A stretch of DNA of 64,000 nucleotides from a virus. Positions 1-64,000 of this stretch are shown here, piece after piece. How positions within the stretch are numbered: position 1 is the stretch's first letter; each line of letters opens with the position of its first letter. The notes below the pieces were generated by a model that was not told where the DNA came from, searched no databases, and saw only the letters and a list, made by a program, of their open reading frames with translations. A program made the position numbers and the translations under genes. The stretch is taken from the IMG/VR virus record IMGVR_UViG_3300031963_000013, one strand, 5' to 3'.

Positions 1-1260
1 TTCCATCACCTTTACCAAATAGTCCTGTTGTGTTACAGCTCTTGTTTGACTTGCAAAAGAAGCCTGTATGTTTTGTCTTAGTTCGTCTATCGTGTCTCCG
101 TCTCCGCCCCCTGTTGCTGGTTCTGCGTTGTTTACTGCTACTGTGTTGCTAAAGCTTGTATTGACGCCCGTTGTAACTACAGAACTTGGAACGGTTAGTT
201 CGTTTGCTCCAACGTTGTAGGAAGCTCCACCGCCTGCTAAATAAGATATCGTTATAGTTGTGTTAGACGGAGAAAGTCCGTAAGTTTTTGTGGTAACGTA
301 GTTGGTGGGATCAAAAGCGGTGTTTATAGTGTTAGATCCGCTAGTCAAACCAACGCCAACCGTACTAGGGTTTGGTATTACAACAGTATCAGCAACGCTG
401 TTAATGCCTGGACCGAATTCTATCACCAGGTTGTCGTTGCTGGTAAATCTAGTTGTAAACCTTCTATCCACTTTAACCTTTTCAAGTATGTAAGGAACCT
501 GATCGGAGTACTGTGCCAAGTCCGGGTAATTCGCGGCTGTGTTTGCAACTGGATTGTAAATGAAGTCTTGCGCCAAGTAGGGAACTTCGTACCATTTGTT
601 ACCTGAGGAGTCTACAGCGCTAACAACGCCAACTATCTCTATGTCGCTTATTGTTACAGTTTGAAACCTTTGCGCCGAACCAAACGTGAATGCTTGACTC
701 TTGATTTGTCCTGATATAGCGTTTGCTTTCTTCTTTAAAAGGTACTGGGTCGGAGAACCGTCACCAGCTGTGGTATAAACTGTTATCTCTGTTTCATCGA
801 AAGAAGAAGAAGTTCTAAAATCAATTTTTTCGGGAACGTAGAAGTTCACAGAGCTGTTTATGGACGAATTAACAACCATTCCGGGTTGTATAACCAAAGA
901 GTAATCAAAATCAGGGTACTTTAAACTACCGCTCGTTTTAGCTGGAATTACCTGGTACACGTCAAGTCCTGCTATTGCGGCAGAAACAGTTTTGGGCCTG
1001 TAACCCATTGTGTAGGCTAGAGCGAAAAGGTTGTTTTTCTGTTTAGCGTATTGAACGTAAGTTTCTTGCAATTGGTTGTCCAAGTAAAAAGATAGGACGT
1101 CGCCAACGTAAGACGCCATGTTTATGAACATGCTGCCTGGACTGGCTTGTGTAAAGTCGTTATACACAGTTGGGAAATAGGACTTAGCGTACTCTATCAA
1201 ATCTGTTTTAAAAGTTGCAAAGTCCTTATTCAGATATTTTATATCAGGCTTTTTAGTCAT
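1..1260 (-). CDS. T4 gp6-like baseplate wedge subunit (runs off the left edge; missing from the ORF track)
   Basis: ATG at 1260 reads MTKKPDIKYLNKDFATFKTDLIEYAKSYFPTVYNDFTQASPGSMFINMASYVGDVLSFYLDNQLQE..., a typical gp6 N-terminus; directly downstream of gp25. Confidence 0.9.
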   Translation of the reverse strand, partial: MTKKPDIKYLNKDFATFKTDLIEYAKSYFPTVYNDFTQASPGSMFINMASYVGDVLSFYLDNQLQETYVQYAKQKNNLFALAYTMGYRPKTVSAAIAGLDVYQVIPAKTSGSLKYPDFDYSLVIQPGMVVNSSINSSVNFYVPEKIDFRTSSSFDETEITVYTTAGDGSPTQYLLKKKANAISGQIKSQAFTFGSAQRFQTVTISDIEIVGVVSAVDSSGNKWYEVPYLAQDFIYNPVANTAANYPDLAQYSDQVPYILEKVKVDRRFTTRFTSNDNLVIEFGPGINSVADTVVIPNPSTVGVGLTSGSNTINTAFDPTNYVTTKTYGLSPSNTTITISYLAGGGASYNVGANELTVPSSVVTTGVNTSFSNTVAVNNAEPATGGGDGDTIDELRQNIQASFASQTRAVTQQDYLVKVME

Positions 1261-1261
1261 T

Positions 1262-1675
1262 TTACATGTTTTGTATCTGTACTATTACTGTATCGTTTTC
1301 GTTTGAGTTTCTCAATCTATAACTAAAGTCTATAACCACAGAATTTGTTTCGGGTTGTCCTGTAACTACCAAATTTACAACTTCAACGTTTGGAAAATTG
1401 TTCTCTATTTTAGTTGCGATAGACAGCTGTAAAGACTCGAGGTCTCTAACCGCTATCTGTTCAAATATGAAAGATCTAAGTCCAGCGCCAAAGTTTTGAA
1501 TCATTGGCGTTTCCCTAGGATCGGTCAACATGAAGTTTATTAAATTGTATTTAGTCTGTTCTTTGGTTGTATAAACACTGGTAAAAGCGCTTTTGGAAGA
1601 AAAAGGTATCTTTACCCCTATAGCTGTAGAGGGTCTTAGATCAAGCGGCGATATCTGTTTTAGTCCGTAAGCCAT
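1262..1675 (-). CDS. T4 gp25-like baseplate wedge subunit
   Basis: 137 aa, KYNLINFMLTDPRETPMIQNFGAGLRSFIFEQ gp25/GPW pattern; next to gp6. Confidence 0.85.
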   Translation of the reverse strand: MAYGLKQISPLDLRPSTAIGVKIPFSSKSAFTSVYTTKEQTKYNLINFMLTDPRETPMIQNFGAGLRSFIFEQIAVRDLESLQLSIATKIENNFPNVEVVNLVVTGQPETNSVVIDFSYRLRNSNENDTVIVQIQNM

Positions 1676-2130
1676 TATAACAATCCTTTTCTTTTAAGGG
1701 AATCCATCATGCCCGTAAAATCCGGCACCGTATCTATTTGAACCATGTCCATGTTAGAACTGGGAGTTGCGTTCGCTAGCATGTCTTGAACCGATCCAAC
1801 CTTTTCTGTTGGAGCGTAGTTGGAATTATTAAACTTGTGCACATCGTCTGTCGTCATGGATATAGCGGTCTCGTTTAAAAGAGATCCCAAAGGGTTTCTA
1901 GTATCGAACTTTGGGATAGCGGGTTTAACGTCTTCGTTTAGCGTTAGAGGAAACATGGTTTTATTCAGGTTTTCTCTTATATTGTTTTTGTTACCGCTGC
2001 GACCAACTTCTGTGTTTTTCGAAAGAGATTCAGTTAACTCTCTTTTCAAATCAATTAACTGTTCCTTGAGAACGCTTTTTAGCTCTTCTCTAATTATTTT
2101 TCTAAGTGCATTTATAGATGAACTACTCAT
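1675..2130 (-). CDS. Hypothetical late protein, possibly an internal head protein
   Basis: TATTTAT upstream; repeated IRE/LKE/LTE/LNE motifs. Confidence 0.6.
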   Translation of the reverse strand: MSSSSINALRKIIREELKSVLKEQLIDLKRELTESLSKNTEVGRSGNKNNIRENLNKTMFPLTLNEDVKPAIPKFDTRNPLGSLLNETAISMTTDDVHKFNNSNYAPTEKVGSVQDMLANATPSSNMDMVQIDTVPDFTGMMDSLKRKGLL

Positions 2131-2156
2131 ATTGTATAAATATTTAAAATGTGAAT

Positions 2157-3992
2157 TTATGCTTGACTGTTTCTAGGAATTGTGCTAGATAAACGGGAAG
2201 AGTATCTACCAGAAGGATCAGTGTTTGATAAATTACTTCGCAATGTTTGATTGTTTTTTTCTAACATCTTTCTCATCCTCCTTCTTAATCTCTTACCTCC
2301 ATCAAGCTTATTTACAAAAGCATTCAATCCCAAATTGTCTTCGTCTTCGTTTTCGTTGTTGGGACTGTCTAAGTCAAGCGATTGTTGTTCGAAGCTTTCC
2401 CAATTGATGTCGTCTTCGTATAAATAAGCGCTTGTATCGTTTAACAAATTCAGTTCTTCCGAGTTGTAATCTGGTGAAGCGGAGTCTATAACTCCCTTAG
2501 ATTGCAAAAGCAATTTTACCTCTTGTATAATTATTTGATCGTCTGATGCAAACGTTGGATCGCTTTGAACGGTCACCAACCCTCTATTGTTTAGCGCTAC
2601 ACCGTACCTCCTTCTAAGGGATATTGCCTCTTCAACCACCTCTTCTGTTACTATCTGTATGGTAAAGTCTCCAAATCTGTTTTGAGATTTTTTTGTTTTG
2701 TCTTTCTGTTTTTTATTTTCTAAGAACTTATTAAATTCGTCTAAGTCTGACTGTAATCCGTTCTTCACGTCTATCAATTCGTTTAAGACTTCTTTTGGGA
2801 AGTTATCGCAATTTTGTAATGACGTTATTAGGGTTGTTAGCTTCTGTATCACTTCTCCCAAAATAGGTACTAAGGTGTCCAAGAAGATGATAACAAAATT
2901 AAAAAACAAACTCAACTGTTTCAACCTTGTTTCAAAAGTCGAAGCACCCTTGTCTTTTAGGTCTTTTACTATATCTGAAAACGTAGTAGTTATCCCAGTG
3001 GTTGTAAATAGGTTCGCCAAAGGAAGCGCTTTAAAGAACTTTATAAAAACCTTAAATACGCGGATTAACAACAGAGCTATTTTTATCAACAGTTGACCAG
3101 TAGCAATTAAGTTTTTAATGCTATTGCATATGTTCCTTATCTTTACGCAAACTTTTATTATTTTCTTTATTGTAGGTATGGCCTTTGTGGGATCTATTAA
3201 ATCTTGAACTTTTTTTATAGCATCGTTTATTTGACCGTTTATACCCAACAGATTAAGACCTGTGATAACAGAAGCGGGAGTACTCAACGACTCTATTATT
3301 ATGCAATACTGCCTTATTTTGTTTATTGTATTTAAAAGCTTCTGGTAATCTTCGTTGGGTATTTGTCTAAAATCTGTAAATCGATTGTAATATTCGAGCT
3401 TGTCTGTTACAAAGCTTCCAATGTTCCTTAATTGTGGAAAAGCTGTTGTTAGAGTTTGTAAATCCTGATCGCCGAAATTTCCGTCTGCGTTTATAGCGTT
3501 TCTAAAACCGTTTGTCCAAGTAGAAAAAAGACTGTTAATCCTGCCTACAGAATTAAAAAGATTTGTTTTAGACTCGTTGTCAAGGGCATCGTCGTAACCA
3601 GAATAAAAAGTGTCTATTTCTGATCTAACATCGAAAGCGGTTTTTTGAAACCTCCACTTTATTTTTTCAAAGGGATCTTCTGGAACTATCAACGGATTGA
3701 ACTTGGATCCAGCGGGTACTTTGGATATCGCGTAGTTTATTACGTCGCAATAGTCAACCGAATTTATAAGATCTAACACAGGTATAATACCCAAATCAAG
3801 GGGATTCTTAGGAATGTTTTTTCCCTTCACGTAGCTACCGGATTCTATTGGCTTTCCGTAAAAAATCTTGTCCATTCCATCGGTTATGTCTATCATGCTT
3901 AAAGTTCCCCTTAGCACCACTTTTTCAAGTCCCTTTGCTTCTGAGGAGAAATTGGATTTTACTTTATTTTCGTATATTGTTTTTATGGACAC
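2157..3992 (-). CDS. Hypothetical 611-aa helical protein in the baseplate cluster
   Basis: Long ORF in the operon with a hydrophobic helical middle; no family recognised. Confidence 0.6.
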   Translation of the reverse strand: MSIKTIYENKVKSNFSSEAKGLEKVVLRGTLSMIDITDGMDKIFYGKPIESGSYVKGKNIPKNPLDLGIIPVLDLINSVDYCDVINYAISKVPAGSKFNPLIVPEDPFEKIKWRFQKTAFDVRSEIDTFYSGYDDALDNESKTNLFNSVGRINSLFSTWTNGFRNAINADGNFGDQDLQTLTTAFPQLRNIGSFVTDKLEYYNRFTDFRQIPNEDYQKLLNTINKIRQYCIIIESLSTPASVITGLNLLGINGQINDAIKKVQDLIDPTKAIPTIKKIIKVCVKIRNICNSIKNLIATGQLLIKIALLLIRVFKVFIKFFKALPLANLFTTTGITTTFSDIVKDLKDKGASTFETRLKQLSLFFNFVIIFLDTLVPILGEVIQKLTTLITSLQNCDNFPKEVLNELIDVKNGLQSDLDEFNKFLENKKQKDKTKKSQNRFGDFTIQIVTEEVVEEAISLRRRYGVALNNRGLVTVQSDPTFASDDQIIIQEVKLLLQSKGVIDSASPDYNSEELNLLNDTSAYLYEDDINWESFEQQSLDLDSPNNENEDEDNLGLNAFVNKLDGGKRLRRRMRKMLEKNNQTLRSNLSNTDPSGRYSSRLSSTIPRNSQA

Positions 3993-4429
3993 TATTCGGT
4001 AAATGTTTTTTTGGACAAAGAACCATCCAATTTGTTTAAAAAGTTTTGAGACTGTTTGTTGACCTGTTTACCAAAAACCGCTAAAAACGACATGCTAGCT
4101 CCCAGTTCAGGCGTTGGGGCTGTTTTACCCGCTGAAACTTTTGTTAGTAGATCAGACGCGGTTATCAAAGAATTCAAAAAATCTTTCAAATCGTCTACAA
4201 ATTTATCTCCGAGTATGACTCTTTGGTTAGCGTTTAAACTTCCAAGCTTTATGTTAGGAGTATCAACAATGACCGCAGAGGACGCGTCCAAGTTTATGGT
4301 GTTTTGTGAAGATAGGGAAACTGCCTCTTTTGCGAATAGGAATATTGAGTCCTTTCTAGCGTGCAGGTGTAACCTATCCGAAGCTACTATTATTTGATTG
4401 CCTTTGTATGGAAATTCAGGTACGTACAT
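3992..4429 (-). CDS. Putative baseplate spike (gp5 C-terminal-like) protein
   Basis: GNQIIVASDRLHLHARKDSIFLFAKEAVSLSS..INLDA short beta-strand repeats; operon position. Confidence 0.45.
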   Translation of the reverse strand: MYVPEFPYKGNQIIVASDRLHLHARKDSIFLFAKEAVSLSSQNTINLDASSAVIVDTPNIKLGSLNANQRVILGDKFVDDLKDFLNSLITASDLLTKVSAGKTAPTPELGASMSFLAVFGKQVNKQSQNFLNKLDGSLSKKTFTE

Positions 4430-4431
4430 TT

Positions 4432-5337
4432 TTAAACTGTTGCTCTATCTGATTGGTTAGGACTGATTGTGTCTTTGCTAGATTCGACTTTGTATACTTG
4501 AGTAATAGCGTTGTTTTTAATTTGAGTAACGCCAAAGGACTTCAACGGGTATTCGTTAATGCCAGATATGTCTATTTCTTGACCTGAAGTCATCCATATT
4601 GTAGCATCGTCAACGTTAACGTTTTCAACTGTGTTTTCGAAGTAGTCGTTTGTGTTCTGTTTGCCCTGTCCGTTTCTTATTATTGTTATGGGTTTTCCCA
4701 ACTCTCCTGAATTTGACCACGTGTTTAAGTTTCTTGATGCTAACACAGTGCTACTGAACCTAATCGATTGACCGAACCTAGATTCCAGTATCGTGTCCCC
4801 TTCGAAAGGCCGTAAAGCTCTAACGTCTTTTGCTTCTGAGAAAGTAACGCCCAGCGGTAAGGTTGGAAATTCGGTCTCTTGTCTTAAGTTGTTGTTGTAA
4901 TCTTGATTGTTGTAAAAATCTTTCAAATACTCTGCGTATTCCTGCATGTTGGGAAAAGCGTTGTGATTCAGAGAGTTCCACGTTGAATAGGGAGGGAAAT
5001 AGTAGTAGTCTTGTTTTCCAACACCGTCGTTCATTTCTGAACTCGGTCCAGGGACTATTAAAACTATCTCAGAAATTAAAGGATAAAGCTTTATAAAACT
5101 GAATATCGGATAAGCGGGTATTGATATGTTTGCTATTCTTGATTGGTTTAGATTGGTGTACAGTATCTCGTACGTTATCTTTCCAAGGTCTTTTGGTCCT
5201 GTGTAATTGGGATCGGGTTCTCCGTCGTATTTTTCTTTGCCTAACACAACGCTCTTAACTCTACCTATAATGAAATAGGATCCCCTGCTTTCTCCCGCGG
5301 TAGAATCGCTGCTTATGGTGCTTTTGTACTGGGCCAT
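4432..5337 (-). CDS. Putative baseplate hub/spike (gp5 N-terminal-like) protein
   Basis: YPLISEIVLIV..YYY and PFEGDTILESRFGQSIRF motifs resemble a gp5/VgrG OB-fold region; operon position. Confidence 0.45.
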   Translation of the reverse strand: MAQYKSTISSDSTAGESRGSYFIIGRVKSVVLGKEKYDGEPDPNYTGPKDLGKITYEILYTNLNQSRIANISIPAYPIFSFIKLYPLISEIVLIVPGPSSEMNDGVGKQDYYYFPPYSTWNSLNHNAFPNMQEYAEYLKDFYNNQDYNNNLRQETEFPTLPLGVTFSEAKDVRALRPFEGDTILESRFGQSIRFSSTVLASRNLNTWSNSGELGKPITIIRNGQGKQNTNDYFENTVENVNVDDATIWMTSGQEIDISGINEYPLKSFGVTQIKNNAITQVYKVESSKDTISPNQSDRATV

Positions 5338-5338
5338 G

Positions 5339-5698
5339 TTAAGAGCCTATCTGCTTTTGTTGTTTTTTAAAGTCTATAGAAGATACTTCTTCGAAAAGTT
5401 GTTGTATGTCCTTTTCGCTAAGTACTCCAGAGGACGCTTCGTTGTTCTTTTTAGATTCAGAAGACTGCTTAAACAAATTGAGCAACTTAACCAAAAGTTC
5501 GCTATTTTTTGTATTGGACTCCAAAAGATCTGTTATAAACGGTATCATAACAACAGCGTCTCCCGGTCCTTCTATGAATTGAGACAACTTTTTTATCTCG
5601 CTTTGTATGAATTCTTCTTGATTTTTTTGCTTATTATACAGCTCCTCTACCAAATTCTGTATACTTTTACCAGCAAAAACTTCTTTTTCTAGTTCCAT
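5339..5698 (-). CDS. Hypothetical late protein
   Basis: 119-aa helical ORF directly after TATTTAT (5710-5716). Confidence 0.6.
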   Translation of the reverse strand: MELEKEVFAGKSIQNLVEELYNKQKNQEEFIQSEIKKLSQFIEGPGDAVVMIPFITDLLESNTKNSELLVKLLNLFKQSSESKKNNEASSGVLSEKDIQQLFEEVSSIDFKKQQKQIGS

Positions 5699-5717
5699 GG
5701 TGTTTTTTTATAAATAT

Positions 5718-6464
5718 TCAATACTCCATTTCTTGTAGATATTCATTTAAAACGACCTTATACACTGTCTTTAACTTTTTTATCACCCTTGTTATAGTAT
5801 TGGTTTGAACATCTACCATCTCTTTTACGTAAATGTATATCAGCTTTTTATTTGATAGGTCCAAAGTTTTCCTTCTTTCGAATATCTGAATGATCGCCGT
5901 TGCCGCTTTCAGATCGTTGGGAGATTGAAACATGTCGAATACTTCCAAATTCAATTTTTTTATGTACTTGTCAAAAAGCTTTTCGATATCAACGTCAGAA
6001 TTAAAATCAGTGTAAATCAAAGAATTGATAGTTCTTTCTTCGTTGTCGATCTCTTGTATTTCTGCTTTAGCTACCTTTGACTTGTAGTTGTTTTTGTTGT
6101 AATTGATCAAATACCTCTTTACGGCAGTGCCAAAATACGAATACGCCTTTCCATTTTCTTCTTTGTACAGATGGAGTTTTTGCAACAAAAAAGATATCAC
6201 TTCGTACTTTAGATCTTCTATAGAGTCAGTGTCTAAGTGATAGAATTTGAAAGAGTGTATTATGTTTTCTACCAATTTATAGAAAGCATAGTGTATCTTT
6301 TCGTTGTATATCCTATTCCTTTCTGCAAGATCCTCGGTGATTCTATACTCTAAAATCGCTTTTTGGGTATCTTCTGTGAAATAGTTGTTGTTCTTCTTCG
6401 GTTTTCTTTTTCTAACGGTACCTTTTTTTGTAAAAAGCAAATCGTTTTCTTTAATTTCAGTCAT
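5718..6464 (-). CDS. T4 gp55-like late transcription sigma factor
   Basis: NYFTEDTQKAILEY..FYKLVENIIHSFKF..DLKYEVISFLLQKLHLYKEENGKAYSYFGTAVKRYL, matching sigma region 2 of gp55-like proteins. Confidence 0.75.
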   Translation of the reverse strand: MTEIKENDLLFTKKGTVRKRKPKKNNNYFTEDTQKAILEYRITEDLAERNRIYNEKIHYAFYKLVENIIHSFKFYHLDTDSIEDLKYEVISFLLQKLHLYKEENGKAYSYFGTAVKRYLINYNKNNYKSKVAKAEIQEIDNEERTINSLIYTDFNSDVDIEKLFDKYIKKLNLEVFDMFQSPNDLKAATAIIQIFERRKTLDLSNKKLIYIYVKEMVDVQTNTITRVIKKLKTVYKVVLNEYLQEMEY

Positions 6465-6465
6465 G

Positions 6466-6735
6466 TTAATCTAGATACTGTTCTGTAGTTGTTTTTATCT
6501 GTTTGATGTTTTCGAATAAGGATAACAGCTCTGGATCTGATTGCACCCACATTGTTGAATCTATCTTATCAACCAAAGAACAATATTCTTTGTAAAGGTT
6601 GGTAGTCAAAGCTATGTGGTTTTGTTGCTTTATAACAATGTTCTCTAGTTTTTTGTTTTTAGTATATAGGTTGAAGATTATGTAAGCTATAACGCTTACA
6701 ACCCAAATTGATATTGATACTATCAGTGTTGTCAT
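6466..6735 (-). CDS. Small membrane-anchored protein
   Basis: N-terminal hydrophobic helix followed by a coiled coil. Confidence 0.6.
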   Translation of the reverse strand: MTTLIVSISIWVVSVIAYIIFNLYTKNKKLENIVIKQQNHIALTTNLYKEYCSLVDKIDSTMWVQSDPELLSLFENIKQIKTTTEQYLD

Positions 6736-6741
6736 TTTTTT

Positions 6742-7395
6742 TTAATTTTGAGTTTCTACCCGACTCGCCATTAGGTCCGCTTGGTGTAATATGAATGTTA
6801 GATTTGATTTTATTTCGAATTCGTGGTTGTACGTTACGTAGTAGGCTTTGTTACCCTCTTCGTAAAGGCCATCGTGCAACTTTATTGCCAAGTACTCCCT
6901 TTCGTTAACCGCAATACCAGCCTGCTGTAAGTAAAACAGACTTCTGTCAGCGATTCTCATATGAGGAATGTTTGAGTTGTATTTGTAAAGCAAACCTTGT
7001 TTTTCTATCTTCCACGCGTCGTCAACCGGTAAATAGAAGGGTTGTTCGTTTGTACCAAGTTTTCCTAGATCGTGATTGATGGCGCAAAACACAAGTTCTT
7101 CTACAGTGTAATCCTTTTTTTGATTGAATCTGTCCCAAACTTTATCCAAAACTAATGCAGCTTCAACCACTCTGATAACGTGATCAACGTAACCGCCAAT
7201 AAAGCAATTGTGATGAAACACTTTTGAAGACGCTGGTGCTGTCACCAGAGTCAGCTCTATGCTTTTGTAGAAATCTAAGAGATCGTCCTTACGCTTACTA
7301 GAGATGTATTTATCTATTAATTGGTAAAACCTATCTAAGTTGTCTTGTAGCTGTTGCTCGCTAAGCGTTTTTGTTTTGTGTAATGTGTTATGCAT
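6742..7395 (-). CDS. HD-domain phosphohydrolase
   Basis: HH..GGYVDH..NHDLGK..LHDG..HQAD metal ligands; start placed at the GTTATG context (7395) rather than 7425. Confidence 0.8.
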   Translation of the reverse strand: MHNTLHKTKTLSEQQLQDNLDRFYQLIDKYISSKRKDDLLDFYKSIELTLVTAPASSKVFHHNCFIGGYVDHVIRVVEAALVLDKVWDRFNQKKDYTVEELVFCAINHDLGKLGTNEQPFYLPVDDAWKIEKQGLLYKYNSNIPHMRIADRSLFYLQQAGIAVNEREYLAIKLHDGLYEEGNKAYYVTYNHEFEIKSNLTFILHQADLMASRVETQN

Positions 7396-7480
7396 AACTG
7401 TGATTTTATATATAATATTACACAATTTTTTTTAACTCTAATAAAAATTCTTTCTAGTTGCGTTTTAAAACAGCGGTATG

Positions 7481-7831
7481 TTACGATTGCTTGAGAATGT
7501 TGTACATATCCGTTAGAGACAGAACCTGGATTGCTACGCGATCGTCCGCAAGCTTTTTGGTTGGAGTGAAAGACGAGTAGTTGTTTGCAAAATATACTAT
7601 AGTGCTTATTTCTTTGTAAACTGTAAAACCGTTCTTTTCTATGGGCTTTTTCTCTATTATCACAGATATTGGGTACGTGAAAGTGCCAGTGAGCCTTTCC
7701 ATTTCGTCACACACAGCACCGTTTTTGTTGCAGTGCACAACAGTATGCAAAACACCGGCCTCATTGAGTTGGTTAATTAGCGTTTCGCACCTAGTGCAGC
7801 CTTCGAGAGCCAATATCTTGATTTTCTTCAT
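7481..7831 (-). CDS. Glutaredoxin/thioredoxin-fold protein
   Basis: N-terminal CTRC motif and downstream TYP (cis-Pro) motif. Confidence 0.7.
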   Translation of the reverse strand: MKKIKILALEGCTRCETLINQLNEAGVLHTVVHCNKNGAVCDEMERLTGTFTYPISVIIEKKPIEKNGFTVYKEISTIVYFANNYSSFTPTKKLADDRVAIQVLSLTDMYNILKQS

Positions 7832-7997
7832 CTTCTAGTAGTTTATTGTCCAGCTCCAAAAGCAGCGAAAACAGTGTAGCTCTTGTTTCAGGATTAAGTT
7901 TATCAAAGAATTCATCGATGTAATTGTAAAGCACCAACAGATCTTCTTCTGTTATATCCTGCTTTAATTCTTCTAATTTCTCTGCGTTAAATTGCAT
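7791..7997 (-). CDS. Small acidic hypothetical protein
   Basis: First ORF of the leftward operon. Confidence 0.5.
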   Translation of the reverse strand: MQFNAEKLEELKQDITEEDLLVLYNYIDEFFDKLNPETRATLFSLLLELDNKLLEDEENQDIGSRRLH

Positions 7998-8053
7998 AGT
8001 AAGCGCTTAAGGGTTTGTGTTTTTTTTTGATTCCTTTTTGGTAGACTGATTAT

Positions 8054-8240
8054 AACAAATTTCCCTTAGCGGCCTTTATGCCGTCGGGTACACCCGATAT
8101 TAAATTTGTTTTTATTTCGTTTCCCTATTTGTATACCTGACGCCCATTATCGATCGCCTGGTAGCGAAGTTGCTGTTTAGTCTAAAACTCGACCATGGAA
8201 TCACACCAAGCTACGGTATAGAGCCTAAACTTTCGCGTTA
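8054..8240 (-). ncRNA. Candidate structured ncRNA or long 5' leader (alternatively an origin element)
   Basis: GC-richer island with nested stems TATACC/GGTATA, GTAGC/GCTAC and GGCG/CGTC, plus a second multiloop closed by AACAAATTT/AAATTTGTT. Confidence 0.45.
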
Positions 8241-8245
8241 ACGAT

Positions 8246-8253
8246 CAAATATA
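8246..8253 (-). promoter_or_regulatory. Bacteroidota-type -7 promoter box (TAnnTTTG)
   Basis: Minus strand reads TATATTTG just upstream of the structured region; no clear -33 TTTG. Confidence 0.45.
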
Positions 8254-8339
8254 CAAATTAATTTTGAATAAAAAAAATAAATTTCACAATATTTTTAAAT
8301 TTTATACTTTGAAATACATTTTATATATTCACTGTAATT

Positions 8340-9326
8340 ATGAGCGATCAACAGTTAAAAATAAATAGCGACGTTCTTGATAAAGACACACAAAAGTTGG
8401 TATTGGGTGTATTAGAACACAATTTTGGCAAGGCCAAATCTGACAAGAAAGGCAATTACGTCTTCCACTGTCCGTTTTGCAAGCACAAGAAACCCAAGCT
8501 TGTGGTTAACGTAGTCACTGGAAAATACAATTGTTGGACGTGCGAGCCTTCGACCAAGGGAAAGAAGCCAGACACGCTATTGATGAAGCACGGCGCGAAA
8601 AAAGAAGACATACAAGAGATAAGAAGCTACTACAAAATCAAAAGCTTTGCAAAAAACGAAGAGTTTGTAGAGAATGTTGCCGCGCTACCGACTGAATTCC
8701 AGCAACTTCCGCTAAAACCAAAGTCTCTTTTAGAAAAAAAGGCATTGAATTACCTTTTAAAGGAACGAGGTTTAACTGAAACGGACATCATAAAATACAA
8801 CATAGGTTATTGCGAATACGGTAAATATAAGAACAGGGTAGTAATACCATCTTACGATACCAACGGAAAGCTTAACTACTTTGTTGCAAGAGCAATCAGC
8901 GATAAAGAGAGAATGGCTTACGATGGGGCAAGCGTTGACAAGAAAAACATAATAGGCTTTGAGTACTACATCAATTGGAACCTGCCAGTCATACTTTGCG
9001 AGGGCGCATTCGATGCTATAGCCATAAAAAGGAACGCTATACCACTTTTTGGGAAGTCGATATCAAACGCCCTAATGAAGAAGTTGGTAGAATCTAAAGT
9101 AAAAACCGTGTACATAGTATTAGACAATGACGCTTTAAAAAAATCAACCGCGTACGTAGAAGAGTTGATAAGTTACGGTAAAGAAGTGTATCACATCAAC
9201 CTAGAAGACAAAGATCCATCAAAGGTCGGATTCGAGCAAATGATCAAACTTCTGCAAAAAGCGAAACCGATAAAACAGGAGGAATTGCTATTCAAAAAAA
9301 TGCAAATGGCGTTAGCTAATATATGA
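8340..9326 (+). CDS. DNA primase (T4 gp61/DnaG-like)
   Basis: CPFC..CWTC zinc finger; TOPRIM motifs CEGAFDA and LDND. Confidence 0.9.
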   Translation: MSDQQLKINSDVLDKDTQKLVLGVLEHNFGKAKSDKKGNYVFHCPFCKHKKPKLVVNVVTGKYNCWTCEPSTKGKKPDTLLMKHGAKKEDIQEIRSYYKIKSFAKNEEFVENVAALPTEFQQLPLKPKSLLEKKALNYLLKERGLTETDIIKYNIGYCEYGKYKNRVVIPSYDTNGKLNYFVARAISDKERMAYDGASVDKKNIIGFEYYINWNLPVILCEGAFDAIAIKRNAIPLFGKSISNALMKKLVESKVKTVYIVLDNDALKKSTAYVEELISYGKEVYHINLEDKDPSKVGFEQMIKLLQKAKPIKQEELLFKKMQMALANI

Positions 9327-12300
9327 GTAAAATTAAGAAAACGAAGTGGAACATCGAAAAAATTGGTAAGATATACCACGTTAGCGACATTCACGTTAGG
9401 AACTACAAGAGACACCAAGAATACAAAAACGTCTTTCGCGCTCTCTACGAAGAGTTAAAAAATAGGATAACAGAAAACGATATAATCTGTTTGACTGGTG
9501 ACATAGTGCACTCAAAGACCGATGTGAGTCCTGAGCTTTTTCACGAAGTACAAGCGTTGTTGAAAAACCTTTGTTCTATAGGCAAAGTTTTAATGATCCC
9601 TGGCAACCACGATACGAATCTAAACAACATGAATCGTATGGACGCGTTGACACCAATAGTGAACGCTCTAAACGACGAAAACCTTTACTACTTCAAGGAT
9701 TCAGGCGTACTCGAAATAGGAGATTGTATGTTCTACCACTGGTCTGTGTTTGATGCTTCCTCAAAGTATCCGAAAGTAAATAAAAGCGACTCACACAAAA
9801 ACATAGCGTTATACCACGGGTTGGTAAATAACTCTACTACGGAAGCGGGGTATGTGCTACACAGCGATAGTATGAAAGCCGAATCTTTCGACGGATTCGA
9901 TTTAGTGCTACTTGGGGACATACACAAGCAACAATACCTAAACGAAAGTAAGACTATAGCATACCCAGGTTCGCTTATACAGCAAAATCACGGAGAGGAT
10001 CTAATACACGGTATACTTGTGTGGAACATAGAAGATTTTAGTTCAGAATTCCTAGAGATCAGCAACGATACCGCTTTCTATACTGTGGAAGTTAACAACG
10101 GGCTTTTCAACCCGCTGCCAAATAACCTACCAACCAACCTATACCTAAGAATAAAGTATAAAAACACTGATCAAAGCACAATAAAAAGCTTAGTAAACGA
10201 AATAAAAAGGGACAAAAACATCATAGAAGTCTCCTACCAAAAGCTTTACGATTCAAGCAAGCGAGAAAACAGCGCAAACAACGTTAGAGGCGTAGACTTT
10301 AGGTCTGTAGATAAGCAAAGGGAGCTATTGTACAACTACCTAAACAGCAAATATAAGCTTGATGCAGCCTCGATACAAAAGGTGCACGACATAAACGATA
10401 GGATCAATGCGCAATTGCCAAAGAACGAAGTACCAAGAAACAGCATGTGGTTGCCAAAGCGCTTCGAGTTCGAAAACATGTTCAGTTACGGTAAAAACAA
10501 TCACATAGACTTTACGAACATGGAAGGCACTTACGGTCTTTTTGCTCCAAACGCAAGCGGTAAGTCCACTCTGTTAGACGCTATCACGTACTGCATATTC
10601 GATAAGTGCACCAAGAGTACGAGGGGACACCAAGTCATGAATAGCAATTCAAACACGTTCTATTGCAAGCTTGAGTTTGAGCTGAACGGCACAGATTACG
10701 CGATCGAGAGAAACGCAAGGAGGCAAAAGAGTGGAAACGTTAGGGTAGAAGTAGACTTTTATCACTTAGACGATGACGGCAATAAGGTATCGCTAAATGG
10801 TAAAGAGAGAACAGACACCAACAACAACATAAAGAACCTTTTGGGAAGCTACGACGATTTCATACTCACTACGCTGTCAACGCAAAGCGGTAACACAGGC
10901 TTTATAGACATGAACCAAAAGGACCGTAAGGACCTGCTATCACAGTTCCTTGACATAGGAGTGTTCGAACAGATGTACGAAGCAGCAAACGAAAGCTCAA
11001 AGGAAACGATGGCCATAGTTCGTCACCACCAAAAGAACAACTACGACGAACAGCTTTACGAAAAAGAGACAAAGATAGAGGACATCGATAGACAGCTCAA
11101 CAGCGCTATCAGCAACGTTCAAGGCCTAAGAAATAGGATAAAGGACCTAAACGAAAAGAGGATTCAATTAGCAACCAAGTTCCAGGACGTAGATGAATCT
11201 GTGATAGACGAAACAGTGCTACTGGACAAGAAGAACGAAGCCCAGTCGATGTTAAACGATCTCTCTGTTGATAAAAGCAACCTAAAGCGCAAAGAAGACT
11301 CTTTAAATCAAGACGAAGAAGCGTTGAAATCTTCTATAGATGAGATAGACGAAGCGCAATTGAAACAAAGAGAGAAATCAATATCAGAAGTTAAGAACAA
11401 AATAAACGCGGTTAACTTAGAAATAAAGCAAATAGAGAGCGACATTTTCCACAAAAATAAGAAAATGGAGCAGTTAAAAGAGCTAAAGTACGACGAAAAC
11501 TGTAAGTATTGCATGGACAACATCTTTGTTAAGGATGCAATAAACACAAAAAGCGAATTACAAAAGGACCAATCTAATTTACAAAATAAAAAGAAAGAAT
11601 TAAGCGAGTTAAAAGAACAACTGCAACAGTACGGAGACGTAGATGCTGACAAAAGAAAGCTGTTAGACCTAAAAAATAAGCTAAATGCGCTAGTAAGTTC
11701 GCAGTTAAAGCTAAAGAAAGACACAATAGATAACGAAAACAGTGTACAAAAAGTAAAATCAGGCATTCAAAAGATAGACGAAAAGCTTGAAGAGAGAAAG
11801 AAACTATTAAAGGCTATAGAAAGCAACAATAGAATAAACCAAGAGATAGAGATAATAAAGAAACAAGCGCAAGAGGCTGACAAAGAGTTAAAAGAGGCAG
11901 AAGAAAACGCATCAAAGTACGACAGAGAGAAGACAGTGTTAGACTCTTCTATAAAGGACCTAAAGAAGTCTATAAACGAGCTAAAGACTTTCGAACAGGA
12001 GATGCTCCACTACCAATATTACTTAGAAGCTGTACACCGAGACGGCGTACCGCACGATTTGATAGCGATGACAATACCTCAAGTAGAAGAAGAGGTAAAC
12101 AACATACTATCCCAGCTCGTAGACTTTAGAATAATACTACAAACTGACGATAAAAACGTAAACGCGTACATAGCGTACAGCGAAGAAGAGTACTGGCCGA
12201 TAGAACTAACCTCGGGTATGGAGAAGTTTGTGTCTTCTTTGGCCATAAGAACGTCTTTGATAGGCATATCGACTTTACCAAGGCCGAACTTTATGGCTAT

Positions 12301-12484
12301 AGACGAAGGCTTTGGTGCTTTGGACAAGTCAAATCTAAGCTCAATGGCCATGTTGTTCGACTACCTAAAAACGCAGTTCAAGTTTGTTATGGTAATATCT
12401 CACATAGATTCTATGAGGGACATTGTAGATTCGCACATAGAGATAAACAAAGTGGACGGTCGCTCAAACGTTAAGCATAAGTAG
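9323..12484 (+). CDS. Fused Mre11/SbcD nuclease and Rad50/SbcC ATPase (gp47-gp46 fusion)
   Basis: DIH, GDIVH, GNHD and LGDIH phosphoesterase motifs; then Walker A APNASGKS, coiled coil with CKYC hook, signature TSGMEK, Walker B IDEGFGALD and ISH. Confidence 0.92.
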   Translation: MSKIKKTKWNIEKIGKIYHVSDIHVRNYKRHQEYKNVFRALYEELKNRITENDIICLTGDIVHSKTDVSPELFHEVQALLKNLCSIGKVLMIPGNHDTNLNNMNRMDALTPIVNALNDENLYYFKDSGVLEIGDCMFYHWSVFDASSKYPKVNKSDSHKNIALYHGLVNNSTTEAGYVLHSDSMKAESFDGFDLVLLGDIHKQQYLNESKTIAYPGSLIQQNHGEDLIHGILVWNIEDFSSEFLEISNDTAFYTVEVNNGLFNPLPNNLPTNLYLRIKYKNTDQSTIKSLVNEIKRDKNIIEVSYQKLYDSSKRENSANNVRGVDFRSVDKQRELLYNYLNSKYKLDAASIQKVHDINDRINAQLPKNEVPRNSMWLPKRFEFENMFSYGKNNHIDFTNMEGTYGLFAPNASGKSTLLDAITYCIFDKCTKSTRGHQVMNSNSNTFYCKLEFELNGTDYAIERNARRQKSGNVRVEVDFYHLDDDGNKVSLNGKERTDTNNNIKNLLGSYDDFILTTLSTQSGNTGFIDMNQKDRKDLLSQFLDIGVFEQMYEAANESSKETMAIVRHHQKNNYDEQLYEKETKIEDIDRQLNSAISNVQGLRNRIKDLNEKRIQLATKFQDVDESVIDETVLLDKKNEAQSMLNDLSVDKSNLKRKEDSLNQDEEALKSSIDEIDEAQLKQREKSISEVKNKINAVNLEIKQIESDIFHKNKKMEQLKELKYDENCKYCMDNIFVKDAINTKSELQKDQSNLQNKKKELSELKEQLQQYGDVDADKRKLLDLKNKLNALVSSQLKLKKDTIDNENSVQKVKSGIQKIDEKLEERKKLLKAIESNNRINQEIEIIKKQAQEADKELKEAEENASKYDREKTVLDSSIKDLKKSINELKTFEQEMLHYQYYLEAVHRDGVPHDLIAMTIPQVEEEVNNILSQLVDFRIILQTDDKNVNAYIAYSEEEYWPIELTSGMEKFVSSLAIRTSLIGISTLPRPNFMAIDEGFGALDKSNLSSMAMLFDYLKTQFKFVMVISHIDSMRDIVDSHIEINKVDGRSNVKHK

Positions 12485-12499
12485 CGTATATTTATTTAT

Positions 12500-14161
12500 A
12501 TGGTAAAAAAGGTAATAGCTGTGTATCCTGGACGTTTCCAACCGATGGGAAAGCACCATGCAGCTACTTTCAAGTGGCTTCAAGACAAATTTGGCAAGGA
12601 TAACACATACATAGTTACTTCCGATAAGGTAGAAATGCCTAAAAGCCCTTTAAATTTTCAAGAAAAAAAAGCTATCGCTGATAAGTACGGTTTTGGAGAC
12701 AACCTCGTAAAGGTAAAAAACCCCTACAAAGCAGAAGAGGTGACATCAAACTACGATCCAAACACCACCGCTATAGTATTTATGGTCGGTAAAAAAGACA
12801 TGGAAGAGGATCCGAGATTTAAAATAGGCCTAAAGAAAGACGGCACTCCTGGGTACTTTAAGAGGTACGAGCCGGGGAAACAGATGGAACCCTTTACAAA
12901 GCACGGTTATTTAATAGTTGCTCCTCATGTATCGCTAAAGACTCCAGACGGACAAGAGATGAGCGGCACAAGCATACGTTCTGTATTATCAAACCCAAAA
13001 TCAACAGCTGAAGACTTCAAACAGATCTTTGGTTGGTACGATCCCAAGATAGAGCGCATGATCAAATCCAAATTCGAAAAAAAAGATAACGCACCTATGA
13101 AAGAAAGCTCAATATCGCTCTTAAACCTGTTAACCGAAGGAGGCACCGGTGGACATATGGCTCACCCATTCGATCTACCAAGCGTAAACACAGGAAACGA
13201 CTTAATAAAAACTTTTATATTAGCTGTAAAGTCTTTACAAAAGAATCCTGGTTCGGTTAAAATAGACGGCGTTAACGCTTCTGTGAGACTTGTTGAACTT
13301 GACGGTAAGAAACAGTTCGTAATGGACCGTGGATCTAACAAACCGCTAGATGTAAAAGGCATAACTAAGGCGGATCTAGAAGATAGGTTCGCTCCCGGTC
13401 ACGGAATGGTTAAGATAGGAGGAGAGGTGTTAGACATATTCAACGAATCTTTACCAAGCATACAGCCGGAACTAGCCAAACTCGGACTCCTGGACAACCC
13501 AAACATACTACTAAACATAGAATACGTATCAGGCAAGACAAACGTTCAAGATTACGGTAAAAATTTTTTGGCCATACACGGTCTTCTGAAGATACAGCAA
13601 GTGACCGAAAAGAGAAGAGCCGCAAAAGAGATACCTTACGACAAAAAAGCGCTACAATCGATGATAAACAAAATGGCACCGATTGCAAAAGAGTACGATT
13701 TTGAAATATACGGATCAATACCAGCAAAGGTAGGAAAAGAACCAAACTTCTCTAGCGAACTGTCAAAATCTTACACTGTAAATTACTCAAAAGGCAAAAA
13801 AGAGACAAAGAGTCTAAAAGATTGGTTAAAAACTACAAAGATACCGAAAGGCGTGAAGGTCACTCTAGCAGACGGTAAAAAAATAGACGCGTTAAGTAAG
13901 CAAGTGTTTGTAGGAATAAAAAACGGAACACCGCTTGACAAACTTTTAGCTAACGAAGAAGACTACAAAGCGGCCATCGACGGATTCGTAACGTATTTGG
14001 CAACCATGCAGCTTGGAGACGCTGTTTTAAAATCTATGGATAGTCCTTTAGGCGCAGTAGAAGATCAAGAGGGAGTTGTAATACGTGACAAGAGCATATA
14101 CGATAAGCCTTTTAAACTAACAGGATCTTTCATACTCAGGGGTTTAGCAACATCATTCTAA
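12500..14161 (+). CDS. Two-domain protein: cytidylyltransferase-like nucleotidyltransferase plus a phage domain starting GGHMAHPFD
   Basis: YPGRFQP and MSGTSIR motifs; second domain has HMAHPFD..VKIDG..EGVV after the linker SLLNLLTE. Confidence 0.7.
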   Translation: MVKKVIAVYPGRFQPMGKHHAATFKWLQDKFGKDNTYIVTSDKVEMPKSPLNFQEKKAIADKYGFGDNLVKVKNPYKAEEVTSNYDPNTTAIVFMVGKKDMEEDPRFKIGLKKDGTPGYFKRYEPGKQMEPFTKHGYLIVAPHVSLKTPDGQEMSGTSIRSVLSNPKSTAEDFKQIFGWYDPKIERMIKSKFEKKDNAPMKESSISLLNLLTEGGTGGHMAHPFDLPSVNTGNDLIKTFILAVKSLQKNPGSVKIDGVNASVRLVELDGKKQFVMDRGSNKPLDVKGITKADLEDRFAPGHGMVKIGGEVLDIFNESLPSIQPELAKLGLLDNPNILLNIEYVSGKTNVQDYGKNFLAIHGLLKIQQVTEKRRAAKEIPYDKKALQSMINKMAPIAKEYDFEIYGSIPAKVGKEPNFSSELSKSYTVNYSKGKKETKSLKDWLKTTKIPKGVKVTLADGKKIDALSKQVFVGIKNGTPLDKLLANEEDYKAAIDGFVTYLATMQLGDAVLKSMDSPLGAVEDQEGVVIRDKSIYDKPFKLTGSFILRGLATSF

Positions 14162-14165
14162 ATAA

Positions 14166-15062
14166 ATGGAAGAACAACAAAGAATATCTATATACAAGGA
14201 CTTTCTCAAGTTCTGTTACGGAGAGTTGAACATAAAACACGCTCCCCGTATCAAGATAACTAGGGACAAGAACTTTGTAAAAATAAATTACAGTTTCGGA
14301 GGCTACTATCCGCAAGAGAAAGCAATAGTAGTGTACGACAACAACAGAAACTTAGCGGATTGTCTAAGAACGCTTGCTCACGAACTCGTGCACCACAGCC
14401 AAAACGAAAAAGGATCGCTAAAACCAGAATCAGGAAAAGACGGTAGCGAACACGAGAACGAAGCAAACTCAAAAGCTGGTATCATACTCAGATCTTACGG
14501 TAGACAGCACCCGATCATATACGAAAACAAAAGTTTGGGAATGCTTATGGAAGATCTTAAGAAGTACCAACTTTATTGCGATATGGACGGTGTCCTCTGC
14601 GATTTTGATGCGCAGTTCGATAAGTACTTTGGAATGGGACCCAAAGAGTACATAAAAGAAAGGGGTTTACCGTCTTTCGAATCAGCGATCGAAGACGCAG
14701 GCGTAGAGTTTTGGTCGACAATGTCATGGTTTCCCGGAAGTCAAGAGATTTGGAAAAAAATAGGAAAGCACGGTACGATAATACTTTCCAGCCCAAGTAA
14801 CTTTACAGACGCTAAAGAAGGCAAAAGACTGTGGATAGAAAAGAACTTGAATCCAAAACCAAAGGCGATAATATTCAAACAAACAGGGGACAAACACTCG
14901 ATATTGGCTAACAAAAGCGAAGAAGAGATAAAGACTTCTGTACTTATAGACGATTACGATGTAAACCTAAAACCGTGGAAAGCAGCTGGCGGTGTGGGAA
15001 TAAAGCACGAAAATCAAACAGACACATCTCACGCATTACAAACGCTAGACAAAAAGAAATAA
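14166..15062 (+). CDS. Two-domain protein: HExxH metallopeptidase-like domain plus HAD 5'(3')-deoxyribonucleotidase-like domain
   Basis: TLAHELVHH..ENEAN; then CDMDGVLCDF, LSSP, GKRLW and LIDD. Confidence 0.8.
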   Translation: MEEQQRISIYKDFLKFCYGELNIKHAPRIKITRDKNFVKINYSFGGYYPQEKAIVVYDNNRNLADCLRTLAHELVHHSQNEKGSLKPESGKDGSEHENEANSKAGIILRSYGRQHPIIYENKSLGMLMEDLKKYQLYCDMDGVLCDFDAQFDKYFGMGPKEYIKERGLPSFESAIEDAGVEFWSTMSWFPGSQEIWKKIGKHGTIILSSPSNFTDAKEGKRLWIEKNLNPKPKAIIFKQTGDKHSILANKSEEEIKTSVLIDDYDVNLKPWKAAGGVGIKHENQTDTSHALQTLDKKK

Positions 15063-15063
15063 A

Positions 15064-15174
15064 ATGGCAAGAGCAAAAGAAAGATTGAAACCCAAAAGGA
15101 GCAAAAAGTCTAGACTAAAAAATGCTGCAAGAATAAAAGCGAATAACGAAATATTAAAAAAATACGCATCATGA
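15064..15174 (+). CDS. Small basic protein (36 aa, not in the ORF track)
   Basis: MARAKERLKPKRSKKSRLKNAARIKANNEILKKYAS; fills the gap and overlaps the next start (ATGA). Confidence 0.6.
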   Translation: MARAKERLKPKRSKKSRLKNAARIKANNEILKKYAS

Positions 15175-15491
15175 TAAAAATAGAAAGTCTTTTGTTTGAG
15201 AATGCTTTCAAATTGATTTCCACAAAACCGCCGCAGGTTTTTGGCATGAGAAAAGCTGTGTATAAAAGCAAAGACGGTACCACAGTAAGCGTAGTGCATA
15301 GCGACTATTCTAGAAGCATGAGAACCGGTTCAGCACTAAACGGGTATTCTTCAGTGTGGGAAGGAAACAATTTTATAGACGACGTAGAATTCAAAGGAGA
15401 AAATCACGTTGAAAAGGCTACTAAATACCTTTTAAAAAAATACGGTATAACCCACGATGTTTCTAAACTAAAAAAATATCAAAGTAAATGA
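15171..15491 (+). CDS. Putative internal head protein
   Basis: N-terminal MIKIESLLFE leader. Confidence 0.55.
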   Translation: MIKIESLLFENAFKLISTKPPQVFGMRKAVYKSKDGTTVSVVHSDYSRSMRTGSALNGYSSVWEGNNFIDDVEFKGENHVEKATKYLLKKYGITHDVSKLKKYQSK

Positions 15492-15727
15492 TTAAATTAT
15501 TACCAATATTAAAAGAGCACGGAGACCAACCGCCTTACATGTATTCTAAGTACGGGTTTGGCTGCCACGTGTGTTCTTACTACGAGCTAAAAGAAGGCAA
15601 ACACTATTGCAACAGTACAGATTACAAGGAACACATGGGAACAGACGAGCTAATTAATCCAGAAACGGGAGAACAGATAGAAGATCCAACTAAGTGGTGT
15701 AGCAATTGGTTCGAACCACTAAAATAA
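15488..15727 (+). CDS. Putative internal head protein with a 4-Cys metal-binding domain
   Basis: MIKLLPILKE leader; CxxC-x11-C-x28-WC. Confidence 0.55.
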   Translation: MIKLLPILKEHGDQPPYMYSKYGFGCHVCSYYELKEGKHYCNSTDYKEHMGTDELINPETGEQIEDPTKWCSNWFEPLK

Positions 15728-15746
15728 TAAAAAATAAAATAATGTT

Positions 15747-16316
15747 ATGAGCGAAAACAACCTAAAGAAAGAGTTCTCAAAAAGAGAAGTGCAACGCATG
15801 CGCAACTTAATCACAGGTAAAACAGGTGATAGAACGCAAGTACAAGCTGGTTACGAAAAGAACAAGTACGATCACAAAGAGGGAGACGTTTGGGAAGAGA
15901 GCGGTAAACAATGGACAATAAAGAACGGCATAAAACAAACCATGACCAAATTGGATACGTTTAAAAAGCTGGTTGTACTACCTATATGTTGTCCAGAGTG
16001 CAACAAACACATGAAGTCTAACGATCTTAACAAAAAAATGTACTCAATTCATGGTAAGTGTTTAGATTGCGTTATAGATATGGAAAGCAAATTAAAGTTG
16101 GAGAACAGGTACGATGACTACGCTAAATCTATACTCAACAACAATCACAACACGTATTTGGAAGACGTAGAATCCGCTTTAGAAGCTTGGTACAACGAGA
16201 ACGAGTCGTACGTTACCGAAGCTGGAGAGATCGAAGCTTGGAAGGGTGGGAACAAAAAAGATATATACGATCAAGTAAAACGTCAATTAGACAAGATAAA
16301 GAGCGAGCAACGCTGA
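15747..16316 (+). CDS. Zinc-finger-containing hypothetical protein
   Basis: GDVWEESGKQWTIKNG motif; CPEC..CLDC. Confidence 0.65.
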   Translation: MSENNLKKEFSKREVQRMRNLITGKTGDRTQVQAGYEKNKYDHKEGDVWEESGKQWTIKNGIKQTMTKLDTFKKLVVLPICCPECNKHMKSNDLNKKMYSIHGKCLDCVIDMESKLKLENRYDDYAKSILNNNHNTYLEDVESALEAWYNENESYVTEAGEIEAWKGGNKKDIYDQVKRQLDKIKSEQR

Positions 16317-16344
16317 TATTTATAGATAAGCAAATAAAAAACAC

Positions 16345-17163
16345 ATGCCAGCAGCATCACAACAACAACAAAAGCTTATGGGAATAGTACGCGGTATCCA
16401 AAAGGGTACAGTAGATCCCAAAGACGTATCAGCAAAAGCCGGAGAAATGGCAAAATCCATGAAACCGGGAGAGGTTAAAAAATTCGCGTCCACAAAACAC
16501 AAAGGACTGCCAAAGAAAGTAAAGAAAGAAGCGTTAGAGGGCACCATAAGTGAACTTTACGTTGTAACGTCGCCTTATCCTGGATGCACACCAGACTCAC
16601 TGGTTAAGCCCATCGACCCGCTTAGTGGAATATCAGGAACCGAAATAAATCCTGACCAAGTGCAAGGGGTTTATCCCAATGCTGATCAAGCGATGGTGAT
16701 AGCAGAAAGAATGTGCGCTGAGTACGAAGAGGGGCAAAGAATGCTCGAAGAGAAGAAGGGAACGACTACAGAGAAGTTAAAGAAAGCGATAGACAAGCTT
16801 GAAAAGAAGCGTAAGGAACACATGGATGCAATGAAGGAAGATCCAAAGAAGGCAAGCGACCACAAAGAAGCAGTTGCGAACATAGCAAGCAAGATAGACG
16901 ACTATCTGACAAAGCTTGAAAAAATCGAGAAGAGCAAAAAGGCTGATGAAAAAGAAAAGATTAACGAAGCGCCAAGAGTCACTGTACAGCAACTTTTTAC
17001 ATCGTTGGATAGCAAAAATCTAAGCAACGACAAATTAGAGGATTTAGAATACGTAAAAAAATTGATAGATACAATACTAGATAAAGAGTACGATACTGTA
17101 GCCGACAACCCAGAAGAGCTAGCTAAAGATTACATCTCTAAACGTAAAAAAGATAAAAAATAA
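16345..17163 (+). CDS. Modular protein with a basic DUF3008-like N-terminus
   Basis: MPAASQQQQKLMG..KFASTKHKGLPKKV; internal LEE and INE sites. Confidence 0.55.
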   Translation: MPAASQQQQKLMGIVRGIQKGTVDPKDVSAKAGEMAKSMKPGEVKKFASTKHKGLPKKVKKEALEGTISELYVVTSPYPGCTPDSLVKPIDPLSGISGTEINPDQVQGVYPNADQAMVIAERMCAEYEEGQRMLEEKKGTTTEKLKKAIDKLEKKRKEHMDAMKEDPKKASDHKEAVANIASKIDDYLTKLEKIEKSKKADEKEKINEAPRVTVQQLFTSLDSKNLSNDKLEDLEYVKKLIDTILDKEYDTVADNPEELAKDYISKRKKDKK

Positions 17164-17168
17164 TTACA

Positions 17169-17540
17169 ATGGAAGCAGTAGGACTTTTCTTGGGTACATT
17201 GATGCAGAGCAGAAACCAAGCCCACGTGTATCACCTTCAAGTTACAGGACCCGGATCTCACGCAGCGCATCTAGCGTTACAAGCGTACTACGAAGGCATC
17301 GTTCCTTTGATAGACGCTTTAGCTGAAGGCATACAGGGACGCTACGGCATAATCAAAGGGTACCAAATGGCAGGAGCGATAAAGGAAGACAACAACTTCG
17401 TTTCTTACTTCGAAACTCTTTGTAAATTCGTTGAAGCGACAAGGAGACAGATACCCCAGGATTCTTACGTTCAGAACCAAGTTGATACAATAGTAGACCT
17501 TATAGAAAGCACAAAGTACAAACTAAGAAACCTTCAGTAA
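17169..17540 (+). CDS. Ferritin/Dps-like four-helix bundle protein
   Basis: HVYHLQ..HLALQAYYEGIVPLIDALAE Dps-like ligand pattern; C-terminal YKLRNL. Confidence 0.75.
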   Translation: MEAVGLFLGTLMQSRNQAHVYHLQVTGPGSHAAHLALQAYYEGIVPLIDALAEGIQGRYGIIKGYQMAGAIKEDNNFVSYFETLCKFVEATRRQIPQDSYVQNQVDTIVDLIESTKYKLRNLQ

Positions 17541-18130
17541 TGTGCAATTGCAATAGAATATCGTTACACGAATCTGTGAATAGGCTTCTGGTGTCAGAGG
17601 GCTTGAACTACCACCTTCAAAACAACGTTCCCATCAACGAGAACATATACAGACCTCAGTCTACATCGTTTATGGATCTCATAGTCGAAGTAAGAGGTCT
17701 TTACGATAGCGGTAAAATAAACTTATCTGAAGAAGATAGAGACTACTTCGAAGGCACAGACATAGGCAAATTTGGACTTTACGAAGGGATAAAAGTACCG
17801 TTAGACTTTCCAATGACGCTAGAGTTTTTGACGGAAGTAAAAAAGAAGTCAAAGAAAAAACAGCCCGAACTAAACAAACCAAAGCGTGGAGGACCCAAAA
17901 AGTTCTACGTTTACGTTAGGAAACCGGGTGGAGGAATAAAAAAGGTTACGTTCGGAGACACAACAGGTCTCAGCGCAAAGATCAACAACCCCGAAGCGAG
18001 GAAGTCCTTTGCAGCAAGACACAAATGCTCTCAGGCAAAAGATAAAACGACACCAAAGTATTGGAGCTGTAGACTACCGAGGTACGCAAGCCTATTGGGT
18101 CTAAAAAGCAACTTCACAGGATTCTGGTAG
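17540..18130 (+). CDS. Two-part phage protein with a basic C-terminal domain (DUF6321-like)
   Basis: KKFYVYVRKPGGGIKKVTFGD..RKSFAARHKC..YWSC after the FLTE site. Confidence 0.65.
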   Translation: MCNCNRISLHESVNRLLVSEGLNYHLQNNVPINENIYRPQSTSFMDLIVEVRGLYDSGKINLSEEDRDYFEGTDIGKFGLYEGIKVPLDFPMTLEFLTEVKKKSKKKQPELNKPKRGGPKKFYVYVRKPGGGIKKVTFGDTTGLSAKINNPEARKSFAARHKCSQAKDKTTPKYWSCRLPRYASLLGLKSNFTGFW

Positions 18131-18185
18131 TCGTTATTTTTAATTCAAATCGATAGTATGGACCCCGACGGGAAACAAACATTAC

Positions 18186-18398
18186 ATGACCTGGAGATCA
18201 AAATTCTTAAAAAACGTATCAACGACGTGTCTCATGCTGGCGATGTTTTTCAATCCGCTTGGCTTCGACGCACTATTCAAACTAGTGATGGATTGGACCG
18301 GTTCCTATTGGACTACGGATTTGATTTTCTATGGCGTTGCGCTTTCTTTTCTTGGGTTATATTTCTTCTTCAAAAAGCGTTCTGAAAAACATGTCTAG
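18186..18398 (+). CDS. Small membrane protein
   Basis: Two hydrophobic segments; FFNPLGFDALF. Confidence 0.6.
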   Translation: MTWRSKFLKNVSTTCLMLAMFFNPLGFDALFKLVMDWTGSYWTTDLIFYGVALSFLGLYFFFKKRSEKHV

Positions 18399-18663
18399 GC
18401 CTTACATCGATAATCTAGTAGGCAATACAATAACACGTACTTTCGATCAATCAATAGATCCAATAGAGCTGATGTGGCACAGGGACCTAAAAGATAGGAC
18501 TGTAACAGCTACGCACAACACAGACTGGAAGGTACAATTGGACAACGAACTGCCTACTGTAATAAAAGACAGCATATTTATACCTAAACTGGCGTGGCAC
18601 CGTGTCATAAAAGGCGCAGGAGCGCTGACAGTCAAAATAACCGAGCATGAAACAGCAAATTAA
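18391..18663 (+). CDS. Small cupin-like protein
   Basis: WHRD..IFIPKLAWHRVIKG cupin motifs; start at ATG 18391. Confidence 0.65.
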   Translation: MSRPYIDNLVGNTITRTFDQSIDPIELMWHRDLKDRTVTATHNTDWKVQLDNELPTVIKDSIFIPKLAWHRVIKGAGALTVKITEHETAN

Positions 18664-18931
18664 CGAAGTAAAAAGAATGCAAAAATTAGCTGGTATACTT
18701 AAAGAAAACAGCTACGCAGTCTATCAAGAATTGATTGATGATATAGTAGCCTTAGCGAGTAATAGCCCTTACAGTGAATACGAAGCAACGATAGATTTAT
18801 TGAAACAAGAAAAAATAGGAAGCGATGAATTTATAGAGGACCTAATGAAATATGCAAGAGGTGCTAACTATCATGATATAGCAGACGCATGTGAAGATTT
18901 GTTAAGAGGTATACATGCAGAACAAAGCTAA
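18647..18931 (+). CDS. Putative internal head protein with a scaffold-like motif
   Basis: MKQQINEVKRMQKLAGILKE matches the scaffold C-terminus RWQKIAGIK. Confidence 0.6.
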   Translation: MKQQINEVKRMQKLAGILKENSYAVYQELIDDIVALASNSPYSEYEATIDLLKQEKIGSDEFIEDLMKYARGANYHDIADACEDLLRGIHAEQS

Positions 18932-18944
18932 AAATTAAACGAAC

Positions 18945-19109
18945 ATGATTAGCTTACTCAGCATACTAAAAATGATAACTGAAGAAAAACCTGGACTTTG
19001 GGCAAACATACGAGCAAAAAGAGCTCGCGGTGAGAAGCCTGCTAAGAAAGGGTCAAAAGCGTACAAATCTGCTGTTAAAGCGGCTAAAGAGATAAACAAA
19101 AAGAACTAA
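18945..19109 (+). CDS. Small basic putative internal head protein (54 aa, not in the ORF track)
   Basis: MISLLSILKMITEE-KPGLWANIRAKRARGEKPAKKGSKAYKSAVKAAKEINKKN; stop overlaps the next ATG. Confidence 0.7.
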   Translation: MISLLSILKMITEEKPGLWANIRAKRARGEKPAKKGSKAYKSAVKAAKEINKKN

Positions 19110-19453
19110 TGAAAAACATATCCCTACAAGCGTTGGTAAGATCTTTAAGAGAAGAAGTAGATCTTCCAGGTGACCAAGAAAAGATAGACGTAGCAGAACC
19201 TAAAGGCAAGATAACTGCGGCTGACTTCAAGAAGCTTAGATCAATGAAGAAAAAGCATTCTGTAAAAGAAGGTGGAGACCACGAAGTAGCGATGGCTATG
19301 AGCAGCTTAAAAGAGATAGTAAGCAACGCAACACAACTCATGCAAAAGTTAGGCGGAGTAGAAAGAAACATTCCAGGTTGGATTCAAGATCACATAACAA
19401 ATTCGGAGAATTTTATCGAACAAGCAAATCAGGGTTTTCACGAAATTGAATAA
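19109..19453 (+). CDS. Putative internal head protein
   Basis: MKNISLQALVRSLREE leader; KITAADFKKLR and IPGWIQDHI modules separated by VKE. Confidence 0.6.
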   Translation: MKNISLQALVRSLREEVDLPGDQEKIDVAEPKGKITAADFKKLRSMKKKHSVKEGGDHEVAMAMSSLKEIVSNATQLMQKLGGVERNIPGWIQDHITNSENFIEQANQGFHEIE

Positions 19454-19469
19454 AACGTATTTATAAGAT

Positions 19470-21410
19470 ATGAATTTGGAAGCTTTAATACTCAAACAAA
19501 TGCTGTTAGAACAGGACGAAGAGACAGAAAAAAGGCCCGAAGAAAAAAAGGATTTAACACCTTTCGAAGAGGATCCCATGGGCTTTATACTCAAGAAGTA
19601 TAGCACGCTCAACGAGTTGCTTACAGAGCTGATGACAGGTTCTTTTAAAGAGTATTTAGATGCCATATTCATAGTTGCACCCAAACCAACCACCTTTAAA
19701 ATACTATTACACAACGGTCAATACTTTTTTTTAACGTATTTGGGTAAAGCTTACGAAGCGACAATATCTGGTAAGAAGTACTATTTGATGACAACCGGAG
19801 AAAAACAGTTGTGCATGCAAGCAATAGCAAGACTTCTTAGATTCGGTTCTCCGCTAAAAACAAAAGGACCCGAAGGCGCTGAAAAGGGTACAGAAGGAGT
19901 AGAAGACACAAGCGTAGAAGAACCAGAAACCGAAACACCTCCGGCAGAAGGAGGCGAGGAATTAAAAGAGAACAACATAGCCAAAAGAATAATAGAGAGC
20001 TACATACTGAAAGAAGAAAAAGCAGAAGAGGATATATTAGCGGCTTTGAAAAAGAACAAAAACGTAGCTTTAATGCAACCAGTAGCTGCAAAGCACCAGG
20101 GAGGTTCAAAATATAAAGTGTATTTAAAAGGAATAAACCCCACAGACAGAAAAGCAAGAGTTGATCTACTAGCTCAATTAACAGGACTTAGCAACGTAAA
20201 AGTTATAAAAAAAGGAGCTAAACTATCTCATGATGATTACGCAGAAGTAAGAGTACCATCTGGAACTTTTAAAGTTTATTTTAAGGGGTCCTCAGAGACA
20301 GCTACTTCTACAAACGTAAAAGAAGGTCTTGTGATGTCTTTTTATTACAGTAGCATAGAAGAACCTATAACATTAGAAAACTTTGACTCGTCTGTAAAAG
20401 CAGCTATATCAGCCACAAATAGAAATAAAGATATAGACGCTAATCTTAAAGAAGAACTTACAACCTATTTAAGAGGCATACAAAAAAATAAAGACAACGT
20501 TAAAACGCTTAATCAACCACTATCTCAAGCGCTAACGATAAAATCAGCTTATCCTGATGCAAGATTGGTAAGATCTGGCATATTTAACGCGTACAGATCA
20601 GAAGCGCAACAACAATTAAAAATGCCTGCAGATAAGTGGTGTCCTGGAGATGTGTATGTGTTATTAAATTCCGCAGAAGCAGAAACGATATTAGCATTAG
20701 CAAAGGAACAAGACAATCCAGCTTCATTCATAGAGATACTCAACGATGCATTTAACGAAAACTGGGGATCTAAAGAAGCACCTATGACAGCTGTTTCTCT
20801 AAAGTTCGAAAAAGCTCAAGGAGGTAAAGCAAAAGCTTACTTCGAAAAATTTAGAGCAATAAAAGACGACTATAACCTAACAAAGGACGAGATAAACTAC
20901 AAAGAAAAGAATTACATAGACGGTATACAGAGGCTAAGAAAAGTGATTCAAAGCAAAGTAAGAGGTGTAAAAGACATAAAATATATTCTACCCGCTGGAG
21001 ATAAACTTGAAAAAAACATAGATAAACTTAGAGGTAAATACGCCGCATTAAAAGCGCTTAATTTCTTCTTTGATCAACTTGATAAGTCAGAATACGACGA
21101 TGGCCTTGTGGCTCTAGTAGCTTTTGCAATGTCGCTTTCCGACACTTCTCCTGCGTTTTTCAAAGTAGTTGCAAGTTCATCCGGTCAACCAACAAAACCA
21201 GAAACATACCCTCGCGGTGGATCTTTAGCGCTGTTCATGGAAAACAACAAGATCATGCCTATAGAGATAGTAGACGAACCAAGTTTCGGTGGCCTTAAGA
21301 TAGACATGACAGTTAGTAAAGGCGGAGATCCCTACAGAATAAACCTTGTAGCAAGAAACAACGGTGGCGTACAAGGAACAATAGAAATAGCGAGTGTAAA
21401 ACCACAATAA
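19470..21410 (+). CDS. Modular protein with a C-terminal putative PD-(D/E)XK nuclease-like domain
   Basis: Leader MNLEALILKQMLLE; acidic linker with LKE/IIE/LKE; KEG..DKWCPGDVYV..VSLK motif. Confidence 0.5.
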   Translation: MNLEALILKQMLLEQDEETEKRPEEKKDLTPFEEDPMGFILKKYSTLNELLTELMTGSFKEYLDAIFIVAPKPTTFKILLHNGQYFFLTYLGKAYEATISGKKYYLMTTGEKQLCMQAIARLLRFGSPLKTKGPEGAEKGTEGVEDTSVEEPETETPPAEGGEELKENNIAKRIIESYILKEEKAEEDILAALKKNKNVALMQPVAAKHQGGSKYKVYLKGINPTDRKARVDLLAQLTGLSNVKVIKKGAKLSHDDYAEVRVPSGTFKVYFKGSSETATSTNVKEGLVMSFYYSSIEEPITLENFDSSVKAAISATNRNKDIDANLKEELTTYLRGIQKNKDNVKTLNQPLSQALTIKSAYPDARLVRSGIFNAYRSEAQQQLKMPADKWCPGDVYVLLNSAEAETILALAKEQDNPASFIEILNDAFNENWGSKEAPMTAVSLKFEKAQGGKAKAYFEKFRAIKDDYNLTKDEINYKEKNYIDGIQRLRKVIQSKVRGVKDIKYILPAGDKLEKNIDKLRGKYAALKALNFFFDQLDKSEYDDGLVALVAFAMSLSDTSPAFFKVVASSSGQPTKPETYPRGGSLALFMENNKIMPIEIVDEPSFGGLKIDMTVSKGGDPYRINLVARNNGGVQGTIEIASVKPQ

Positions 21411-21460
21411 AAATAAATGTATTAAAATTAAAAAATAATTGTTACATTTATAAAAAAGTT

Positions 21461-21934
21461 ATGAACATATTCTATTTACACGAAGATCCAATCTTGGCAG
21501 CAAGAGATCTGTGCGATCAACACATTCTAAAAATGGGTATAGAATCTGCGCAAATGCTGTCAACTGCACACTGGGCCACAGGCGGCCAAGCTCCATACAA
21601 AAAAGCTCACCTAAATCACCCATCGACAAAGTGGGTTAGAGAATCAATACAACACTATAGGTGGTTGGTATACCACGCTGAAGAGATATTTAACATATAC
21701 ACAAAGCATTACGGAAGAGTACACAAAACCCAAGGAATATTAGAGTGGCTAAAACAAAACGAGCCAAAAATACCAGACAACGGTTTTTATGCACCGCCCC
21801 AATGTATGCCTGATGAATACAAGCAAGAGAACGCTGTAGACGCTTATAGAACGTTTTACGCCCTTGATAAAATAGTCGGTAAACAATTAACTTACAACAG
21901 GGTTAAAGCCAAACCAGAATGGCTATATAGCTAA
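21461..21934 (+). CDS. Pyrimidine-dimer DNA glycosylase (DenV-like family)
   Basis: MNIFYLHEDPILAARDLCDQHILKMGIESAQMLSTAH..HLNHPSTKW..PPQCMPDEYK. Confidence 0.75.
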   Translation: MNIFYLHEDPILAARDLCDQHILKMGIESAQMLSTAHWATGGQAPYKKAHLNHPSTKWVRESIQHYRWLVYHAEEIFNIYTKHYGRVHKTQGILEWLKQNEPKIPDNGFYAPPQCMPDEYKQENAVDAYRTFYALDKIVGKQLTYNRVKAKPEWLYS

Positions 21935-21965
21935 TACACATATTTATAGATAAAGTTTAAAACAA

Positions 21966-22337
21966 ATGAATTTATTCAATTCTTTAAAGAAGATCAGCGA
22001 AAAGTGGCTAAAACCAGTTTCTTTTATAGTTGGCTGCCTTTTATTTTTGTACATTTTTATTGTAGTATTTACGCCAAAAACAAAAATATCTAAAGAGTCA
22101 AGGAATAAATTGGATTCTATAGAATTGCAAATACAGGCTTTGAAAAAACAGCAAGTAAAACAAGACTCGTTGCTTACAGTTGAATCTAACGAAAGAGTCG
22201 CTATCGATAAACAGTTAGAAACGGTAAACAATAAAACTACAATCATTAGAGAGTATTACATAGAAAAATCAAAAGAAGTTTCGAACTACAACTCCACACA
22301 GTTAGACTCATTTTTCAGATCAAGATACGGATACTAA
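21966..22337 (+). CDS. Membrane-anchored coiled-coil protein (i-spanin-like)
   Basis: One N-terminal TM helix plus a coiled coil; late motif upstream. Confidence 0.4.
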   Translation: MNLFNSLKKISEKWLKPVSFIVGCLLFLYIFIVVFTPKTKISKESRNKLDSIELQIQALKKQQVKQDSLLTVESNERVAIDKQLETVNNKTTIIREYYIEKSKEVSNYNSTQLDSFFRSRYGY

Positions 22338-22350
22338 AAATTAAAAAAAC

Positions 22351-22755
22351 ATGAAAAGCATCTTCATCTCCATATTCACAATTTTTTTATTATCTTTTGC
22401 AGAAAAAGCCAAATCGCAAGACACCATAAAAATACCAGTATTTGTAGCTAAACAGATAGCCAAAGATCTAGTATCTTACGATAGCGCTAGAGCAGAGCTG
22501 CTTTTATCAAAACAGAGGATAGACTTACTAAATTTAAAAGTTGATTCTTACAACAAAAGCATTTCAGTGTATCAAGAGAAAGAGGTTAACTACGTAAATC
22601 AGCTAAATTTATCTGCGGCTAAGTTGGACATTTGGAAGAAAGAATACAACGACTTGGCTAACAGATACAGATCACTGAAGTTAAAAAATACAAGAACACA
22701 GATAATAGCTGGTGTATTGGTAGGAACTCTAACTTACTTTGCTATAAAACGTTAA
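22351..22755 (+). CDS. Exported coiled-coil protein with a C-terminal TM helix
   Basis: Signal peptide, heptad region and hydrophobic C-terminus. Confidence 0.45.
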   Translation: MKSIFISIFTIFLLSFAEKAKSQDTIKIPVFVAKQIAKDLVSYDSARAELLLSKQRIDLLNLKVDSYNKSISVYQEKEVNYVNQLNLSAAKLDIWKKEYNDLANRYRSLKLKNTRTQIIAGVLVGTLTYFAIKR

Positions 22756-22761
22756 CAAAAC

Positions 22762-24354
22762 ATGAGTACACCGAACGTTGATTTAAGGGACAGAATAAAA
22801 GAGGAGTTTGTTAAGTGCGCCTCTGATCCTGTGTATTTCATGAGAAAGTACTACATGATACAACACCCCACAAGGGGAAGACAGCTGTTCGATCTTTACG
22901 AATTCCAAGAAAAAGTACTTAAGATATACCAAAACCAAGAGTATGTAATAATAAACAAATCGAGGCAGTTGGGTATATCCACTCTAGTTTCGGCTTATTC
23001 GCTATGGATGATGCTGTTTAATAAAGATAAGAACGTTCTTGTGGTTGCTACTACGCAATCAACAGCAAAAAACATGGTAACCAAAGTGCGATTTGCGTAT
23101 CAGAATTTGCCAACCTGGTTAAAAATAGGTCACACTGAAGACAACAGGCTTAGTTTAAGGTTAACAAACGGTTCTCAAATAAAAGCTGTATCAGCCGCCG
23201 GTGACGCAACACGTTCAGAAGCGGTATCGTTGCTTGTCATAGACGAAGCTGCGTTCATAGATCGTATCGAAGAGATATTTACCGCAGCTCAACAAACTCT
23301 TGCAACAGGCGGTCGATGCATAGCTCTTTCTACGCCAAACGGAATAGGTAACTGGTTTCACAAGACATACACCAAAGCCCAGAAGAAAGAAAACAATTTC
23401 ACCCCCGTAAGCTTGCCCTGGAGAGTACACCCAGAAAGAGACGAGACTTGGAGAGAGCAACAAACAAAGGAGTTGGGCGTAAGAAACGCAGCACAAGAGT
23501 GCGATTGCGATTTCGCCACTTCAGGAAACAGTTACATAGAACCGGACATACTAACCCACTACGAATTGAACACGGTGAGCGAGCCTTTCGAAAGACGTGG
23601 AATGGACAAGGCCCTTTGGATTTGGGAATATCCCGATCCAGTGAAACACTACATGTTGATAGCTGACGTTGCGCGTGGAGACGGAAGCGACTATTCTGGC
23701 TTTCACGTAATAGACATAGAAACAATAACCCAAGTCGCAGAGTACAAAGCGCAAATAGATACAAGAGAGTACGCGAACATTCTTTTAGCGACAGCGAACG
23801 AATACAATCAAGCTTTATTGGTAGTAGAAAACGCAAACATAGGTTGGGACGTAGTTCAAACCCTAGTTGAAAGGAATTACACAAACTTGCACTACGGTCA
23901 CAGGGCAGACAGCGACGGTAGCTTTGAAAAATACGTAGACAGATTCGATAGAGCTGCAGGACTAGTTCCAGGGTTCAGTACAACTCAAAAAACAAGACCG
24001 CTTGTACTAGAAAAAATGAGAGATTTTATAGAAAACAAAGTGTGTACAATAAGATCTGTAAGACTGTTAGAAGAGTTGCGTGTATTTATATGGAAGAACG
24101 GTAAACAACAAGCGATGCAGGGGTACAACGATGATCTAGTGATGAGCTTCGCAATAGGCATGTACCTTAGAGAGACTTCTTTGAGATTCAAAAAAACAAT
24201 GAACAACTTGACTAGCGCTACGATAAACAACATAAGTAAAACTAGTCAACCAAACTCTTACTATAACCCAAACAGTTACTATAACGATCCTTGGAGCATG
24301 AGCATAGCAACTCCACAAGGAAGCGAAAATATAGACATTAGCTGGTTAATATAA
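22762..24354 (+). CDS. terL: Terminase large subunit (T4 gp17-like)
   Basis: KSRQLGIST Walker A, LVIDEAAF Walker B, STPNG coupling motif, DVARGDGSDYS and NDDLVMS nuclease motifs. Confidence 0.95.
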   Translation: MSTPNVDLRDRIKEEFVKCASDPVYFMRKYYMIQHPTRGRQLFDLYEFQEKVLKIYQNQEYVIINKSRQLGISTLVSAYSLWMMLFNKDKNVLVVATTQSTAKNMVTKVRFAYQNLPTWLKIGHTEDNRLSLRLTNGSQIKAVSAAGDATRSEAVSLLVIDEAAFIDRIEEIFTAAQQTLATGGRCIALSTPNGIGNWFHKTYTKAQKKENNFTPVSLPWRVHPERDETWREQQTKELGVRNAAQECDCDFATSGNSYIEPDILTHYELNTVSEPFERRGMDKALWIWEYPDPVKHYMLIADVARGDGSDYSGFHVIDIETITQVAEYKAQIDTREYANILLATANEYNQALLVVENANIGWDVVQTLVERNYTNLHYGHRADSDGSFEKYVDRFDRAAGLVPGFSTTQKTRPLVLEKMRDFIENKVCTIRSVRLLEELRVFIWKNGKQQAMQGYNDDLVMSFAIGMYLRETSLRFKKTMNNLTSATINNISKTSQPNSYYNPNSYYNDPWSMSIATPQGSENIDISWLI

Positions 24355-24358
24355 AAAT

Positions 24359-26290
24359 ATGGCAGAAGAACAAAAAAAACCCGAAAACAATCTATTTAGC
24401 GCTCTGAGAAGACTATTCTCTACCGATGTAATCATTCGTAACGAAGGCGGTGGAATGGTAAAAGTCATCGATAGCGATAAGATACAAACGTCAGGCGTAA
24501 TACAGACGAACAGTCTTATAGATAGATTCCATAAAGTCTACACAACGTCAACAGCGTACGGTGTTAACATGAACTTGGCGCAAAACTACCAATCAGCGAG
24601 AGTTCAGATATACGCAGATTACGACGCGATGGACACAGACGCTATCATCGCTTCCGCGTTGGACATCATCGCTGACGAGTGTACGTTGAAGAACGAGCAA
24701 GGAGAAGTGCTACAGATACGGTCTTCTGACGAAAACATCCAAAAGCTTCTTTACAACTTGTATTACTCTATACTAAACGTAGAGTTTACTCTGTGGTCTT
24801 GGATAAGAAACATGTGTAAATACGGTGATTTTTACATAAAACTGGAAATAGCAGAGGGTTTCGGAGTGTACAACGTGATCCCGTTCTCTGCCTACAACAT
24901 AGTTAGACAAGAGGGGTACAACATAAAAAACCCAAGCGAAGTTAGATTTAAGTACGATCCAAACGCAGCTATCGCATCTACCACAGGTTACGGCTCAGCT
25001 TTCAACAACCAAGATACTGGCATCTTCTTCGATAACTACGAGATGGCGCATTTCAGACTCACAGGCGACGTTAACTACCTGCCTTACGGTAGATCTTATT
25101 TGGAGCCAGCAAGAAAGCTGTTTAAGCAGTATACGCTTATAGAAGACGCCATGTTGATTCACAGGATAGTAAGAGCCCCAGAAAGACGAGTGTTCTACGT
25201 TAACGTTGGTGCTATACCTCCAAACGAAGTAGAAAACTACATGCAAAGGATGATCAATAAGATGAAAAAAACTCCTTTGATAGATCCCCAGACAGGCGAT
25301 TACAACCAAAAGTACAACGTGCAAAACATGCTCGAGGACTACTTCATACCTGTAAGAGGCAACGATCAGGCCACAAGAATAGACACAGCGAAGGGTCTGG
25401 ATTACAACGGTATCGAAGACGTTGCGTACTTTAGAGAGAAACTTTTTGCAGCGTTGAAGGTACCAAAGGCTTTCATGGGATACGAAAAGGATTTGACAGG
25501 TAAAGCGACCCTAGCAGCAGAAGACATACGATTTGCAAGAACCGTAGAAAGGATACAAAGGATCATAGTTTCAGAATTGACTAAGATCGGTTTGATCCAC
25601 CTATACGCTCACGGATACACGAACGAATCAGCTGCCAACTTCACAATATCGTTAACAAATCCGTCTATCATATACGATCAAGAAAGGATTGCGTTATTCA
25701 AAGAAAAGATAGACTTAGCAAGACAAGCGATGGAAGGTCAATTGTTACCAAGAGACTTCATATACGATAAAGTATTCCACTTCTCTGAAGATCAATACCT
25801 AGAGCTGGAAGACATGATACTAGAAGACCAAAAACGTCTATTCAGATACAAACAAATAGCTGAAGAAGGCAACGATCCATCAGAAACAGGACAAGCGTTC
25901 GGTACTCCTCACCAATTGGCCAGTCTTTACGGAGGCAAAGGTGATATGCCACTTGACGTACCGACAGGATACGATGAAAATAAACCTAAAGACGAATACA
26001 AATCCCCAGGCCGTCCCCAAAAGCACAAATCTATACGTGGCACAGACGCTAGTTCTTTTGGAAGAGACGCAATGGGTACTTACGATTTAAAATCAAACGC
26101 TGAAACAGGAGAAGATAACATGAAACCTGAATACCGTGGAGGTCCTTTAGCTTTCGAAAACTCTAACAGCGAATTTTACAAAAACAAAAAAATGTTAGAT
26201 TCAATGTTTTCTTCAAAATCAAGAAAAACAAAATTATTTGAAGAGAGCGATATATTAAACGAAGATAACATATTAACAGATCCGGAGTAA
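24359..26290 (+). CDS. Portal protein (T4 gp20-like)
   Basis: EDAMLIHRIVRAPERRVFYVNVG, MLEDYFIP, YFREKLFAALKVP. Confidence 0.95.
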   Translation: MAEEQKKPENNLFSALRRLFSTDVIIRNEGGGMVKVIDSDKIQTSGVIQTNSLIDRFHKVYTTSTAYGVNMNLAQNYQSARVQIYADYDAMDTDAIIASALDIIADECTLKNEQGEVLQIRSSDENIQKLLYNLYYSILNVEFTLWSWIRNMCKYGDFYIKLEIAEGFGVYNVIPFSAYNIVRQEGYNIKNPSEVRFKYDPNAAIASTTGYGSAFNNQDTGIFFDNYEMAHFRLTGDVNYLPYGRSYLEPARKLFKQYTLIEDAMLIHRIVRAPERRVFYVNVGAIPPNEVENYMQRMINKMKKTPLIDPQTGDYNQKYNVQNMLEDYFIPVRGNDQATRIDTAKGLDYNGIEDVAYFREKLFAALKVPKAFMGYEKDLTGKATLAAEDIRFARTVERIQRIIVSELTKIGLIHLYAHGYTNESAANFTISLTNPSIIYDQERIALFKEKIDLARQAMEGQLLPRDFIYDKVFHFSEDQYLELEDMILEDQKRLFRYKQIAEEGNDPSETGQAFGTPHQLASLYGGKGDMPLDVPTGYDENKPKDEYKSPGRPQKHKSIRGTDASSFGRDAMGTYDLKSNAETGEDNMKPEYRGGPLAFENSNSEFYKNKKMLDSMFSSKSRKTKLFEESDILNEDNILTDPE

Positions 26291-26326
26291 ATAATCATAT
26301 ATTTATAGGTAGAATCTAATCACAAT

Positions 26327-27175
26327 ATGGCAGTTAAACACAGCAAATATAGAAACACAGCAATTCTGTTTGAATTGTTGGTTAGACAAACAACATCTGA
26401 CTTACTACAAAACAGGGATTCGAAGTCTGTTAAGATTTTAAAAAAGTATTTTAGTAATACAGAGTTAGGTAAAGAGTACGCTCTGTACAGTTCGTTTAAC
26501 ACTACGCCCAAGTTAACAGAGGGAAAAGCTGAAATGTTCATAAGCACAGTTTTGGACCAAAGAAAAAAATTGGATCAAGAAAAATTGGACAGATTGAAGT
26601 ATAACTTGATAAAAGAGATCAAAAGCAATTACGATATCGATAACTTCTTCAAAGCCAAAGTTGACAATTACAAAACTTACGCGTCCATATACACAATATT
26701 TGAATCTCACACAAACAAATCTTTCGACGTAAAGCAAGTACTTTTAAGTAAAATAAACCTACTAGAACATATAACCGAAGAGAACATCGAAAACAAACCG
26801 ATATCTTCCGTAATGGTAGAGGAGTTTATGAAAGAGGACAAAGAGATTAGACTTCTAGCTTACAAAATAATAGTTGAAAAATTCAATTCAAAGTATTCGA
26901 AATTTTCTGAAAGACAAAAGAACGTTTTAAAAGAATACATAAACAGTGTATCCGATACAGAATACCTAAAAGCGTATCTTAACAAAACCATCAAAGAAAT
27001 AAAATCAGAGCTTGTTTCAATCAAAGATTCGGTTAAAGACGACGTTACAAGGATTAGATTGAAAGAGACTATAAAGCTTTTGGAACCAATAAAGCCAAAT
27101 CAAAGCATAAAAGACGAGAACATATCTAACGTCTTACAGTACTTAGAATTGGTAGAAGAGTTAAAGAAACTTTAG
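26327..27175 (+). CDS. Head-module protein (probable prohead core component)
   Basis: Between portal and protease; late motif upstream; KHSKYRNTAILFELL. Confidence 0.5.
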   Translation: MAVKHSKYRNTAILFELLVRQTTSDLLQNRDSKSVKILKKYFSNTELGKEYALYSSFNTTPKLTEGKAEMFISTVLDQRKKLDQEKLDRLKYNLIKEIKSNYDIDNFFKAKVDNYKTYASIYTIFESHTNKSFDVKQVLLSKINLLEHITEENIENKPISSVMVEEFMKEDKEIRLLAYKIIVEKFNSKYSKFSERQKNVLKEYINSVSDTEYLKAYLNKTIKEIKSELVSIKDSVKDDVTRIRLKETIKLLEPIKPNQSIKDENISNVLQYLELVEELKKL

Positions 27176-27186
27176 AATCAAAAAAT

Positions 27187-28347
27187 ATGCAATTTAACAA
27201 CCAGTTTGCTACAATAAAACTGAGAGAAACCATCGCTGAGAACCAGGTTATCTTCTCGATAGACGACCAAAAGATAGATGATTTGTTTTCAAACGAATTT
27301 AGAGGCGATGTAGAATACGTACAAGACGGTTCAGACGTTTACTACGTGATTGATCAAAACGACTTTGAGAAGTTTGTAGACTACGTACAAAGCGTAGGAT
27401 TGGATTCGAACAACATACACGTTCACGAATACTTTAAAGAACAGGGTAACGTTACAGGAGGAGGAGAAGCGTATTTACCGGGGTTGGACGTTCCAGAAAA
27501 AAAGTACAAAGGCCAAAACGAAGGAGACGGGTACGAAAAAGTAAAGGGATTCAGAGCGGGCCACACTCCGGATAGAGGCGGTTTCCAATACAAAGATTTG
27601 TGGGACGTTAACGAAGAGTACGAAACAGACAAAAAGCTTAAAGTAACTCTTAAAGGTAACATAAACTACAACAAGATAGGCGACGTAACAGACGTTTCGA
27701 AAGACGGAAAGTACTACACACTACAATTCAAAAACGGGAAAACAGCTATATATCACCAATCAGACTTAACTAAACCCGCTGCACAAAAATCTTTTGAAGA
27801 GAAACCAAGACTAGACATAAGCGAAGAGGATATACAAGAGGCGTACGTACCAGACAACATAAAGAATTTTGCTAAAAGAAAACAGATTACTGGCATTGTA
27901 AATCAAGTAGCTCGTTGGGCTGAAAAAGCAGGTAAACGCATTGTTGGTGGAACAGCTGTTGGTAAAAATTATAGTACATTAATACTAGATTTAACTTATC
28001 AAGGCGGAGAAGTACGCATCAATACAGATGATGAAACTATTGAAGTTAATGGAGATTGGGTTGACAGCTACCAGGGCTTTGTAGCTGCTTTAAGCGATGA
28101 ATCACTAAACGAAAACTACCACCGCTTCAAGAAAGAGACTGTAACCAGAAGCAAAGAGCAGCAGATGCACGAAGCCATTAAATTGGTGCGCAAGAAGCTG
28201 TACGAAGCTGAGAAGGTTATGGATTACGTAAACACAATGAAAGAAGAGCTTGGACTACGCGAATACAAGGGTCACACAAGCAAACTGATGGAGAAGCTTC
28301 AAGTATCCATCTCCGAGATATACAAAAAATACAAATCAATAAAGTAA
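27187..28347 (+). CDS. Modular prohead core or internal protein
   Basis: Head-module position; modules separated by FKE, VNEE, IQE and LNE. Confidence 0.5.
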   Translation: MQFNNQFATIKLRETIAENQVIFSIDDQKIDDLFSNEFRGDVEYVQDGSDVYYVIDQNDFEKFVDYVQSVGLDSNNIHVHEYFKEQGNVTGGGEAYLPGLDVPEKKYKGQNEGDGYEKVKGFRAGHTPDRGGFQYKDLWDVNEEYETDKKLKVTLKGNINYNKIGDVTDVSKDGKYYTLQFKNGKTAIYHQSDLTKPAAQKSFEEKPRLDISEEDIQEAYVPDNIKNFAKRKQITGIVNQVARWAEKAGKRIVGGTAVGKNYSTLILDLTYQGGEVRINTDDETIEVNGDWVDSYQGFVAALSDESLNENYHRFKKETVTRSKEQQMHEAIKLVRKKLYEAEKVMDYVNTMKEELGLREYKGHTSKLMEKLQVSISEIYKKYKSIK

Positions 28348-28348
28348 C

Positions 28349-28477
28349 ATGGCAAAATCAAAATCATCAGGAGATAGCCGTAAAGTAACTTTCGGTAAAA
28401 GAAAAAAAGGAAGCTCACAAAAATCACACAACAAACACGATAGAAAAGAAAAAATGTATCGTGGACAAGGAAGATAA
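28349..28477 (+). CDS. Small basic protein ending YRGQGR (42 aa, not in the ORF track)
   Basis: MAKSKSSGDSRKVTFGKRKKGSSQKSHNKHDRKEKMYRGQGR; C-terminus typical of small T4-like head-module proteins. Confidence 0.7.
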   Translation: MAKSKSSGDSRKVTFGKRKKGSSQKSHNKHDRKEKMYRGQGR

Positions 28478-28488
28478 TATTTATTGAT

Positions 28489-30456
28489 ATGAACATAACC
28501 AAACTATACCAACAGCTACAAGAGGGTAAAACGTCCCGCGATTACTTCGTTAAAGAAGCACGCAGACAATTTCCACAGTTCATCAGTCCAGTGACTTCTT
28601 TTAAAGACGCTGTGAACATACTAAAAGGAAAAAGACTAGTATCAGAGAACGTAACCAAAGAGGTAAGCGGTGCATTCTTCGATGCTCCAACTTTTAAAAA
28701 CGAATTACAAACCACCGAAGAATCTTTACAGGAGATAAAGGGCGTAGACGAAGAACTTCTTGATATAGTGCTTAAGTACGTTAAAGATCCTGACGAAGCT
28801 ATACAGTATATAAAGAGGGGAATGCCGGATTGGTTAGAAGCTAATCTAGATAGAGACGAAGATTATAAGAATTATTTAAAAAGTACGAGAGGAGTAGATC
28901 TATACCCCGGAAACATGGGAGATGAGATGTCTGCTCCTAGAGAAGGAAAAATAAACGAAGCCCACAAACTTGACACAGAGCAGATATTGGATCGCATGTC
29001 TCCTTACGCTGTTAGAAAGGGCATAGAGTTAGAGTTGAAGAAAGAAAAGGTGATAGACAACACTACACTCAATAAAATCAAGACCCGTGTCGCTAAGAAG
29101 CTTCAAAAAAATAAAAACGCTTACGAAGACCAAGTTTTCTCAAACGTTAAAGAAATAGACAAAAAAGATAAGCAATTAGAAACAAAGGAAGTAACCCAAG
29201 AGTTGAACGATAAACACAACTCAATGAAAAAAATTAAGGGGTACAAAGAAGAGAAGGCAAACACAAAAGCTTCTAAGAAAGAAAACAGAAAGGGAAAACC
29301 TAAAGGCGTAAAAGTGATGCCTGACAAAGGCGTTACTGGATCTGAAAAGATATTAAAAGAAGACATTCAGGATAGAGCAGACGCTATTAATAGGTTCGCT
29401 AGACTAGTTAAATCTAAAAACATCGAAGATATAAAAAACGAATTAGAAGCGATAGTACAGTTTCCAGAACAGAGCAGTATTACGCCTAGTGAAGCAACAA
29501 AGATAATTAAAAAATATTGCACACCAGAAGAAGCTCAGCAGATATTAGACGACATAAATCAACCAATGACCGATCCAGCTGGTGGCAGCGGTTTATCTTC
29601 TCATCTTGAAGAGGATGAATTTAGAGCACCAACAAACAAACCGTTGGTTAACAAAGAAGAGGTGGACGACCAAGAATTGGAAGCATTAAAAATGAAAGTT
29701 ATAGGTTGGTATAAAAAAAATTATACTAATTCAAAATCACCGCTCGTTTCAAAATGGGCAACTGAATTTGAGGCAGACGTAAACAGAGCTACAAACAAAC
29801 AAGAAATCAAACAAGTCGTAGATAGCATATTGATGGGAGATACAACCACCGCTATGACTAACTTGGGTTTAAACGAAGACAAAGCGGAGGTGTTGAACAA
29901 TATAAAAGAGTTTTTACAAGAGTACAGCTACTTGGAATACCACCAAGGCATGGAAGTAAACACACCAGACGGTCCCGGAGTAGTTAAAGAAATAATGGGC
30001 GGTACGTTAACTATAGAGTTGGAAGACAGCGCTTTAAGAGACTATCAGATGAACGTGATAAACAAAGCAACAACAGATAGTAAAGAACAACCAAAACAAA
30101 CACCGCAAGCCGCAGCAGTCGACAAAGACAAAGAAGATAGGGACGCAGCATTCTCAAAGTTTCCTTTTGGCAACCTTGGCAGCGTAAAGGGCCCAGACAC
30201 TGGAATAAAGAAAGAGGCCTACAAGAACATGACACACGAAGAGAAACTTAAAGCGATAATGGAAAAAGTTCAAGCGATGGAAGAGGGCGAAAAGAAACAC
30301 AAGGCTTTGGACATTGTAAAGAAGAAGTTGAAAGAGGCTACAAAAATCCACGCAGGAGGAGAAGTTTTTTTTAAGAAAGATTCAGAAGTACCAGGATTTG
30401 AAGCTGATCTAAAATCAGCAGGAGTTAAATACACAAAAGAGAGAGTAGCATCATGA
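28489..30456 (+). CDS. Large modular prohead core or internal protein
   Basis: Charged 655-aa protein immediately before the protease; many LQE/INE/LKE/LEE/LNE sites. Confidence 0.55.
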   Translation: MNITKLYQQLQEGKTSRDYFVKEARRQFPQFISPVTSFKDAVNILKGKRLVSENVTKEVSGAFFDAPTFKNELQTTEESLQEIKGVDEELLDIVLKYVKDPDEAIQYIKRGMPDWLEANLDRDEDYKNYLKSTRGVDLYPGNMGDEMSAPREGKINEAHKLDTEQILDRMSPYAVRKGIELELKKEKVIDNTTLNKIKTRVAKKLQKNKNAYEDQVFSNVKEIDKKDKQLETKEVTQELNDKHNSMKKIKGYKEEKANTKASKKENRKGKPKGVKVMPDKGVTGSEKILKEDIQDRADAINRFARLVKSKNIEDIKNELEAIVQFPEQSSITPSEATKIIKKYCTPEEAQQILDDINQPMTDPAGGSGLSSHLEEDEFRAPTNKPLVNKEEVDDQELEALKMKVIGWYKKNYTNSKSPLVSKWATEFEADVNRATNKQEIKQVVDSILMGDTTTAMTNLGLNEDKAEVLNNIKEFLQEYSYLEYHQGMEVNTPDGPGVVKEIMGGTLTIELEDSALRDYQMNVINKATTDSKEQPKQTPQAAAVDKDKEDRDAAFSKFPFGNLGSVKGPDTGIKKEAYKNMTHEEKLKAIMEKVQAMEEGEKKHKALDIVKKKLKEATKIHAGGEVFFKKDSEVPGFEADLKSAGVKYTKERVAS

Positions 30457-31088
30457 GCAAACAACTTTTAATAGAGCATTCTTTTTTTACACCAACTATT
30501 AACTTACACGAGGGATTAAAAAACCAAAACGGTAACCTTATAGTTAGGGGTAAAGTGCAAGCTAGCGACAAACCAAACGCAAACCGCAGAGTGTATCCTT
30601 ACGAAACTCTGTTCGAACAGGTTAAAAAATACGTCGACGGTCCTATAAAAGAGAAGCGTGCGCTCGGAGAACTGGATCACCCAGAGAGCTCTATCATAAA
30701 TTTGAAAAACGTTTCTCACAACATACTGGATCTTTGGTGGGAAGGTAAAGACGTTTTCGGTACTATCGAAATACTGCCTACTCCCTCTGGTAACATACTC
30801 AAAGAGCTTTTTTTAAACAACATAACTGTAGGCATATCCTCAAGGGCTTTGGGTTCAACCACTCCCATGGCAGAAGGCTTAGTGAAAGTTGAAGAAGATT
30901 TGGAATTGATATGTTGGGACTTTGTTAGTCAACCCTCAACCTACGGTTCTTACATGAAACCTGTTAACGGTTTAAGAGAGTCTTACGACGCAACAATCAT
31001 AACTCAAACGCAAAACAAATACACAAACGTTAACAATTTGATGAGAGACATCATATGTGAAATGTCGGGTGTATGTTGCATAAACTAA
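30453..31088 (+). CDS. Prohead protease (T4 gp21-like)
   Basis: NANRRVYP, ALGELDHP, VSH, GISSRALGS, DFVSQPS. Confidence 0.93.
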   Translation: MSKQLLIEHSFFTPTINLHEGLKNQNGNLIVRGKVQASDKPNANRRVYPYETLFEQVKKYVDGPIKEKRALGELDHPESSIINLKNVSHNILDLWWEGKDVFGTIEILPTPSGNILKELFLNNITVGISSRALGSTTPMAEGLVKVEEDLELICWDFVSQPSTYGSYMKPVNGLRESYDATIITQTQNKYTNVNNLMRDIICEMSGVCCIN

Positions 31089-31093
31089 TAAAA

Positions 31094-31462
31094 ATGAAAC
31101 TATTTGAAATATTAAGCGAAGAGTTTTCAGCAAACGATCCGGTGTTAATGGCTCTTAGAGCTGCTAAAGATACTAGACAAAAAAACTTAAAAGCCTACGC
31201 CGCTAGTATGAAAAAAAGGGTGTATGGAAAGAAGAGAGAAGACCTCGTAGACAGATTAGAAACTCTTAACGATGATCTTTTGGATTTGTATAAACAAAAA
31301 AAGCAAGCGTTTATAGACATGGAATTAGACGCGGGTGAGAAAGGAAGTTCGTGGAGCGACCAAGATGCTAACGAATACGGTGATATGCTAAACAGCATTG
31401 ATGAAAAAATAGACTCTTTGATAAAAACTAGACAAAAGATTGAAATAGCTTTATCGTACTAA
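31094..31462 (+). CDS. Putative internal head protein
   Basis: MKLFEILSEE leader (ATG at 31094). Confidence 0.55.
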   Translation: MKLFEILSEEFSANDPVLMALRAAKDTRQKNLKAYAASMKKRVYGKKREDLVDRLETLNDDLLDLYKQKKQAFIDMELDAGEKGSSWSDQDANEYGDMLNSIDEKIDSLIKTRQKIEIALSY

Positions 31463-31489
31463 TAAGAAAAGCAAAATATTTTTAGAAAT

Positions 31490-31514
31490 AGCTAACTTTT
31501 TGTTAGCTTTTTTT
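31490..31514 (+). terminator. Intrinsic terminator
   Basis: AGCTAAC-TTTTT-GTTAGCT followed by a T run. Confidence 0.65.
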
Positions 31515-31545
31515 GTGTATATACATATTCTACAAAAAATGCACG

Positions 31546-31552
31546 TATTTAT
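31546..31552 (+). promoter_or_regulatory. Late promoter motif TATTTAT for the scaffold-capsid operon (one of about 19 copies)
   Basis: Same heptamer occurs in sense orientation upstream of most structural operons. Confidence 0.75.
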
Positions 31553-31647
31553 TGGTAAATGCGCAAATCTCACTATTGCGCTAAATCAATGAAACCTCAT
31601 ATTGCTTCCCTCCCCCAAATAAGCAATTAAAAATCAAAGGAAACATA

Positions 31648-32670
31648 ATGGAAACAAACATTTACAAGCAATCACTTCTTGATGCTAAAGCGGTGCGTGC
31701 GAGCATTATCGCTAACGCAAAAGCTGAACTTCAAGAGGCAATTGAGCCAAAGATCCAAGACATGATACGCACTAAGCTATCAGAAGAATTGGAAGAAGAA
31801 CTCGAAGAGGAAGTAGAAGAAGGATACGACATGGAAGAAGGCGAAACTCACGAAGAAGGCTACTACGGCGAAAAAGAAGATCAAACAATGTCTGAAGACG
31901 ACGTTACAGACGCAACTTTGGAAGAAATTCTTGCCGAATTAGACGCTTTGGAAGAAGACCAGAACCTTAACGAAGTAGAAGAAAACGTTGAAGAAGAAGG
32001 CTACAACATGGAAGAAGGAGTTGAAGAGGCTGAAGAAGAAGCCGAAGACGACGAAACCGTTGATGCAGAAATCGAAGACGAAGAAGAAACTACTGACGAC
32101 GAAACCAAAGTTGTAGACATCACTCTTGGCGACCTCAAACAAGTTCTACAGTCTGTAATGGCACAAAAAGACACGACCGCCGACGAATTCGAAGCAAGCG
32201 AAGAAGAGTCAGAAGAAAGCTCAGAAGAGCCTTTATCTCTTGACGAAATCTTGGCAGAATTAGAAGAAGCCGAAGGTCACAAAGAAGAAAAGCACGAAGA
32301 AGGTAAAAAAGTTGAAGAGATGGAAAAAGAGCTAGAAGAAGCAAAAAACACTATAGCTGCTTTAAATGAAACTCTACAAGACATCAACCTATTGAATGCG
32401 AAGCTTCTTTACATGAACAAAATTTTCAAAGCAAAAACTTTGACAGAATCAGAAAAAGTAAAAGTAATTAAAGCTTTCGATAGATCTACTTCTGTTAAAG
32501 AGGTTAAAAACACTTTTGAAACATTAAAAGAATCTTTAAGCGTTAAAAAATCACAGCTAAAAGAATCTGTAGGTTTTGCATCGAAAGCCGCGGGCGTAGC
32601 ACCTAGCAAACCAATCATCGAATCAAACGATTTCGTTTCTAGATGGCAAAAAATCGCAGGCATTAAATAA
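31648..32670 (+). CDS. Prohead scaffold protein (gp22-like)
   Basis: Very acidic coiled coil just before the MCP; ends RWQKIAGIK. Confidence 0.85.
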   Translation: METNIYKQSLLDAKAVRASIIANAKAELQEAIEPKIQDMIRTKLSEELEEELEEEVEEGYDMEEGETHEEGYYGEKEDQTMSEDDVTDATLEEILAELDALEEDQNLNEVEENVEEEGYNMEEGVEEAEEEAEDDETVDAEIEDEEETTDDETKVVDITLGDLKQVLQSVMAQKDTTADEFEASEEESEESSEEPLSLDEILAELEEAEGHKEEKHEEGKKVEEMEKELEEAKNTIAALNETLQDINLLNAKLLYMNKIFKAKTLTESEKVKVIKAFDRSTSVKEVKNTFETLKESLSVKKSQLKESVGFASKAAGVAPSKPIIESNDFVSRWQKIAGIK

Positions 32671-32691
32671 CAACAAAAAAAACTAATAACA

Positions 32692-34365
32692 ATGGCAAAT
32701 TTAGTACAATCTTTACTAAAAGAATCAGCCCAATCAACTTTCGAGAGCCAAACTAGCGTTGCTAGCAGACTCGCAAAGAAATGGGAAAAATCTGGACTCC
32801 TAGAGGGACTCCAAGATTACGAAAAGAATAACATGTCTGTTATTCTAGAAAACCAAGCTAAGCAGCTTGTAATCGAATCATCACAAACAAACGGTGGCTT
32901 AAACTCAGGCGGTGCTACTTTCACTCCTGGTACCGGCGAACAGTGGGCGGGCGTTGCTCTTCCTTTGGTTCGTAAAATCTTAGGCCAAATCGCATCTAAA
33001 GAGTTCGTTAGCGTACAGCCGATGAATCTTCCTGCTGGTCTAGTGTTCTATTTGGATTTCCAATACGGAGATTCTAAGAGACCATTCGCTTCAGGCGATT
33101 CTATCTACGGTACTCCGTCTAGCAACTTTGGTAACTTAGCAGCAGGTGCTCTTTACGGAGCTGGTAAATTCGGTTATTCTCTTAACCAATTCTCTGCTTC
33201 AATCTCATCATCAGCTGCAAATTTTGCTTCTGCTTCTGCTACTTGGGCTGAATTGGAATTCAACTCTGATTTCTCAGCTTCTGCAGCTGCAAGAACAATC
33301 ACAAAAGTAACAGTTCCTACATCTTCTATTGATGCTAACATCAACATTGATGGCGTAAGAGCTTTCATCATCACATCTGGTTCTACAGTTAACTCTGCTG
33401 ATAACTTACAGCAATTCACTGTTCTTTCTTCAAGTGCTGCTGGTGTGTTTGTTAACTTCTTCGTAAACAAGGCTTTGAGCACTTTTAGCGCTCCTCTTAC
33501 TTACGTTGTTAACTACAACAAGAAGACAGACTTCAACACTCGCGGTGATTTCGAAGACAGAACAGGTGCTCCTTCAGTTCCTAACGCTGCTAGCAACACA
33601 TCTATCGTTATCCCTGAGATCAACGTACAGATGAAGTCTCAGACAGTTTCTGCTAAGACTCGTAAGTTGAAAGCGCAGTGGACTCCTGAATTTGCGCAAG
33701 ACCTTAACGCTTACCACTCACTTGACGCTGAAGCTGAATTGACTGGTATCCTTTCTGAGCACATCTCTCTTGAGATCGACCTCGAAGTATTGGATATGTT
33801 AATTCAAAACGCTCCTACAGTTGAGTACTGGTCTGCTAAGGTTGGTAACCAAATCAACAACACCACAACTGGCTTTGATGTTAACACAGCGGGTGTTTAC
33901 TACACTCAAATGTCTTGGTTCCAAACTTTGGGCATCAAGATGCAAAAGGTTTCTAACATCATCCATCAGCGTACTTTACGCGGTGGCGCTAACTTCATCG
34001 TAGTATCTCCAACAATCGCTACAATCCTTGAGTCAATCCCTGGATTCGCTGCTGATACTGACGGAGCTGCTGACACAATGAAGTACGCTTTCGGTGTACA
34101 GAAGATCGGTGCGCTTAACAGCCGTTACAAAGTGTACAAGAACCCCTACATGACTGAGAACGTGATCCTTATGGGTCTTCGTGGAAATCAATTCCTTGAG
34201 TGCGGCGCGGTTTACTCTCCGTACGTTCCATTGATCATGACTCCTCTTGTGTACGATCCTAACACTTTTACTCCGCGTAAAGGTATCATGACTCGTTACG
34301 CTATGACTATGGTGAGACCAGAATTTTACGGATTGGTTGTTGTGGCTGACACAAACGTGATCTAA
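32692..34365 (+). CDS. Major capsid protein (T4 gp23-like)
   Basis: VSVQPMNLPAGLVF, AKTRKLKAQWTPEFAQDLNAYH, YSPYVPL, PRKGIMTRY. Confidence 0.97.
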   Translation: MANLVQSLLKESAQSTFESQTSVASRLAKKWEKSGLLEGLQDYEKNNMSVILENQAKQLVIESSQTNGGLNSGGATFTPGTGEQWAGVALPLVRKILGQIASKEFVSVQPMNLPAGLVFYLDFQYGDSKRPFASGDSIYGTPSSNFGNLAAGALYGAGKFGYSLNQFSASISSSAANFASASATWAELEFNSDFSASAAARTITKVTVPTSSIDANINIDGVRAFIITSGSTVNSADNLQQFTVLSSSAAGVFVNFFVNKALSTFSAPLTYVVNYNKKTDFNTRGDFEDRTGAPSVPNAASNTSIVIPEINVQMKSQTVSAKTRKLKAQWTPEFAQDLNAYHSLDAEAELTGILSEHISLEIDLEVLDMLIQNAPTVEYWSAKVGNQINNTTTGFDVNTAGVYYTQMSWFQTLGIKMQKVSNIIHQRTLRGGANFIVVSPTIATILESIPGFAADTDGAADTMKYAFGVQKIGALNSRYKVYKNPYMTENVILMGLRGNQFLECGAVYSPYVPLIMTPLVYDPNTFTPRKGIMTRYAMTMVRPEFYGLVVVADTNVI

Positions 34366-34386
34366 TAAGCTCACAATAAATAAAAT

Positions 34387-34416
34387 AAGGTCGATCCCGT
34401 AAGGTCGGCCTTTTTT
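34387..34416 (+). terminator. Intrinsic terminator after the MCP
   Basis: AAGGTCGATC-ccgtaa-GGTCGGCCTT followed by TTTT. Confidence 0.85.
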
Positions 34417-34424
34417 ATGCTCCC

Positions 34425-34517
34425 AAGTGATCCCGGAGCTCACCCCTTAGCTCTATTGTCCAATACAATGTAACATATAAGCTAAAAATGAGCTTCCCCA
34501 TGAGCTCCAAATCACTT
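34425..34517. repeat. Long imperfect inverted repeat, candidate structured small RNA
   Basis: AAGTGAT-ccc-GGAGCTCA pairs with TGAGCTCC-aa-ATCACTT; inner TTAGCT/AGCTAA and ATTGT/ACAAT stems. Confidence 0.55.
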
Positions 34518-34574
34518 CTAGTAAATTAACGCTATTGCGTGCCACTACATATTTATAGGAAACACAGTTGTAAG

Positions 34575-35249
34575 ATGGAAAATCAAGACGTTTCGCAAAA
34601 AAGAAAGCCGAAAAATCCGATAAAGTTTCAAGTTTCATTGAACGAGGAGCAAAAAGAAGCAAAATCGATCATACTGGCGAACAAGATAACGGTTTTAAAA
34701 GGACAAGCCGGTTCAGGTAAGTCGTTGGTAGCAGCACAGGTAGCTTTGGACATGTTGTTTAAAAGGGACGTTGAAAAGATCATACTCACTAGACCCGCTG
34801 TCACATCTGGAGAAGAGATAGGATACCTTCCTGGTGATAAGGACGCTAAGTTGGCTCCCTACACCGCGGCGATATACGACCAAATGTACAGGTTATACAA
34901 CAAAGAAAAGATAGATAAAGAGGTTTCAGAAGGACGAATAGAAGTTATACCCGTTGGTTTCCTAAGGGGACGCAATTTTACCAACTGCGCAATTGTGTGC
35001 GACGAATCACAAAACGTGACACACCGTCAAATGGAATTGTTGTTGGGTAGAATGTGCAGTGGAAGCAAGATGATTGTGGTAGGAGATACGTCTCAGATAG
35101 ATTTGAAAGACAGAAAGATGAGCGGTTTTCAATTTCTGTGCACAAACTTTAAAGAAGTGCCAGGATTCGCGGTAGTGTCTTTGAAAACCAATCACAGAGA
35201 CCCAATAGTAGAAGACATACTAAAAATATATAAAGAACACACAGACTAA
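34575..35249 (+). CDS. phoH: PhoH-like ATPase
   Basis: GQAGSGKS, TRPAV, GYLPG, FLRGRNF, DESQN, GDTSQID; start at ATG 34575 after the late motif. Confidence 0.93.
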   Translation: MENQDVSQKRKPKNPIKFQVSLNEEQKEAKSIILANKITVLKGQAGSGKSLVAAQVALDMLFKRDVEKIILTRPAVTSGEEIGYLPGDKDAKLAPYTAAIYDQMYRLYNKEKIDKEVSEGRIEVIPVGFLRGRNFTNCAIVCDESQNVTHRQMELLLGRMCSGSKMIVVGDTSQIDLKDRKMSGFQFLCTNFKEVPGFAVVSLKTNHRDPIVEDILKIYKEHTD

Positions 35250-35251
35250 AG

Positions 35252-36418
35252 ATGCCAAATCCATTAATATATGACGGTACGCCAATAGCGATATCAGGAA
35301 GCACGCCTTTCGGATTCTACGATAACGATGCCCAGTTCCAATCAGACGGTCCCAAAGTAGCTACGTTTGTGGCGAGAAAGTTGGGATACGGCGTTATGGA
35401 CGTAGAATTGGACGATTTAAACATATACGCTTGCTTCGAAGAAGCGGTGTCCATATACGCGGAAGAACTTTACCAATCCAAAATAAAGGACAACTACATA
35501 AGTTTAGAGGGTTCGCCTACCGCCTCCCAACTGAACAACATAGTTGTGACTCCAAATCTCCAAAACATAGTTGCGATTGCAAGCGATTACGGAGAACAGG
35601 TTGGAGTAGGAGGAAACGTAGAGTGGTACACAGGTTCTTTGGACCTTAAGAAAAAAGTTCAAGTGTACGATATGAAACAGTGGGCGGTAGAAAACGCAAA
35701 TCTACAACCGGGAGATAACATCATAATAAAGAGGATATTCTACGAAGCGAACCCAGCGGTTAACCAATACTATGATCCTTACATAGGTGGATCCATAAAC
35801 TACCAAGGCGCAACAGAAAACTTTGGTTGGGCGAGTTATTCCCCAGGTCTAAACTTCGTTCTATTCCCTGTCTATTGGGACATTCAACGTATCCAACAAA
35901 TAGAAATGTCAAACACCGTAAGAAGATCGGCGTTTACTTTCGAATTGATCAACAACAAATTACGCATATTTCCGATACCCGAAGACGAAGAGAGAAAGCT
36001 TTTCTTTCAATACTCAAAACAGAGCGAAGCTGGCAATCCGATATCTAGTAGCTACTACAACGGTAACACTGGCCTGGTAACAAACCCTTCGAACGTGCCT
36101 TACGGATTAGTGGTATACTCCCAAATAAACTACCCAGGCAAACAGTGGATCTACGAGTACACCTTGGCGTTAGCAGCAGAACTGCTTGGATTGATAAGGG
36201 GTAAGTACACAAACGTACCGATACCAGGATCTGAAGTTACTTTGAACGCTGGCGATTTGATAGCAAAAGGACAGAACAGACAGCAAGAATTAAGAGACAA
36301 GTTGAGACAGGACTTCGACGACATGAGCAGAAAAGCACAGTTGGAGAGGAAACAGTCAGAGAACCAATCTCTCAGCGACACGTTAACAAACATACCATTA
36401 ATGATTTACATAGGATAA
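35252..36418 (+). CDS. Neck protein (gp13-like)
   Basis: RKLGYGVMDVELDD..WIYEYTLALAAELLGLIRGKY..VTLNA; position after the capsid. Confidence 0.75.
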   Translation: MPNPLIYDGTPIAISGSTPFGFYDNDAQFQSDGPKVATFVARKLGYGVMDVELDDLNIYACFEEAVSIYAEELYQSKIKDNYISLEGSPTASQLNNIVVTPNLQNIVAIASDYGEQVGVGGNVEWYTGSLDLKKKVQVYDMKQWAVENANLQPGDNIIIKRIFYEANPAVNQYYDPYIGGSINYQGATENFGWASYSPGLNFVLFPVYWDIQRIQQIEMSNTVRRSAFTFELINNKLRIFPIPEDEERKLFFQYSKQSEAGNPISSSYYNGNTGLVTNPSNVPYGLVVYSQINYPGKQWIYEYTLALAAELLGLIRGKYTNVPIPGSEVTLNAGDLIAKGQNRQQELRDKLRQDFDDMSRKAQLERKQSENQSLSDTLTNIPLMIYIG

Positions 36419-36419
36419 C

Positions 36420-36911
36420 ATGGCAATATTCGGATCATCCAGAGACATAAGTACTTTCAAAGGCATATCAAGAGAGCTTTTGGAAAATGTAGTTTCACAA
36501 AACTGCGGATACTACAAAATTGTTTTAAAGGATACGGAAATAAACGTATACGGGGAAGGGATGACAAAGTATTACGTGGGTCCCGTGCTAATAAACTGTT
36601 TGATAGAAAGGGGAGATTTCACCGCTAACAAAGAAGACTTCGGTGTACAAGTAAGCAGAAACGTGCAGTTCAGGTTTTTAAAGTATCACCTGGAACAAGC
36701 AAACGTAGTACCAGAAGTTGGAGACGTCATAATGTACAACGAAGATTACTATCACGTAGGAAACGTAAACGAAAACCAATTGATCGTGGGAAAAGACAAC
36801 GACTACTCTTACGAGAGCGGTTTACAAAATTTTGGAAACTCGTACTCCATACTGTTAGATACGCACTTAACAAGTCCTGACGCTCTTGGCATAACAAAAA
36901 ATAGATTATAA
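36420..36911 (+). CDS. Neck/head-completion protein (gp14-like)
   Basis: PEVGDVIMYNEDYYHV; follows gp13. Confidence 0.6.
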   Translation: MAIFGSSRDISTFKGISRELLENVVSQNCGYYKIVLKDTEINVYGEGMTKYYVGPVLINCLIERGDFTANKEDFGVQVSRNVQFRFLKYHLEQANVVPEVGDVIMYNEDYYHVGNVNENQLIVGKDNDYSYESGLQNFGNSYSILLDTHLTSPDALGITKNRL

Positions 36912-38164
36912 TGGCCCAACAGACTAGACCCAGAAACAGAAAAGAATTCATGACTTCTTTGAGTAAGCCTTACACCACTCAAGGGACAGATCCTACGAAA
37001 ATATTTTCTGAACCGAAAAAGGCAGGCCAACCCGAAATAAACAGATCGCTACAGACTTCAATGGACAACGATTCCGATAAGGATTACTACATCGGAATAA
37101 AGGACATAGACGAAGCTGTGATGCACTATTTCAAAGACGTATTGAAACTGTACGTAATACAGAACAACGCTAGGGTAGACATACCCATACTGTACGGAAC
37201 GCCAGAGAACTGGAAAAGCTTTCAAAGAGACGGTTACTACAGGGACAAAGAGGGTCGTTTGATGGCACCGCTTCTGGTTTTTAAAAAGAACAGCATAACC
37301 CAAAACAGAAACTTGGGAAACAAGTTAGACGGAAACTCTGCTCAAAACCTACAGTACTTTGAAAAGGGATACTCAAAGAGAAATTTCTACAGCAATTTTG
37401 GAGTTTTAAACAACAGAGTTCCACAGAAAGAGTACATAGCGACCGTGATTCCTGACTACGTTACTGTTGAATACTCTTGCGTGATATGGACGTACTACAT
37501 GGAACAGATGGACAAAGTAATTGAAGCTTTAAACTACGCTTCAAGAGCTTATTGGGGAGACCCGAACAAATTCCAATTTTACAGTTCCATAGAGACTTTC
37601 AGCGATACAACTCAATACGAACAGGGAGAAGATAGAGCGGTTAGAACAAACTTTGATTTAACCCTAAACGGGTATTTGATACCCGATAGCCTAAACAAAC
37701 AGCTATCGTTTAACGGTAAAGTGTACAGCACAAGCCAGGTGATATTCGGTTTTGAAACCACAGATTCTTCGCTAGAGAGTTACACCGTAGCTAAAAAGCC
37801 TGCAGGAAAGTCTTTGGCTTCTGTTATAGCCGCAGACTCGATAAACACAGTAATAAACCAAACCATAAACACAGTGAACCCAGAAGCGTTAACGTACATA
37901 AACACGAACAAACAAGTCACAGGAGTGTACGTAAACGATACAACAGTGCAGTTTAACAACCAGTGGTTGGTGGCTCCAACAGGGTTCCCGGCCACAGGTA
38001 TCGATAACTTTACTTTCTTCTGTAACGGACAATTGATAGAAAGAACAGCAATAGTTAGTTTTACGCAAAACATAAACGGAGGCGCTCTGGTGATAAATCC
38101 AACGCTTCTCAGTTACGCTTTTGATAACACAGACGAAGTTGTGGCTATAGGAAAATTCGCATAA
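36911..38164 (+). CDS. Tail terminator/sheath stabiliser (gp15-like) with a C-terminal extension
   Basis: IPILYGTPENW, PDYVTVEY..EQMDKVIE, FDLTLNGYL. Confidence 0.6.
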   Translation: MAQQTRPRNRKEFMTSLSKPYTTQGTDPTKIFSEPKKAGQPEINRSLQTSMDNDSDKDYYIGIKDIDEAVMHYFKDVLKLYVIQNNARVDIPILYGTPENWKSFQRDGYYRDKEGRLMAPLLVFKKNSITQNRNLGNKLDGNSAQNLQYFEKGYSKRNFYSNFGVLNNRVPQKEYIATVIPDYVTVEYSCVIWTYYMEQMDKVIEALNYASRAYWGDPNKFQFYSSIETFSDTTQYEQGEDRAVRTNFDLTLNGYLIPDSLNKQLSFNGKVYSTSQVIFGFETTDSSLESYTVAKKPAGKSLASVIAADSINTVINQTINTVNPEALTYINTNKQVTGVYVNDTTVQFNNQWLVAPTGFPATGIDNFTFFCNGQLIERTAIVSFTQNINGGALVINPTLLSYAFDNTDEVVAIGKFA

Positions 38165-38165
38165 A

Positions 38166-38468
38166 ATGGCAAGACTAAAATTTAAACAGATACTTTCAAA
38201 CCTTCACTACGATGAAGTTAACGATCAACTGATATTGAGCGGATCAAAAGTGCCAACTGCTTTACAGAATTGGGACAACGCTTCAGGTTCTTGGGAAGAC
38301 GCTCTTGGAACGTGGGACGGCAGCAGAGCGAACATACCGGACTTCGTAATATACGGATCTACGTTTGTCACATCGAGCACATACACAACCGGATCGATCA
38401 CAATAAACGGAGTAGACACGTTTGGTGATAGTGGAAGCTTCGATACTGTAGATTTAGGAGAATACTAA
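38166..38468 (+). CDS. Small virion/fibre-associated protein
   Basis: SGS/TGS-rich; ends DLGEY. Confidence 0.5.
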   Translation: MARLKFKQILSNLHYDEVNDQLILSGSKVPTALQNWDNASGSWEDALGTWDGSRANIPDFVIYGSTFVTSSTYTTGSITINGVDTFGDSGSFDTVDLGEY

Positions 38469-38498
38469 TATTTATTTACAAGATATAACACAAAAAAA

Positions 38499-41400
38499 AT
38501 GTCATCACTTACAGGACAAAACATAAAAGACACTTACCAATCACTACTAAAAGTAGGCGATAACGGTCAAGTAACAAGCGTAGCTAAAGGAGTTACCGAT
38601 GGATTAGGTAATTCAACCGGCCTATATCTCCAAAACGATGGAGTTCTATTGAGTGGATCCGTTAGCGTGTCTGGAAGTTTAAACGCGTCGGCGTCCTACG
38701 CACTCACAGCTTCATACGCATTGAACGGTGGCGGCGGAGGCGGCGGAACACCCGGTGGTTCGAATACACAGATACAGTTTAATAGTGCAAATACTTTTGC
38801 AGGAACTGGATCTTTTACTTTTAACTACACAAGTCAAAGCTTACAGCAAGGCTTAACTGTTACGGCTAAAGGACAGTATTCACACGCTGAAGGTCAGCAA
38901 ACGGTAGCAGTAGGAGATTATTCACACGCAGAAGGTAATACTACAACAGCAATAGGAGGTTGGTCACACGCAGAAGGATTTGTAACAATAGCAGTAGGAG
39001 GCTATTCTCACGCAGAAGGATCCTTCACAACAGCAATAGGAATCGGTTCACACGCTGAAGGTACTAATACAACAGCAATAGGAAATGGATCACACGCTGA
39101 AGGATTTGTAACAACAGCAGCAGGATTTGCATCACACGCAGAAGGTGAGCGGACAACAGCAGTAGGTGACTACTCACACGCTATCGGTGGATACGTCGTA
39201 GCAATAGGCAACGTTTCACACGCAGAAGGAAGCAATACAACATCAGTTGGAAACAGCTCTCATGCTGAAGGTAATACTACAATAGCAGTAGGTGACTATT
39301 CACACGCAGAAGGTAGACAGACAACAGCAATAGGAGTCGGTTCACACGCAGAAGGTGGAAGTACGACAGCAATAGGAGGTGGATCCCACACAGAAGGTCA
39401 GTTTACTATAGCAATAGGAGGCTACTCGCATGCCGAAGGTGGTCTTACAATAGCAGACGCTTTATCAGGCTACTTCGGTATACAAGGCTACTCACATGCC
39501 GAAGGTTACTTAACTGTAACATCCGGATCTATAGCTCACGCTGAAGGATATCAAACAACTGCGATAGGGAATATGTCCCACGCTGAAGGCGGCCTTACAA
39601 TAGCAATAGGAGACTATTCACACGCAGAAGGTCTAAGTACAACAGCAGTAGGAAATAGCTCACACGCAGAAGGTCAAAATACAACAGCAGTTGGTTTAGC
39701 ATCCCACGCTGAAGGTGACCAAACAACAGCAATAGGAGGTGGATCCCACACAGAAGGTCAGTTTACTATAGCAATAGGAGGCTACTCGCATGCTGAAGGT
39801 AGTAATACAACAGCAGTTGGTTTAGCATCACACGCCGAAGGAAGCAATACAACATCAGTTGGAAACAACTCTCATGCTGAAGGTGGTCTTACAATAGCAA
39901 TTGGACTTCAATCACATGCTGAAGGTCGGTTTACAACAGCAATAGGAGGCTATTCTCACGCAGAAGGTTCTAATACAACAGCAGTAGGAACCCACTCACA
40001 CGCTGAAGGTAGTAATACACAAGCAATTGGTGCAGATTCACATGCAGAAGGCGGCTTTACAATAGCAGAGGCACTCACAAGCTATGGTGGTATACAAGGC
40101 TACTCACATGCTGAAGGTTACCAGACAGTGACGTCAGGCTCGATGGCTCATGCTGAAGGATATCAAACAACTGCGATAGGGAATATGTCCCACGCAGAAG
40201 GTCAAAGCACGACTGCAGTAGGACAACAATCACACGCAGAAGGATTTATAACAACAGCAATAGGAGACAGCTCACACGCAGAAGGTCAAGGTACAAGAGC
40301 GGTAGGACAACAATCACATGCAGAAGGTTCTAGTACAACAGCGGTAGGAAACAATACACACACCGAAGGTGACCAAACAACAGCAATAGGAGGTGGATCC
40401 CACACAGAAGGTCAGTTTACTATAGCAATAGGAGGCTACTCGCATGCTGAAGGTGGTCTTACAGTAGCAAATGCTGTTTCTGGTTATAATACGTTATTTG
40501 ACGGATTTGGTACAATTCAAGGCTACTCACACGCTGAAGGATTCAAGACAGTAACATCAGGATCAGCAGCACACGCTGAAGGTTACCGTACAACGGCTTT
40601 AGGCAATTTATCCCACGCTGAAGGTTCACTTACGAAAGCAACAGGAGATGTTTCACACGCTGAAGGTAATAATACAACAGCTATAGGCACAGGTTCACAC
40701 GCAGAAGGTCAAAGCACAACAGCGGTAGGACGAGGATCGCACGCAGAAGGAATTGGTACAATAGCAGTAGGAGACTATTCTCATGCTGAAGGTACTCAAA
40801 CAACAGCAATAGGATATGTATCACACGCAGAAGGTAACAGGACGACAGCAGTAGGAGACTATTCTCATGCTGAAGGATTTGTAACGATGGCAATAGGAGG
40901 CTACTCACACACCGAAGGGTTTACTACAACAGCAATAGGAGATTGGTCACACGCAGAAGGTGTAGCAACAACAGCAGTAGGAGTTTACTCACATGCAGAA
41001 GGTGAATTTACAACAGCAATAGGAACTGGCTCACACGCAGAAGGATTTGTAACAATAGCAGTGCAACGCAATTCCCACGCTGAAGGTAGTGGTACAATAG
41101 CATTAGGAGGCTATTCTCATGCTGAAGGTTCTCAAACAACAGCAATAGGAACCCACTCACACGCTGAAGGTGAACGCACAATAGCATTAGGCCAATCATC
41201 ACACGCAGAAGGTGCAAGTACAGTAGCTTCTGGCTCTTACCAACTAGCTATAGGCGGATATAACACTCAGGGAGATGATAAATCGGCTTTCATAATTGGC
41301 GCTGGAAGTATACTGACCAGAGCAGACGCTCTTAAAGTACAAGTATTTAATAGCAGTGGATTACAAAACGTAGGCACGCTTGCAACAAGCTCAGTAGTGC

Positions 41401-41516
41401 TACCTCAAGTATCACAATCTCTTAACTTTGCAGACGATACTGCAGCCGCAGCTGCTGGTGTTCCGCTAGGAGGATTGTATCACACAACAGGTACCATAAA
41501 GATAAGATTGACATAA
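38499..41516 (+). CDS. YadA/Hep-Hag-like beta-roll fibre or adhesin
   Basis: 54 repeats of about 14 aa, xxTxAxGxxSHAEG; PGGSNTQIQFN and AAAAGVPLGGLY modules. Confidence 0.8.
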   Translation: MSSLTGQNIKDTYQSLLKVGDNGQVTSVAKGVTDGLGNSTGLYLQNDGVLLSGSVSVSGSLNASASYALTASYALNGGGGGGGTPGGSNTQIQFNSANTFAGTGSFTFNYTSQSLQQGLTVTAKGQYSHAEGQQTVAVGDYSHAEGNTTTAIGGWSHAEGFVTIAVGGYSHAEGSFTTAIGIGSHAEGTNTTAIGNGSHAEGFVTTAAGFASHAEGERTTAVGDYSHAIGGYVVAIGNVSHAEGSNTTSVGNSSHAEGNTTIAVGDYSHAEGRQTTAIGVGSHAEGGSTTAIGGGSHTEGQFTIAIGGYSHAEGGLTIADALSGYFGIQGYSHAEGYLTVTSGSIAHAEGYQTTAIGNMSHAEGGLTIAIGDYSHAEGLSTTAVGNSSHAEGQNTTAVGLASHAEGDQTTAIGGGSHTEGQFTIAIGGYSHAEGSNTTAVGLASHAEGSNTTSVGNNSHAEGGLTIAIGLQSHAEGRFTTAIGGYSHAEGSNTTAVGTHSHAEGSNTQAIGADSHAEGGFTIAEALTSYGGIQGYSHAEGYQTVTSGSMAHAEGYQTTAIGNMSHAEGQSTTAVGQQSHAEGFITTAIGDSSHAEGQGTRAVGQQSHAEGSSTTAVGNNTHTEGDQTTAIGGGSHTEGQFTIAIGGYSHAEGGLTVANAVSGYNTLFDGFGTIQGYSHAEGFKTVTSGSAAHAEGYRTTALGNLSHAEGSLTKATGDVSHAEGNNTTAIGTGSHAEGQSTTAVGRGSHAEGIGTIAVGDYSHAEGTQTTAIGYVSHAEGNRTTAVGDYSHAEGFVTMAIGGYSHTEGFTTTAIGDWSHAEGVATTAVGVYSHAEGEFTTAIGTGSHAEGFVTIAVQRNSHAEGSGTIALGGYSHAEGSQTTAIGTHSHAEGERTIALGQSSHAEGASTVASGSYQLAIGGYNTQGDDKSAFIIGAGSILTRADALKVQVFNSSGLQNVGTLATSSVVLPQVSQSLNFADDTAAAAAGVPLGGLYHTTGTIKIRLT
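38856..41250 (+). repeat. Degenerate 42-bp tandem coding repeat array
   Basis: ACAGCARTAGG..TCACAYGCNGAAGG period; identical 68-bp blocks at 39366, 39726 and 40380. Confidence 0.9.
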
Positions 41517-41543
41517 ACAAAAATAATTGTTATATTAATAGCT

Positions 41544-42665
41544 ATGAAAGTTTTAGTTATATTCCCTGACAGCATTTCTACGCCTACAGGAGGCCTTGGT
41601 GTGCAATTTAAGAACATACACTCTAGGTTAAAAAACAAGATAGATTTTTACGTGGCAGGTTACCCAGACGGCCCAAACGGGGTTGATAATTACGTAGGGG
41701 TTTACCACCCTATACCGTCAATAAAACACGGATCTGTTAACACTTTGTTGGGCCACACTATATACCTGGCAGAAGCTTTAAAGTTTCCAAAACCTGATGT
41801 AGTTCACGCGTACGATTGGTCCACTTACTTTGCTGGGGTTTACTTAGCACAAATACACAACGTACCGTTGCTTTTATCAATGCAACTTTCAGCAAACGCG
41901 ATGGTCTCTGCTGGAATTACAAACTGTTACGACTTCAATACAGTAGACGGTTACTGGTTGCACAAAGCTCACGTAGAGACTGAATGGTTTGGTCTGCAAA
42001 AAGCAGATAAAATTATAAACGTTTCTAAAGGGTACGCAAAGTATTTCCCTCAGTTCTCCAATAAAACTACGATCATACCAAACGGAATCGATCTAAAAGA
42101 TTGGCAACCCACAGACAAAGTCAAATTACCAGGAGATAGAAAACACAAGATCGTCTACATAGGTCGTTTTTCCTTAATGAAATCAACAGACGTTTTACTT
42201 GACGCAGAAATACCAGAAGACGTAGATCTAATATTTGTTGGATCTTACAATGGAGGAGATCATGCGTGTGTATCCAAACTAGAAAAAACCATCGGAAATA
42301 AACCGGGGTTTCACTATTACGGTCCCGTGTACGAACAAGACAAAGTAAATTTACTGCATTCAGCCGACGCAGTCATAATGCCCAGCAAACACGAACCCTT
42401 CGGTATCGTAGCGTTGGAGGCCTTAGCGTCTAAAAACGTATTAATAGCTTCCAGAGTAGACGGGTTGGGGGATTTTTTGAATGACGATAATAGCATCAAC
42501 TGCGGATTAACAGCAGAAGACATGTCAGCAGCTATGCACAAATTCACACAATTAAGCGATTTAGAGAGGGAAAACATGATTGAAAACGGTCTTAAGACGT
42601 GCGAACAGTACAAATGGGACGAAATAGCCGAAGAATATTACGAAGTTTATAAATCTATGCTATGA
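41544..42665 (+). CDS. GT4-family glycosyltransferase
   Basis: GGLG, HAYDW, IIPNGID, YIGRF..K, PSKHEPFGIVALEA. Confidence 0.9.
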   Translation: MKVLVIFPDSISTPTGGLGVQFKNIHSRLKNKIDFYVAGYPDGPNGVDNYVGVYHPIPSIKHGSVNTLLGHTIYLAEALKFPKPDVVHAYDWSTYFAGVYLAQIHNVPLLLSMQLSANAMVSAGITNCYDFNTVDGYWLHKAHVETEWFGLQKADKIINVSKGYAKYFPQFSNKTTIIPNGIDLKDWQPTDKVKLPGDRKHKIVYIGRFSLMKSTDVLLDAEIPEDVDLIFVGSYNGGDHACVSKLEKTIGNKPGFHYYGPVYEQDKVNLLHSADAVIMPSKHEPFGIVALEALASKNVLIASRVDGLGDFLNDDNSINCGLTAEDMSAAMHKFTQLSDLERENMIENGLKTCEQYKWDEIAEEYYEVYKSML

Positions 42666-43708
42666 AAGTAAAAGTAAGTTACGTTACCCAAAACCCGACT
42701 ACATTAGGTTCACCAACGATAGCTGTCGCAGATTCACCTTACGAAAAAATACTTGGAGATTTGACAGATCTGTCTGATAACACGTCTTACAAAATAGAGT
42801 TAAACAAACAGAACAACTTTACTTATTTTGGTCCAAAACAGTGGTTTGGTCATTGGGATGTAAAATTACACAATCCGTTTGGAAAACAGATACACTCAGA
42901 GACCTACGATGCGACTGGTAAAACTGTCTTCATCAAGATAGACGCATCAGCGCTGGGAGACAATCTGGCTTGGATAGACTACGTGGATCAGTTTAGAGTC
43001 AAACACAATTGCAACGTTGTATGTTCGACTTTTTTTAACGAACTGTTTATAGACTCGTACCCAAAGATAATGTTTGTAAAACCAAACACTAGAATAGATA
43101 ATGTCTACGCGCAGTATTACGTAGGAACAAACAACCATTTAAATCGTGTGTACCAACCATCTTTGTATTTAGATAACCCTTTACAAAAGATAGCATCCGA
43201 TATATTGGGATTGAAATACCGAGAGTCCGTAGCTAAGATAAAGTTACCCACTCATTTACAGAAGAAAAAACAAGTTACCATAAGCGAATACGCCTCTTTA
43301 AGAGTCAAAGAGTGGAATGTAGTGGGTGGCTGGCAGTCTATAGTAGATCTGTTTAACAGTTTAGGTTTTGAAGTGATAGTAATAAGCAAAGAATACTCTT
43401 ACTTACAAAACGTAACTAACAAATCAGGAGATCTTCCATTAGAGGATAGGATTAAGGACATATACCAATCCAAGTATCACGTAGGACTGTCAAGCGGTCT
43501 ATCGTGGTTAGCCACAAGCTGTTGTACGCACACATTTTTGATATCAGACTTTACTCCACCGTATCACGAAATAAAATCAAACGTAACTAGAATATACAAC
43601 GAAACACACCCAAGAGACTCAATAACCTACTCAGAAGTGAAAAATCCAGTAACCATTGAGCACGTCCTAGACAAAATAAGACTAAAATTAAACAAAGACG
43701 GTTATTAA
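42662..43708 (+). CDS. AAH/TibC-like (autotransporter O-heptosyltransferase; GT9-like fold) glycosyltransferase
   Basis: GKTVFIKIDASALGDNLAWIDYVDQFRVKHNC, PLQKIASDILGL, KEWN..GW, GLSSGLSWLA..LISDFT. Confidence 0.75.
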   Translation: MKVKVSYVTQNPTTLGSPTIAVADSPYEKILGDLTDLSDNTSYKIELNKQNNFTYFGPKQWFGHWDVKLHNPFGKQIHSETYDATGKTVFIKIDASALGDNLAWIDYVDQFRVKHNCNVVCSTFFNELFIDSYPKIMFVKPNTRIDNVYAQYYVGTNNHLNRVYQPSLYLDNPLQKIASDILGLKYRESVAKIKLPTHLQKKKQVTISEYASLRVKEWNVVGGWQSIVDLFNSLGFEVIVISKEYSYLQNVTNKSGDLPLEDRIKDIYQSKYHVGLSSGLSWLATSCCTHTFLISDFTPPYHEIKSNVTRIYNETHPRDSITYSEVKNPVTIEHVLDKIRLKLNKDGY

Positions 43709-43749
43709 TGGTATTTATTAGAGAATTATTGACACTTAAAACAAAAAAT

Positions 43750-43956
43750 ATGTGGGAAAAAATCAATAAACTATCTGTAAAAGTAGTTGTAGCTGTCATC
43801 ATTGTACTAGCAAGTTTTGGTTTACTGTACTTTTTATTATTCAAACAAGTACCTGAACACAACAAACAACTTTTAGATGTAATGGTCGGTGCCACTGTTG
43901 GCAGCTCGATGACAGCTGTATTGGGATGGTTATTTACGCAATCTAAGACGGGATAG
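43750..43956 (+). CDS. Small two-TM protein (holin-like)
   Basis: Two hydrophobic helices; start at ATG 43750 after TATTTAT at 43712. Confidence 0.5.
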   Translation: MWEKINKLSVKVVVAVIIVLASFGLLYFLLFKQVPEHNKQLLDVMVGATVGSSMTAVLGWLFTQSKTG

Positions 43957-43981
43957 TACGCAATATTACATATTTATTATA

Positions 43982-44040
43982 AGCTATATAGCTGCGCCAA
44001 TAAATTTAGTATATACTAATCCCCTATTGACACATGTCAA
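43982..44040 (+). promoter_or_regulatory. Three tandem hairpins with AYAT loops, the last covering the start codon
   Basis: AGCT-ATAT-AGCT, TTAGT-ATAT-ACTAA, TTGAC-ACAT-GTCAA. Confidence 0.6.
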
Positions 44041-47000
44041 ACCAATATCTTAAGCTTCGCAGAAGCACCATTCCTGGTAAAACGCCAACAACAGAATCTT
44101 TAGATTTCGGAGAAATAGCGTTAAACACGTACGATGGTTTGGCGTTCATAAAAAAGAGCGGATCAAACGGGGAAGAGATAGTTACTATAGGTGCTACATC
44201 CGCAAACCAATTCTACTACACAGGTAGCGCTCCTTCTGGTTCTTTCATATCGACAGGATCGCTTTGGATGGATTCCGACGACGGCAACCTCTACATTTAC
44301 ATAGACGATGGCACCAACAAACTTTGGTTGCAACCTACCGTCGAAGGCGCTCAAGGTCCACAGGGTCCACAAGGTCCATCTGGTTCACAGGGCCAACAGG
44401 GTCCATCAGGATCAAGCGACATATCGGGTTCGGAGTATTACGCGGCTGTGTACATTTCCCCAGACCAACTGAGGACTGGCTCAATATACGATAGCGGATC
44501 TTTCACTGCCATAGGTGCAACAGCTCCCGTAGATCCAACAAATCCCGATAGGCTTTTTATAGACGCTGGAGACACAGAATCGTATAACCTACTTTCAGGT
44601 CACGGTACAGTAAACAATTACCTGCAACTAAACATTCAAAATTTTAGTCCAGGAGAAACAGGCTCATCTGATATAGTAGCAACGGCAGACAACGGAGATG
44701 AAACTGGCTACTTTATCGACATGGGCATCAACGGCAGCGGGTATGCCAGCCCTAGCGGTATAGGCAACGCTAACGATGCTTATTTGTATTCCACAGGACA
44801 AGACCTATTGATTGGTAACGCAACTCCTAACCACAGAGTTATCATCTTTAATGGAGAGGGCCCAGCATTAGATAACGCTAGACTCTACATTACAGCTCAA
44901 GGTACGGTAGGTGTTAATGCTAGCGATACAAACCTAAGCAATCCTGAAGCCCTACTCGTAGAACCTTTGATATCGGGGAGCGCAGGCAACGATTTTAGTA
45001 ACCTCATCATAGGCAGAGGCACGGTAAATGAAAACTACATGCAGCTAAATATCCAGAACTTAGGTTCTGGTTCAGCTGCCTCATCCGATATAGTAGCCAC
45101 TAACGATATAGGTGATGAAACAAGCTATTACATCGATATGGGTGTTAATAGTAGTGGATATAATACTCCCAATGCTGTTGGTACAGCAAGCGACGCCTAT
45201 CTTTACTCAACAGCAGAACACTTACATATAGGAAACGCATCAGCAGGAATGCCTGTAATGTTTTTTGCTGGTGGATTAGATGCAGAAGCAAATAAAAAAT
45301 TAGAACTATGGCCAGACAACCAACACACAATGTCTGGTTCTTTAAACATAACAGGTTCACTAAGAGTACTAGAAGGAATTACAGGTTCATTATTTGGTAC
45401 TGCAAGTTGGGCTCAAAACGCTCTAACAGCTTCGTTTGCTCTTAATGTTTCGGGCACAATAAACAACGCTATAAACGCCGAAACAGCATCTTACGTAAAC
45501 CCGCTAAGACAAGAAGTTATCGTAACCGGTTCTCTTAAATTATCCGGATCTGTAGAATTGGTATCTAATATCAGTTGGCCAACGGTAGGATTTAATCCAA
45601 CGATATCCACCGTTGCTTCTAATACTTTAAATATACAAGGTGGAGCAGTAAATATTTCATCTATAAACACAGGTATTAGATTAGCCTACAGTACAGCAAA
45701 CACCTACTATTTCGGCGGTATCCACACATCAGAAACAGCTCCAACCCAACCAAACACAAATCCGGCTACTAACGGCGGTGCTTATTTTCAAATAACATCT
45801 ACAAGGTACGGAACGTTAATAACAAGAACCGACAGAGTAAGCTCAATAACAGGCTCAGCTCAAGGCTTATTAACCTACGCAACAGCAAGCAACGTTGAAG
45901 GTTTTTGGTACTACAATTCTGGGTCTTACCAGGGTTGGACAAGAATGCTTAACGATTCTGGTTCACAAACTATAAGCGGTTCTCTAACAGTGACCCAAGG
46001 CGTAACAGGTTCTTTATTTGGAACTGCTAGTTGGGCTCAAAATGCTCTAACAGCTTCGTTTGCTCTTAATGTGTCTGGTACAATAGACAACGCAATAAGT
46101 TCATCCTACGCTGAAACAGCATCCTTTGCGCCCGCTTACCTCCCTCTTACTGGTGGTACAATAAACGGTGACGTTATACTAAACGGAACAGCCTCTATAG
46201 CTTTCTTAAACGTAACCTATGAGTCCGCTTCTGTGATATACTCAAGCGGATCCAACCAGTTTGGAGATGCTACTAACGACGTTCAAACACTAATAGGGAC
46301 TGTAACTGTATCAGGAAGCCAACAAGTTACCGGTTCATTAAATGCTCCCAACATAACAGGATCTTTGTTCGGTACTGCTAGTTGGGCAAATAACGCGACT
46401 ACAGCATCTTATTTCTCAGGATCTGTATCAAATGCTTTAACTTCGTCTTATTCTTTAGTTAATCTTCAACAGGTAACGGATAATGGGAATACTACAACAA
46501 ATGACGTTTTTTTTAATAAAACAGAAGGTAGCGTTTCAATAACAAATGATGGTGGCGATCCTATTTTATCTGTTACTGCAAACAATGGCAACTACGCAAC
46601 TATAACACCAAGCTATATTGAGCTTTATACAAATATATCAAGCTCAAATAATAATCTTAAAATAACTATACCATATTCGTACAGTAACAGGTCAAGAACA
46701 TTAAAGTTTCCTTTACCTTCGAGTTTAGATGAAAAGTTCATCCCCTTATCAGTACGTTTAAATAATGTAGAATATATATCTGATGATACAGGAAGTATAG
46801 ATTTAGGAACAATAACTAATGTTCCAACAGCTTCATACGTTCTAAATGCTGTATCAAGTTCATTTGCTATAAGTGCTTCTCAAGCACAAAATGCAATAAC
46901 GGCATCCTACGTACTAGCCTCCGGAGTAGCAGGTTTAAACCTCACGCAAATAGCAACTGCTAGTTTTACTGCTAGTGTATCACCAACGCAATTCACAGTA

Positions 47001-47843
47001 ACTAGTGGAAGTATAACCGAGTTTATAGTTACAGGAACGGGTGTTGCTATTGGAAGTGTAAGCACTGATACCCACACTGTAACAGGCTCTCTTAACGTAT
47101 CGGGTTCGGGTGCGTTTACAAGCGATCTTACTGTATCTACTGCTTTAAAAACGTTTCCTACAAGCAACAACGTATTCGTAGGATCAACACCAATAGACAG
47201 CGGCTTTAAATTAGATGTAAACGGCACCACTAGACTACAAAACACGTTAACAATATCTACAGGTGGAGCCAACATTACAGGAAACGTCAATGTTAACGGA
47301 TCTGTAACAGCGTCTGCTGCTTTAATCTCAGGATCAGGAACACAAAGACTAACAGTTTTGGGGTCAGGCTCATTAGAACCACTATTCACTGTACGAGGTT
47401 CTCAAGGCGAATTATTCACTGTATCTGATAGCCTATCAGGTTCTCTGTTCAGTGTAAACGACATCTCAGGTTTTCCAGTGATCGAAGTGTTCTCGGACAG
47501 CACAACGCTGATGGGTAGCTATACAGCACCGTCGCTAAACACGACAGTCAAAACAACGACCACAAACAGCGGTAGCTTTACAATATACTCTTTACCTATC
47601 GGTTCTTATGACGGTGCGTTCGTGGAATACACAGCGAAATCGGGTTCAAATGCAAGAGCGGGTCAGTTCATGGCTATATGGAGCGGATCTCTTGTTAATT
47701 ACACAGACAACTCAACAACCGACTTCGGTAACACAGCAGCGTTCTCCCTCTCAGGATCAGTATCAGCAAGTTTATTGGTAATCACAGGTAATGTAACAAC
47801 AGGAAGCGGGTGGGTTATCAAATCTATAATACGAGGTATATAA
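44034..47843 (+). CDS. Tail fibre/virion fibre protein (1269 aa)
   Basis: LKLRRS..P..L.FGEIALN..DG fibre-anchor N-terminus, short collagen stretch, duplicated domain, TGSLFGTASWA repeats. Confidence 0.75.
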   Translation: MSNQYLKLRRSTIPGKTPTTESLDFGEIALNTYDGLAFIKKSGSNGEEIVTIGATSANQFYYTGSAPSGSFISTGSLWMDSDDGNLYIYIDDGTNKLWLQPTVEGAQGPQGPQGPSGSQGQQGPSGSSDISGSEYYAAVYISPDQLRTGSIYDSGSFTAIGATAPVDPTNPDRLFIDAGDTESYNLLSGHGTVNNYLQLNIQNFSPGETGSSDIVATADNGDETGYFIDMGINGSGYASPSGIGNANDAYLYSTGQDLLIGNATPNHRVIIFNGEGPALDNARLYITAQGTVGVNASDTNLSNPEALLVEPLISGSAGNDFSNLIIGRGTVNENYMQLNIQNLGSGSAASSDIVATNDIGDETSYYIDMGVNSSGYNTPNAVGTASDAYLYSTAEHLHIGNASAGMPVMFFAGGLDAEANKKLELWPDNQHTMSGSLNITGSLRVLEGITGSLFGTASWAQNALTASFALNVSGTINNAINAETASYVNPLRQEVIVTGSLKLSGSVELVSNISWPTVGFNPTISTVASNTLNIQGGAVNISSINTGIRLAYSTANTYYFGGIHTSETAPTQPNTNPATNGGAYFQITSTRYGTLITRTDRVSSITGSAQGLLTYATASNVEGFWYYNSGSYQGWTRMLNDSGSQTISGSLTVTQGVTGSLFGTASWAQNALTASFALNVSGTIDNAISSSYAETASFAPAYLPLTGGTINGDVILNGTASIAFLNVTYESASVIYSSGSNQFGDATNDVQTLIGTVTVSGSQQVTGSLNAPNITGSLFGTASWANNATTASYFSGSVSNALTSSYSLVNLQQVTDNGNTTTNDVFFNKTEGSVSITNDGGDPILSVTANNGNYATITPSYIELYTNISSSNNNLKITIPYSYSNRSRTLKFPLPSSLDEKFIPLSVRLNNVEYISDDTGSIDLGTITNVPTASYVLNAVSSSFAISASQAQNAITASYVLASGVAGLNLTQIATASFTASVSPTQFTVTSGSITEFIVTGTGVAIGSVSTDTHTVTGSLNVSGSGAFTSDLTVSTALKTFPTSNNVFVGSTPIDSGFKLDVNGTTRLQNTLTISTGGANITGNVNVNGSVTASAALISGSGTQRLTVLGSGSLEPLFTVRGSQGELFTVSDSLSGSLFSVNDISGFPVIEVFSDSTTLMGSYTAPSLNTTVKTTTTNSGSFTIYSLPIGSYDGAFVEYTAKSGSNARAGQFMAIWSGSLVNYTDNSTTDFGNTAAFSLSGSVSASLLVITGNVTTGSGWVIKSIIRGI

Positions 47844-47853
47844 AACATTAAAT

Positions 47854-48723
47854 ATGTTTAAAGTAAGAGGTAAAACTAGAATTGGACCGTTAAACATACT
47901 TAGAGATGCTGTCGTTGCATACTCTTTAAGACGCATTAATCCTAACTATAGTGGATTTGCAATAAGAGTTAGAAGAACAGGCGATAACGCAGAACAAGAC
48001 ATTGGGTTTAACAGCGATGGAACATTAGATCAAACAGCTATAGTAAATTTTGTAGGAGGCAATATCGGTCACATAAGCATATGGTATGATCAATCTGGAA
48101 ATAATACACACCAATTTAGAGGCATAAACGATGGTGGAGCGGGCTTTGATCGTGGGCCAATAATACTAAGCGGCGTAATACAAACAAACCCAACAAATGG
48201 ACTACCAGCTGCTTATTTCGACGGTTCAAGGAGCATGATTTCTAATCCAATCACAAATATTACTTCACTTCAAGGAGAGTGGAGTACAATTGCCGTATCA
48301 AATTCTTTTTCTTCTGCTACAAGAGTGTTAATATCATCAGATACAGTAGGTGTTAGACTTGGACAATTTCTTAGAATAGCAAATTCAAATATATATTCTA
48401 CTGTTGGATTCAACACTGCTGGAACCGCGGTAAGGGATGATAATTCTGTATTAAGAACTAATAATGATTTTAATATATTATTTTCATACAGAGATACTTC
48501 TTTTGTAGAAATATTTGTAAATAATTTTAGTAATGGTAAAACGTTTGTTTCTGGAACTCCTGCTTCAGGTTTTAATACTCCAATAGAGCTTGGATATAGA
48601 AATTCAATATTTAGTACTGTTTGGCAAGGTTATTTACAAGAGGTTATACACTACAACGTTACTAACATTAATCGATACGTTGACATAACTAATTCAATCA
48701 ACAGTTATTACAGAATATTTTAA
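47854..48723 (+). CDS. ConA/LamG-like (arabinofuranosidase-B-type fold) putative receptor-binding protein
   Basis: AYSLRRI..AIRVRRTGDNAEQDIGF..WYDQSGN..GYLQEVIHY. Confidence 0.65.
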   Translation: MFKVRGKTRIGPLNILRDAVVAYSLRRINPNYSGFAIRVRRTGDNAEQDIGFNSDGTLDQTAIVNFVGGNIGHISIWYDQSGNNTHQFRGINDGGAGFDRGPIILSGVIQTNPTNGLPAAYFDGSRSMISNPITNITSLQGEWSTIAVSNSFSSATRVLISSDTVGVRLGQFLRIANSNIYSTVGFNTAGTAVRDDNSVLRTNNDFNILFSYRDTSFVEIFVNNFSNGKTFVSGTPASGFNTPIELGYRNSIFSTVWQGYLQEVIHYNVTNINRYVDITNSINSYYRIF

Positions 48724-48725
48724 TT

Positions 48726-49526
48726 ATGAGTACAATAAACGGAGGACCAAGATACCTACTCGATACGTTAGCAGGACAGAATGCCGCTGCTGCTTACTCT
48801 CTAAGACGACTTAGAAGCTCGTATACTGGTGCTGCTATTAGAGTTAGACGCTCTAACGATAATGCTGAAACGGATATTGGGTTTGATGTGAATGGAAATT
48901 TGAATGAAGCGGCATTGACGGCGTTTGTTGGTGCTAATAATGGGTTTGTGGTAACATGGTACGACCAAAGTGGTAATGGAAGAAATGCAACACAAAGTAC
49001 AGCAGTTAATCAACCTCAAATAATTGCAAGCGGTGTTATTTATCGCAGAATAAGCAGGCCATCTGTTATTTTCCAATCAAGCGCATTTATTCAGCATACA
49101 TTATCTTCTAATATTTTACAGCCCGGTACTGTTTTTAGTGCATTACAATATACAGAATTAGGTTCAAGAATTTCTTTAGGTTCTAATAATGATGCGAGTA
49201 GGTGGCAAATGTACAGGGCAAACGGAACTTTTTTTATAAACATTTTTTCTGGTACTGTTTTAAGTTCATCAAATTCAACGCAGTCTTTTATTTTGCAGTA
49301 CGCATTGTTCAACGGAGCAAACTCTGCTATCGGCATAAATGGTTTATCTGCAACAACGGGTAACGCTGGTTCACAGGAAGTTAGTGCTTTTAGGCTTGGG
49401 GCTGATGCTGGTGGTGCATTTTTTACAAATTGTTTTATTTCTGAAATTATAATTTACGCATCAAATCAATCCTCCAAACGCACCTCAATCGAAGCAAACA
49501 TCAACAACTACTATAAGATTTTCTAG
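48726..49526 (+). CDS. Paralogous ConA/LamG-like putative receptor-binding protein
   Basis: AYSLRRL..AIRVRRSNDNAETDIGF..WYDQSGN..ISEIIIY. Confidence 0.65.
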   Translation: MSTINGGPRYLLDTLAGQNAAAAYSLRRLRSSYTGAAIRVRRSNDNAETDIGFDVNGNLNEAALTAFVGANNGFVVTWYDQSGNGRNATQSTAVNQPQIIASGVIYRRISRPSVIFQSSAFIQHTLSSNILQPGTVFSALQYTELGSRISLGSNNDASRWQMYRANGTFFINIFSGTVLSSSNSTQSFILQYALFNGANSAIGINGLSATTGNAGSQEVSAFRLGADAGGAFFTNCFISEIIIYASNQSSKRTSIEANINNYYKIF

Positions 49527-49553
49527 AATTCACCGTATTTATATCAAACCCCC

Positions 49554-49577
49554 GTCTCAGGGACAGTGAACTGAGGC
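49554..49577 (+). promoter_or_regulatory. Leader hairpin with a GGACAGTGAA loop
   Basis: GTCTCAG/CTGAGGC stem between the late motif (49536) and ATG (49586). Confidence 0.55.
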
Positions 49578-49585
49578 AGTACTAA

Positions 49586-52500
49586 ATGGCAAACGAATTC
49601 GTAGCGCGCAATGGTCTAATTGCGTTAGACAACTCAACAATTACTGGTTCTTTAGGTGTATCCGGTGGCATCACTGGATCTTTGTTTGGTACTGCCTCAT
49701 GGTCTACAAACGCTCTCACTGCATCCTTTCTTTCAGGATCTGTAGAAAACGCGGTAAGCGCTTCATTCGCTACAACAGCTTCATTCGCTATTTCTGCTTC
49801 TTGGGCGCCAACAGGCAACGCTACTATTACTGTAGGAGACGAGGGAACAACGCAAGGTACAGCAACTTATTTTAATTTTATAGGCGCCGGAGTAACAGCA
49901 ACTGTGTCTTCCGATACCGCTTCTATTAACATTCCCGGCGGAGCAGGAAGCACGTTTCCTTTTACCGGATCGGCTATTATAAGCGGCAGCCTGATTGTAA
50001 CAGGATCTATTTTTGTTACTCAATCACATATATCAACTGTAGATTACGTTGATTTTAACATAAATGCAGCAACTCCAACGCACGTAGAAGGTAGAATACA
50101 CTGGGATATAGATAGGAAAACATTAGAGCTAGATACTGACGTTAACAACTTTATGATTAACGTTGGTCATATGAATGTTTTAAGGGGAAGAAATACAAAT
50201 CCGTTTACACTAACTAAAGGAACAGTTGTTTATATCAACGGCAATTCTGGCCAATTTGCTACATTTGCAACAGCAAGTTGGGAAGATGATCCTAGATCAG
50301 CATACACTATTGGTGTTATAGCTCAAGATGTAAATTCTAACAACTTCGGTTACGCGATCACAGACGGAGAAATCACAGGTATCAATACAAACGCATTCGC
50401 TCCAGCAACATTACTGTACCTATCTTCTTCAGGTCAATACACCAGCGTTGTACCTACTGCTCCTAATCACACAGTGAGATTGGGGCAAGTAGTTGTTCAA
50501 TCTACTAGCGGTATTTTACAAGTTAAAGTAGATAATGGATACGAATTAGGGGAACTTCACGATGTTCGTGATACTACAACAACATCTTCTTACGGAGATT
50601 TATTAGTTAAGAGCGGAAGTATTTGGGCGACAGGGAAACAATTAACCGGTTCGTACGGCCTAACTGGATCTCTCAACATAACAGGTTCACTACGTTTATC
50701 AACGCCAACGTATAACACATCCAGCATTAACGTACTAACGTACAATACGGGAAGTGACGAAGTAGAGTACAGTACCATTAACGATTTAACGTTTACTAAA
50801 AACATTGTTACCGTAGGTTTACAAGGGAGTAGAGACGTTAATTACAATGTCATTAAAACAGCTGTAGAAAGCATTACAGACGCAGCTGAAAATAACACAT
50901 ACACGGTAAGAGTTTATCCAGGCATCTACATTGAAGACACAATCACAGTGCCTTCTTGGGTAGCTGTAAAAGGCGACAGTTCAATTTCAACAGTAGTATC
51001 AGCGTCAAACCCGAGCCAAAGCGTATTCGTAATGAGCGACCAGTCAATGGTCATCGACATGCAAGTACAGGGATCAACCGGACCAGGTGCTTCAGCTATC
51101 GTATATTCATCAGCAACGACTCCACAAAGAAATGCTATCGCATACGCTGAAAATATTCGTTTTGGAACCAATTACACCAACGCAAAAGTAATTGGTAGTG
51201 GAAGTAGCGGTAACTGTATATTACAGTGTTCTAATGTTAAGTATGGTGGTTACACAGACAATACTTTACAAAAATCATTTGATGTAGGTTTCCACGTTAC
51301 TTCTGGTTCAAGTGGTGGTATTGGTAGAATGCAGTTACGTAACGTAACTTCTACTAACGGTGGTGTAGCAGGAACAGACAATAATCAAATCTTTGCCTTA
51401 GCAGATGCCCCAGGTTGTACATTCATTGTTAATGGATGTTTATTAACAAGAGCAACTGGTACTGCTAGAGGTACTGGATTTAAAGTATATAATGGAGGTC
51501 AACTTCGCTTAACAGGTGTTAACTTCCAAAGATGGATAAATGGTATTTGGGCTCCACAAACAGGATCTGCTCCAAGTATAGATGCTATTGCCCTTAACTT
51601 TGAAAACTGTACTACTGACGTATTAATTGAACACACAGGTTCAACTGGTAAAGTACAAGGAACAGATAACTTCTTAAAGACACAAATCGCATTAAATGCC
51701 CCTCTTTATGAAGTAGGACAAGATCCAAGAAAGATAACCGTTGGTAAAAAAGGAGCTGACTTTACTTCAATCAGTGCTTCTGTAGCTTACATTACAGACT
51801 CAGCTGAAGATAATAGGTATGTAATTGAAGTAGGACCTGGTCAATTTACAGAAAATACAATCGACTTAACAGGTAAACCCTACGTTAGTATTGTAGGTAG
51901 TAACATTCAAACTACCCAAATATTCCCAAGCGCATCTAACCAGCACATCATTAAGATGGGTATCAATAACGAGGTATCCTTCTTAAGTTTAGCAAATGCT
52001 GGATCTGGGTATTCCGCTTTGTATATTGATGATGTTGGTGATTTTGCTCAAGCACATAAAATTTCAATAAACAATTGTGATAGGGGTATAACTATAAATG
52101 CAAGTACAACCGACACTCAGTTTTATGGTGAATATATTGATATAAACGGGGCTTTCACTTATGGTGCTTATGTATCATCTAGTGGTGGCGCTTCAACATA
52201 TTGTAACTTAGAAAACTATTACTTATTCCCATCAGCAAGCGCTACTATAGGTAACTATGCTGTTGGCCCTAGCTCAAGTCTAAATCTATATGTAGGATCA
52301 TTTATAGGAGACGGAACTACTAATTCAACAGCAGTAAAGCTAGAAGACGGAGCAACTTTAGAAGCAGGTGCTTTAGATGTACAGGGGTGGGATTATGGGT
52401 ACGTTGTTCCTAATGTTGGCAATCCTCCACTCTTTAGAGTAGTGGGATCTATGATACACGATTCTACAACCTATGATTTTGATATACAAAAAGTAGGCAC

Positions 52501-55500
52501 TCAAGGAAGGTATCAAGGTATATCTGATCATACCAAAATAAACAGTGTAAGTGAAGATTTTTATTGGAACTTCTTAGATGATACAGACGGTGAAAATGAC
52601 ATTACAAGAAAACTATCTGTAACATTTGCAGACGGTACTCACACAGACGCTACTACCCTTATCTTTAAAGGTAGCTCAATGGGAGTATTGGAAGGAGGAA
52701 CCATAACAATCTCCGGTAGCTTAACCGTTACCACAGCCGCAGGATACGGTTACTTACACGATCCAATCAATCCAGAAGTGTTTAAAAGGTTTGATTGGGT
52801 TAACCAAAATATAACTCTATCTCCAAACACTAACAACTATATTTACATCAACAGCAACGGCGTGTTGTCAGCTGCGGGCTCAACACCAAACTTTGCTCAA
52901 AACATTATATTAGGAAGGGTAGTTACAAACGATACTGGAGTTGAGTTAATAGATCAAAGCCCATGGAACGCAGAACACACAGCAAATAGGTTATCTAAAT
53001 TCAATAGAGAAGCCTTAGGACCTGTGTTTGCTGAAGGATCTATTGTTACCGAAAACGTTACGCCGTTTAAATTAGACGTGACACAGGGTAGCTACTACTT
53101 CTCAGAAAACAACTTCCTACCAGCAGGCACATCATCAATCAATCTAACACAATATTACCAAAGCGCTTCAGTTTGGGCTAGATACACTTCATCCATAGTG
53201 CCAAACAATGTGTACGCTTCAAGTAGTGCTTTAGTAGCAATGTCTGCTTCAGCGTACACTAAACACACAGTGTACCTTGTGGGAGATGGTGTAGATGAAG
53301 AATACTTCTTAGTAATTAACAACAACCAATACAACACTCTAGTAGAAACTGAAGGCGCAGACCTACCAACCATACCAACGTACTTTAACGACGGCGTAGT
53401 GCCGTTAGCCGCAGTGTACGTCCAATCAGGCTCCGCTAACATAACGCAAATACAAGACATTAGACCGATTATTGGTTTTAGAGCTGCTGGTGTAAACGCA
53501 TCTGCTGTACACGGAAACTTATTAGGTCTAAACGCAGACGATCACACGCAGTATCTTCTTGTTGATGGTGGCAGACAAATGAGCGGTGATTTGGGATTAG
53601 GAGGAAACGATCTCTACAACGCTAACCTCATATCGGGATCAAATGTCGAAGCCCCTACAGCAACTATCGCAAACATAAATGCCACTTCGATTACTGGCTC
53701 ATTGCTTGGAAATGCGACTTCTGCAACAACAGCGTCATACATTCTACAAGCAGTAAGCGCATCGTTTGCATCAACTGCCAGCTTTGTACTTAACGCTGTA
53801 AGCAGTAGCTTTGCCTCTACATCATCGATAGCCACTAGCGCTTCGTTTGCAACCAGTGCTTCTCAGGCACAAAATGCCTTAACTGCTTCTTACATTTTAG
53901 CATCGGGTGTTGCTGGTTTGAATCTTACACAAATAGCAACAGGCAGTGTAACCGCTTCTGTATCTCCGTCTCAATTTAGTGTAGTAAGTGGAAGCGTAAC
54001 TGAGTTTGTAGTAACTGGAACAGGTACACGTATAGGAAGTGTAATTACAGACACACATACTATAACCGGTTCTGTTAATATAAGCGGAAGCACAACAATA
54101 TCCGGAAGTTTAATAGCCTTAAATACAAACACGACTAATAGTTTAATTGTTGGAGGAGCATACACATCAAGCGCAACTAACCAATATCATACTATATACA
54201 ATCCGTCAATAGCAACAAGAAATGCTTCTGGAGACAATGTTTATTCTTTACAAATTAATCCACAATACACTGTTAATAATAGCCAAACTGTATACGGTCT
54301 ATTAGTTGCTCCAAACGTAACGGTAAATTCAGCTCATACTTTTGTTAATCAAAGGATTGCTCATACTGGTGCTGGTGCACAAAACATGGCGATTAAGGGT
54401 TTAGAGATTGATATCAATGCGGGTGGAGGTAACCCAGGCAACAAAATAGGCATTGATATTGCCGGATTTACTCAATTTAATCCAGGATCTACTGTTTCTG
54501 CTGGAATTAGAATGACTGACATTAACGTGCCTTATTTGTTAATGATCAACAACGCCAATAACCAGGCCTGCAGTACAGTAATGAGAAACAACGCGGGTAG
54601 CACACTTGTACAATCATTATCAGGTACTACTGGAGGAAATTCTGCTGATATATATACTACTGGAACAACAGTTCCTTTAAGATTGGGAGTTAATTCTTTA
54701 ATTTATTTCCAAATATTTAACTCAAGCGGAAATGTTGGAATTAATACAAACACCGACGCAGGCTTCCGCTTAGACGTTTCTGGATCTACTCGCCTAAATG
54801 GAGATACAGTAGTAACTGGCTCCTTCACCGTAGTTACAGGAAGCGCAAGAGAGCTCCAAGTTAGAAATGTAGGAGTTGATATTGGAAGTATTATAACAGA
54901 TACTCACACTGTAACCGGTTCTTTCAACATATCAGGTTCGTTAAATGCGCCCATCATAACCGGCTCTCTGTTTGGAACTGCTAGCTGGGCTAACAATACG
55001 TTAACTGCATCCTTTGTACAAAATGCACAGAGCTCATCTTTTGCGTCAACTGCTTCGTTTGTACAGAACGCTCAATCAGCATCTTACGTTTTACAAGCAG
55101 TATCCGCTTCGTTTGCAACAACTGCTAGCTTCGTACTAAACGCAGTAAGCAGTAGCTTTGCCTCTACATCATCGATAGCAACTAGCGCTTCGTTTGCATC
55201 TACATCATCTATAGCAACAAGTGCATCATTTGCAACAACAGCTTCATTTGCAGTATCAGCTTCATGGGCACCAAGTACAGCAACATCAATAACAGTAGCA
55301 GACGAAGGATCTACTCAAGGTACTGCAACTTACTTTAATTTTACTGGTGCTGGGGTAACAGCCACAGTATCATCTAACACAGCATCTATAAGCATACCTG
55401 GCGGCGCTGGTGCTACTTTCCCATTCACAGGAAGTGCAATCATAAGTGGTAGCTTGATTGTAACAGGATCTACAATATCAACTTTAGGATTTACAGGATC

Positions 55501-56239
55501 ATTAGAAGGAACAGCTAGTTGGGCAAACAATGCTATTAGTGCATCGTACGTTTTACAAGCAGTGAGTTCTTCGTTTGCATCAACCGCATCGTTTGTACAG
55601 AATGCACAAACAGCTTCTTATGTACTACAGGCAGTAAGTGCTTCGTTTGCTACAAGCGCTTCCCAAGCTCAAAACGCAGTAACAGCATCTTACGTGCTAC
55701 AATCGGTAAGTTCATCTTTTGCATCAACTGCTTCGTTTGTACAATTAGCACAAAGCGCATCTTATATTTTACAAGCAGTAAGCAGCAGCTTTGCCTCTAC
55801 ATCATCGATAGCAACAAGCTCTTCTTTTGCGTCAACAGCTTCATTTGTACAGAACGCTCAATCAGCTTCGTACGTATTACAAGCAGTGAGTTCTTCTTTT
55901 GCATCTACGTCTTCAATAGCGATAAGTGCTTCATTCGCAACAACAGCTTCATTCGCAGTCTCAGCTTCATGGGCACCAAGCACTGGTGGAAGTGGACTAA
56001 GGACCAAAGCAGGTTCAGTAGCAAACACTTCATTTACAGGTAACCCAAGAAAAGCAACAGTAACGTTTGGCGCAGCATTTACCGATACAAACTACGCAAT
56101 AACAGTAACAGGTGAAGATGCTAGATCGTGGACTATAGAATCAAAATTAGCTGGTAGCTTTGTGATAAACGCAAACAGCAACCCAGCCTTAGCAGGAACA
56201 ACTTATTGGATAGCAACAGCGTACGGTGAAACAACTTAA
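49586..56239 (+). CDS. Giant tail fibre/spike protein (2217 aa) with beta-helix-like domains and Ser/Thr/Ala repeats
   Basis: MANEFVARNGL start; two pectin-lyase-like entries (VRVYPGIYIE, IEVGPGQFTE); ASFA/ASYV repeats. Confidence 0.75.
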   Translation: MANEFVARNGLIALDNSTITGSLGVSGGITGSLFGTASWSTNALTASFLSGSVENAVSASFATTASFAISASWAPTGNATITVGDEGTTQGTATYFNFIGAGVTATVSSDTASINIPGGAGSTFPFTGSAIISGSLIVTGSIFVTQSHISTVDYVDFNINAATPTHVEGRIHWDIDRKTLELDTDVNNFMINVGHMNVLRGRNTNPFTLTKGTVVYINGNSGQFATFATASWEDDPRSAYTIGVIAQDVNSNNFGYAITDGEITGINTNAFAPATLLYLSSSGQYTSVVPTAPNHTVRLGQVVVQSTSGILQVKVDNGYELGELHDVRDTTTTSSYGDLLVKSGSIWATGKQLTGSYGLTGSLNITGSLRLSTPTYNTSSINVLTYNTGSDEVEYSTINDLTFTKNIVTVGLQGSRDVNYNVIKTAVESITDAAENNTYTVRVYPGIYIEDTITVPSWVAVKGDSSISTVVSASNPSQSVFVMSDQSMVIDMQVQGSTGPGASAIVYSSATTPQRNAIAYAENIRFGTNYTNAKVIGSGSSGNCILQCSNVKYGGYTDNTLQKSFDVGFHVTSGSSGGIGRMQLRNVTSTNGGVAGTDNNQIFALADAPGCTFIVNGCLLTRATGTARGTGFKVYNGGQLRLTGVNFQRWINGIWAPQTGSAPSIDAIALNFENCTTDVLIEHTGSTGKVQGTDNFLKTQIALNAPLYEVGQDPRKITVGKKGADFTSISASVAYITDSAEDNRYVIEVGPGQFTENTIDLTGKPYVSIVGSNIQTTQIFPSASNQHIIKMGINNEVSFLSLANAGSGYSALYIDDVGDFAQAHKISINNCDRGITINASTTDTQFYGEYIDINGAFTYGAYVSSSGGASTYCNLENYYLFPSASATIGNYAVGPSSSLNLYVGSFIGDGTTNSTAVKLEDGATLEAGALDVQGWDYGYVVPNVGNPPLFRVVGSMIHDSTTYDFDIQKVGTQGRYQGISDHTKINSVSEDFYWNFLDDTDGENDITRKLSVTFADGTHTDATTLIFKGSSMGVLEGGTITISGSLTVTTAAGYGYLHDPINPEVFKRFDWVNQNITLSPNTNNYIYINSNGVLSAAGSTPNFAQNIILGRVVTNDTGVELIDQSPWNAEHTANRLSKFNREALGPVFAEGSIVTENVTPFKLDVTQGSYYFSENNFLPAGTSSINLTQYYQSASVWARYTSSIVPNNVYASSSALVAMSASAYTKHTVYLVGDGVDEEYFLVINNNQYNTLVETEGADLPTIPTYFNDGVVPLAAVYVQSGSANITQIQDIRPIIGFRAAGVNASAVHGNLLGLNADDHTQYLLVDGGRQMSGDLGLGGNDLYNANLISGSNVEAPTATIANINATSITGSLLGNATSATTASYILQAVSASFASTASFVLNAVSSSFASTSSIATSASFATSASQAQNALTASYILASGVAGLNLTQIATGSVTASVSPSQFSVVSGSVTEFVVTGTGTRIGSVITDTHTITGSVNISGSTTISGSLIALNTNTTNSLIVGGAYTSSATNQYHTIYNPSIATRNASGDNVYSLQINPQYTVNNSQTVYGLLVAPNVTVNSAHTFVNQRIAHTGAGAQNMAIKGLEIDINAGGGNPGNKIGIDIAGFTQFNPGSTVSAGIRMTDINVPYLLMINNANNQACSTVMRNNAGSTLVQSLSGTTGGNSADIYTTGTTVPLRLGVNSLIYFQIFNSSGNVGINTNTDAGFRLDVSGSTRLNGDTVVTGSFTVVTGSARELQVRNVGVDIGSIITDTHTVTGSFNISGSLNAPIITGSLFGTASWANNTLTASFVQNAQSSSFASTASFVQNAQSASYVLQAVSASFATTASFVLNAVSSSFASTSSIATSASFASTSSIATSASFATTASFAVSASWAPSTATSITVADEGSTQGTATYFNFTGAGVTATVSSNTASISIPGGAGATFPFTGSAIISGSLIVTGSTISTLGFTGSLEGTASWANNAISASYVLQAVSSSFASTASFVQNAQTASYVLQAVSASFATSASQAQNAVTASYVLQSVSSSFASTASFVQLAQSASYILQAVSSSFASTSSIATSSSFASTASFVQNAQSASYVLQAVSSSFASTSSIAISASFATTASFAVSASWAPSTGGSGLRTKAGSVANTSFTGNPRKATVTFGAAFTDTNYAITVTGEDARSWTIESKLAGSFVINANSNPALAGTTYWIATAYGETT

Positions 56240-56261
56240 AAAATTATATTTATAATAGATT

Positions 56262-56870
56262 ATGCCTATATTTTATTTAGATAGTGGAAGTATAGATACG
56301 CTTGAAGTATCAAGCAGCTTACTTGTATCAGGTTCGCTTGTTATTAGCGGTAGTATGACGTCAACTTCCGGATTAACAGGAAGTTTGTTTGGTACTTCTA
56401 GTTGGGCAATAAACGCTACATCAGCTTCGTTTGCTGTATCAGCTTCGTGGGCTCCTACCCAAGCAAGCAGCGGTTTTCCATTTGCGGGAATAGCGGTTAT
56501 TACAGGTTCGATAGTATTAACTTCAGGTTCTGGTTTTCCATCACTGTTAGCTTCTGAAACACTAGCAGCAGGTGATCTAGTAAACATACACTCAGGCGGA
56601 GTTAGAAAAGCTTCGAGTTCTGACATAACGAGACAAGCGCACGGTTTCGTAACTCAATCCGCAGTTGCAACCAATCCGGTCGTTGTGTTTTACTCTGGGT
56701 TGATTACAAATCGCACTTCTTTAACCGCAGGATCTAGATATTTTTTAAGCACAGATGGAGGCATACTCAGTACGCCCGCGGGTAGTCCTAATAACATATA
56801 TCAAGAGGTAGGCGTCGCGATTAGCAGTAATGCTCTATTAGTTAACTTTGGACCAGTGGTAATATTATAA
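56262..56870 (+). CDS. Fibre-associated virion protein
   Basis: TGSLFGTSSWA module and LTAGSRYFLS..G.AIS domain. Confidence 0.6.
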   Translation: MPIFYLDSGSIDTLEVSSSLLVSGSLVISGSMTSTSGLTGSLFGTSSWAINATSASFAVSASWAPTQASSGFPFAGIAVITGSIVLTSGSGFPSLLASETLAAGDLVNIHSGGVRKASSSDITRQAHGFVTQSAVATNPVVVFYSGLITNRTSLTAGSRYFLSTDGGILSTPAGSPNNIYQEVGVAISSNALLVNFGPVVIL

Positions 56871-56879
56871 AATACTGTT

Positions 56880-58022
56880 ATGGCATTTCCTTTATACATA
56901 AATTCGACAGTAGACAACTACTACATAAAAAGATCATCAAACACTGATGTAGTACAAGCGAGTCACTTTCCAGTATCAGCATCTAGTAACCTCTATTTTA
57001 CAAATTTACCCGATCCGATATATTACATAACAAGCTCAGTTACGCAAAGTATAGCCCAACCGTTGCCCGGTACGACCACTGTGTTTCTTTCAACTGTTAA
57101 AAATTTTAGAAACACTCAAGTGCATTCTCCGTTCTATTTATTGGGTACTCGTACAGCAGTAGCTGCAAGCGGTCCAACTATAGATTATGGTACAAACAGT
57201 GCAACAAAAGCTATAAATATAGCAATTGCTTCTACTGCTACTGCTTTAACTAGGGGAATAGGTGGAACAGGAGATGGTTTGTTTAGAAGTGTTGCGGCGG
57301 GTTTAGCGGTTGCAAACACAACTTACCCAACAACAATACAAGGTGTTACGTACAACGATAGCGTTTTATTCCCTACCAATGTAACAGACTTTTTTATAGG
57401 CTTAGCATCAGAAAATACAGATAGAGTAACAATAAACTCAGGAAGTATTTATCTGAATAGATTTATAGGTTATAGTAGTAGTCTAGCTCCGGTTACATCA
57501 AGTAGACCTTTAAATATAAGCGGAAGCAGCATTGCGCAAATACCGGCCGGTAATTTAATATCAAGCTCTGTTTTATTCGATACTGCAAGTTTGTGGCAAT
57601 CGCAGAGTTTAGCTACAGACGTTGCTAATACTAGTAATACTGCTTACGTAACCGTGTTTACCACTACGGGATTGACAAACGGTAAAAGATATCTAGCTAA
57701 CTTATATTTAATAGGAAGATCGGCAGCCGCAGCAACGGGGTTTAGGATGCGTGTCATTACAGGCAGCAATTACTTGGGAAGCCTGTTTACGCCCACGTCC
57801 ACCACCGCGTACGCAATTCAAAATTCAGCAGACGGTAACAATATAACAAGCATTACAGCCGGTACCTGGCCAACGTTAAACACAAACTTTTTGGTCTACG
57901 GAGAGTATTCGTTTGTAAAAACAGCCGCAGGTGACCCTCAGGTACAAATACTAAGCGAAACAGGCGGTACAGCTGTTACAGCCGGTTCGGGTAGCGTATT
58001 GTTTTACAGAGTAATAGAATAG
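56880..58022 (+). CDS. Beta-rich virion/fibre protein
   Basis: S/T/G-rich composition; operon position. Confidence 0.55.
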   Translation: MAFPLYINSTVDNYYIKRSSNTDVVQASHFPVSASSNLYFTNLPDPIYYITSSVTQSIAQPLPGTTTVFLSTVKNFRNTQVHSPFYLLGTRTAVAASGPTIDYGTNSATKAINIAIASTATALTRGIGGTGDGLFRSVAAGLAVANTTYPTTIQGVTYNDSVLFPTNVTDFFIGLASENTDRVTINSGSIYLNRFIGYSSSLAPVTSSRPLNISGSSIAQIPAGNLISSSVLFDTASLWQSQSLATDVANTSNTAYVTVFTTTGLTNGKRYLANLYLIGRSAAAATGFRMRVITGSNYLGSLFTPTSTTAYAIQNSADGNNITSITAGTWPTLNTNFLVYGEYSFVKTAAGDPQVQILSETGGTAVTAGSGSVLFYRVIE

Positions 58023-58026
58023 TATT

Positions 58027-58596
58027 ATGAGTCAATTTTCAAATAGCATCATATCGCCGATAAGCATTTTATCCGGATCGTGGACAACGTCGGTATCCGG
58101 AGGGTTTTCTATGCAGCTACCGAGCGGAAGCATACCAACGTATCTTGCTGCTAACACCCCTTGGAGATATTCGATGCTATCAACTGCATTTACAACTACA
58201 AATACAGCTCAGCAAACTATAACCGGTTTACAGATAACTTTAGAAAACAACAAAAGGTATTTAATATACGGCAACCTGTTGGTATCAACTATCAGATCGG
58301 CTAACGGACCGAGGGTGGGAGTAACAGGCGCAAACTTAGCTCTTAACATATATAACATAGAAAATCCGACATCAACCACCGCCGTGCAACTCGGCCTAAA
58401 TGTCACAGCCACAGCGGGCTCAGGCCCTGGAAACAGCTTAACGAACTACTACTACGTACCCATAAGAGCGCTAGTAAGGGCGGCTCCCACAGGTGCACCC
58501 ACTTGGGCGCCAACGCTATCATCGGAGGGAGCAGCTGGTGGCGCAACCGATGTTGGAATGGGTCCCTACAGCCACGTCTATTACAGAGAGTACTAA
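58027..58596 (+). CDS. Beta-rich virion protein resembling the C-terminal domain of 56880-58022
   Basis: LENNKRYLI and PTSTTA shared with LTNGKRYLA and PTSTTA. Confidence 0.55.
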   Translation: MSQFSNSIISPISILSGSWTTSVSGGFSMQLPSGSIPTYLAANTPWRYSMLSTAFTTTNTAQQTITGLQITLENNKRYLIYGNLLVSTIRSANGPRVGVTGANLALNIYNIENPTSTTAVQLGLNVTATAGSGPGNSLTNYYYVPIRALVRAAPTGAPTWAPTLSSEGAAGGATDVGMGPYSHVYYREY

Positions 58597-58618
58597 TATT
58601 TATATAAAATAAGCAATC

Positions 58619-58894
58619 ATGGGATTAATCATATGCAAGTCGTGCTTCGATTCAAAAATAGCAAGCTGGAAAAAACCGTTTGACGAAAACGCAGGCGAGT
58701 TAGAATCGATTCCAGACTACAACGAATACGCTCAACACGCGCACATTTACCAGGTAACAGACATCGCGTCTAAACTCGACAACGGTGAAATGGTAGAAAT
58801 ACTGTGTGCTGTGTGTAAAATAACACACGTTGCAAAAGACGCGAACGGAGTAATTAAAGTAAAATACACCGGAGGCAACTGGGAAACATTTTAA
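58619..58894 (+). CDS. Small zinc-binding hypothetical protein
   Basis: CKSC..CAVC; late motif upstream. Confidence 0.55.
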   Translation: MGLIICKSCFDSKIASWKKPFDENAGELESIPDYNEYAQHAHIYQVTDIASKLDNGEMVEILCAVCKITHVAKDANGVIKVKYTGGNWETF

Positions 58895-58917
58895 CACAAC
58901 AAACTAACACACAGTAA

Positions 58918-60051
58918 ATGGCACTAAATTTTCCTTCTAACCCGGTTCTCGATCAAATCTACGTAGGTCCTTTGGGCCAAAAGTGGAAGTGGAACGGCAC
59001 CGCGTGGATCTCTTTTAACGAGATTGCAACAGTGCCAACCGCATCGCTGTCCCTGGGTGGCTCTGGGTCGTTTTCGGGCTCTTTCAGTGGCTCGGGAGCA
59101 GATTTGCGTAATATACCATCGTCCGCGATAGTAGGTCTCAATCTGTCCCAGATCTCTTCTGGGAGCGTTAGTGCATCTATGTCGCAAGAAGGTTTATTGG
59201 TGAACACTAGAGTTGTGGCTACGTCTTTCACAGGTTCGTTGTTTGGAACAGCTTCTTATAGTTTGCTAAATCTTCAACAGGTAACGGATAATGGAACGAC
59301 TACAACAAATAACATAACAGTATCAAACGCAAACGCTTCTTTTAACGTAGAAAACACAACACCTGAAATATTTGCAGGTTTTGAAGCTGATAATTCAGAA
59401 GCAAGAATAAACATAGGCGTTGCTTCGGGCAATGTTTTACGTTTAAAAGGCGGTTTAATTACAGGGGATAGAATTATAAACTTTCCCAACAAAAGCGGCA
59501 CACTTCCGTTATCAGTAATACTAGAAAACGTAGAGTATACTGCCGATGATACAGGGAGTATAGTGCTTGGCGCTGTAAAAAACGCAGCAACAGCGTCTTA
59601 CATTTTAGCCTCAGGGGTGGCAGGTTTAAACCTGACTCAGATAACAACCGGCAGCGTAAGCGCGAGTGTAAGCGTATCTACCTTCTCTGTTACAAGCGGA
59701 AGCGTAACCGAATTCGTAGTTACTGGAACTGGTGTAACTATTGGAAACGCAGCAACAGATAGACACACCGTAACAGGTTCATTAAATTCTCCTAACATTA
59801 CTGGATCTTTGTTCGGTACTGCTAGTTGGGCGGTATCTGCATCTTGGGCACCAGGAGGTGGAGGAGGAGGTGTATCTTCGATAACAATAGCAGATGAAGG
59901 AACTTCTCAAGGCACCGCAACATTTATTAACTTTACAGGAGCGGGAGTCACTGCTACAGTATCATCGAACACAGCATCTATTAACATCCCTGGTGGAGGT
60001 AGTAGTGCTAGTCCAACCTTAAATTTATTTAATTACTTTAACTTTTTCTAA
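58918..60051 (+). CDS. Fibre protein assembled from modules shared with 44034 and 49586
   Basis: MALNFPSNP..WKWNGTAW N-terminus; LQQVTDNG, GLNLTQI and ADEG modules. Confidence 0.7.
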   Translation: MALNFPSNPVLDQIYVGPLGQKWKWNGTAWISFNEIATVPTASLSLGGSGSFSGSFSGSGADLRNIPSSAIVGLNLSQISSGSVSASMSQEGLLVNTRVVATSFTGSLFGTASYSLLNLQQVTDNGTTTTNNITVSNANASFNVENTTPEIFAGFEADNSEARINIGVASGNVLRLKGGLITGDRIINFPNKSGTLPLSVILENVEYTADDTGSIVLGAVKNAATASYILASGVAGLNLTQITTGSVSASVSVSTFSVTSGSVTEFVVTGTGVTIGNAATDRHTVTGSLNSPNITGSLFGTASWAVSASWAPGGGGGGVSSITIADEGTSQGTATFINFTGAGVTATVSSNTASINIPGGGSSASPTLNLFNYFNFF

Positions 60052-60062
60052 AAACAATAAAC

Positions 60063-60482
60063 ATGCCAGCAAACACAACACCAATTTTTATTTTATCTCC
60101 AAAAACAACTGGTGCTGAAATTACAGCCGCTAATACTGCAAGAGATGGTAGTGGCGCTTTAACAACAATATTTACCGCCGGATCAAATGGTAGCAGAGTT
60201 GATTTTGTAAGTTTCGTATCTGCCCAAGCGTCCCCAGCAGCATCATCCGCAATGGTAGGAAGAGTTTTTATTACAGATACAAACGGAGCCAATCCAAGAT
60301 TAGTATCAGAAATAGCGCTTCCAACTATTACAGCGTCTAATACAGCAATAGGACAAGCACAAACTCTTTTTTATTCAAATGGGTTATTGATGCAAGCAGG
60401 TCAATTATTACAAGCCGCTATATCCGTCTATGCAGGTGTTCAAGATAAATTTCATGTAATTACAAGAGGAGGAGATTATTAA
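60063..60482 (+). CDS. Small fibre-associated protein
   Basis: MPANTTPIF..GSNGSRVD..GGDY. Confidence 0.55.
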   Translation: MPANTTPIFILSPKTTGAEITAANTARDGSGALTTIFTAGSNGSRVDFVSFVSAQASPAASSAMVGRVFITDTNGANPRLVSEIALPTITASNTAIGQAQTLFYSNGLLMQAGQLLQAAISVYAGVQDKFHVITRGGDY

Positions 60483-61885
60483 TGGCAAGGGGAGTTGCAA
60501 CATATCTTAATAAGAGCCTAGGATATTTCCATAACGGAAACAACGGCCAATCAGTACCTCCTTCTGTTTTGAATCTTCCCAACAATCCCATGATGTATGG
60601 AACAAACGAATACGGAACCATACAAACTACTGTTGTTGCGAGATCAGGCTCCGATGACTTTCCAAGGATCGGACCTATGACACTAGCATCAAACGGATGT
60701 TTGTATGGAGTTCACACTGGGTTTACCACTGCAATAGATAGCCCTATAGGATCTTCTAACTTTTTACAAAAATTAGATCCTGCTACAGGTATTACCACAA
60801 TGATACCAATGAATAACAATCGTGGCGCTTATGGAGGTATAGTTCGCGCATCGAATGAAAAATTGTACACGATACCTTTTAGGAACAATAGTTCGACGAA
60901 CGCCGCTTTACCAATTTACGAAATAGATCCAAGCAATGATAGTGTTACACTTATAAAAGACATTACATTACCTGCAGAAAGAGGGTATCTTGGCGGTGTA
61001 CTAGCTCCAAATGGATTAATATACTGCGCTCCTTATGATGGATCTGCCGGGGCAAATAGTGGTAATATTTTAATAATTAATCCTTTCACAAAAACGCTCT
61101 CGAGTTTAAATACGGGTATAGGTACCATAAACGGCTACGTAGCAGCAGTGTTAGCACCTAATGGAAAGATCTATATTCTACCATTTAATTCGCCATTTAT
61201 AATTGTAATAGAACCTATGAATGGTAATAACGTGTATTCAATAAATTTCCAGCGCGTATTACAAAGAAATACTATTGCTGCCGGTTTTTGGGGAGGAGTG
61301 CTAGCATTGGACAACAAAATATACTGCATATCATACGGTCAAAATTTTATATTACAAATTAATCCAGAAAATGACAGCGTAACAGCTATCTACAATAAAG
61401 GGTTTTTAGATACTAGAAACCCGATGTTTTATCCAAGCGCTAACAGAGTTAATAGAGATTCAGCTAACTTAGGAGGCGGGTTTCCAACTTTAGGAACAAA
61501 CGGTAAAATATACTTTGTACAAATCACCTTCGAATCTCCAAATAGCACAATAACGGATAGAAATACTAGTAGACTATTATTACCATACGAATTTGACCCA
61601 GAAACCCAAACAATATCTAAGCTATATGGATCTGAAGGATTAGATTGGAACACAATCACAAACATACCTAGTTCTCCAACCATGGGAGGTTTCATTTTTC
61701 AAGGAAGTTGTCTTTCTCAAACAGGAGACATATGGATTTCACCTCACGCAATACGTAACAACCAAAACAACAAACTCTATCTAAAATTAACTGGATTCCC
61801 ACCTGCAACCCCCGATATGTATACCATGCCTCCGTTAGATCAATTACAATACTCATTGTACAACAAGTACATAAATAAATTTTAA
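60482..61885 (+). CDS. Beta-propeller protein, possibly receptor-binding
   Basis: About 7 blades of GGVLAPNGxIYxxP type. Confidence 0.65.
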   Translation: MARGVATYLNKSLGYFHNGNNGQSVPPSVLNLPNNPMMYGTNEYGTIQTTVVARSGSDDFPRIGPMTLASNGCLYGVHTGFTTAIDSPIGSSNFLQKLDPATGITTMIPMNNNRGAYGGIVRASNEKLYTIPFRNNSSTNAALPIYEIDPSNDSVTLIKDITLPAERGYLGGVLAPNGLIYCAPYDGSAGANSGNILIINPFTKTLSSLNTGIGTINGYVAAVLAPNGKIYILPFNSPFIIVIEPMNGNNVYSINFQRVLQRNTIAAGFWGGVLALDNKIYCISYGQNFILQINPENDSVTAIYNKGFLDTRNPMFYPSANRVNRDSANLGGGFPTLGTNGKIYFVQITFESPNSTITDRNTSRLLLPYEFDPETQTISKLYGSEGLDWNTITNIPSSPTMGGFIFQGSCLSQTGDIWISPHAIRNNQNNKLYLKLTGFPPATPDMYTMPPLDQLQYSLYNKYINKF

Positions 61886-61959
61886 AAAATAAAGGTTGGT
61901 TTACACAGCTAATTCGAGCCCAAATAGCCGGATTCAATGGGTAGCCGTATTTATATTAA

Positions 61960-62268
61960 ATGAGGTTCACTCTAACCATACTAGCTTTAACGCTGTCTCT
62001 ATCCTGTTTATCGCAGAGAATCGCTCCAACGAGACTGATACAGGACGATAAGCTACTTCATGCGTTTGCGGGTAGCTACGTAGCGGCACCGGTAGCTTTT
62101 GCAACAAAGAAACCTGTGTTGTGGGGAACCGTCGCAGCAACTTCAGCAGGTTTAGCAAAAGAACTGTACGATTACAGAAGCTACGGTAAGTTCGATCCTG
62201 TGGATTTAGCGTTCACAGCGGTGAGCGGTTTTGTAACATCTTTTATCATATCAAAACTAAAAAAATGA
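61960..62268 (+). CDS. YfiM/DUF2279-like exported membrane protein
   Basis: Signal peptide; DDKLLHAFAG..GLAKELYD..FDPVDLAFT. Confidence 0.65.
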   Translation: MRFTLTILALTLSLSCLSQRIAPTRLIQDDKLLHAFAGSYVAAPVAFATKKPVLWGTVAATSAGLAKELYDYRSYGKFDPVDLAFTAVSGFVTSFIISKLKK

Positions 62269-62702
62269 AATACGTACTAACAATCTTATTTTTAACTCTT
62301 TTCGCAAGCGCTTACTCGCAACCGTTTGCCCATTTCGCTGGGTTGTTCGGTGAACGCAAGGGCATAATGTTCGACGCTGGGTATAAATTCGGAAAAGGAC
62401 TGCTCCAGCCACAGGCTTCCATTGGACTGAGCGATAGGTTCCAAAGAGGCGGCCACGTAAACTTTGTTACTTTCAAAGGAGGCGTGTTGTTCGCTAACAG
62501 ATTCAATTTCACTGCAGCTATCATACAAACAAGGGCTGTAGAGAACAGACAGCTTGTGATAGGAAGAGCAGCTTCTTGGGGAGTGGACTACAATTTCAAG
62601 TCTTGGTTCGACGACGCAAGATTAAACACAGGCGTGGAGATGATAAACAAAAACCTCTACTTTAGGGTGGGATTGAGAATGAACTACAATTGGAAAGATT
62701 AA
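62265..62702 (+). CDS. Putative small outer-membrane beta-barrel protein
   Basis: Signal peptide ending AYS; alternating amphipathic strands; C-terminal FRVGLRMNYNW. Confidence 0.5.
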   Translation: MKYVLTILFLTLFASAYSQPFAHFAGLFGERKGIMFDAGYKFGKGLLQPQASIGLSDRFQRGGHVNFVTFKGGVLFANRFNFTAAIIQTRAVENRQLVIGRAASWGVDYNFKSWFDDARLNTGVEMINKNLYFRVGLRMNYNWKD

Positions 62703-62753
62703 ACGAGTGTAAACGTTTTAAAACAAGCATATATTTATAAACAAACAAAGATT

Positions 62754-63356
62754 ATGAAAATTAAGAGTTTAATCGTAGCAAGCGTGCTAGCCCTAGCATT
62801 GACGTCTTGCGGTTGGTCAGAAAAGAACCACCAAGTAAGCAAACCCTATACAAGAACAAACGATGTAGAAAGAGTAGCCGTTAAATTTGATACAGGTTAC
62901 AGGGAAGTTAAAGGTCACTACGACGCTTCTGGAAAATGGGTACCTAAACAGTACGTTAGAGACACAGTTAGAGCGGTAGAATTTGCTACAGTGCCTATAC
63001 TGTATGTAGACGTAATGCCATCAAGGGAGAGCGTATTTAAAGCCGCAGAAGCAACAGGTTGGGAAAAACAACTGTGGATAGCGGTGTTTTTGTTTTTGGG
63101 TGTAGTAGGTGTTGCTATTTATGTAACAACTAAGAACGGTGGAGCCTTTGGAAAAGGCGAAGCTTCTTGGATAACTAAATTCGTCGCTTTGGGAATTATA
63201 GCAGCGTTAGCTATAGGTTTGTTGAACCCAATCAACAAAAGCGGCAACAACACAAAAACAATCAAATACAAAGAATACCAAGAGATAATTAAAAACGACC
63301 CTAACCTCATCCAGTTCTTTGATTCAATTCAGAAAAACGGCGCTTTTGTAAACTAA
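62754..63356 (+). CDS. Lipoprotein with two C-terminal TM helices
   Basis: Lipobox LTSC; two hydrophobic helices. Confidence 0.65.
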   Translation: MKIKSLIVASVLALALTSCGWSEKNHQVSKPYTRTNDVERVAVKFDTGYREVKGHYDASGKWVPKQYVRDTVRAVEFATVPILYVDVMPSRESVFKAAEATGWEKQLWIAVFLFLGVVGVAIYVTTKNGGAFGKGEASWITKFVALGIIAALAIGLLNPINKSGNNTKTIKYKEYQEIIKNDPNLIQFFDSIQKNGAFVN

Positions 63357-63361
63357 AAAAC

Positions 63362-63799
63362 ATGCAAGAGCAGAGCTTAAATATATTGAATTTTGTATCC
63401 TATTCTGTAATAAGCGCAGTCGTATGTGCTTTTATAGATTACATGCGCATAAGAACGACAGAAGGTACAGTATTGAATATTAGTAAATCTTGGACTGTAT
63501 TTTATGGTGGGTTGTTGTGTTTTGTAGGATATTGTATTTTTAATAATAACCCACAAACGTTTTTGGAATTCATTATCGGTTTTATAACCTATTGTATTTC
63601 ATTTGCTTCTATTAGAGGAGTTATTTATGACCCTTCTCTAAATCTGATGAGAGGGAAAAAGATTGACTACGAATCAAATACAACTAATTCTAAAATAGAC
63701 CATAAAGAGGTTAACTTAAATTTAACTTTTTGGAAACAAAGAGCGTTATATTTGATATTAGCAATAATTTTTACAATATTATACAAACAACAATGGTAA
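63362..63799 (+). CDS. Integral membrane protein
   Basis: About four hydrophobic helices. Confidence 0.65.
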   Translation: MQEQSLNILNFVSYSVISAVVCAFIDYMRIRTTEGTVLNISKSWTVFYGGLLCFVGYCIFNNNPQTFLEFIIGFITYCISFASIRGVIYDPSLNLMRGKKIDYESNTTNSKIDHKEVNLNLTFWKQRALYLILAIIFTILYKQQW

Positions 63800-64000
63800 A
63801 CATCGAATTAAAAGCAAAACACTTTTACGCAATAGCAGACATACAATTTGGAATAGCTGCTTACGCGTCTTTTTCAACTTTAGAAAAAATTAAAACAGCG
63901 TGTGAAAACAAACAAGACGATGATCTTGCTACAGTATCCACAGACGTTTCAGAATTCATAAACGTGTTCTACATCCTGTCCAGCAAACCAGAAGGCAGCT
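63793..64000 (+). CDS. Hypothetical protein (runs off the right edge)
   Basis: ATG at 63793, MVNIELKAKHFYAIADIQF..., open to the end of the window. Confidence 0.55.
   Translation, partial: MVNIELKAKHFYAIADIQFGIAAYASFSTLEKIKTACENKQDDDLATVSTDVSEFINVFYILSSKPEGS

Follow-up and report, generated by a model that had tools for sequence, protein, structure and literature searches.

The locus lies in an uncultured, freshwater, T4-like phage, of which a 64,000-nucleotide stretch of DNA (hereafter the window) was analysed; its features are collected in Table 1. In the block at positions 12500-21410, 5' of the terminase gene, several unrelated small proteins begin with a tag of approximately ten residues that appears to be built like the head-loading tag of T4. 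Checking the translations confirmed the coordinates and starts that a preliminary description had given for the leaders at 15171, 15488, 18945, 19109, 19470 and 31094 and for the capsid protein at 32692. That description had placed capsid-targeting leaders on a block of accessory proteins; the leaders are real, but only five to seven of the approximately 16 genes carry one, and an N-terminal leader is absent from the conserved backbone, namely the HExxH peptidase-nucleotidase, a DUF3008 protein, a Dps-like DUF5856 protein and a small membrane protein. The tagged set comprises the proteins starting at 15171, 15488, 18945, 19470 and 31094, less clearly that at 19109, and that at 18647 with an extended tag.

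Table 1. Leader-bearing genes, leader-like junctions, head genes and promoter-like boxes in the window.
Positions	Strand	Feature	Detail
12489-12499	+	Promoter-like TATTTAT box	Directly 5' of 12500
13109-13138	+	Leader-like 10-mer	Residues 204-213 of the 553-aa protein 12500-14161
14532-14552	+	Leader-like junction, ends M-L-M-E	Inside protein 14166-15062
15171-15491	+	106-aa protein, unknown family	Leader residues 1-10 (15171-15200), ends L-F-E
15488-15727	+	79-aa Cys-rich protein	Leader residues 1-10 (15488-15517), ends L-K-E
16317-16324; 19458-19465; 21941-21948		Further TATTTAT copies	In or beside the block
18647-18931	+	94-aa protein	20-residue leader (18647-18706)
18945-19109	+	54-aa protein	Leader residues 1-13 (18945-18983), ends I-T-E
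19109-19453	+	114-aa protein	Weaker 15-residue leader (19109-19153), ends L-R-E
19470-21410	+	646-aa protein	Leader residues 1-14 (19470-19511), ends L-L-E
21461-21934	+	DenV-like pyrimidine-dimer glycosylase	Directly 3' of the leader genes
28489-30456	+	655-aa head-module protein	Just 5' of the protease
30453-31088	+	Prohead protease, T4 gp21 family (Peptidase S77)	Pfam, PHROG, T4 alignment
31094-31462	+	122-aa protein between protease and scaffold	9-residue leader (31094-31120), ends L-S-E
31648-32670	+	Scaffold-like protein	Eight conserved aliphatic-x-Glu sites
32692-34365	+	gp23-type major capsid protein	Propeptide ~residues 1-62 (32692-32877)

The bodies behind the leaders are diverse. 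The predicted mature part of the 15171 protein has 96 residues and a pI of 9.7, while that of the 18945 protein has 41, is very basic (pI 10.7) and bears a motif that many phage proteins share (PHROG 11180 among others). The 15488 leader is kept in four orthologues from relatives, and the family of the 19109 protein has clear leaders in relatives. In the 18647 protein, the leader contains R-M-Q-K-L-A-G-I and then L-K-E, its last ten residues fitting the consensus M-x-K-L-x-x-I-L-x-E. The leader of the 19470 protein is followed by an acidic disordered linker, and its structure model has a helix at residues 2-20 and then a low-confidence linker; the body matched no known family and gave only weak fold hints, frataxin-like at residues 42-125 and Pol-beta nucleotidyltransferase-like at 170-277. 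The homologue of the 31094 protein in the relative G001 has a 10-residue leader and sits in the upstream block, so that one body lies in the head module here and in the upstream block there, an observation in favour of targeting.

The promoter-like box precedes ten structural operons, lies 7-50 nt before 14 plus-strand genes and one minus-strand gene, most of them structural, and is kept in front of the orthologues in two relatives. Its 7-mer was found 33 times against 20.5 expected, and its 8-mer 17 times against 5.8. Assignment to a T4 late promoter regulon was rejected, as this requires TATAAATA on the coding strand and the box reads TATTTATA instead, the reverse complement of the T4 late box. 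The earlier proposal that a late TATTTAT motif drives the block is thus borne out as to the presence and enrichment of the motif, but the box is not that of T4 and we infer late timing only from its place before structural operons; it may act like a late promoter, though as a different element from that of T4.

To define the leader, we searched 296 protein families from the window and 80 related contigs with a strict pattern, consisting of Met, at most six residues and then hydrophobic-x-x-hydrophobic-hydrophobic-x-Glu inside the first 20 residues. This pattern fits 37 of the 296 families, compared with a mean of 3.8 and a maximum of 10 in 200 shuffles of the N-termini, and 0.23% of internal Met positions, and it fits none of the tail and fibre genes at 35 to 64 kb. 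The lineage consensus is M-I-K-L-x-x-I-L-x-E, with conserved columns L4, I7, L8 and E10; the commonest length, exactly ten residues, is that of 17 of 36 families, and approximately 35-40 unrelated protein bodies from the 80 contigs are headed by a leader (36-43 body families, according to the criterion applied). We then scored 19,696 window positions with a matrix trained solely on families not present in the window. Nine of the 12 best matches fall in the first 20 residues of a protein, these being 31094, 1675 (minus strand), 18647, 19470, 18945 (in two overlapping registers), 15488, the capsid protein and the terminase; the 15171 leader ranks 19th and that at 19109 matches weakly (score 2.9). 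The gene at 1675-2130 on the minus strand matches well though it lies among baseplate genes, and the start of the terminase also scores well. Applied to 83 T4 ORFs as a control, the strict pattern recovers the substrates gp24, Alt, IPII and IPIII plus two or three others, a false-positive rate of 2-3%, so single calls can be false; T4 gp24 scores 11.6 with the matrix of this lineage.

The shortness of the motif, in a genome where K, I, L and E abound, counts against a capsid-targeting role. With a G+C content of approximately 39% and an abundance of K, I, L, E and N, the likeness between leaders could in principle be a by-product of AT-rich composition, of a translation-start preference or of a conserved DNA joint for gene shuffling. 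The leader is, however, approximately ten times commoner at N-termini than expected by chance, whether from shuffled N-termini or internal Met positions. Its codons vary among paralogues while the hydrophobic positions stay, which indicates that selection acts on the peptide; no conserved DNA was found upstream of the leaders, and the Glu stands at a set distance. These observations largely refute a by-product, which we consider highly improbable, and the leader is real and selected at the protein level.

Comparison of the 80 contigs revealed that the block is conserved except for its leader-bearing genes, which vary. Across 22 genomes, the 10-kb block holds 32 leader-bearing families, each present in at most ten genomes and 19 of them in a single genome only; backbone genes are present in 17-20 of the 22. 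Complete relatives have approximately ten tagged genes per genome, and about half of their leader genes lie outside the head region, which counts against capsid targeting. The packaged set had been described as large and variable, of which the second holds and the first overstates the number per genome. This turnover bears on the possibility that the tagged proteins are accessories of the prohead core or scaffold, comparable to T4 gp67 and gp68, which would be cut and then degraded or expelled rather than serve as cargo. T4 core proteins are cleaved at the same L/I-x-E motif (PMC9026906), the 31094 gene is flanked by those for protease and scaffold, the head-module proteins 28489 and 27187 have leader-similar starts, and several of the tagged proteins are both small and acidic, all of which would suit such a role. 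Conservation would be expected of core accessories, however, and the leader families turn over fast; in addition, the tag in relatives also heads enzyme-like bodies (nucleotidyltransferase-like and a Zeta-toxin-like kinase), and most tagged proteins have one site, at the end of the leader, rather than many along the chain. We therefore regard a core-accessory role as unlikely.

The protease that would act on the leaders is, as previously proposed, encoded at 30453-31088: this protein is a gp21/S77 homologue by Pfam (PF03420, Peptidase_S77; 4.3e-24) and PHROG (207; 3.8e-46), and aligns to T4 gp21 with 30% identity (E 1e-22), the conserved H-P and S-S-R motifs being matched at their His and Ser. 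As T4 gp21 cleaves after L/I-x-E (PMC9026906), the L/I-x-E at the leader ends is the motif expected for this protease, and the leaders have an architecture in common with the T4 capsid targeting sequence, as the preliminary description had suggested. The aliphatic-x-Glu motif is common to the leaders, the capsid propeptide, the scaffold and the N-terminus of the protease itself, where L-I-E occupies residues 6-8 (the T4 gp21 counterpart, 7-9). The capsid propeptide, which aligns with that of T4 gp23, has four conserved sites (E11, E38, E53 and E62) in its 62 residues, versus four in the other 495. The capsid protein does start like the leaders, as had been noted, although those first 11 residues only open the ~62-residue propeptide. 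Residues 10-14 of the 28489 protein, an L-x-E with G-K after it, are kept in relatives and suggest a possible propeptide.

These shared motifs also weigh on a second alternative, in which the leader is an N-terminal helix devoid of a capsid role that would tag the protein for a partner such as the HExxH protein 14166, or serve oligomerisation or membrane binding. An HExxH peptidase-like domain is kept within the block in most relatives and some leader genes are remote from the head genes, as might be expected of such a helix. Against it, the length, the conserved positions and the terminal aliphatic-x-Glu agree with the T4 tag and gp21 site, the same motif recurs in the head proteins above, and the extended tag copies the tail of the scaffold. 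We judge this alternative as improbable as a core-accessory role.

The scaffold tail lies in the C-terminal 15 residues (32623-32667), which contain R-W-Q-K-I-A-G-I-K with an I-I-E site before the tail, and is near-invariant between the window scaffold and 16 of 16 related scaffolds. Its motif heads at least eight other bodies, followed in all but one by I/L-x-E; in the 18647 tag, R-M-Q-K-L-A-G-I is identical to it at six of eight positions, the differences (M/W and L/I) being conservative. A site before the tail and reuse of the tail motif elsewhere are features expected of a detachable docking peptide. Leader-like segments also occur inside fused enzymes. The 10-mer at 13109, the best matrix match of the whole window, divides a nucleotidyltransferase-like half from a half with a K-I-D-G motif, and in G001 this second half is a separate gene whose N-terminus aligns with the 13109 leader. 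The 14532 junction likewise divides an HExxH peptidase-like half from a 5'-nucleotidase half; L006, L018 and immuto encode the nucleotidase separately, and in some relatives its gene starts near the junction. Such junction sites, together with separate leader-bearing genes in relatives, are the pattern that a protease-cut polyprotein would leave. The claim that enzymes are packaged is not supported for the window as it was worded, both enzyme genes (12500 and 14166) having only these internal junctions; as the fused proteins are devoid of an N-terminal leader, it is doubtful that they enter the prohead.

Taken together, our analysis suggests that the leaders are probably propeptides of the T4 capsid targeting type, docked and then cleaved. 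The short amphipathic N-terminal helix would dock the tagged protein in the assembling prohead core, the gp21-type serine protease would cut after the Glu of the leader, and the mature protein would stay inside the head beside the DNA. We infer docking, cleavage and presence in virions from sequence, and delivery into the host with the DNA is less certain than these; no virion proteome or N-terminal data were found in the literature for the phage or any cultured relative. A more elaborate version, possible though rather unlikely, is that the tag mimics the scaffold C-terminal docking tail through a K-(L/I)-x-x-I core. Cargo and scaffold would then share one detachable docking code, released by the protease from either end, while the enzyme fusions (nucleotidyltransferase-like/K-I-D-G domain and peptidase-like/nucleotidase) would be cut in the head and active enzymes injected.

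Packaging of varied proteins by T4-like phages through the tag is already foreseen in the T4 literature (PMC9026906), and our reading would thus extend a known mechanism to a new phage lineage rather than reveal a new one. Provided that the tag has its T4 function, a simple sequence rule would predict the protein cargo in the heads of uncultured T4-like freshwater Bacteroidota phages, and this cargo would probably be injected. The tagged proteins have no assigned family and are replaced rapidly from one relative to the next, a behaviour that counter-defence or takeover factors would be expected to show. Flavobacterium phage immuto, a cultured relative, would allow the rule to be tested, and the leader could also be used, like the T4 tag, to bring foreign proteins into phages of this kind.

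The system described here resembles the T4 capsid targeting sequence, reportedly described by Mullaney and Black in 1996, in its S77 protease, in an N-terminal leader of approximately ten residues with hydrophobic positions 4, 7 and 8, Glu at 10 and an aliphatic-x-Glu end, and in the sharing of one tag by unrelated, rapidly changing bodies. The leader genes also adjoin denV, as in the T4 order ipIII, ipII, denV, and leaders of the same form and ten residues were found in the T4 record on IPII, IPIII, Alt and gp24. In T4, the tag on IPI-III and Alt and the 10-residue gp24 propeptide are all removed by gp21 (PMC9026906, PMC3012670), and the tag of IPIII consists of its first ten residues, of which 4 and 7 act in targeting and 8 and 10 in processing (PMC9026906). 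The lineage columns L4, I7, L8 and E10 coincide with these mutagenesis positions, which speaks to conservation only and not to function. Unlike in T4, the consensus here differs, the approximately ten tagged genes per genome are clustered 5' of the terminase, bodies in relatives include enzyme-like proteins, some leaders have two sites and a length of 13-20 residues, fused proteins contain leader-like segments internally, and the tag is a prediction from sequence.

In phiKZ, 201phi2-1 and SPN3US, propeptides of head and ejection proteins are cleaved by gp21-related proteases and are thought to direct proteins into the prohead (PMC5694885, PMC10052503). These giant phages are alike in having N-terminal propeptides on many head-internal proteins, cut after Glu by a gp21-type protease, but theirs are mostly longer than 100 residues, use the motif S/A-x-E and have no single short leader in common. 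At the end of the scaffold described here is a near-invariant tail of 15 residues, preceded by a cleavage-type site, and the tail motif heads other proteins with a site following, although coat binding is here only putative. Scaffold C-terminal coat-binding tails released by a maturation protease are likewise found at the herpesvirus M-site, with P22 scaffold C-terminal helices as a further parallel. Encapsulin cargo-loading peptides are mostly C-terminal and uncleaved, unlike the tag described here, which is N-terminal on its putative cargo.

The phage from which the window derives is large, uncultured and a member of the T4 superfamily. Its nearest cultured phage is Flavobacterium phage vB_FspM_immuto (immuto; host Flavobacterium sp. 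LMO8), with 54% capsid identity. The block at 12500-21410, in which a preliminary description had placed a candidate head-cargo system, is flanked by gp47/gp46-like nuclease genes on one side and by a DenV-like gene and then the terminase gene on the other. At the DNA level the block had no match among cultured phages. The gene order nucleotidyltransferase gene, block, head genes is common to the window and immuto. Each relative examined also encodes, in its head module, a highly basic 42-aa protein ending in Y-R-G-Q-G; this protein lacks a leader, has a similar gene in the upstream block of immuto, and may be a DNA-binding internal peptide.

Features of the block, the head module and related loci
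Feature	Position	Remarks
151-aa protein	1675-2130 (-)	adjoins gp25-like baseplate wedge gene
HExxH metallopeptidase-like domain fused to 5'-nucleotidase (NT5C/HAD) domain	14166-15062	block
DUF3008 gene	16345-17163	block; short motif widespread in phage proteins
PHROG 7595 basic domain gene	17540-18130	block; short motif widespread in phage proteins
70-aa two-helix membrane protein	18186-18398	kept in relatives
110-aa ORF	18331-18663	overlaps 18186-18398
G-L-W-A-N-I basic motif gene	18945-19109	block; short motif widespread in phage proteins
Large leader protein	19470-21410	block
Terminase	22762	head module
gp20-type portal	24359	head module
Basic 42-aa protein	28349-28477	head module
Prohead protease, Peptidase S77 (gp21-type)	30453-31088	Pfam 4e-24
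Scaffold-like protein	31648	head module
gp23-type capsid protein	32692	Pfam 4e-78
Zeta-toxin/AAA_33-like P-loop kinase	600-1400	relative L049; perfect 10-residue leader
Second leader cluster	about 86-93.5 kb	relative G002 (L095); far from head module

The preliminary description rested on six N-terminal leaders, borne by unrelated proteins, and on a similar start of the capsid protein, and translation of the window showed all of these to be present. The sample comprised 80 related contigs, found via their terminase, and two relatives with complete genomes (180 and 183 kb). Protein families were clustered on protein bodies only, before the leader pattern was applied. This revealed that a strict leader pattern matches 37 of 296 families, versus about 4 of 296 with shuffled N-termini and 0.23% of internal Met positions. 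The consensus is M-I-K-L-x-x-I-L-x-E, and in 17 of 36 families the leader is precisely 10 residues long. A scoring matrix was built solely from families that the window lacks and run over 19,696 window positions; nine of its twelve top matches fell among residues 1-20 of a protein. As the window leaders differ from each other in codons and share no upstream DNA, it is the peptide that is conserved, and an origin of the leader at the DNA level, as a recombination joint or translation signal, was ruled out on the same grounds. That the similarity of the leaders is a mere by-product is very improbable. F-V-K-E at residue 23 of the 28489 protein was dropped as a candidate site because its Glu is not conserved in relatives. 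The 151-aa protein next to the baseplate wedge gene is kept in both complete relatives, and a TATTTATA box lies 12 nt 5' of its gene. Its N-terminus is a good leader-like match, which is either a false positive or a use of the motif outside the head.

Among the 22 genomes with a full 10-kb block, leaders occur on 1-6 of the 10-19 genes per genome, and no single one of the 32 leader-bearing families extends beyond 10 genomes, 19 being confined to one. A leaderless backbone composed of the HExxH peptidase-nucleotidase, a 189-aa Cys-rich protein, DUF3008 and the Dps-like DUF5856 is present in 17-20 of the 22; the tag thus marks the variable genes of the block. Genome-wide counts, which rest on the two complete relatives, gave 11 tagged genes of 277 and 9 of 234, enriched 6-8 fold in the head-plus-block region and otherwise scattered, as the ip and alt genes of T4 likewise are. 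We consider unlikely a reading in which the leader is a tag for some partner other than the head. The second cluster of G002 comprises four to five genes with perfect 10-residue leaders, set among glycosyltransferase-like and unknown genes.

The predicted mature tagged products are 4.5-13 kDa in size, plus one of 70 kDa, and two are basic (pI 9.7 and 10.7). No family in Pfam, PHROGs or NCBIfam was found for the proteins starting at 15171, 15488, 19109, 19470 and 31094. The same holds for seven out of eight large unassigned leader proteins in relatives. For the 19470 protein, we found no similarity to T4 Alt, no hit of its profile to PDB sequences and no Foldseek match at E 0.001 or better; the Atlas returned only unnamed viral clusters, and a protein search only a partial match in immuto phages. 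Its AlphaFold model begins with a helix and a disordered acidic linker. Residues 42-125 of the model suggest a frataxin/CyaY-like domain (Z 7.0), and residues 170-277 a Pol-beta nucleotidyltransferase-like core (Z 7.6). At these middling Z scores of about 7 the modelled folds are weak leads only, and an eight-sequence alignment shows no conservation of the typical catalytic motifs. Elsewhere in the block, the 110-aa ORF probably starts at an internal Met at about 18391, as relatives start there, and the G-L-W-A-N-I motif forms the start of an 835-aa leader-bearing protein in the relative L007.

The two enzyme genes of the window, 12500 and 14166, carry no N-terminal leader. Residues 204-213 of the 12500 protein give the top matrix match overall, and in the relative G001 a separate gene with a 10-residue leader begins exactly where these residues align. 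The first half of the 12500 protein has only a weak phosphopantetheine adenylyltransferase match among PDB sequences and the second half none, and an AlphaFold model of the fusion was of too poor a quality to show more than a low-confidence junction. Some relatives likewise encode the nucleotidase half of 14166 in a gene of its own; the peptidase-like gene is kept in the block of most. As N-terminal leaders are also found on a nucleotidyltransferase-like protein and a Zeta-toxin-like kinase in other relatives, enzymes are probably tagged cargo there, whereas for the fused enzymes of the window cleavage is possible and entry into the head doubtful. The L049 kinase is a candidate injected enzyme.

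The motif TATTTAT(A), which had been taken to drive the block as a late element, is enriched in the window, lies 7-50 nt 5' of 12500, 16345, 19470, 21966 and ten structural operons, and is conserved ahead of orthologues in both complete relatives. The late box of T4 is its reverse complement and hence a distinct element, and we infer late timing from the genes that the motif precedes.

A second tag, R-M-Q-K-L-A-G-I, resembles the tail of the scaffold. The C-terminal 15-residue scaffold tail (R-W-Q-K-I-A-G-I-K) is near-invariant in 16 related scaffolds, that of immuto among them, and follows a site of the I-I-E type. The same motif occurs near the N-terminus of the 18647 protein and of at least seven other unrelated bodies, directly followed by I/L-x-E in all but one, and the last ten residues of the 18647 tag, M-Q-K-L-A-G-I-L-K-E, match the short leader consensus. 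This resemblance suggests that the tag may imitate a putative docking tail of the scaffold. Tagged proteins could also be core or assembly parts and not cargo, a reading to which we assign little weight. The leader mechanism of the preliminary description is the best explanation and reasonably likely; packaging, cleavage and ejection are putative, and the scope of the mechanism is narrower than was claimed.

In T4, gp21 cleaves after L/I-x-E, and residues 1-10 of IPIII form a capsid targeting sequence in which positions 4 and 7 serve targeting and positions 8 and 10 processing (PMC9026906); these four are the conserved positions of the leader in this lineage. The window protease aligns with gp21 at 30% identity (E 1e-22), including the His and Ser motifs, and both, like nearly all relatives, have L-I-E near their own N-terminus. 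Residues 1-62 of the capsid protein, which aligns with the gp23 propeptide, hold four conserved aliphatic-x-Glu sites, versus four in the other 495; with several such sites, the capsid start first noticed is the first of them, and maturation likely occurs after E62, where T4 is cut after E65. Together with eight conserved aliphatic-x-Glu sites in the scaffold, these would be independent signs of protease specificity. The literature searched yielded no description of such leaders beyond T-even and giant phages. In the T4 record, IPII, IPIII, Alt and gp24 begin with 10-residue leaders of the same form, and the leader pattern finds these four among 83 T4 ORFs, plus 2-3 extra matches; gp24 scores 11.6 with the matrix of this lineage. 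The T4 order ipIII, ipII, denV is mirrored in the window by the leader genes 18945, 19109 and 19470, followed by the DenV-like gene.

Follow-up and report, generated by a model that had tools for sequence, protein, structure and literature searches.

The window, a 64,000-nucleotide stretch of viral DNA (IMG/VR record IMGVR_UViG_3300031963_000013), contains between positions 38,166 and 60,051 a cluster of fibre and other structural genes. Two glycosyltransferase genes lie inside this cluster, as an earlier note on the sequence had reported, and their families were confirmed by profile matches. The source is best explained as a distant T4-like myovirus, kin to phages of Bacteroidota and cyanobacteria. 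The features of the region are listed below, the numbers after "tripeptides" being the observed and expected counts of [ST][GAS]S.

38166..38468, + strand: conserved 100-aa protein, first of the fibre cluster; tripeptides 5 vs 0.6
38499..41516, + strand: YadA-head-like SHAEG repeat fibre, 1005 aa (Pfam YadA_head)
41508..41536, + strand: sigma-70-like promoter match (11/12 of the consensus)
41544..42665, + strand: predicted GT4-family glycosyltransferase, 373 aa (Pfam Glycos_transf_1, Glyco_transf_4)
42662..43708, + strand: putative minimal TibC/Aah-type (BAHT) protein O-glycosyltransferase homologue, 348 aa (TIGR04414, TibC fold)
43708..43956, + strand: 82-aa small protein, last gene of the cassette, with two hydrophobic stretches
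43960..44033, + strand: conserved intergenic element 5' of the next fibre gene (same AT-rich sequence in contig L084)
44034..47843, + strand: fibre, 1269 aa; tripeptides 62 vs 14.6
47854..49526, + strand: paralogous pair of structural proteins (289 and 266 aa; PHROG 10356)
49586..56239, + strand: giant fibre, 2217 aa; tripeptides 102 vs 23.7
56262..60051, + strand: five more fibre-cluster ORFs (202, 380, 189, 91 and 377 aa)

The region 41544-43956 is best read as a 2.4-kb accessory cassette composed of the GT4 gene, the TibC-like gene (the two ORFs overlap by 4 nt) and the gene of a putative small membrane protein. It is located between the SHAEG fibre, directly 5', and the next tail fibre, a Ser-rich protein directly 3'; its GC content is 37% (44% in the flanks), and its genes are all co-oriented with the late structural operon. 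The promoter-like site (TTGACA-17-TATATT with a TG) lies 8 nt 5' of the GT4 start; Bacteroidota promoters differ from this consensus. The two hydrophobic stretches of the 82-aa protein were read as transmembrane segments, and Pfam gives weak, sub-threshold matches to membrane proteins; this gene could hint at a membrane-associated target, against a role of the cassette on fibres. In the closest contig, L084, the 100-aa protein (79% identity), the SHAEG fibre and the next fibre follow each other in the same order with nothing at the cassette position, showing that the cassette is polymorphic, present or absent, between sister phages. The intergenic element is also found in L084, 5' of the orthologous fibre start, and marks the right-hand border of the cassette. 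In L004 and L007 the corresponding slot is filled by a sulfotransferase, an APS-kinase fusion and a BAHT gene.

The SHAEG fibre is built from some 48 repeats of a 14-residue unit (xSHAEGxxTTAIGx) that matches YadA_head (1.8e-84, over 14 stretches) and the PDB entries of BpaC (8e-15), Hep_Hag (1e-9) and YadA (1p9h, 1.5e-7). Unlike the trimeric autotransporters, it carries a variant repeat (SHAEG/TTAIG), Pfam detected no membrane anchor or stalk family in it, and its N-terminal 73 and C-terminal ~50 residues are common to other giant phage fibres, suggesting a head-like beta-roll fold of the trimeric autotransporter (TAA) type in a protein that is not itself a TAA. The following fibre (44034-47843) contains a short collagen-like stretch (residues 103-127) and weakly matches the T4 short tail fibre gp12 (1pdi, 1.4e-4), and the two paralogues match PHROG 10356, a virion structural protein (1e-10 and 3.5e-25). 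The stalks of the giant fibre are built of 6- and 9-residue units, [ST][AS]S-F/Y-A-x, with globular parts between them; Pfam returned no match for this protein nor for the five ORFs that follow it.

The two predicted glycosyltransferases

The product of 41544-42665 can be assigned to the GT4 family (GT-B, retaining-type), as had been proposed, because both GT-B halves score above the Pfam gathering thresholds (Glycos_transf_1, 7e-21, 74.9 bits for a cut-off of 26.4; Glyco_transf_4, 6e-12, 46.3 bits for a cut-off of 28.5) and an EX7E-type stretch (HEPFGIVALEA) is readable in it. All its NCBIfam matches fall far under the equivalog cut-offs, PHROGs classifies it among moron/auxiliary genes, and no homologue of it was found near BAHT genes in 80 other BAHT loci.

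The 42662-43708 product had been described as heptosyltransferase-like, and sequence, fold and catalytic residues now place it among the homologues of TibC and Aah. It matches NCBIfam TIGR04414 (hepto_Aah_TibC) with an E-value of 6.3e-48 and 163.6 bits, under the curated equivalog cut-off of 200 bits, yet the homology is clear; TibC chains in the PDB (4rap/4rb4) match residues 76-313 at 5.5e-23, and the Pfam search gave no match. In the AF2 model (pLDDT 95.2), about eight strands within residues 1-93 precede alpha/beta lobes. The comparison with TibC that had been suggested was made with Foldseek, which put TibC chains in each of its top 21 places (TMq 0.78-0.86, E down to 1e-26), ahead of the LPS heptosyltransferases WaaC/WaaF at about 0.5. 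The predicted protomer thus has the N-terminal flattened beta-barrel and atypical GT-B catalytic domain that define a BAHT protein. The catalytic base of TibC is Asp110 and its donor-binding residues are Thr226, Lys230, Arg286 and Trp305 (PMC4358343); the HMMER alignment places D100, S212 (a conservative change), K216, R263 and W282 at these positions, and S277 at that of Pro300, where Aah also has a serine (PMC4358343). None of these six phage residues varies among 19 homologues at 40-72% identity, as would be expected if purifying selection maintained an active enzyme.

Two elements of TibC are missing. The phage protein is shorter (348 aa against about 406) and ends 35 residues past the aligned core; no cysteine follows C288, so that the Cys4 iron finger (Cys339/342/358/370 in TibC) is absent, as it is in 19 of 19 aligned homologues. 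The beta-hairpin thumb (Phe265/Val266), which mediates ring assembly in TibC, is also absent, a 9-residue deletion falling exactly there in the alignment. In TibC, the iron-finger cysteines and the thumb residues are needed for dodecamer formation and for activity, their mutants being inactive (PMC4358343), so substrate handling must differ from that of TibC and a dodecameric ring is unlikely. Relatives of the protein occur on 468 IMG/VR contigs, and its best prokaryotic hit among 185,579 species genomes is 41% identical and lies in MAG contigs. The protein is a true but stripped-down relative of TibC, and we propose that it belongs to a phage-specific minimal BAHT branch lacking the iron finger.

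BAHT genes adjoin fibre genes far above chance

On viral contigs, BAHT genes adjoin fibre genes far more often than expected by chance. A SHAEG-repeat protein lies within 10 kb of the BAHT gene in 11 of 36 dereplicated BAHT clusters, compared with 1 of 80 control loci, and motif-rich ORFs make up 10 of the 92 genes within two genes of a BAHT gene, compared with 3 of 288 farther away (Fisher p 7e-5). The SHAEG fibre is the most frequent BAHT neighbour; it is the immediate neighbour in 14 of 22 loci with a homologue of the window fibre, and the gene contexts of these vary. The BAHT domain of the cultured Microcystis phage Mel-JY01 comes after a structural protein that has 24 tripeptides (7.5 expected). 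Fused BAHT forms lie beside SSG/GTS collagen-like fibres (L052, L062, L067, L076-L078); the window enzyme is a short stand-alone BAHT, and its adjoining fibres are of the SHAEG beta-roll and [ST][GA]S stalk types, not collagen-like. For roughly half of the BAHT clusters, no fibre gene lies within two genes of the BAHT gene.

The [ST][GAS]S tripeptide and the relatives without the cassette

The earlier note had noticed that the structural proteins flanking the cassette are rich in [ST][GAS]S tripeptides, and the peptides that it quoted (e.g., ISGSLIVTGS) are present. Compared with 500 composition-preserving shuffles per protein, most fibres are enriched: z is 13 for 44034-47843, 17 for 49586-56239, 6.5 for 58918-60051 (19 tripeptides vs 5.2), 5.5 for 38166-38468 and 3.9 each for 56262-56870 and 56880-58022. 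The observation does not extend to the SHAEG fibre (12 vs 10.8), to the paralogues at 47854-49526, which are almost free of the motif (0 and 1), or to the 189-aa and 91-aa ORFs. The motif was said to be scarce in primase, terminase and portal, which indeed contain none. The enrichment beyond composition also holds in non-repetitive sequence (28 vs 6.0, z 9.2, for residues 131-1340 in the middle of the giant fibre), and the codons are diverse, with both AGY and TCN serines and no dominant 9-mer, indicating that it acts at the protein level. The usual context is hydrophobic-[ST]-[GA]-S-hydrophobic, with a strand-loop-strand look.

The same note had further inferred that the two enzymes use the tripeptide as a selected sequon, and the relatives do not support this part. 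G001, a syntenic genome of 183,411 bp (CheckV ~100% complete) sharing 78% identity in TerL, 82% in the portal and 78% in the MCP, has no BAHT gene anywhere and no homologue of the window GT4, and its fibres are denser in the motif than those of the window (110 tripeptides in 1298 residues and 99 in 1592). In the orthologues of the 100-aa protein from L084 and L087, loci that lack the cassette, S25-G-S27, T69-S-S71 and S89-G-S91 are invariant. Among 80 related loci, most combine fibres scoring z values of 5 to 21 with the lack of a neighbouring BAHT gene, and no BAHT gene was found in the ten related contigs searched in full (G001-G004, G007-G014; 38-100% complete). Motif density in transferase-less relatives is thus equal or higher, the very outcome that had been named as contradicting the claim, and the conserved positions point to a lineage-wide fibre feature and not to a sequon selected by these enzymes. 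From these comparisons, [ST][GAS]S appears to be an older feature at the protein level, occurring with or without the cassette, and probably a structural turn or stalk element. It follows that Ser-Gly-Ser saturation is not a signature of these enzymes and is unfit for predicting glycosylation.

What is reported on the bacterial enzymes agrees with this. Aah and TibC have no consensus sequon and recognise a strand-loop-strand shape, Aah modifying the first loop residue of such an element (PMC3835316), and the sites known in TibA, N-S-G-G and T-S-A-A, do not fit [ST][GAS]S (PMC4358343).

A candidate fibre-decorating cassette

We lean, by a modest degree, towards a mobile cassette that decorates fibres, in which the TibC-like enzyme modifies beta-repeat fibres and the tripeptide is independent of it. 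The substrate, the sugar and the occurrence of the modification itself are drawn here by analogy with the TibC-TibA and Aah-AIDA-I systems of E. coli. The phage protein resembles these enzymes in its fold, including the N-terminal beta-barrel (TM 0.86 for the predicted model), in the catalytic Asp and the Lys, Arg and Trp donor contacts, in the Aah-type Ser replacing Pro300 of TibC, and in its gene adjoining that of a long Ser/Thr-rich, beta-repeat, adhesin-like protein. It differs from them in being phage-encoded, paired with a GT4 and below the equivalog score, and in that the neighbour is an anchorless virion fibre with a YadA-like repeat, not a classical beta-helical autotransporter. The enzyme would act in the cytoplasm late in infection, most likely transferring the sugar of a host-made ADP-sugar (ADP-heptose by homology) to Ser/Thr residues with which short loops of beta-repeat fibres begin. 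The window and the relatives G001, G005 and G006 yielded no ADP-heptose pathway genes, and with neither gmhA nor rfaE found in related genomes, the host would have to supply the donor. The adjacent SHAEG fibre is most likely the prime candidate partner and acceptor, the strand-[ST]-[GA]-S-strand elements in the flanking fibres may be additional ones, and the GT4 would then add a second sugar, presumably extending the glycan. Points that weigh against this proposal are the loss of the two TibC modules, the missing heptose pathway genes, the BAHT clusters away from fibres and the SHAEG fibre of L084, which occurs without a BAHT gene.

A bolder version of this proposal, which we hold to be unlikely, takes the strand-[ST]-[GA]-S-strand elements and, in the SHAEG fibre, the 96 S/T-x-A-x-G half-repeats as real acceptors, so that the fibres would be hyper-glycosylated and the slot would swap the glycan type. 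If so, the slot would specify heptose and a GT4-added sugar here, heptose and sulfate in L004/L007 and none in L084, amounting to a variable fibre "serotype" generated by an iron-finger-less, non-dodecameric branch of TibC.

Two further explanations seem improbable, to a similar degree. The motif could be the acceptor of another, lineage-wide glycosylation machinery, with the BAHT cassette adding or changing one type of glycan on top of it. The conservation of the motif in the lineage would fit, as would a sugar-nucleotide and transferase cluster of ~15-20 kb in the BAHT-less G001 (GDP-mannose 4,6-dehydratase, epimerases, a DegT aminotransferase, GT11, a GT2+GT10 fusion and GT1) and the GT1 and GT2 matches at 30-45 kb in G006; however, the G001 cluster lies ~115 kb from the fibres with no link to them (the window spans 64 kb), and clusters of this kind in large phages may just as well modify DNA or change the host surface. 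Alternatively, the cassette could act on host proteins or envelope glycans (in takeover, superinfection exclusion or receptor masking), its place among fibres being only a permissive insertion site. Its moron-like behaviour (own promoter-like site, lower GC, presence/absence polymorphism), the PHROGs category of the GT4, the small membrane protein and the half of the BAHT clusters that lie away from fibres are consistent with this, but BAHT genes are found beside SHAEG-type or Ser-rich fibres in many unrelated contexts and BAHT clades, including the fusions at collagen-like fibres, the cassette is co-oriented with the late operon, and TibC-type enzymes are cytoplasmic protein glycosylases acting on the product of the next-door gene (PMC4358343, PMC3835316).

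Selection of the tripeptide as a sequon for the phage's own two enzymes across exposed virion proteins has poorer prospects still: the enrichment is real, reaches non-repetitive sequence and looks strand-loop-strand, and motif-rich proteins are over-represented beside BAHT genes, but the relatives without the enzymes keep it, the commonest BAHT neighbour is not enriched here, and the Aah/TibC precedents lack a linear sequon. It is very improbable that the TibC-like protein is catalytically dead or repurposed in the manner of BimC of Burkholderia (a BAHT-family protein, encoded beside the autotransporter BimA, that reportedly acts as a non-enzymatic partner), a reading suggested by the lost iron finger and thumb but opposed by the invariant catalytic and donor-contacting residues and by the size of the family without the finger.

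To our knowledge, experimental proof of virion glycosylation is limited to a few mycobacteriophages, in which it changes recognition by the immune system, and no TibC/Aah-type protein heptosyltransferase is known other than as the partner of a bacterial autotransporter adhesin, the iron-finger dodecamer being thought necessary. The fibre-decorating cassette shares with the mycobacteriophage systems (Freeman et al. 2023, PMC10527164, via PMC12619734) phage-encoded transferases among structural genes; there, glycosyltransferases were shown to O-glycosylate virion proteins, as is proposed here, and the targets described are C-termini of capsid and tail-tube subunits modified by non-TibC enzymes, in contrast to the candidate fibres of the window. 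A large, phage-specific minimal BAHT branch beside fibre genes would extend both topics, and the minimal enzyme may offer a simpler scaffold for protein O-glycosylation. The sister phages with and without the cassette constitute a natural experiment, and the position of the cassette suggests that tail fibres, the organs of host recognition, may be sugar-coated.

The phage and its fibre region

The window comes from a large myovirus, a distant relative of T4. It encodes a Gp23-type major capsid protein (MCP) and a gp25-like baseplate wedge protein, and its TerL shares 56% identity with the protein of Flavobacterium phage vB_FspM_immuto and 52% with that of Microcystis phage Mel-JY01 (both cultured); a DNA search of 50,697 phage records found no DNA-level relatives of the region. 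From 38166 to about 60051 every gene lies on the + strand and the products are fibre-like. Few matches were obtained by tblastn with fibre queries, because the low-complexity filter masks stretches rich in the tripeptide [ST][GAS]S (the motif).

Features of the window (motif counts: observed against expected from 500 composition-preserving shuffles per protein)
32692-34365: major capsid protein, Gp23-type (Pfam 3.7e-78)
38166-38468, + strand: 100-aa protein; motif 5 against 0.6
38499-41516, + strand: SHAEG fibre, a YadA-head-like repeat fibre of ~48 units 'xSHAEGxxTTAIGx'
41544-42665, + strand: GT4 glycosyltransferase (Glycos_transf_1 7e-21, Glyco_transf_4 6e-12)
42662-43708, + strand: TibC-like enzyme, 4-nt overlap with the GT4 ORF
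44034-47843, + strand: fibre; motif 62 against 14.6
49586-56239, + strand: giant fibre; motif 102 against 23.7
58918-60051, + strand: fibre-cluster protein; motif 19 against 5.2

The fibre at 44034-47843, directly downstream of the glycosyltransferase cassette (41544-43956), carries near its N-terminus a short collagen-like Gly-X-Y stretch, GAQGPQGPQGPSGSQGQQGPSGSS (residues 103-127). It is followed by two tandem paralogous structural proteins (47854-48723 and 48726-49526, PHROG 10356), nearly free of the motif, which weakly resemble the catalytic domain of alpha-L-arabinofuranosidase B (33.8 bits, which passes the 25-bit cut-off, and 24.6 bits, which narrowly misses it) and could be carbohydrate-binding or -degrading fibre accessory proteins.

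A TibC-type enzyme of a viral branch

Both glycosyltransferase genes recognised in the earlier note at 41544-43708 stand, the first as a GT4 enzyme by Pfam and the second as TibC-like. The product of 42662-43708 has no match in Pfam. Its NCBIfam hit is TIGR04414 ('autotransporter strand-loop-strand O-heptosyltransferase'; 6.3e-48, 163.6 bits, under the 200-bit equivalog cut-off), and it matches TibC chains 4rap/4rb4 at 5.5e-23. An AlphaFold model built on a 19-homologue alignment (pLDDT 95.2) has the TibC fold: its top structural matches are TibC chains only, aligned from end to end with the N-terminal beta-barrel included (TMq 0.86, E 1e-26), and the LPS heptosyltransferases WaaC and WaaF are much poorer matches. 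Residues were matched by HMMER alignment and the published TibC structure (PMC4358343). D100 corresponds to the catalytic base Asp110, K216, R263 and W282 to the donor contacts Lys230, Arg286 and Trp305, and S212 is a conservative replacement of Thr226. S277 occupies the position of Pro300, a determinant of stereoselectivity in TibC (PMC4358343), and serine is found there also in Aah. These six residues are unchanged across the 19 homologues (40-72% identity). On the other hand, the Cys4 iron finger of TibC is missing, since the chain stops 35 residues past the core and lacks cysteines towards its end, and a 9-residue gap replaces the beta-hairpin thumb. Both the dodecamer and the activity of TibC depend on these two elements (PMC4358343); therefore, the branch of the window enzyme must handle its substrate differently.

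Enzymes of the bacterial autotransporter heptosyltransferase family (BAHT, TibC/Aah type) are known from bacteria, and a literature search found no paper on phage BAHTs or phage TibC-like enzymes. Viral relatives of the window enzyme occur in 468 IMG/VR contigs. Its best prokaryotic match, among one genome per species for 185,579 species, is 41% identical and lies in MAG contigs, and canonical BAHTs from bacteria (Acetobacter, Gluconobacter, Trinickia, Victivallales) share about 30% identity with it. This branch is thus large and essentially viral. Glycosylation of virions by phage enzymes is known for mycobacteriophages (work cited in PMC12619734).

The serine-rich tripeptide and relatives lacking the cassette

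The abundance of the motif that the earlier note had described goes far beyond amino-acid composition, as the fibre counts listed above indicate, and two more proteins of the fibre region are enriched (z 3.9 apiece, shuffle test). The motif is absent from primase, terminase and portal (zero in each), in line with the rarity noted there. The central, non-repetitive part of the giant fibre is enriched too (28 against 6.0, z 9.2), which rules out a tandem-repeat artefact as the sole cause. The top-enriched tripeptides overall include SGS, TGS, TAS and SAS, and the codons encoding them are diverse, which rules out a DNA-level origin and points to selection at the protein level. A slight surplus is present in the MCP (7 against 2.5, z 2.8), and likewise in its orthologue in the related contig G001 (8 against 2.2). 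The typical surroundings are hydrophobic-[ST]-[GA]-S-[FLWY]-A-hydrophobic, with a spacing of 6 and 9 residues in stalk parts. In the giant-fibre stalks (e.g., residues 1795-1890 and 1980-2125) units of 6 and 9 residues alternate, as in SASFAT / TASFVQNAQ / SSSFAS; this unit is a very common fibre element. A single-sequence AlphaFold prediction of stalk residues 1741-2217 (pLDDT 41) was uninformative on the fold (coiled coil, beta-spiral or beta-helix) and on serine exposure, and a full-text literature search with the motif peptide returned nothing relevant.

The earlier note took the motif for a sequon selected by the enzymes of the window, a proposal that the relatives contradict by the note's own yardstick, equal motif density where the transferases are lacking. 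The closest near-complete relative, G001 (183,411 bp, CheckV ~100% complete), is collinear with the window from the first gene to 36911-38164 (TerL 78%, portal 82% and MCP 78% identical). A whole-record profile search found no BAHT in this linear contig, which ends inside the fibre cluster, so that a small unassembled remainder is possible; the same search picked up the BAHTs of G005 and G006, which served as positive controls. By blastp against the window proteins, G001 also has no homologue of the GT4 and no SHAEG fibre. Its two giant fibres, of 1298 and 1592 aa, have 110 and 99 motifs, respectively, a density even above that of the window. The closest contig, L084 (58% complete, no BAHT), has a homologue of 36911-38164, the 100-aa protein (79% identical), the SHAEG fibre, a 164-nt spacer and a motif-rich fibre, in this order, and thus misses the cassette at the same gene junction. 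In the 100-aa protein, SGS25-27, TSS69-71 and SGS89-91 are unchanged in cassette-less orthologues. In total, ten related contigs screened over their whole length (G001-G004, G007-G014; 38-100% complete) have no BAHT, and most of the 80 loci fetched around homologues of a conserved structural gene (35252-36418) have fibres at z 5 to 21 but lack a BAHT within 10 kb. Phage immuto, in which tblastn found no BAHT, is a weak transferase-less control, since another annotated glycosyltransferase is present; its annotated tail fibres are not enriched in the motif. One structural protein of this phage, the 373-aa hypothetical protein gp056 (L081:12166-13287), is rich in the motif, with 17 copies where 3.1 are expected (TGSL…SGSL…TGSI).

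Because the motif is kept in relatives without the cassette, it is concluded that the cassette did not shape it and that the motif is a conserved trait of long standing in this lineage of fibres. Published work on Aah fits this conclusion: the enzyme recognises no consensus sequon and targets a strand-loop-strand shape, placing the sugar on the residue that opens the loop (PMC3835316); the mapped sites of TibA are N-S-G-G and T-S-A-A (PMC4358343). A large cluster of GDP-sugar and transferase genes elsewhere in G001 (~45-58 kb; L167:6524-18740 and L168:1300-3093) leaves room for a less likely reading, in which fibre glycosylation in this lineage relies on other enzymes. The cluster encodes a GDP-mannose 4,6-dehydratase, two epimerase/reductases, a DegT aminotransferase, a GT11, a fusion of GT2 and GT10 (fucosyltransferase-like) and a GT1. 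A thiamine-pyrophosphate enzyme is encoded nearby, at 61-63 kb. The target of the cluster may be DNA, the virion or the host surface.

A probable fibre-decorating cassette

The GC content falls to 37% at 42-44 kb, compared with 44% in the flanks. The GT4 gene is preceded, at a distance of 8 nt, by a promoter-like site close to the consensus, and the last gene (43708-43956) codes for a protein of 82 aa in which two hydrophobic stretches probably span the membrane. An AT-rich element preceding the fibre gene marks the border of the cassette (…atatttatta…agcta.atagct…agta.atactaatcc…), which is kept in both phages (43960-44033 in the window, L084:14770-14845) and may be a late promoter.

The SHAEG fibre resembles the heads of trimeric autotransporters (BpaC 8e-15, YadA 1.5e-7); these are membrane-anchored, whereas the fibre has no anchor and has termini common to other phage fibres. 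A homologue lies within 10 kb in 22 of 80 BAHT-centred loci, as immediate neighbour in 14 of the 22 and in several unrelated gene contexts, and 20 of the 80 encode a protein of 8 or more SHAEG units. When the BAHTs are dereplicated at 80% identity, such a neighbour is present in 11 of the 36 resulting clusters, compared with 1 of 80 control loci. Other BAHT clades adjoin other types of fibre: 399-aa BAHTs lie upstream of Ser-rich proteins of 577-752 aa, and fused forms adjoin collagen-like SSG/GTS fibres. In Mel-JY01, a 1226-aa protein with a TibC-like C-terminal domain (L271:4340-8020, PP395634.1 4750-8430; 35% identical to the window enzyme), annotated only as 'methyltransferase FkbM', comes after a 'structural protein' in which the motif occurs 24 times against an expectation of 7.5. 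Proteins rich in the motif are commoner within two genes of BAHT (10/92) than farther away (3/288; p 7e-5), a difference confounded by the usual place of BAHT near fibre genes. A general link between enzyme and fibre is, therefore, well supported, and the specific sequon claim is not.

No homologue of the window GT4 was found in the 80 BAHT loci. Two relatives (L004:7854-10004, with the same genes in L007) have, between the SHAEG fibre and BAHT, a sulfotransferase (Sulfotransfer_3, 1e-20), a fusion of APS-kinase with a cytidylyltransferase-like nucleotidyltransferase, possibly supplying PAPS, and a DUF2061 membrane protein, with no GT4; this hints at a glycan that is sulfated rather than extended. 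The tailoring partner is thus exchangeable. The window proteins scanned (64 kb) matched no sugar-nucleotide enzyme family, and no gmhA or rfaE homologues were found in G001, G005 and G006, so the donor would have to be supplied by the host.

Of the earlier proposal that the phage glycosylates its fibres with its own enzymes, the tie between a TibC-type enzyme and fibre genes holds, and the tripeptide as its selected sequon does not. The most likely reading, held with moderate confidence, is a mobile fibre-decorating cassette with a minimal TibC-type enzyme, specific to phages, at its core. This enzyme would act on the SHAEG fibre next to the cassette, possibly together with loop serines of neighbouring fibres, and the tripeptide would be a structural feature that was already present.
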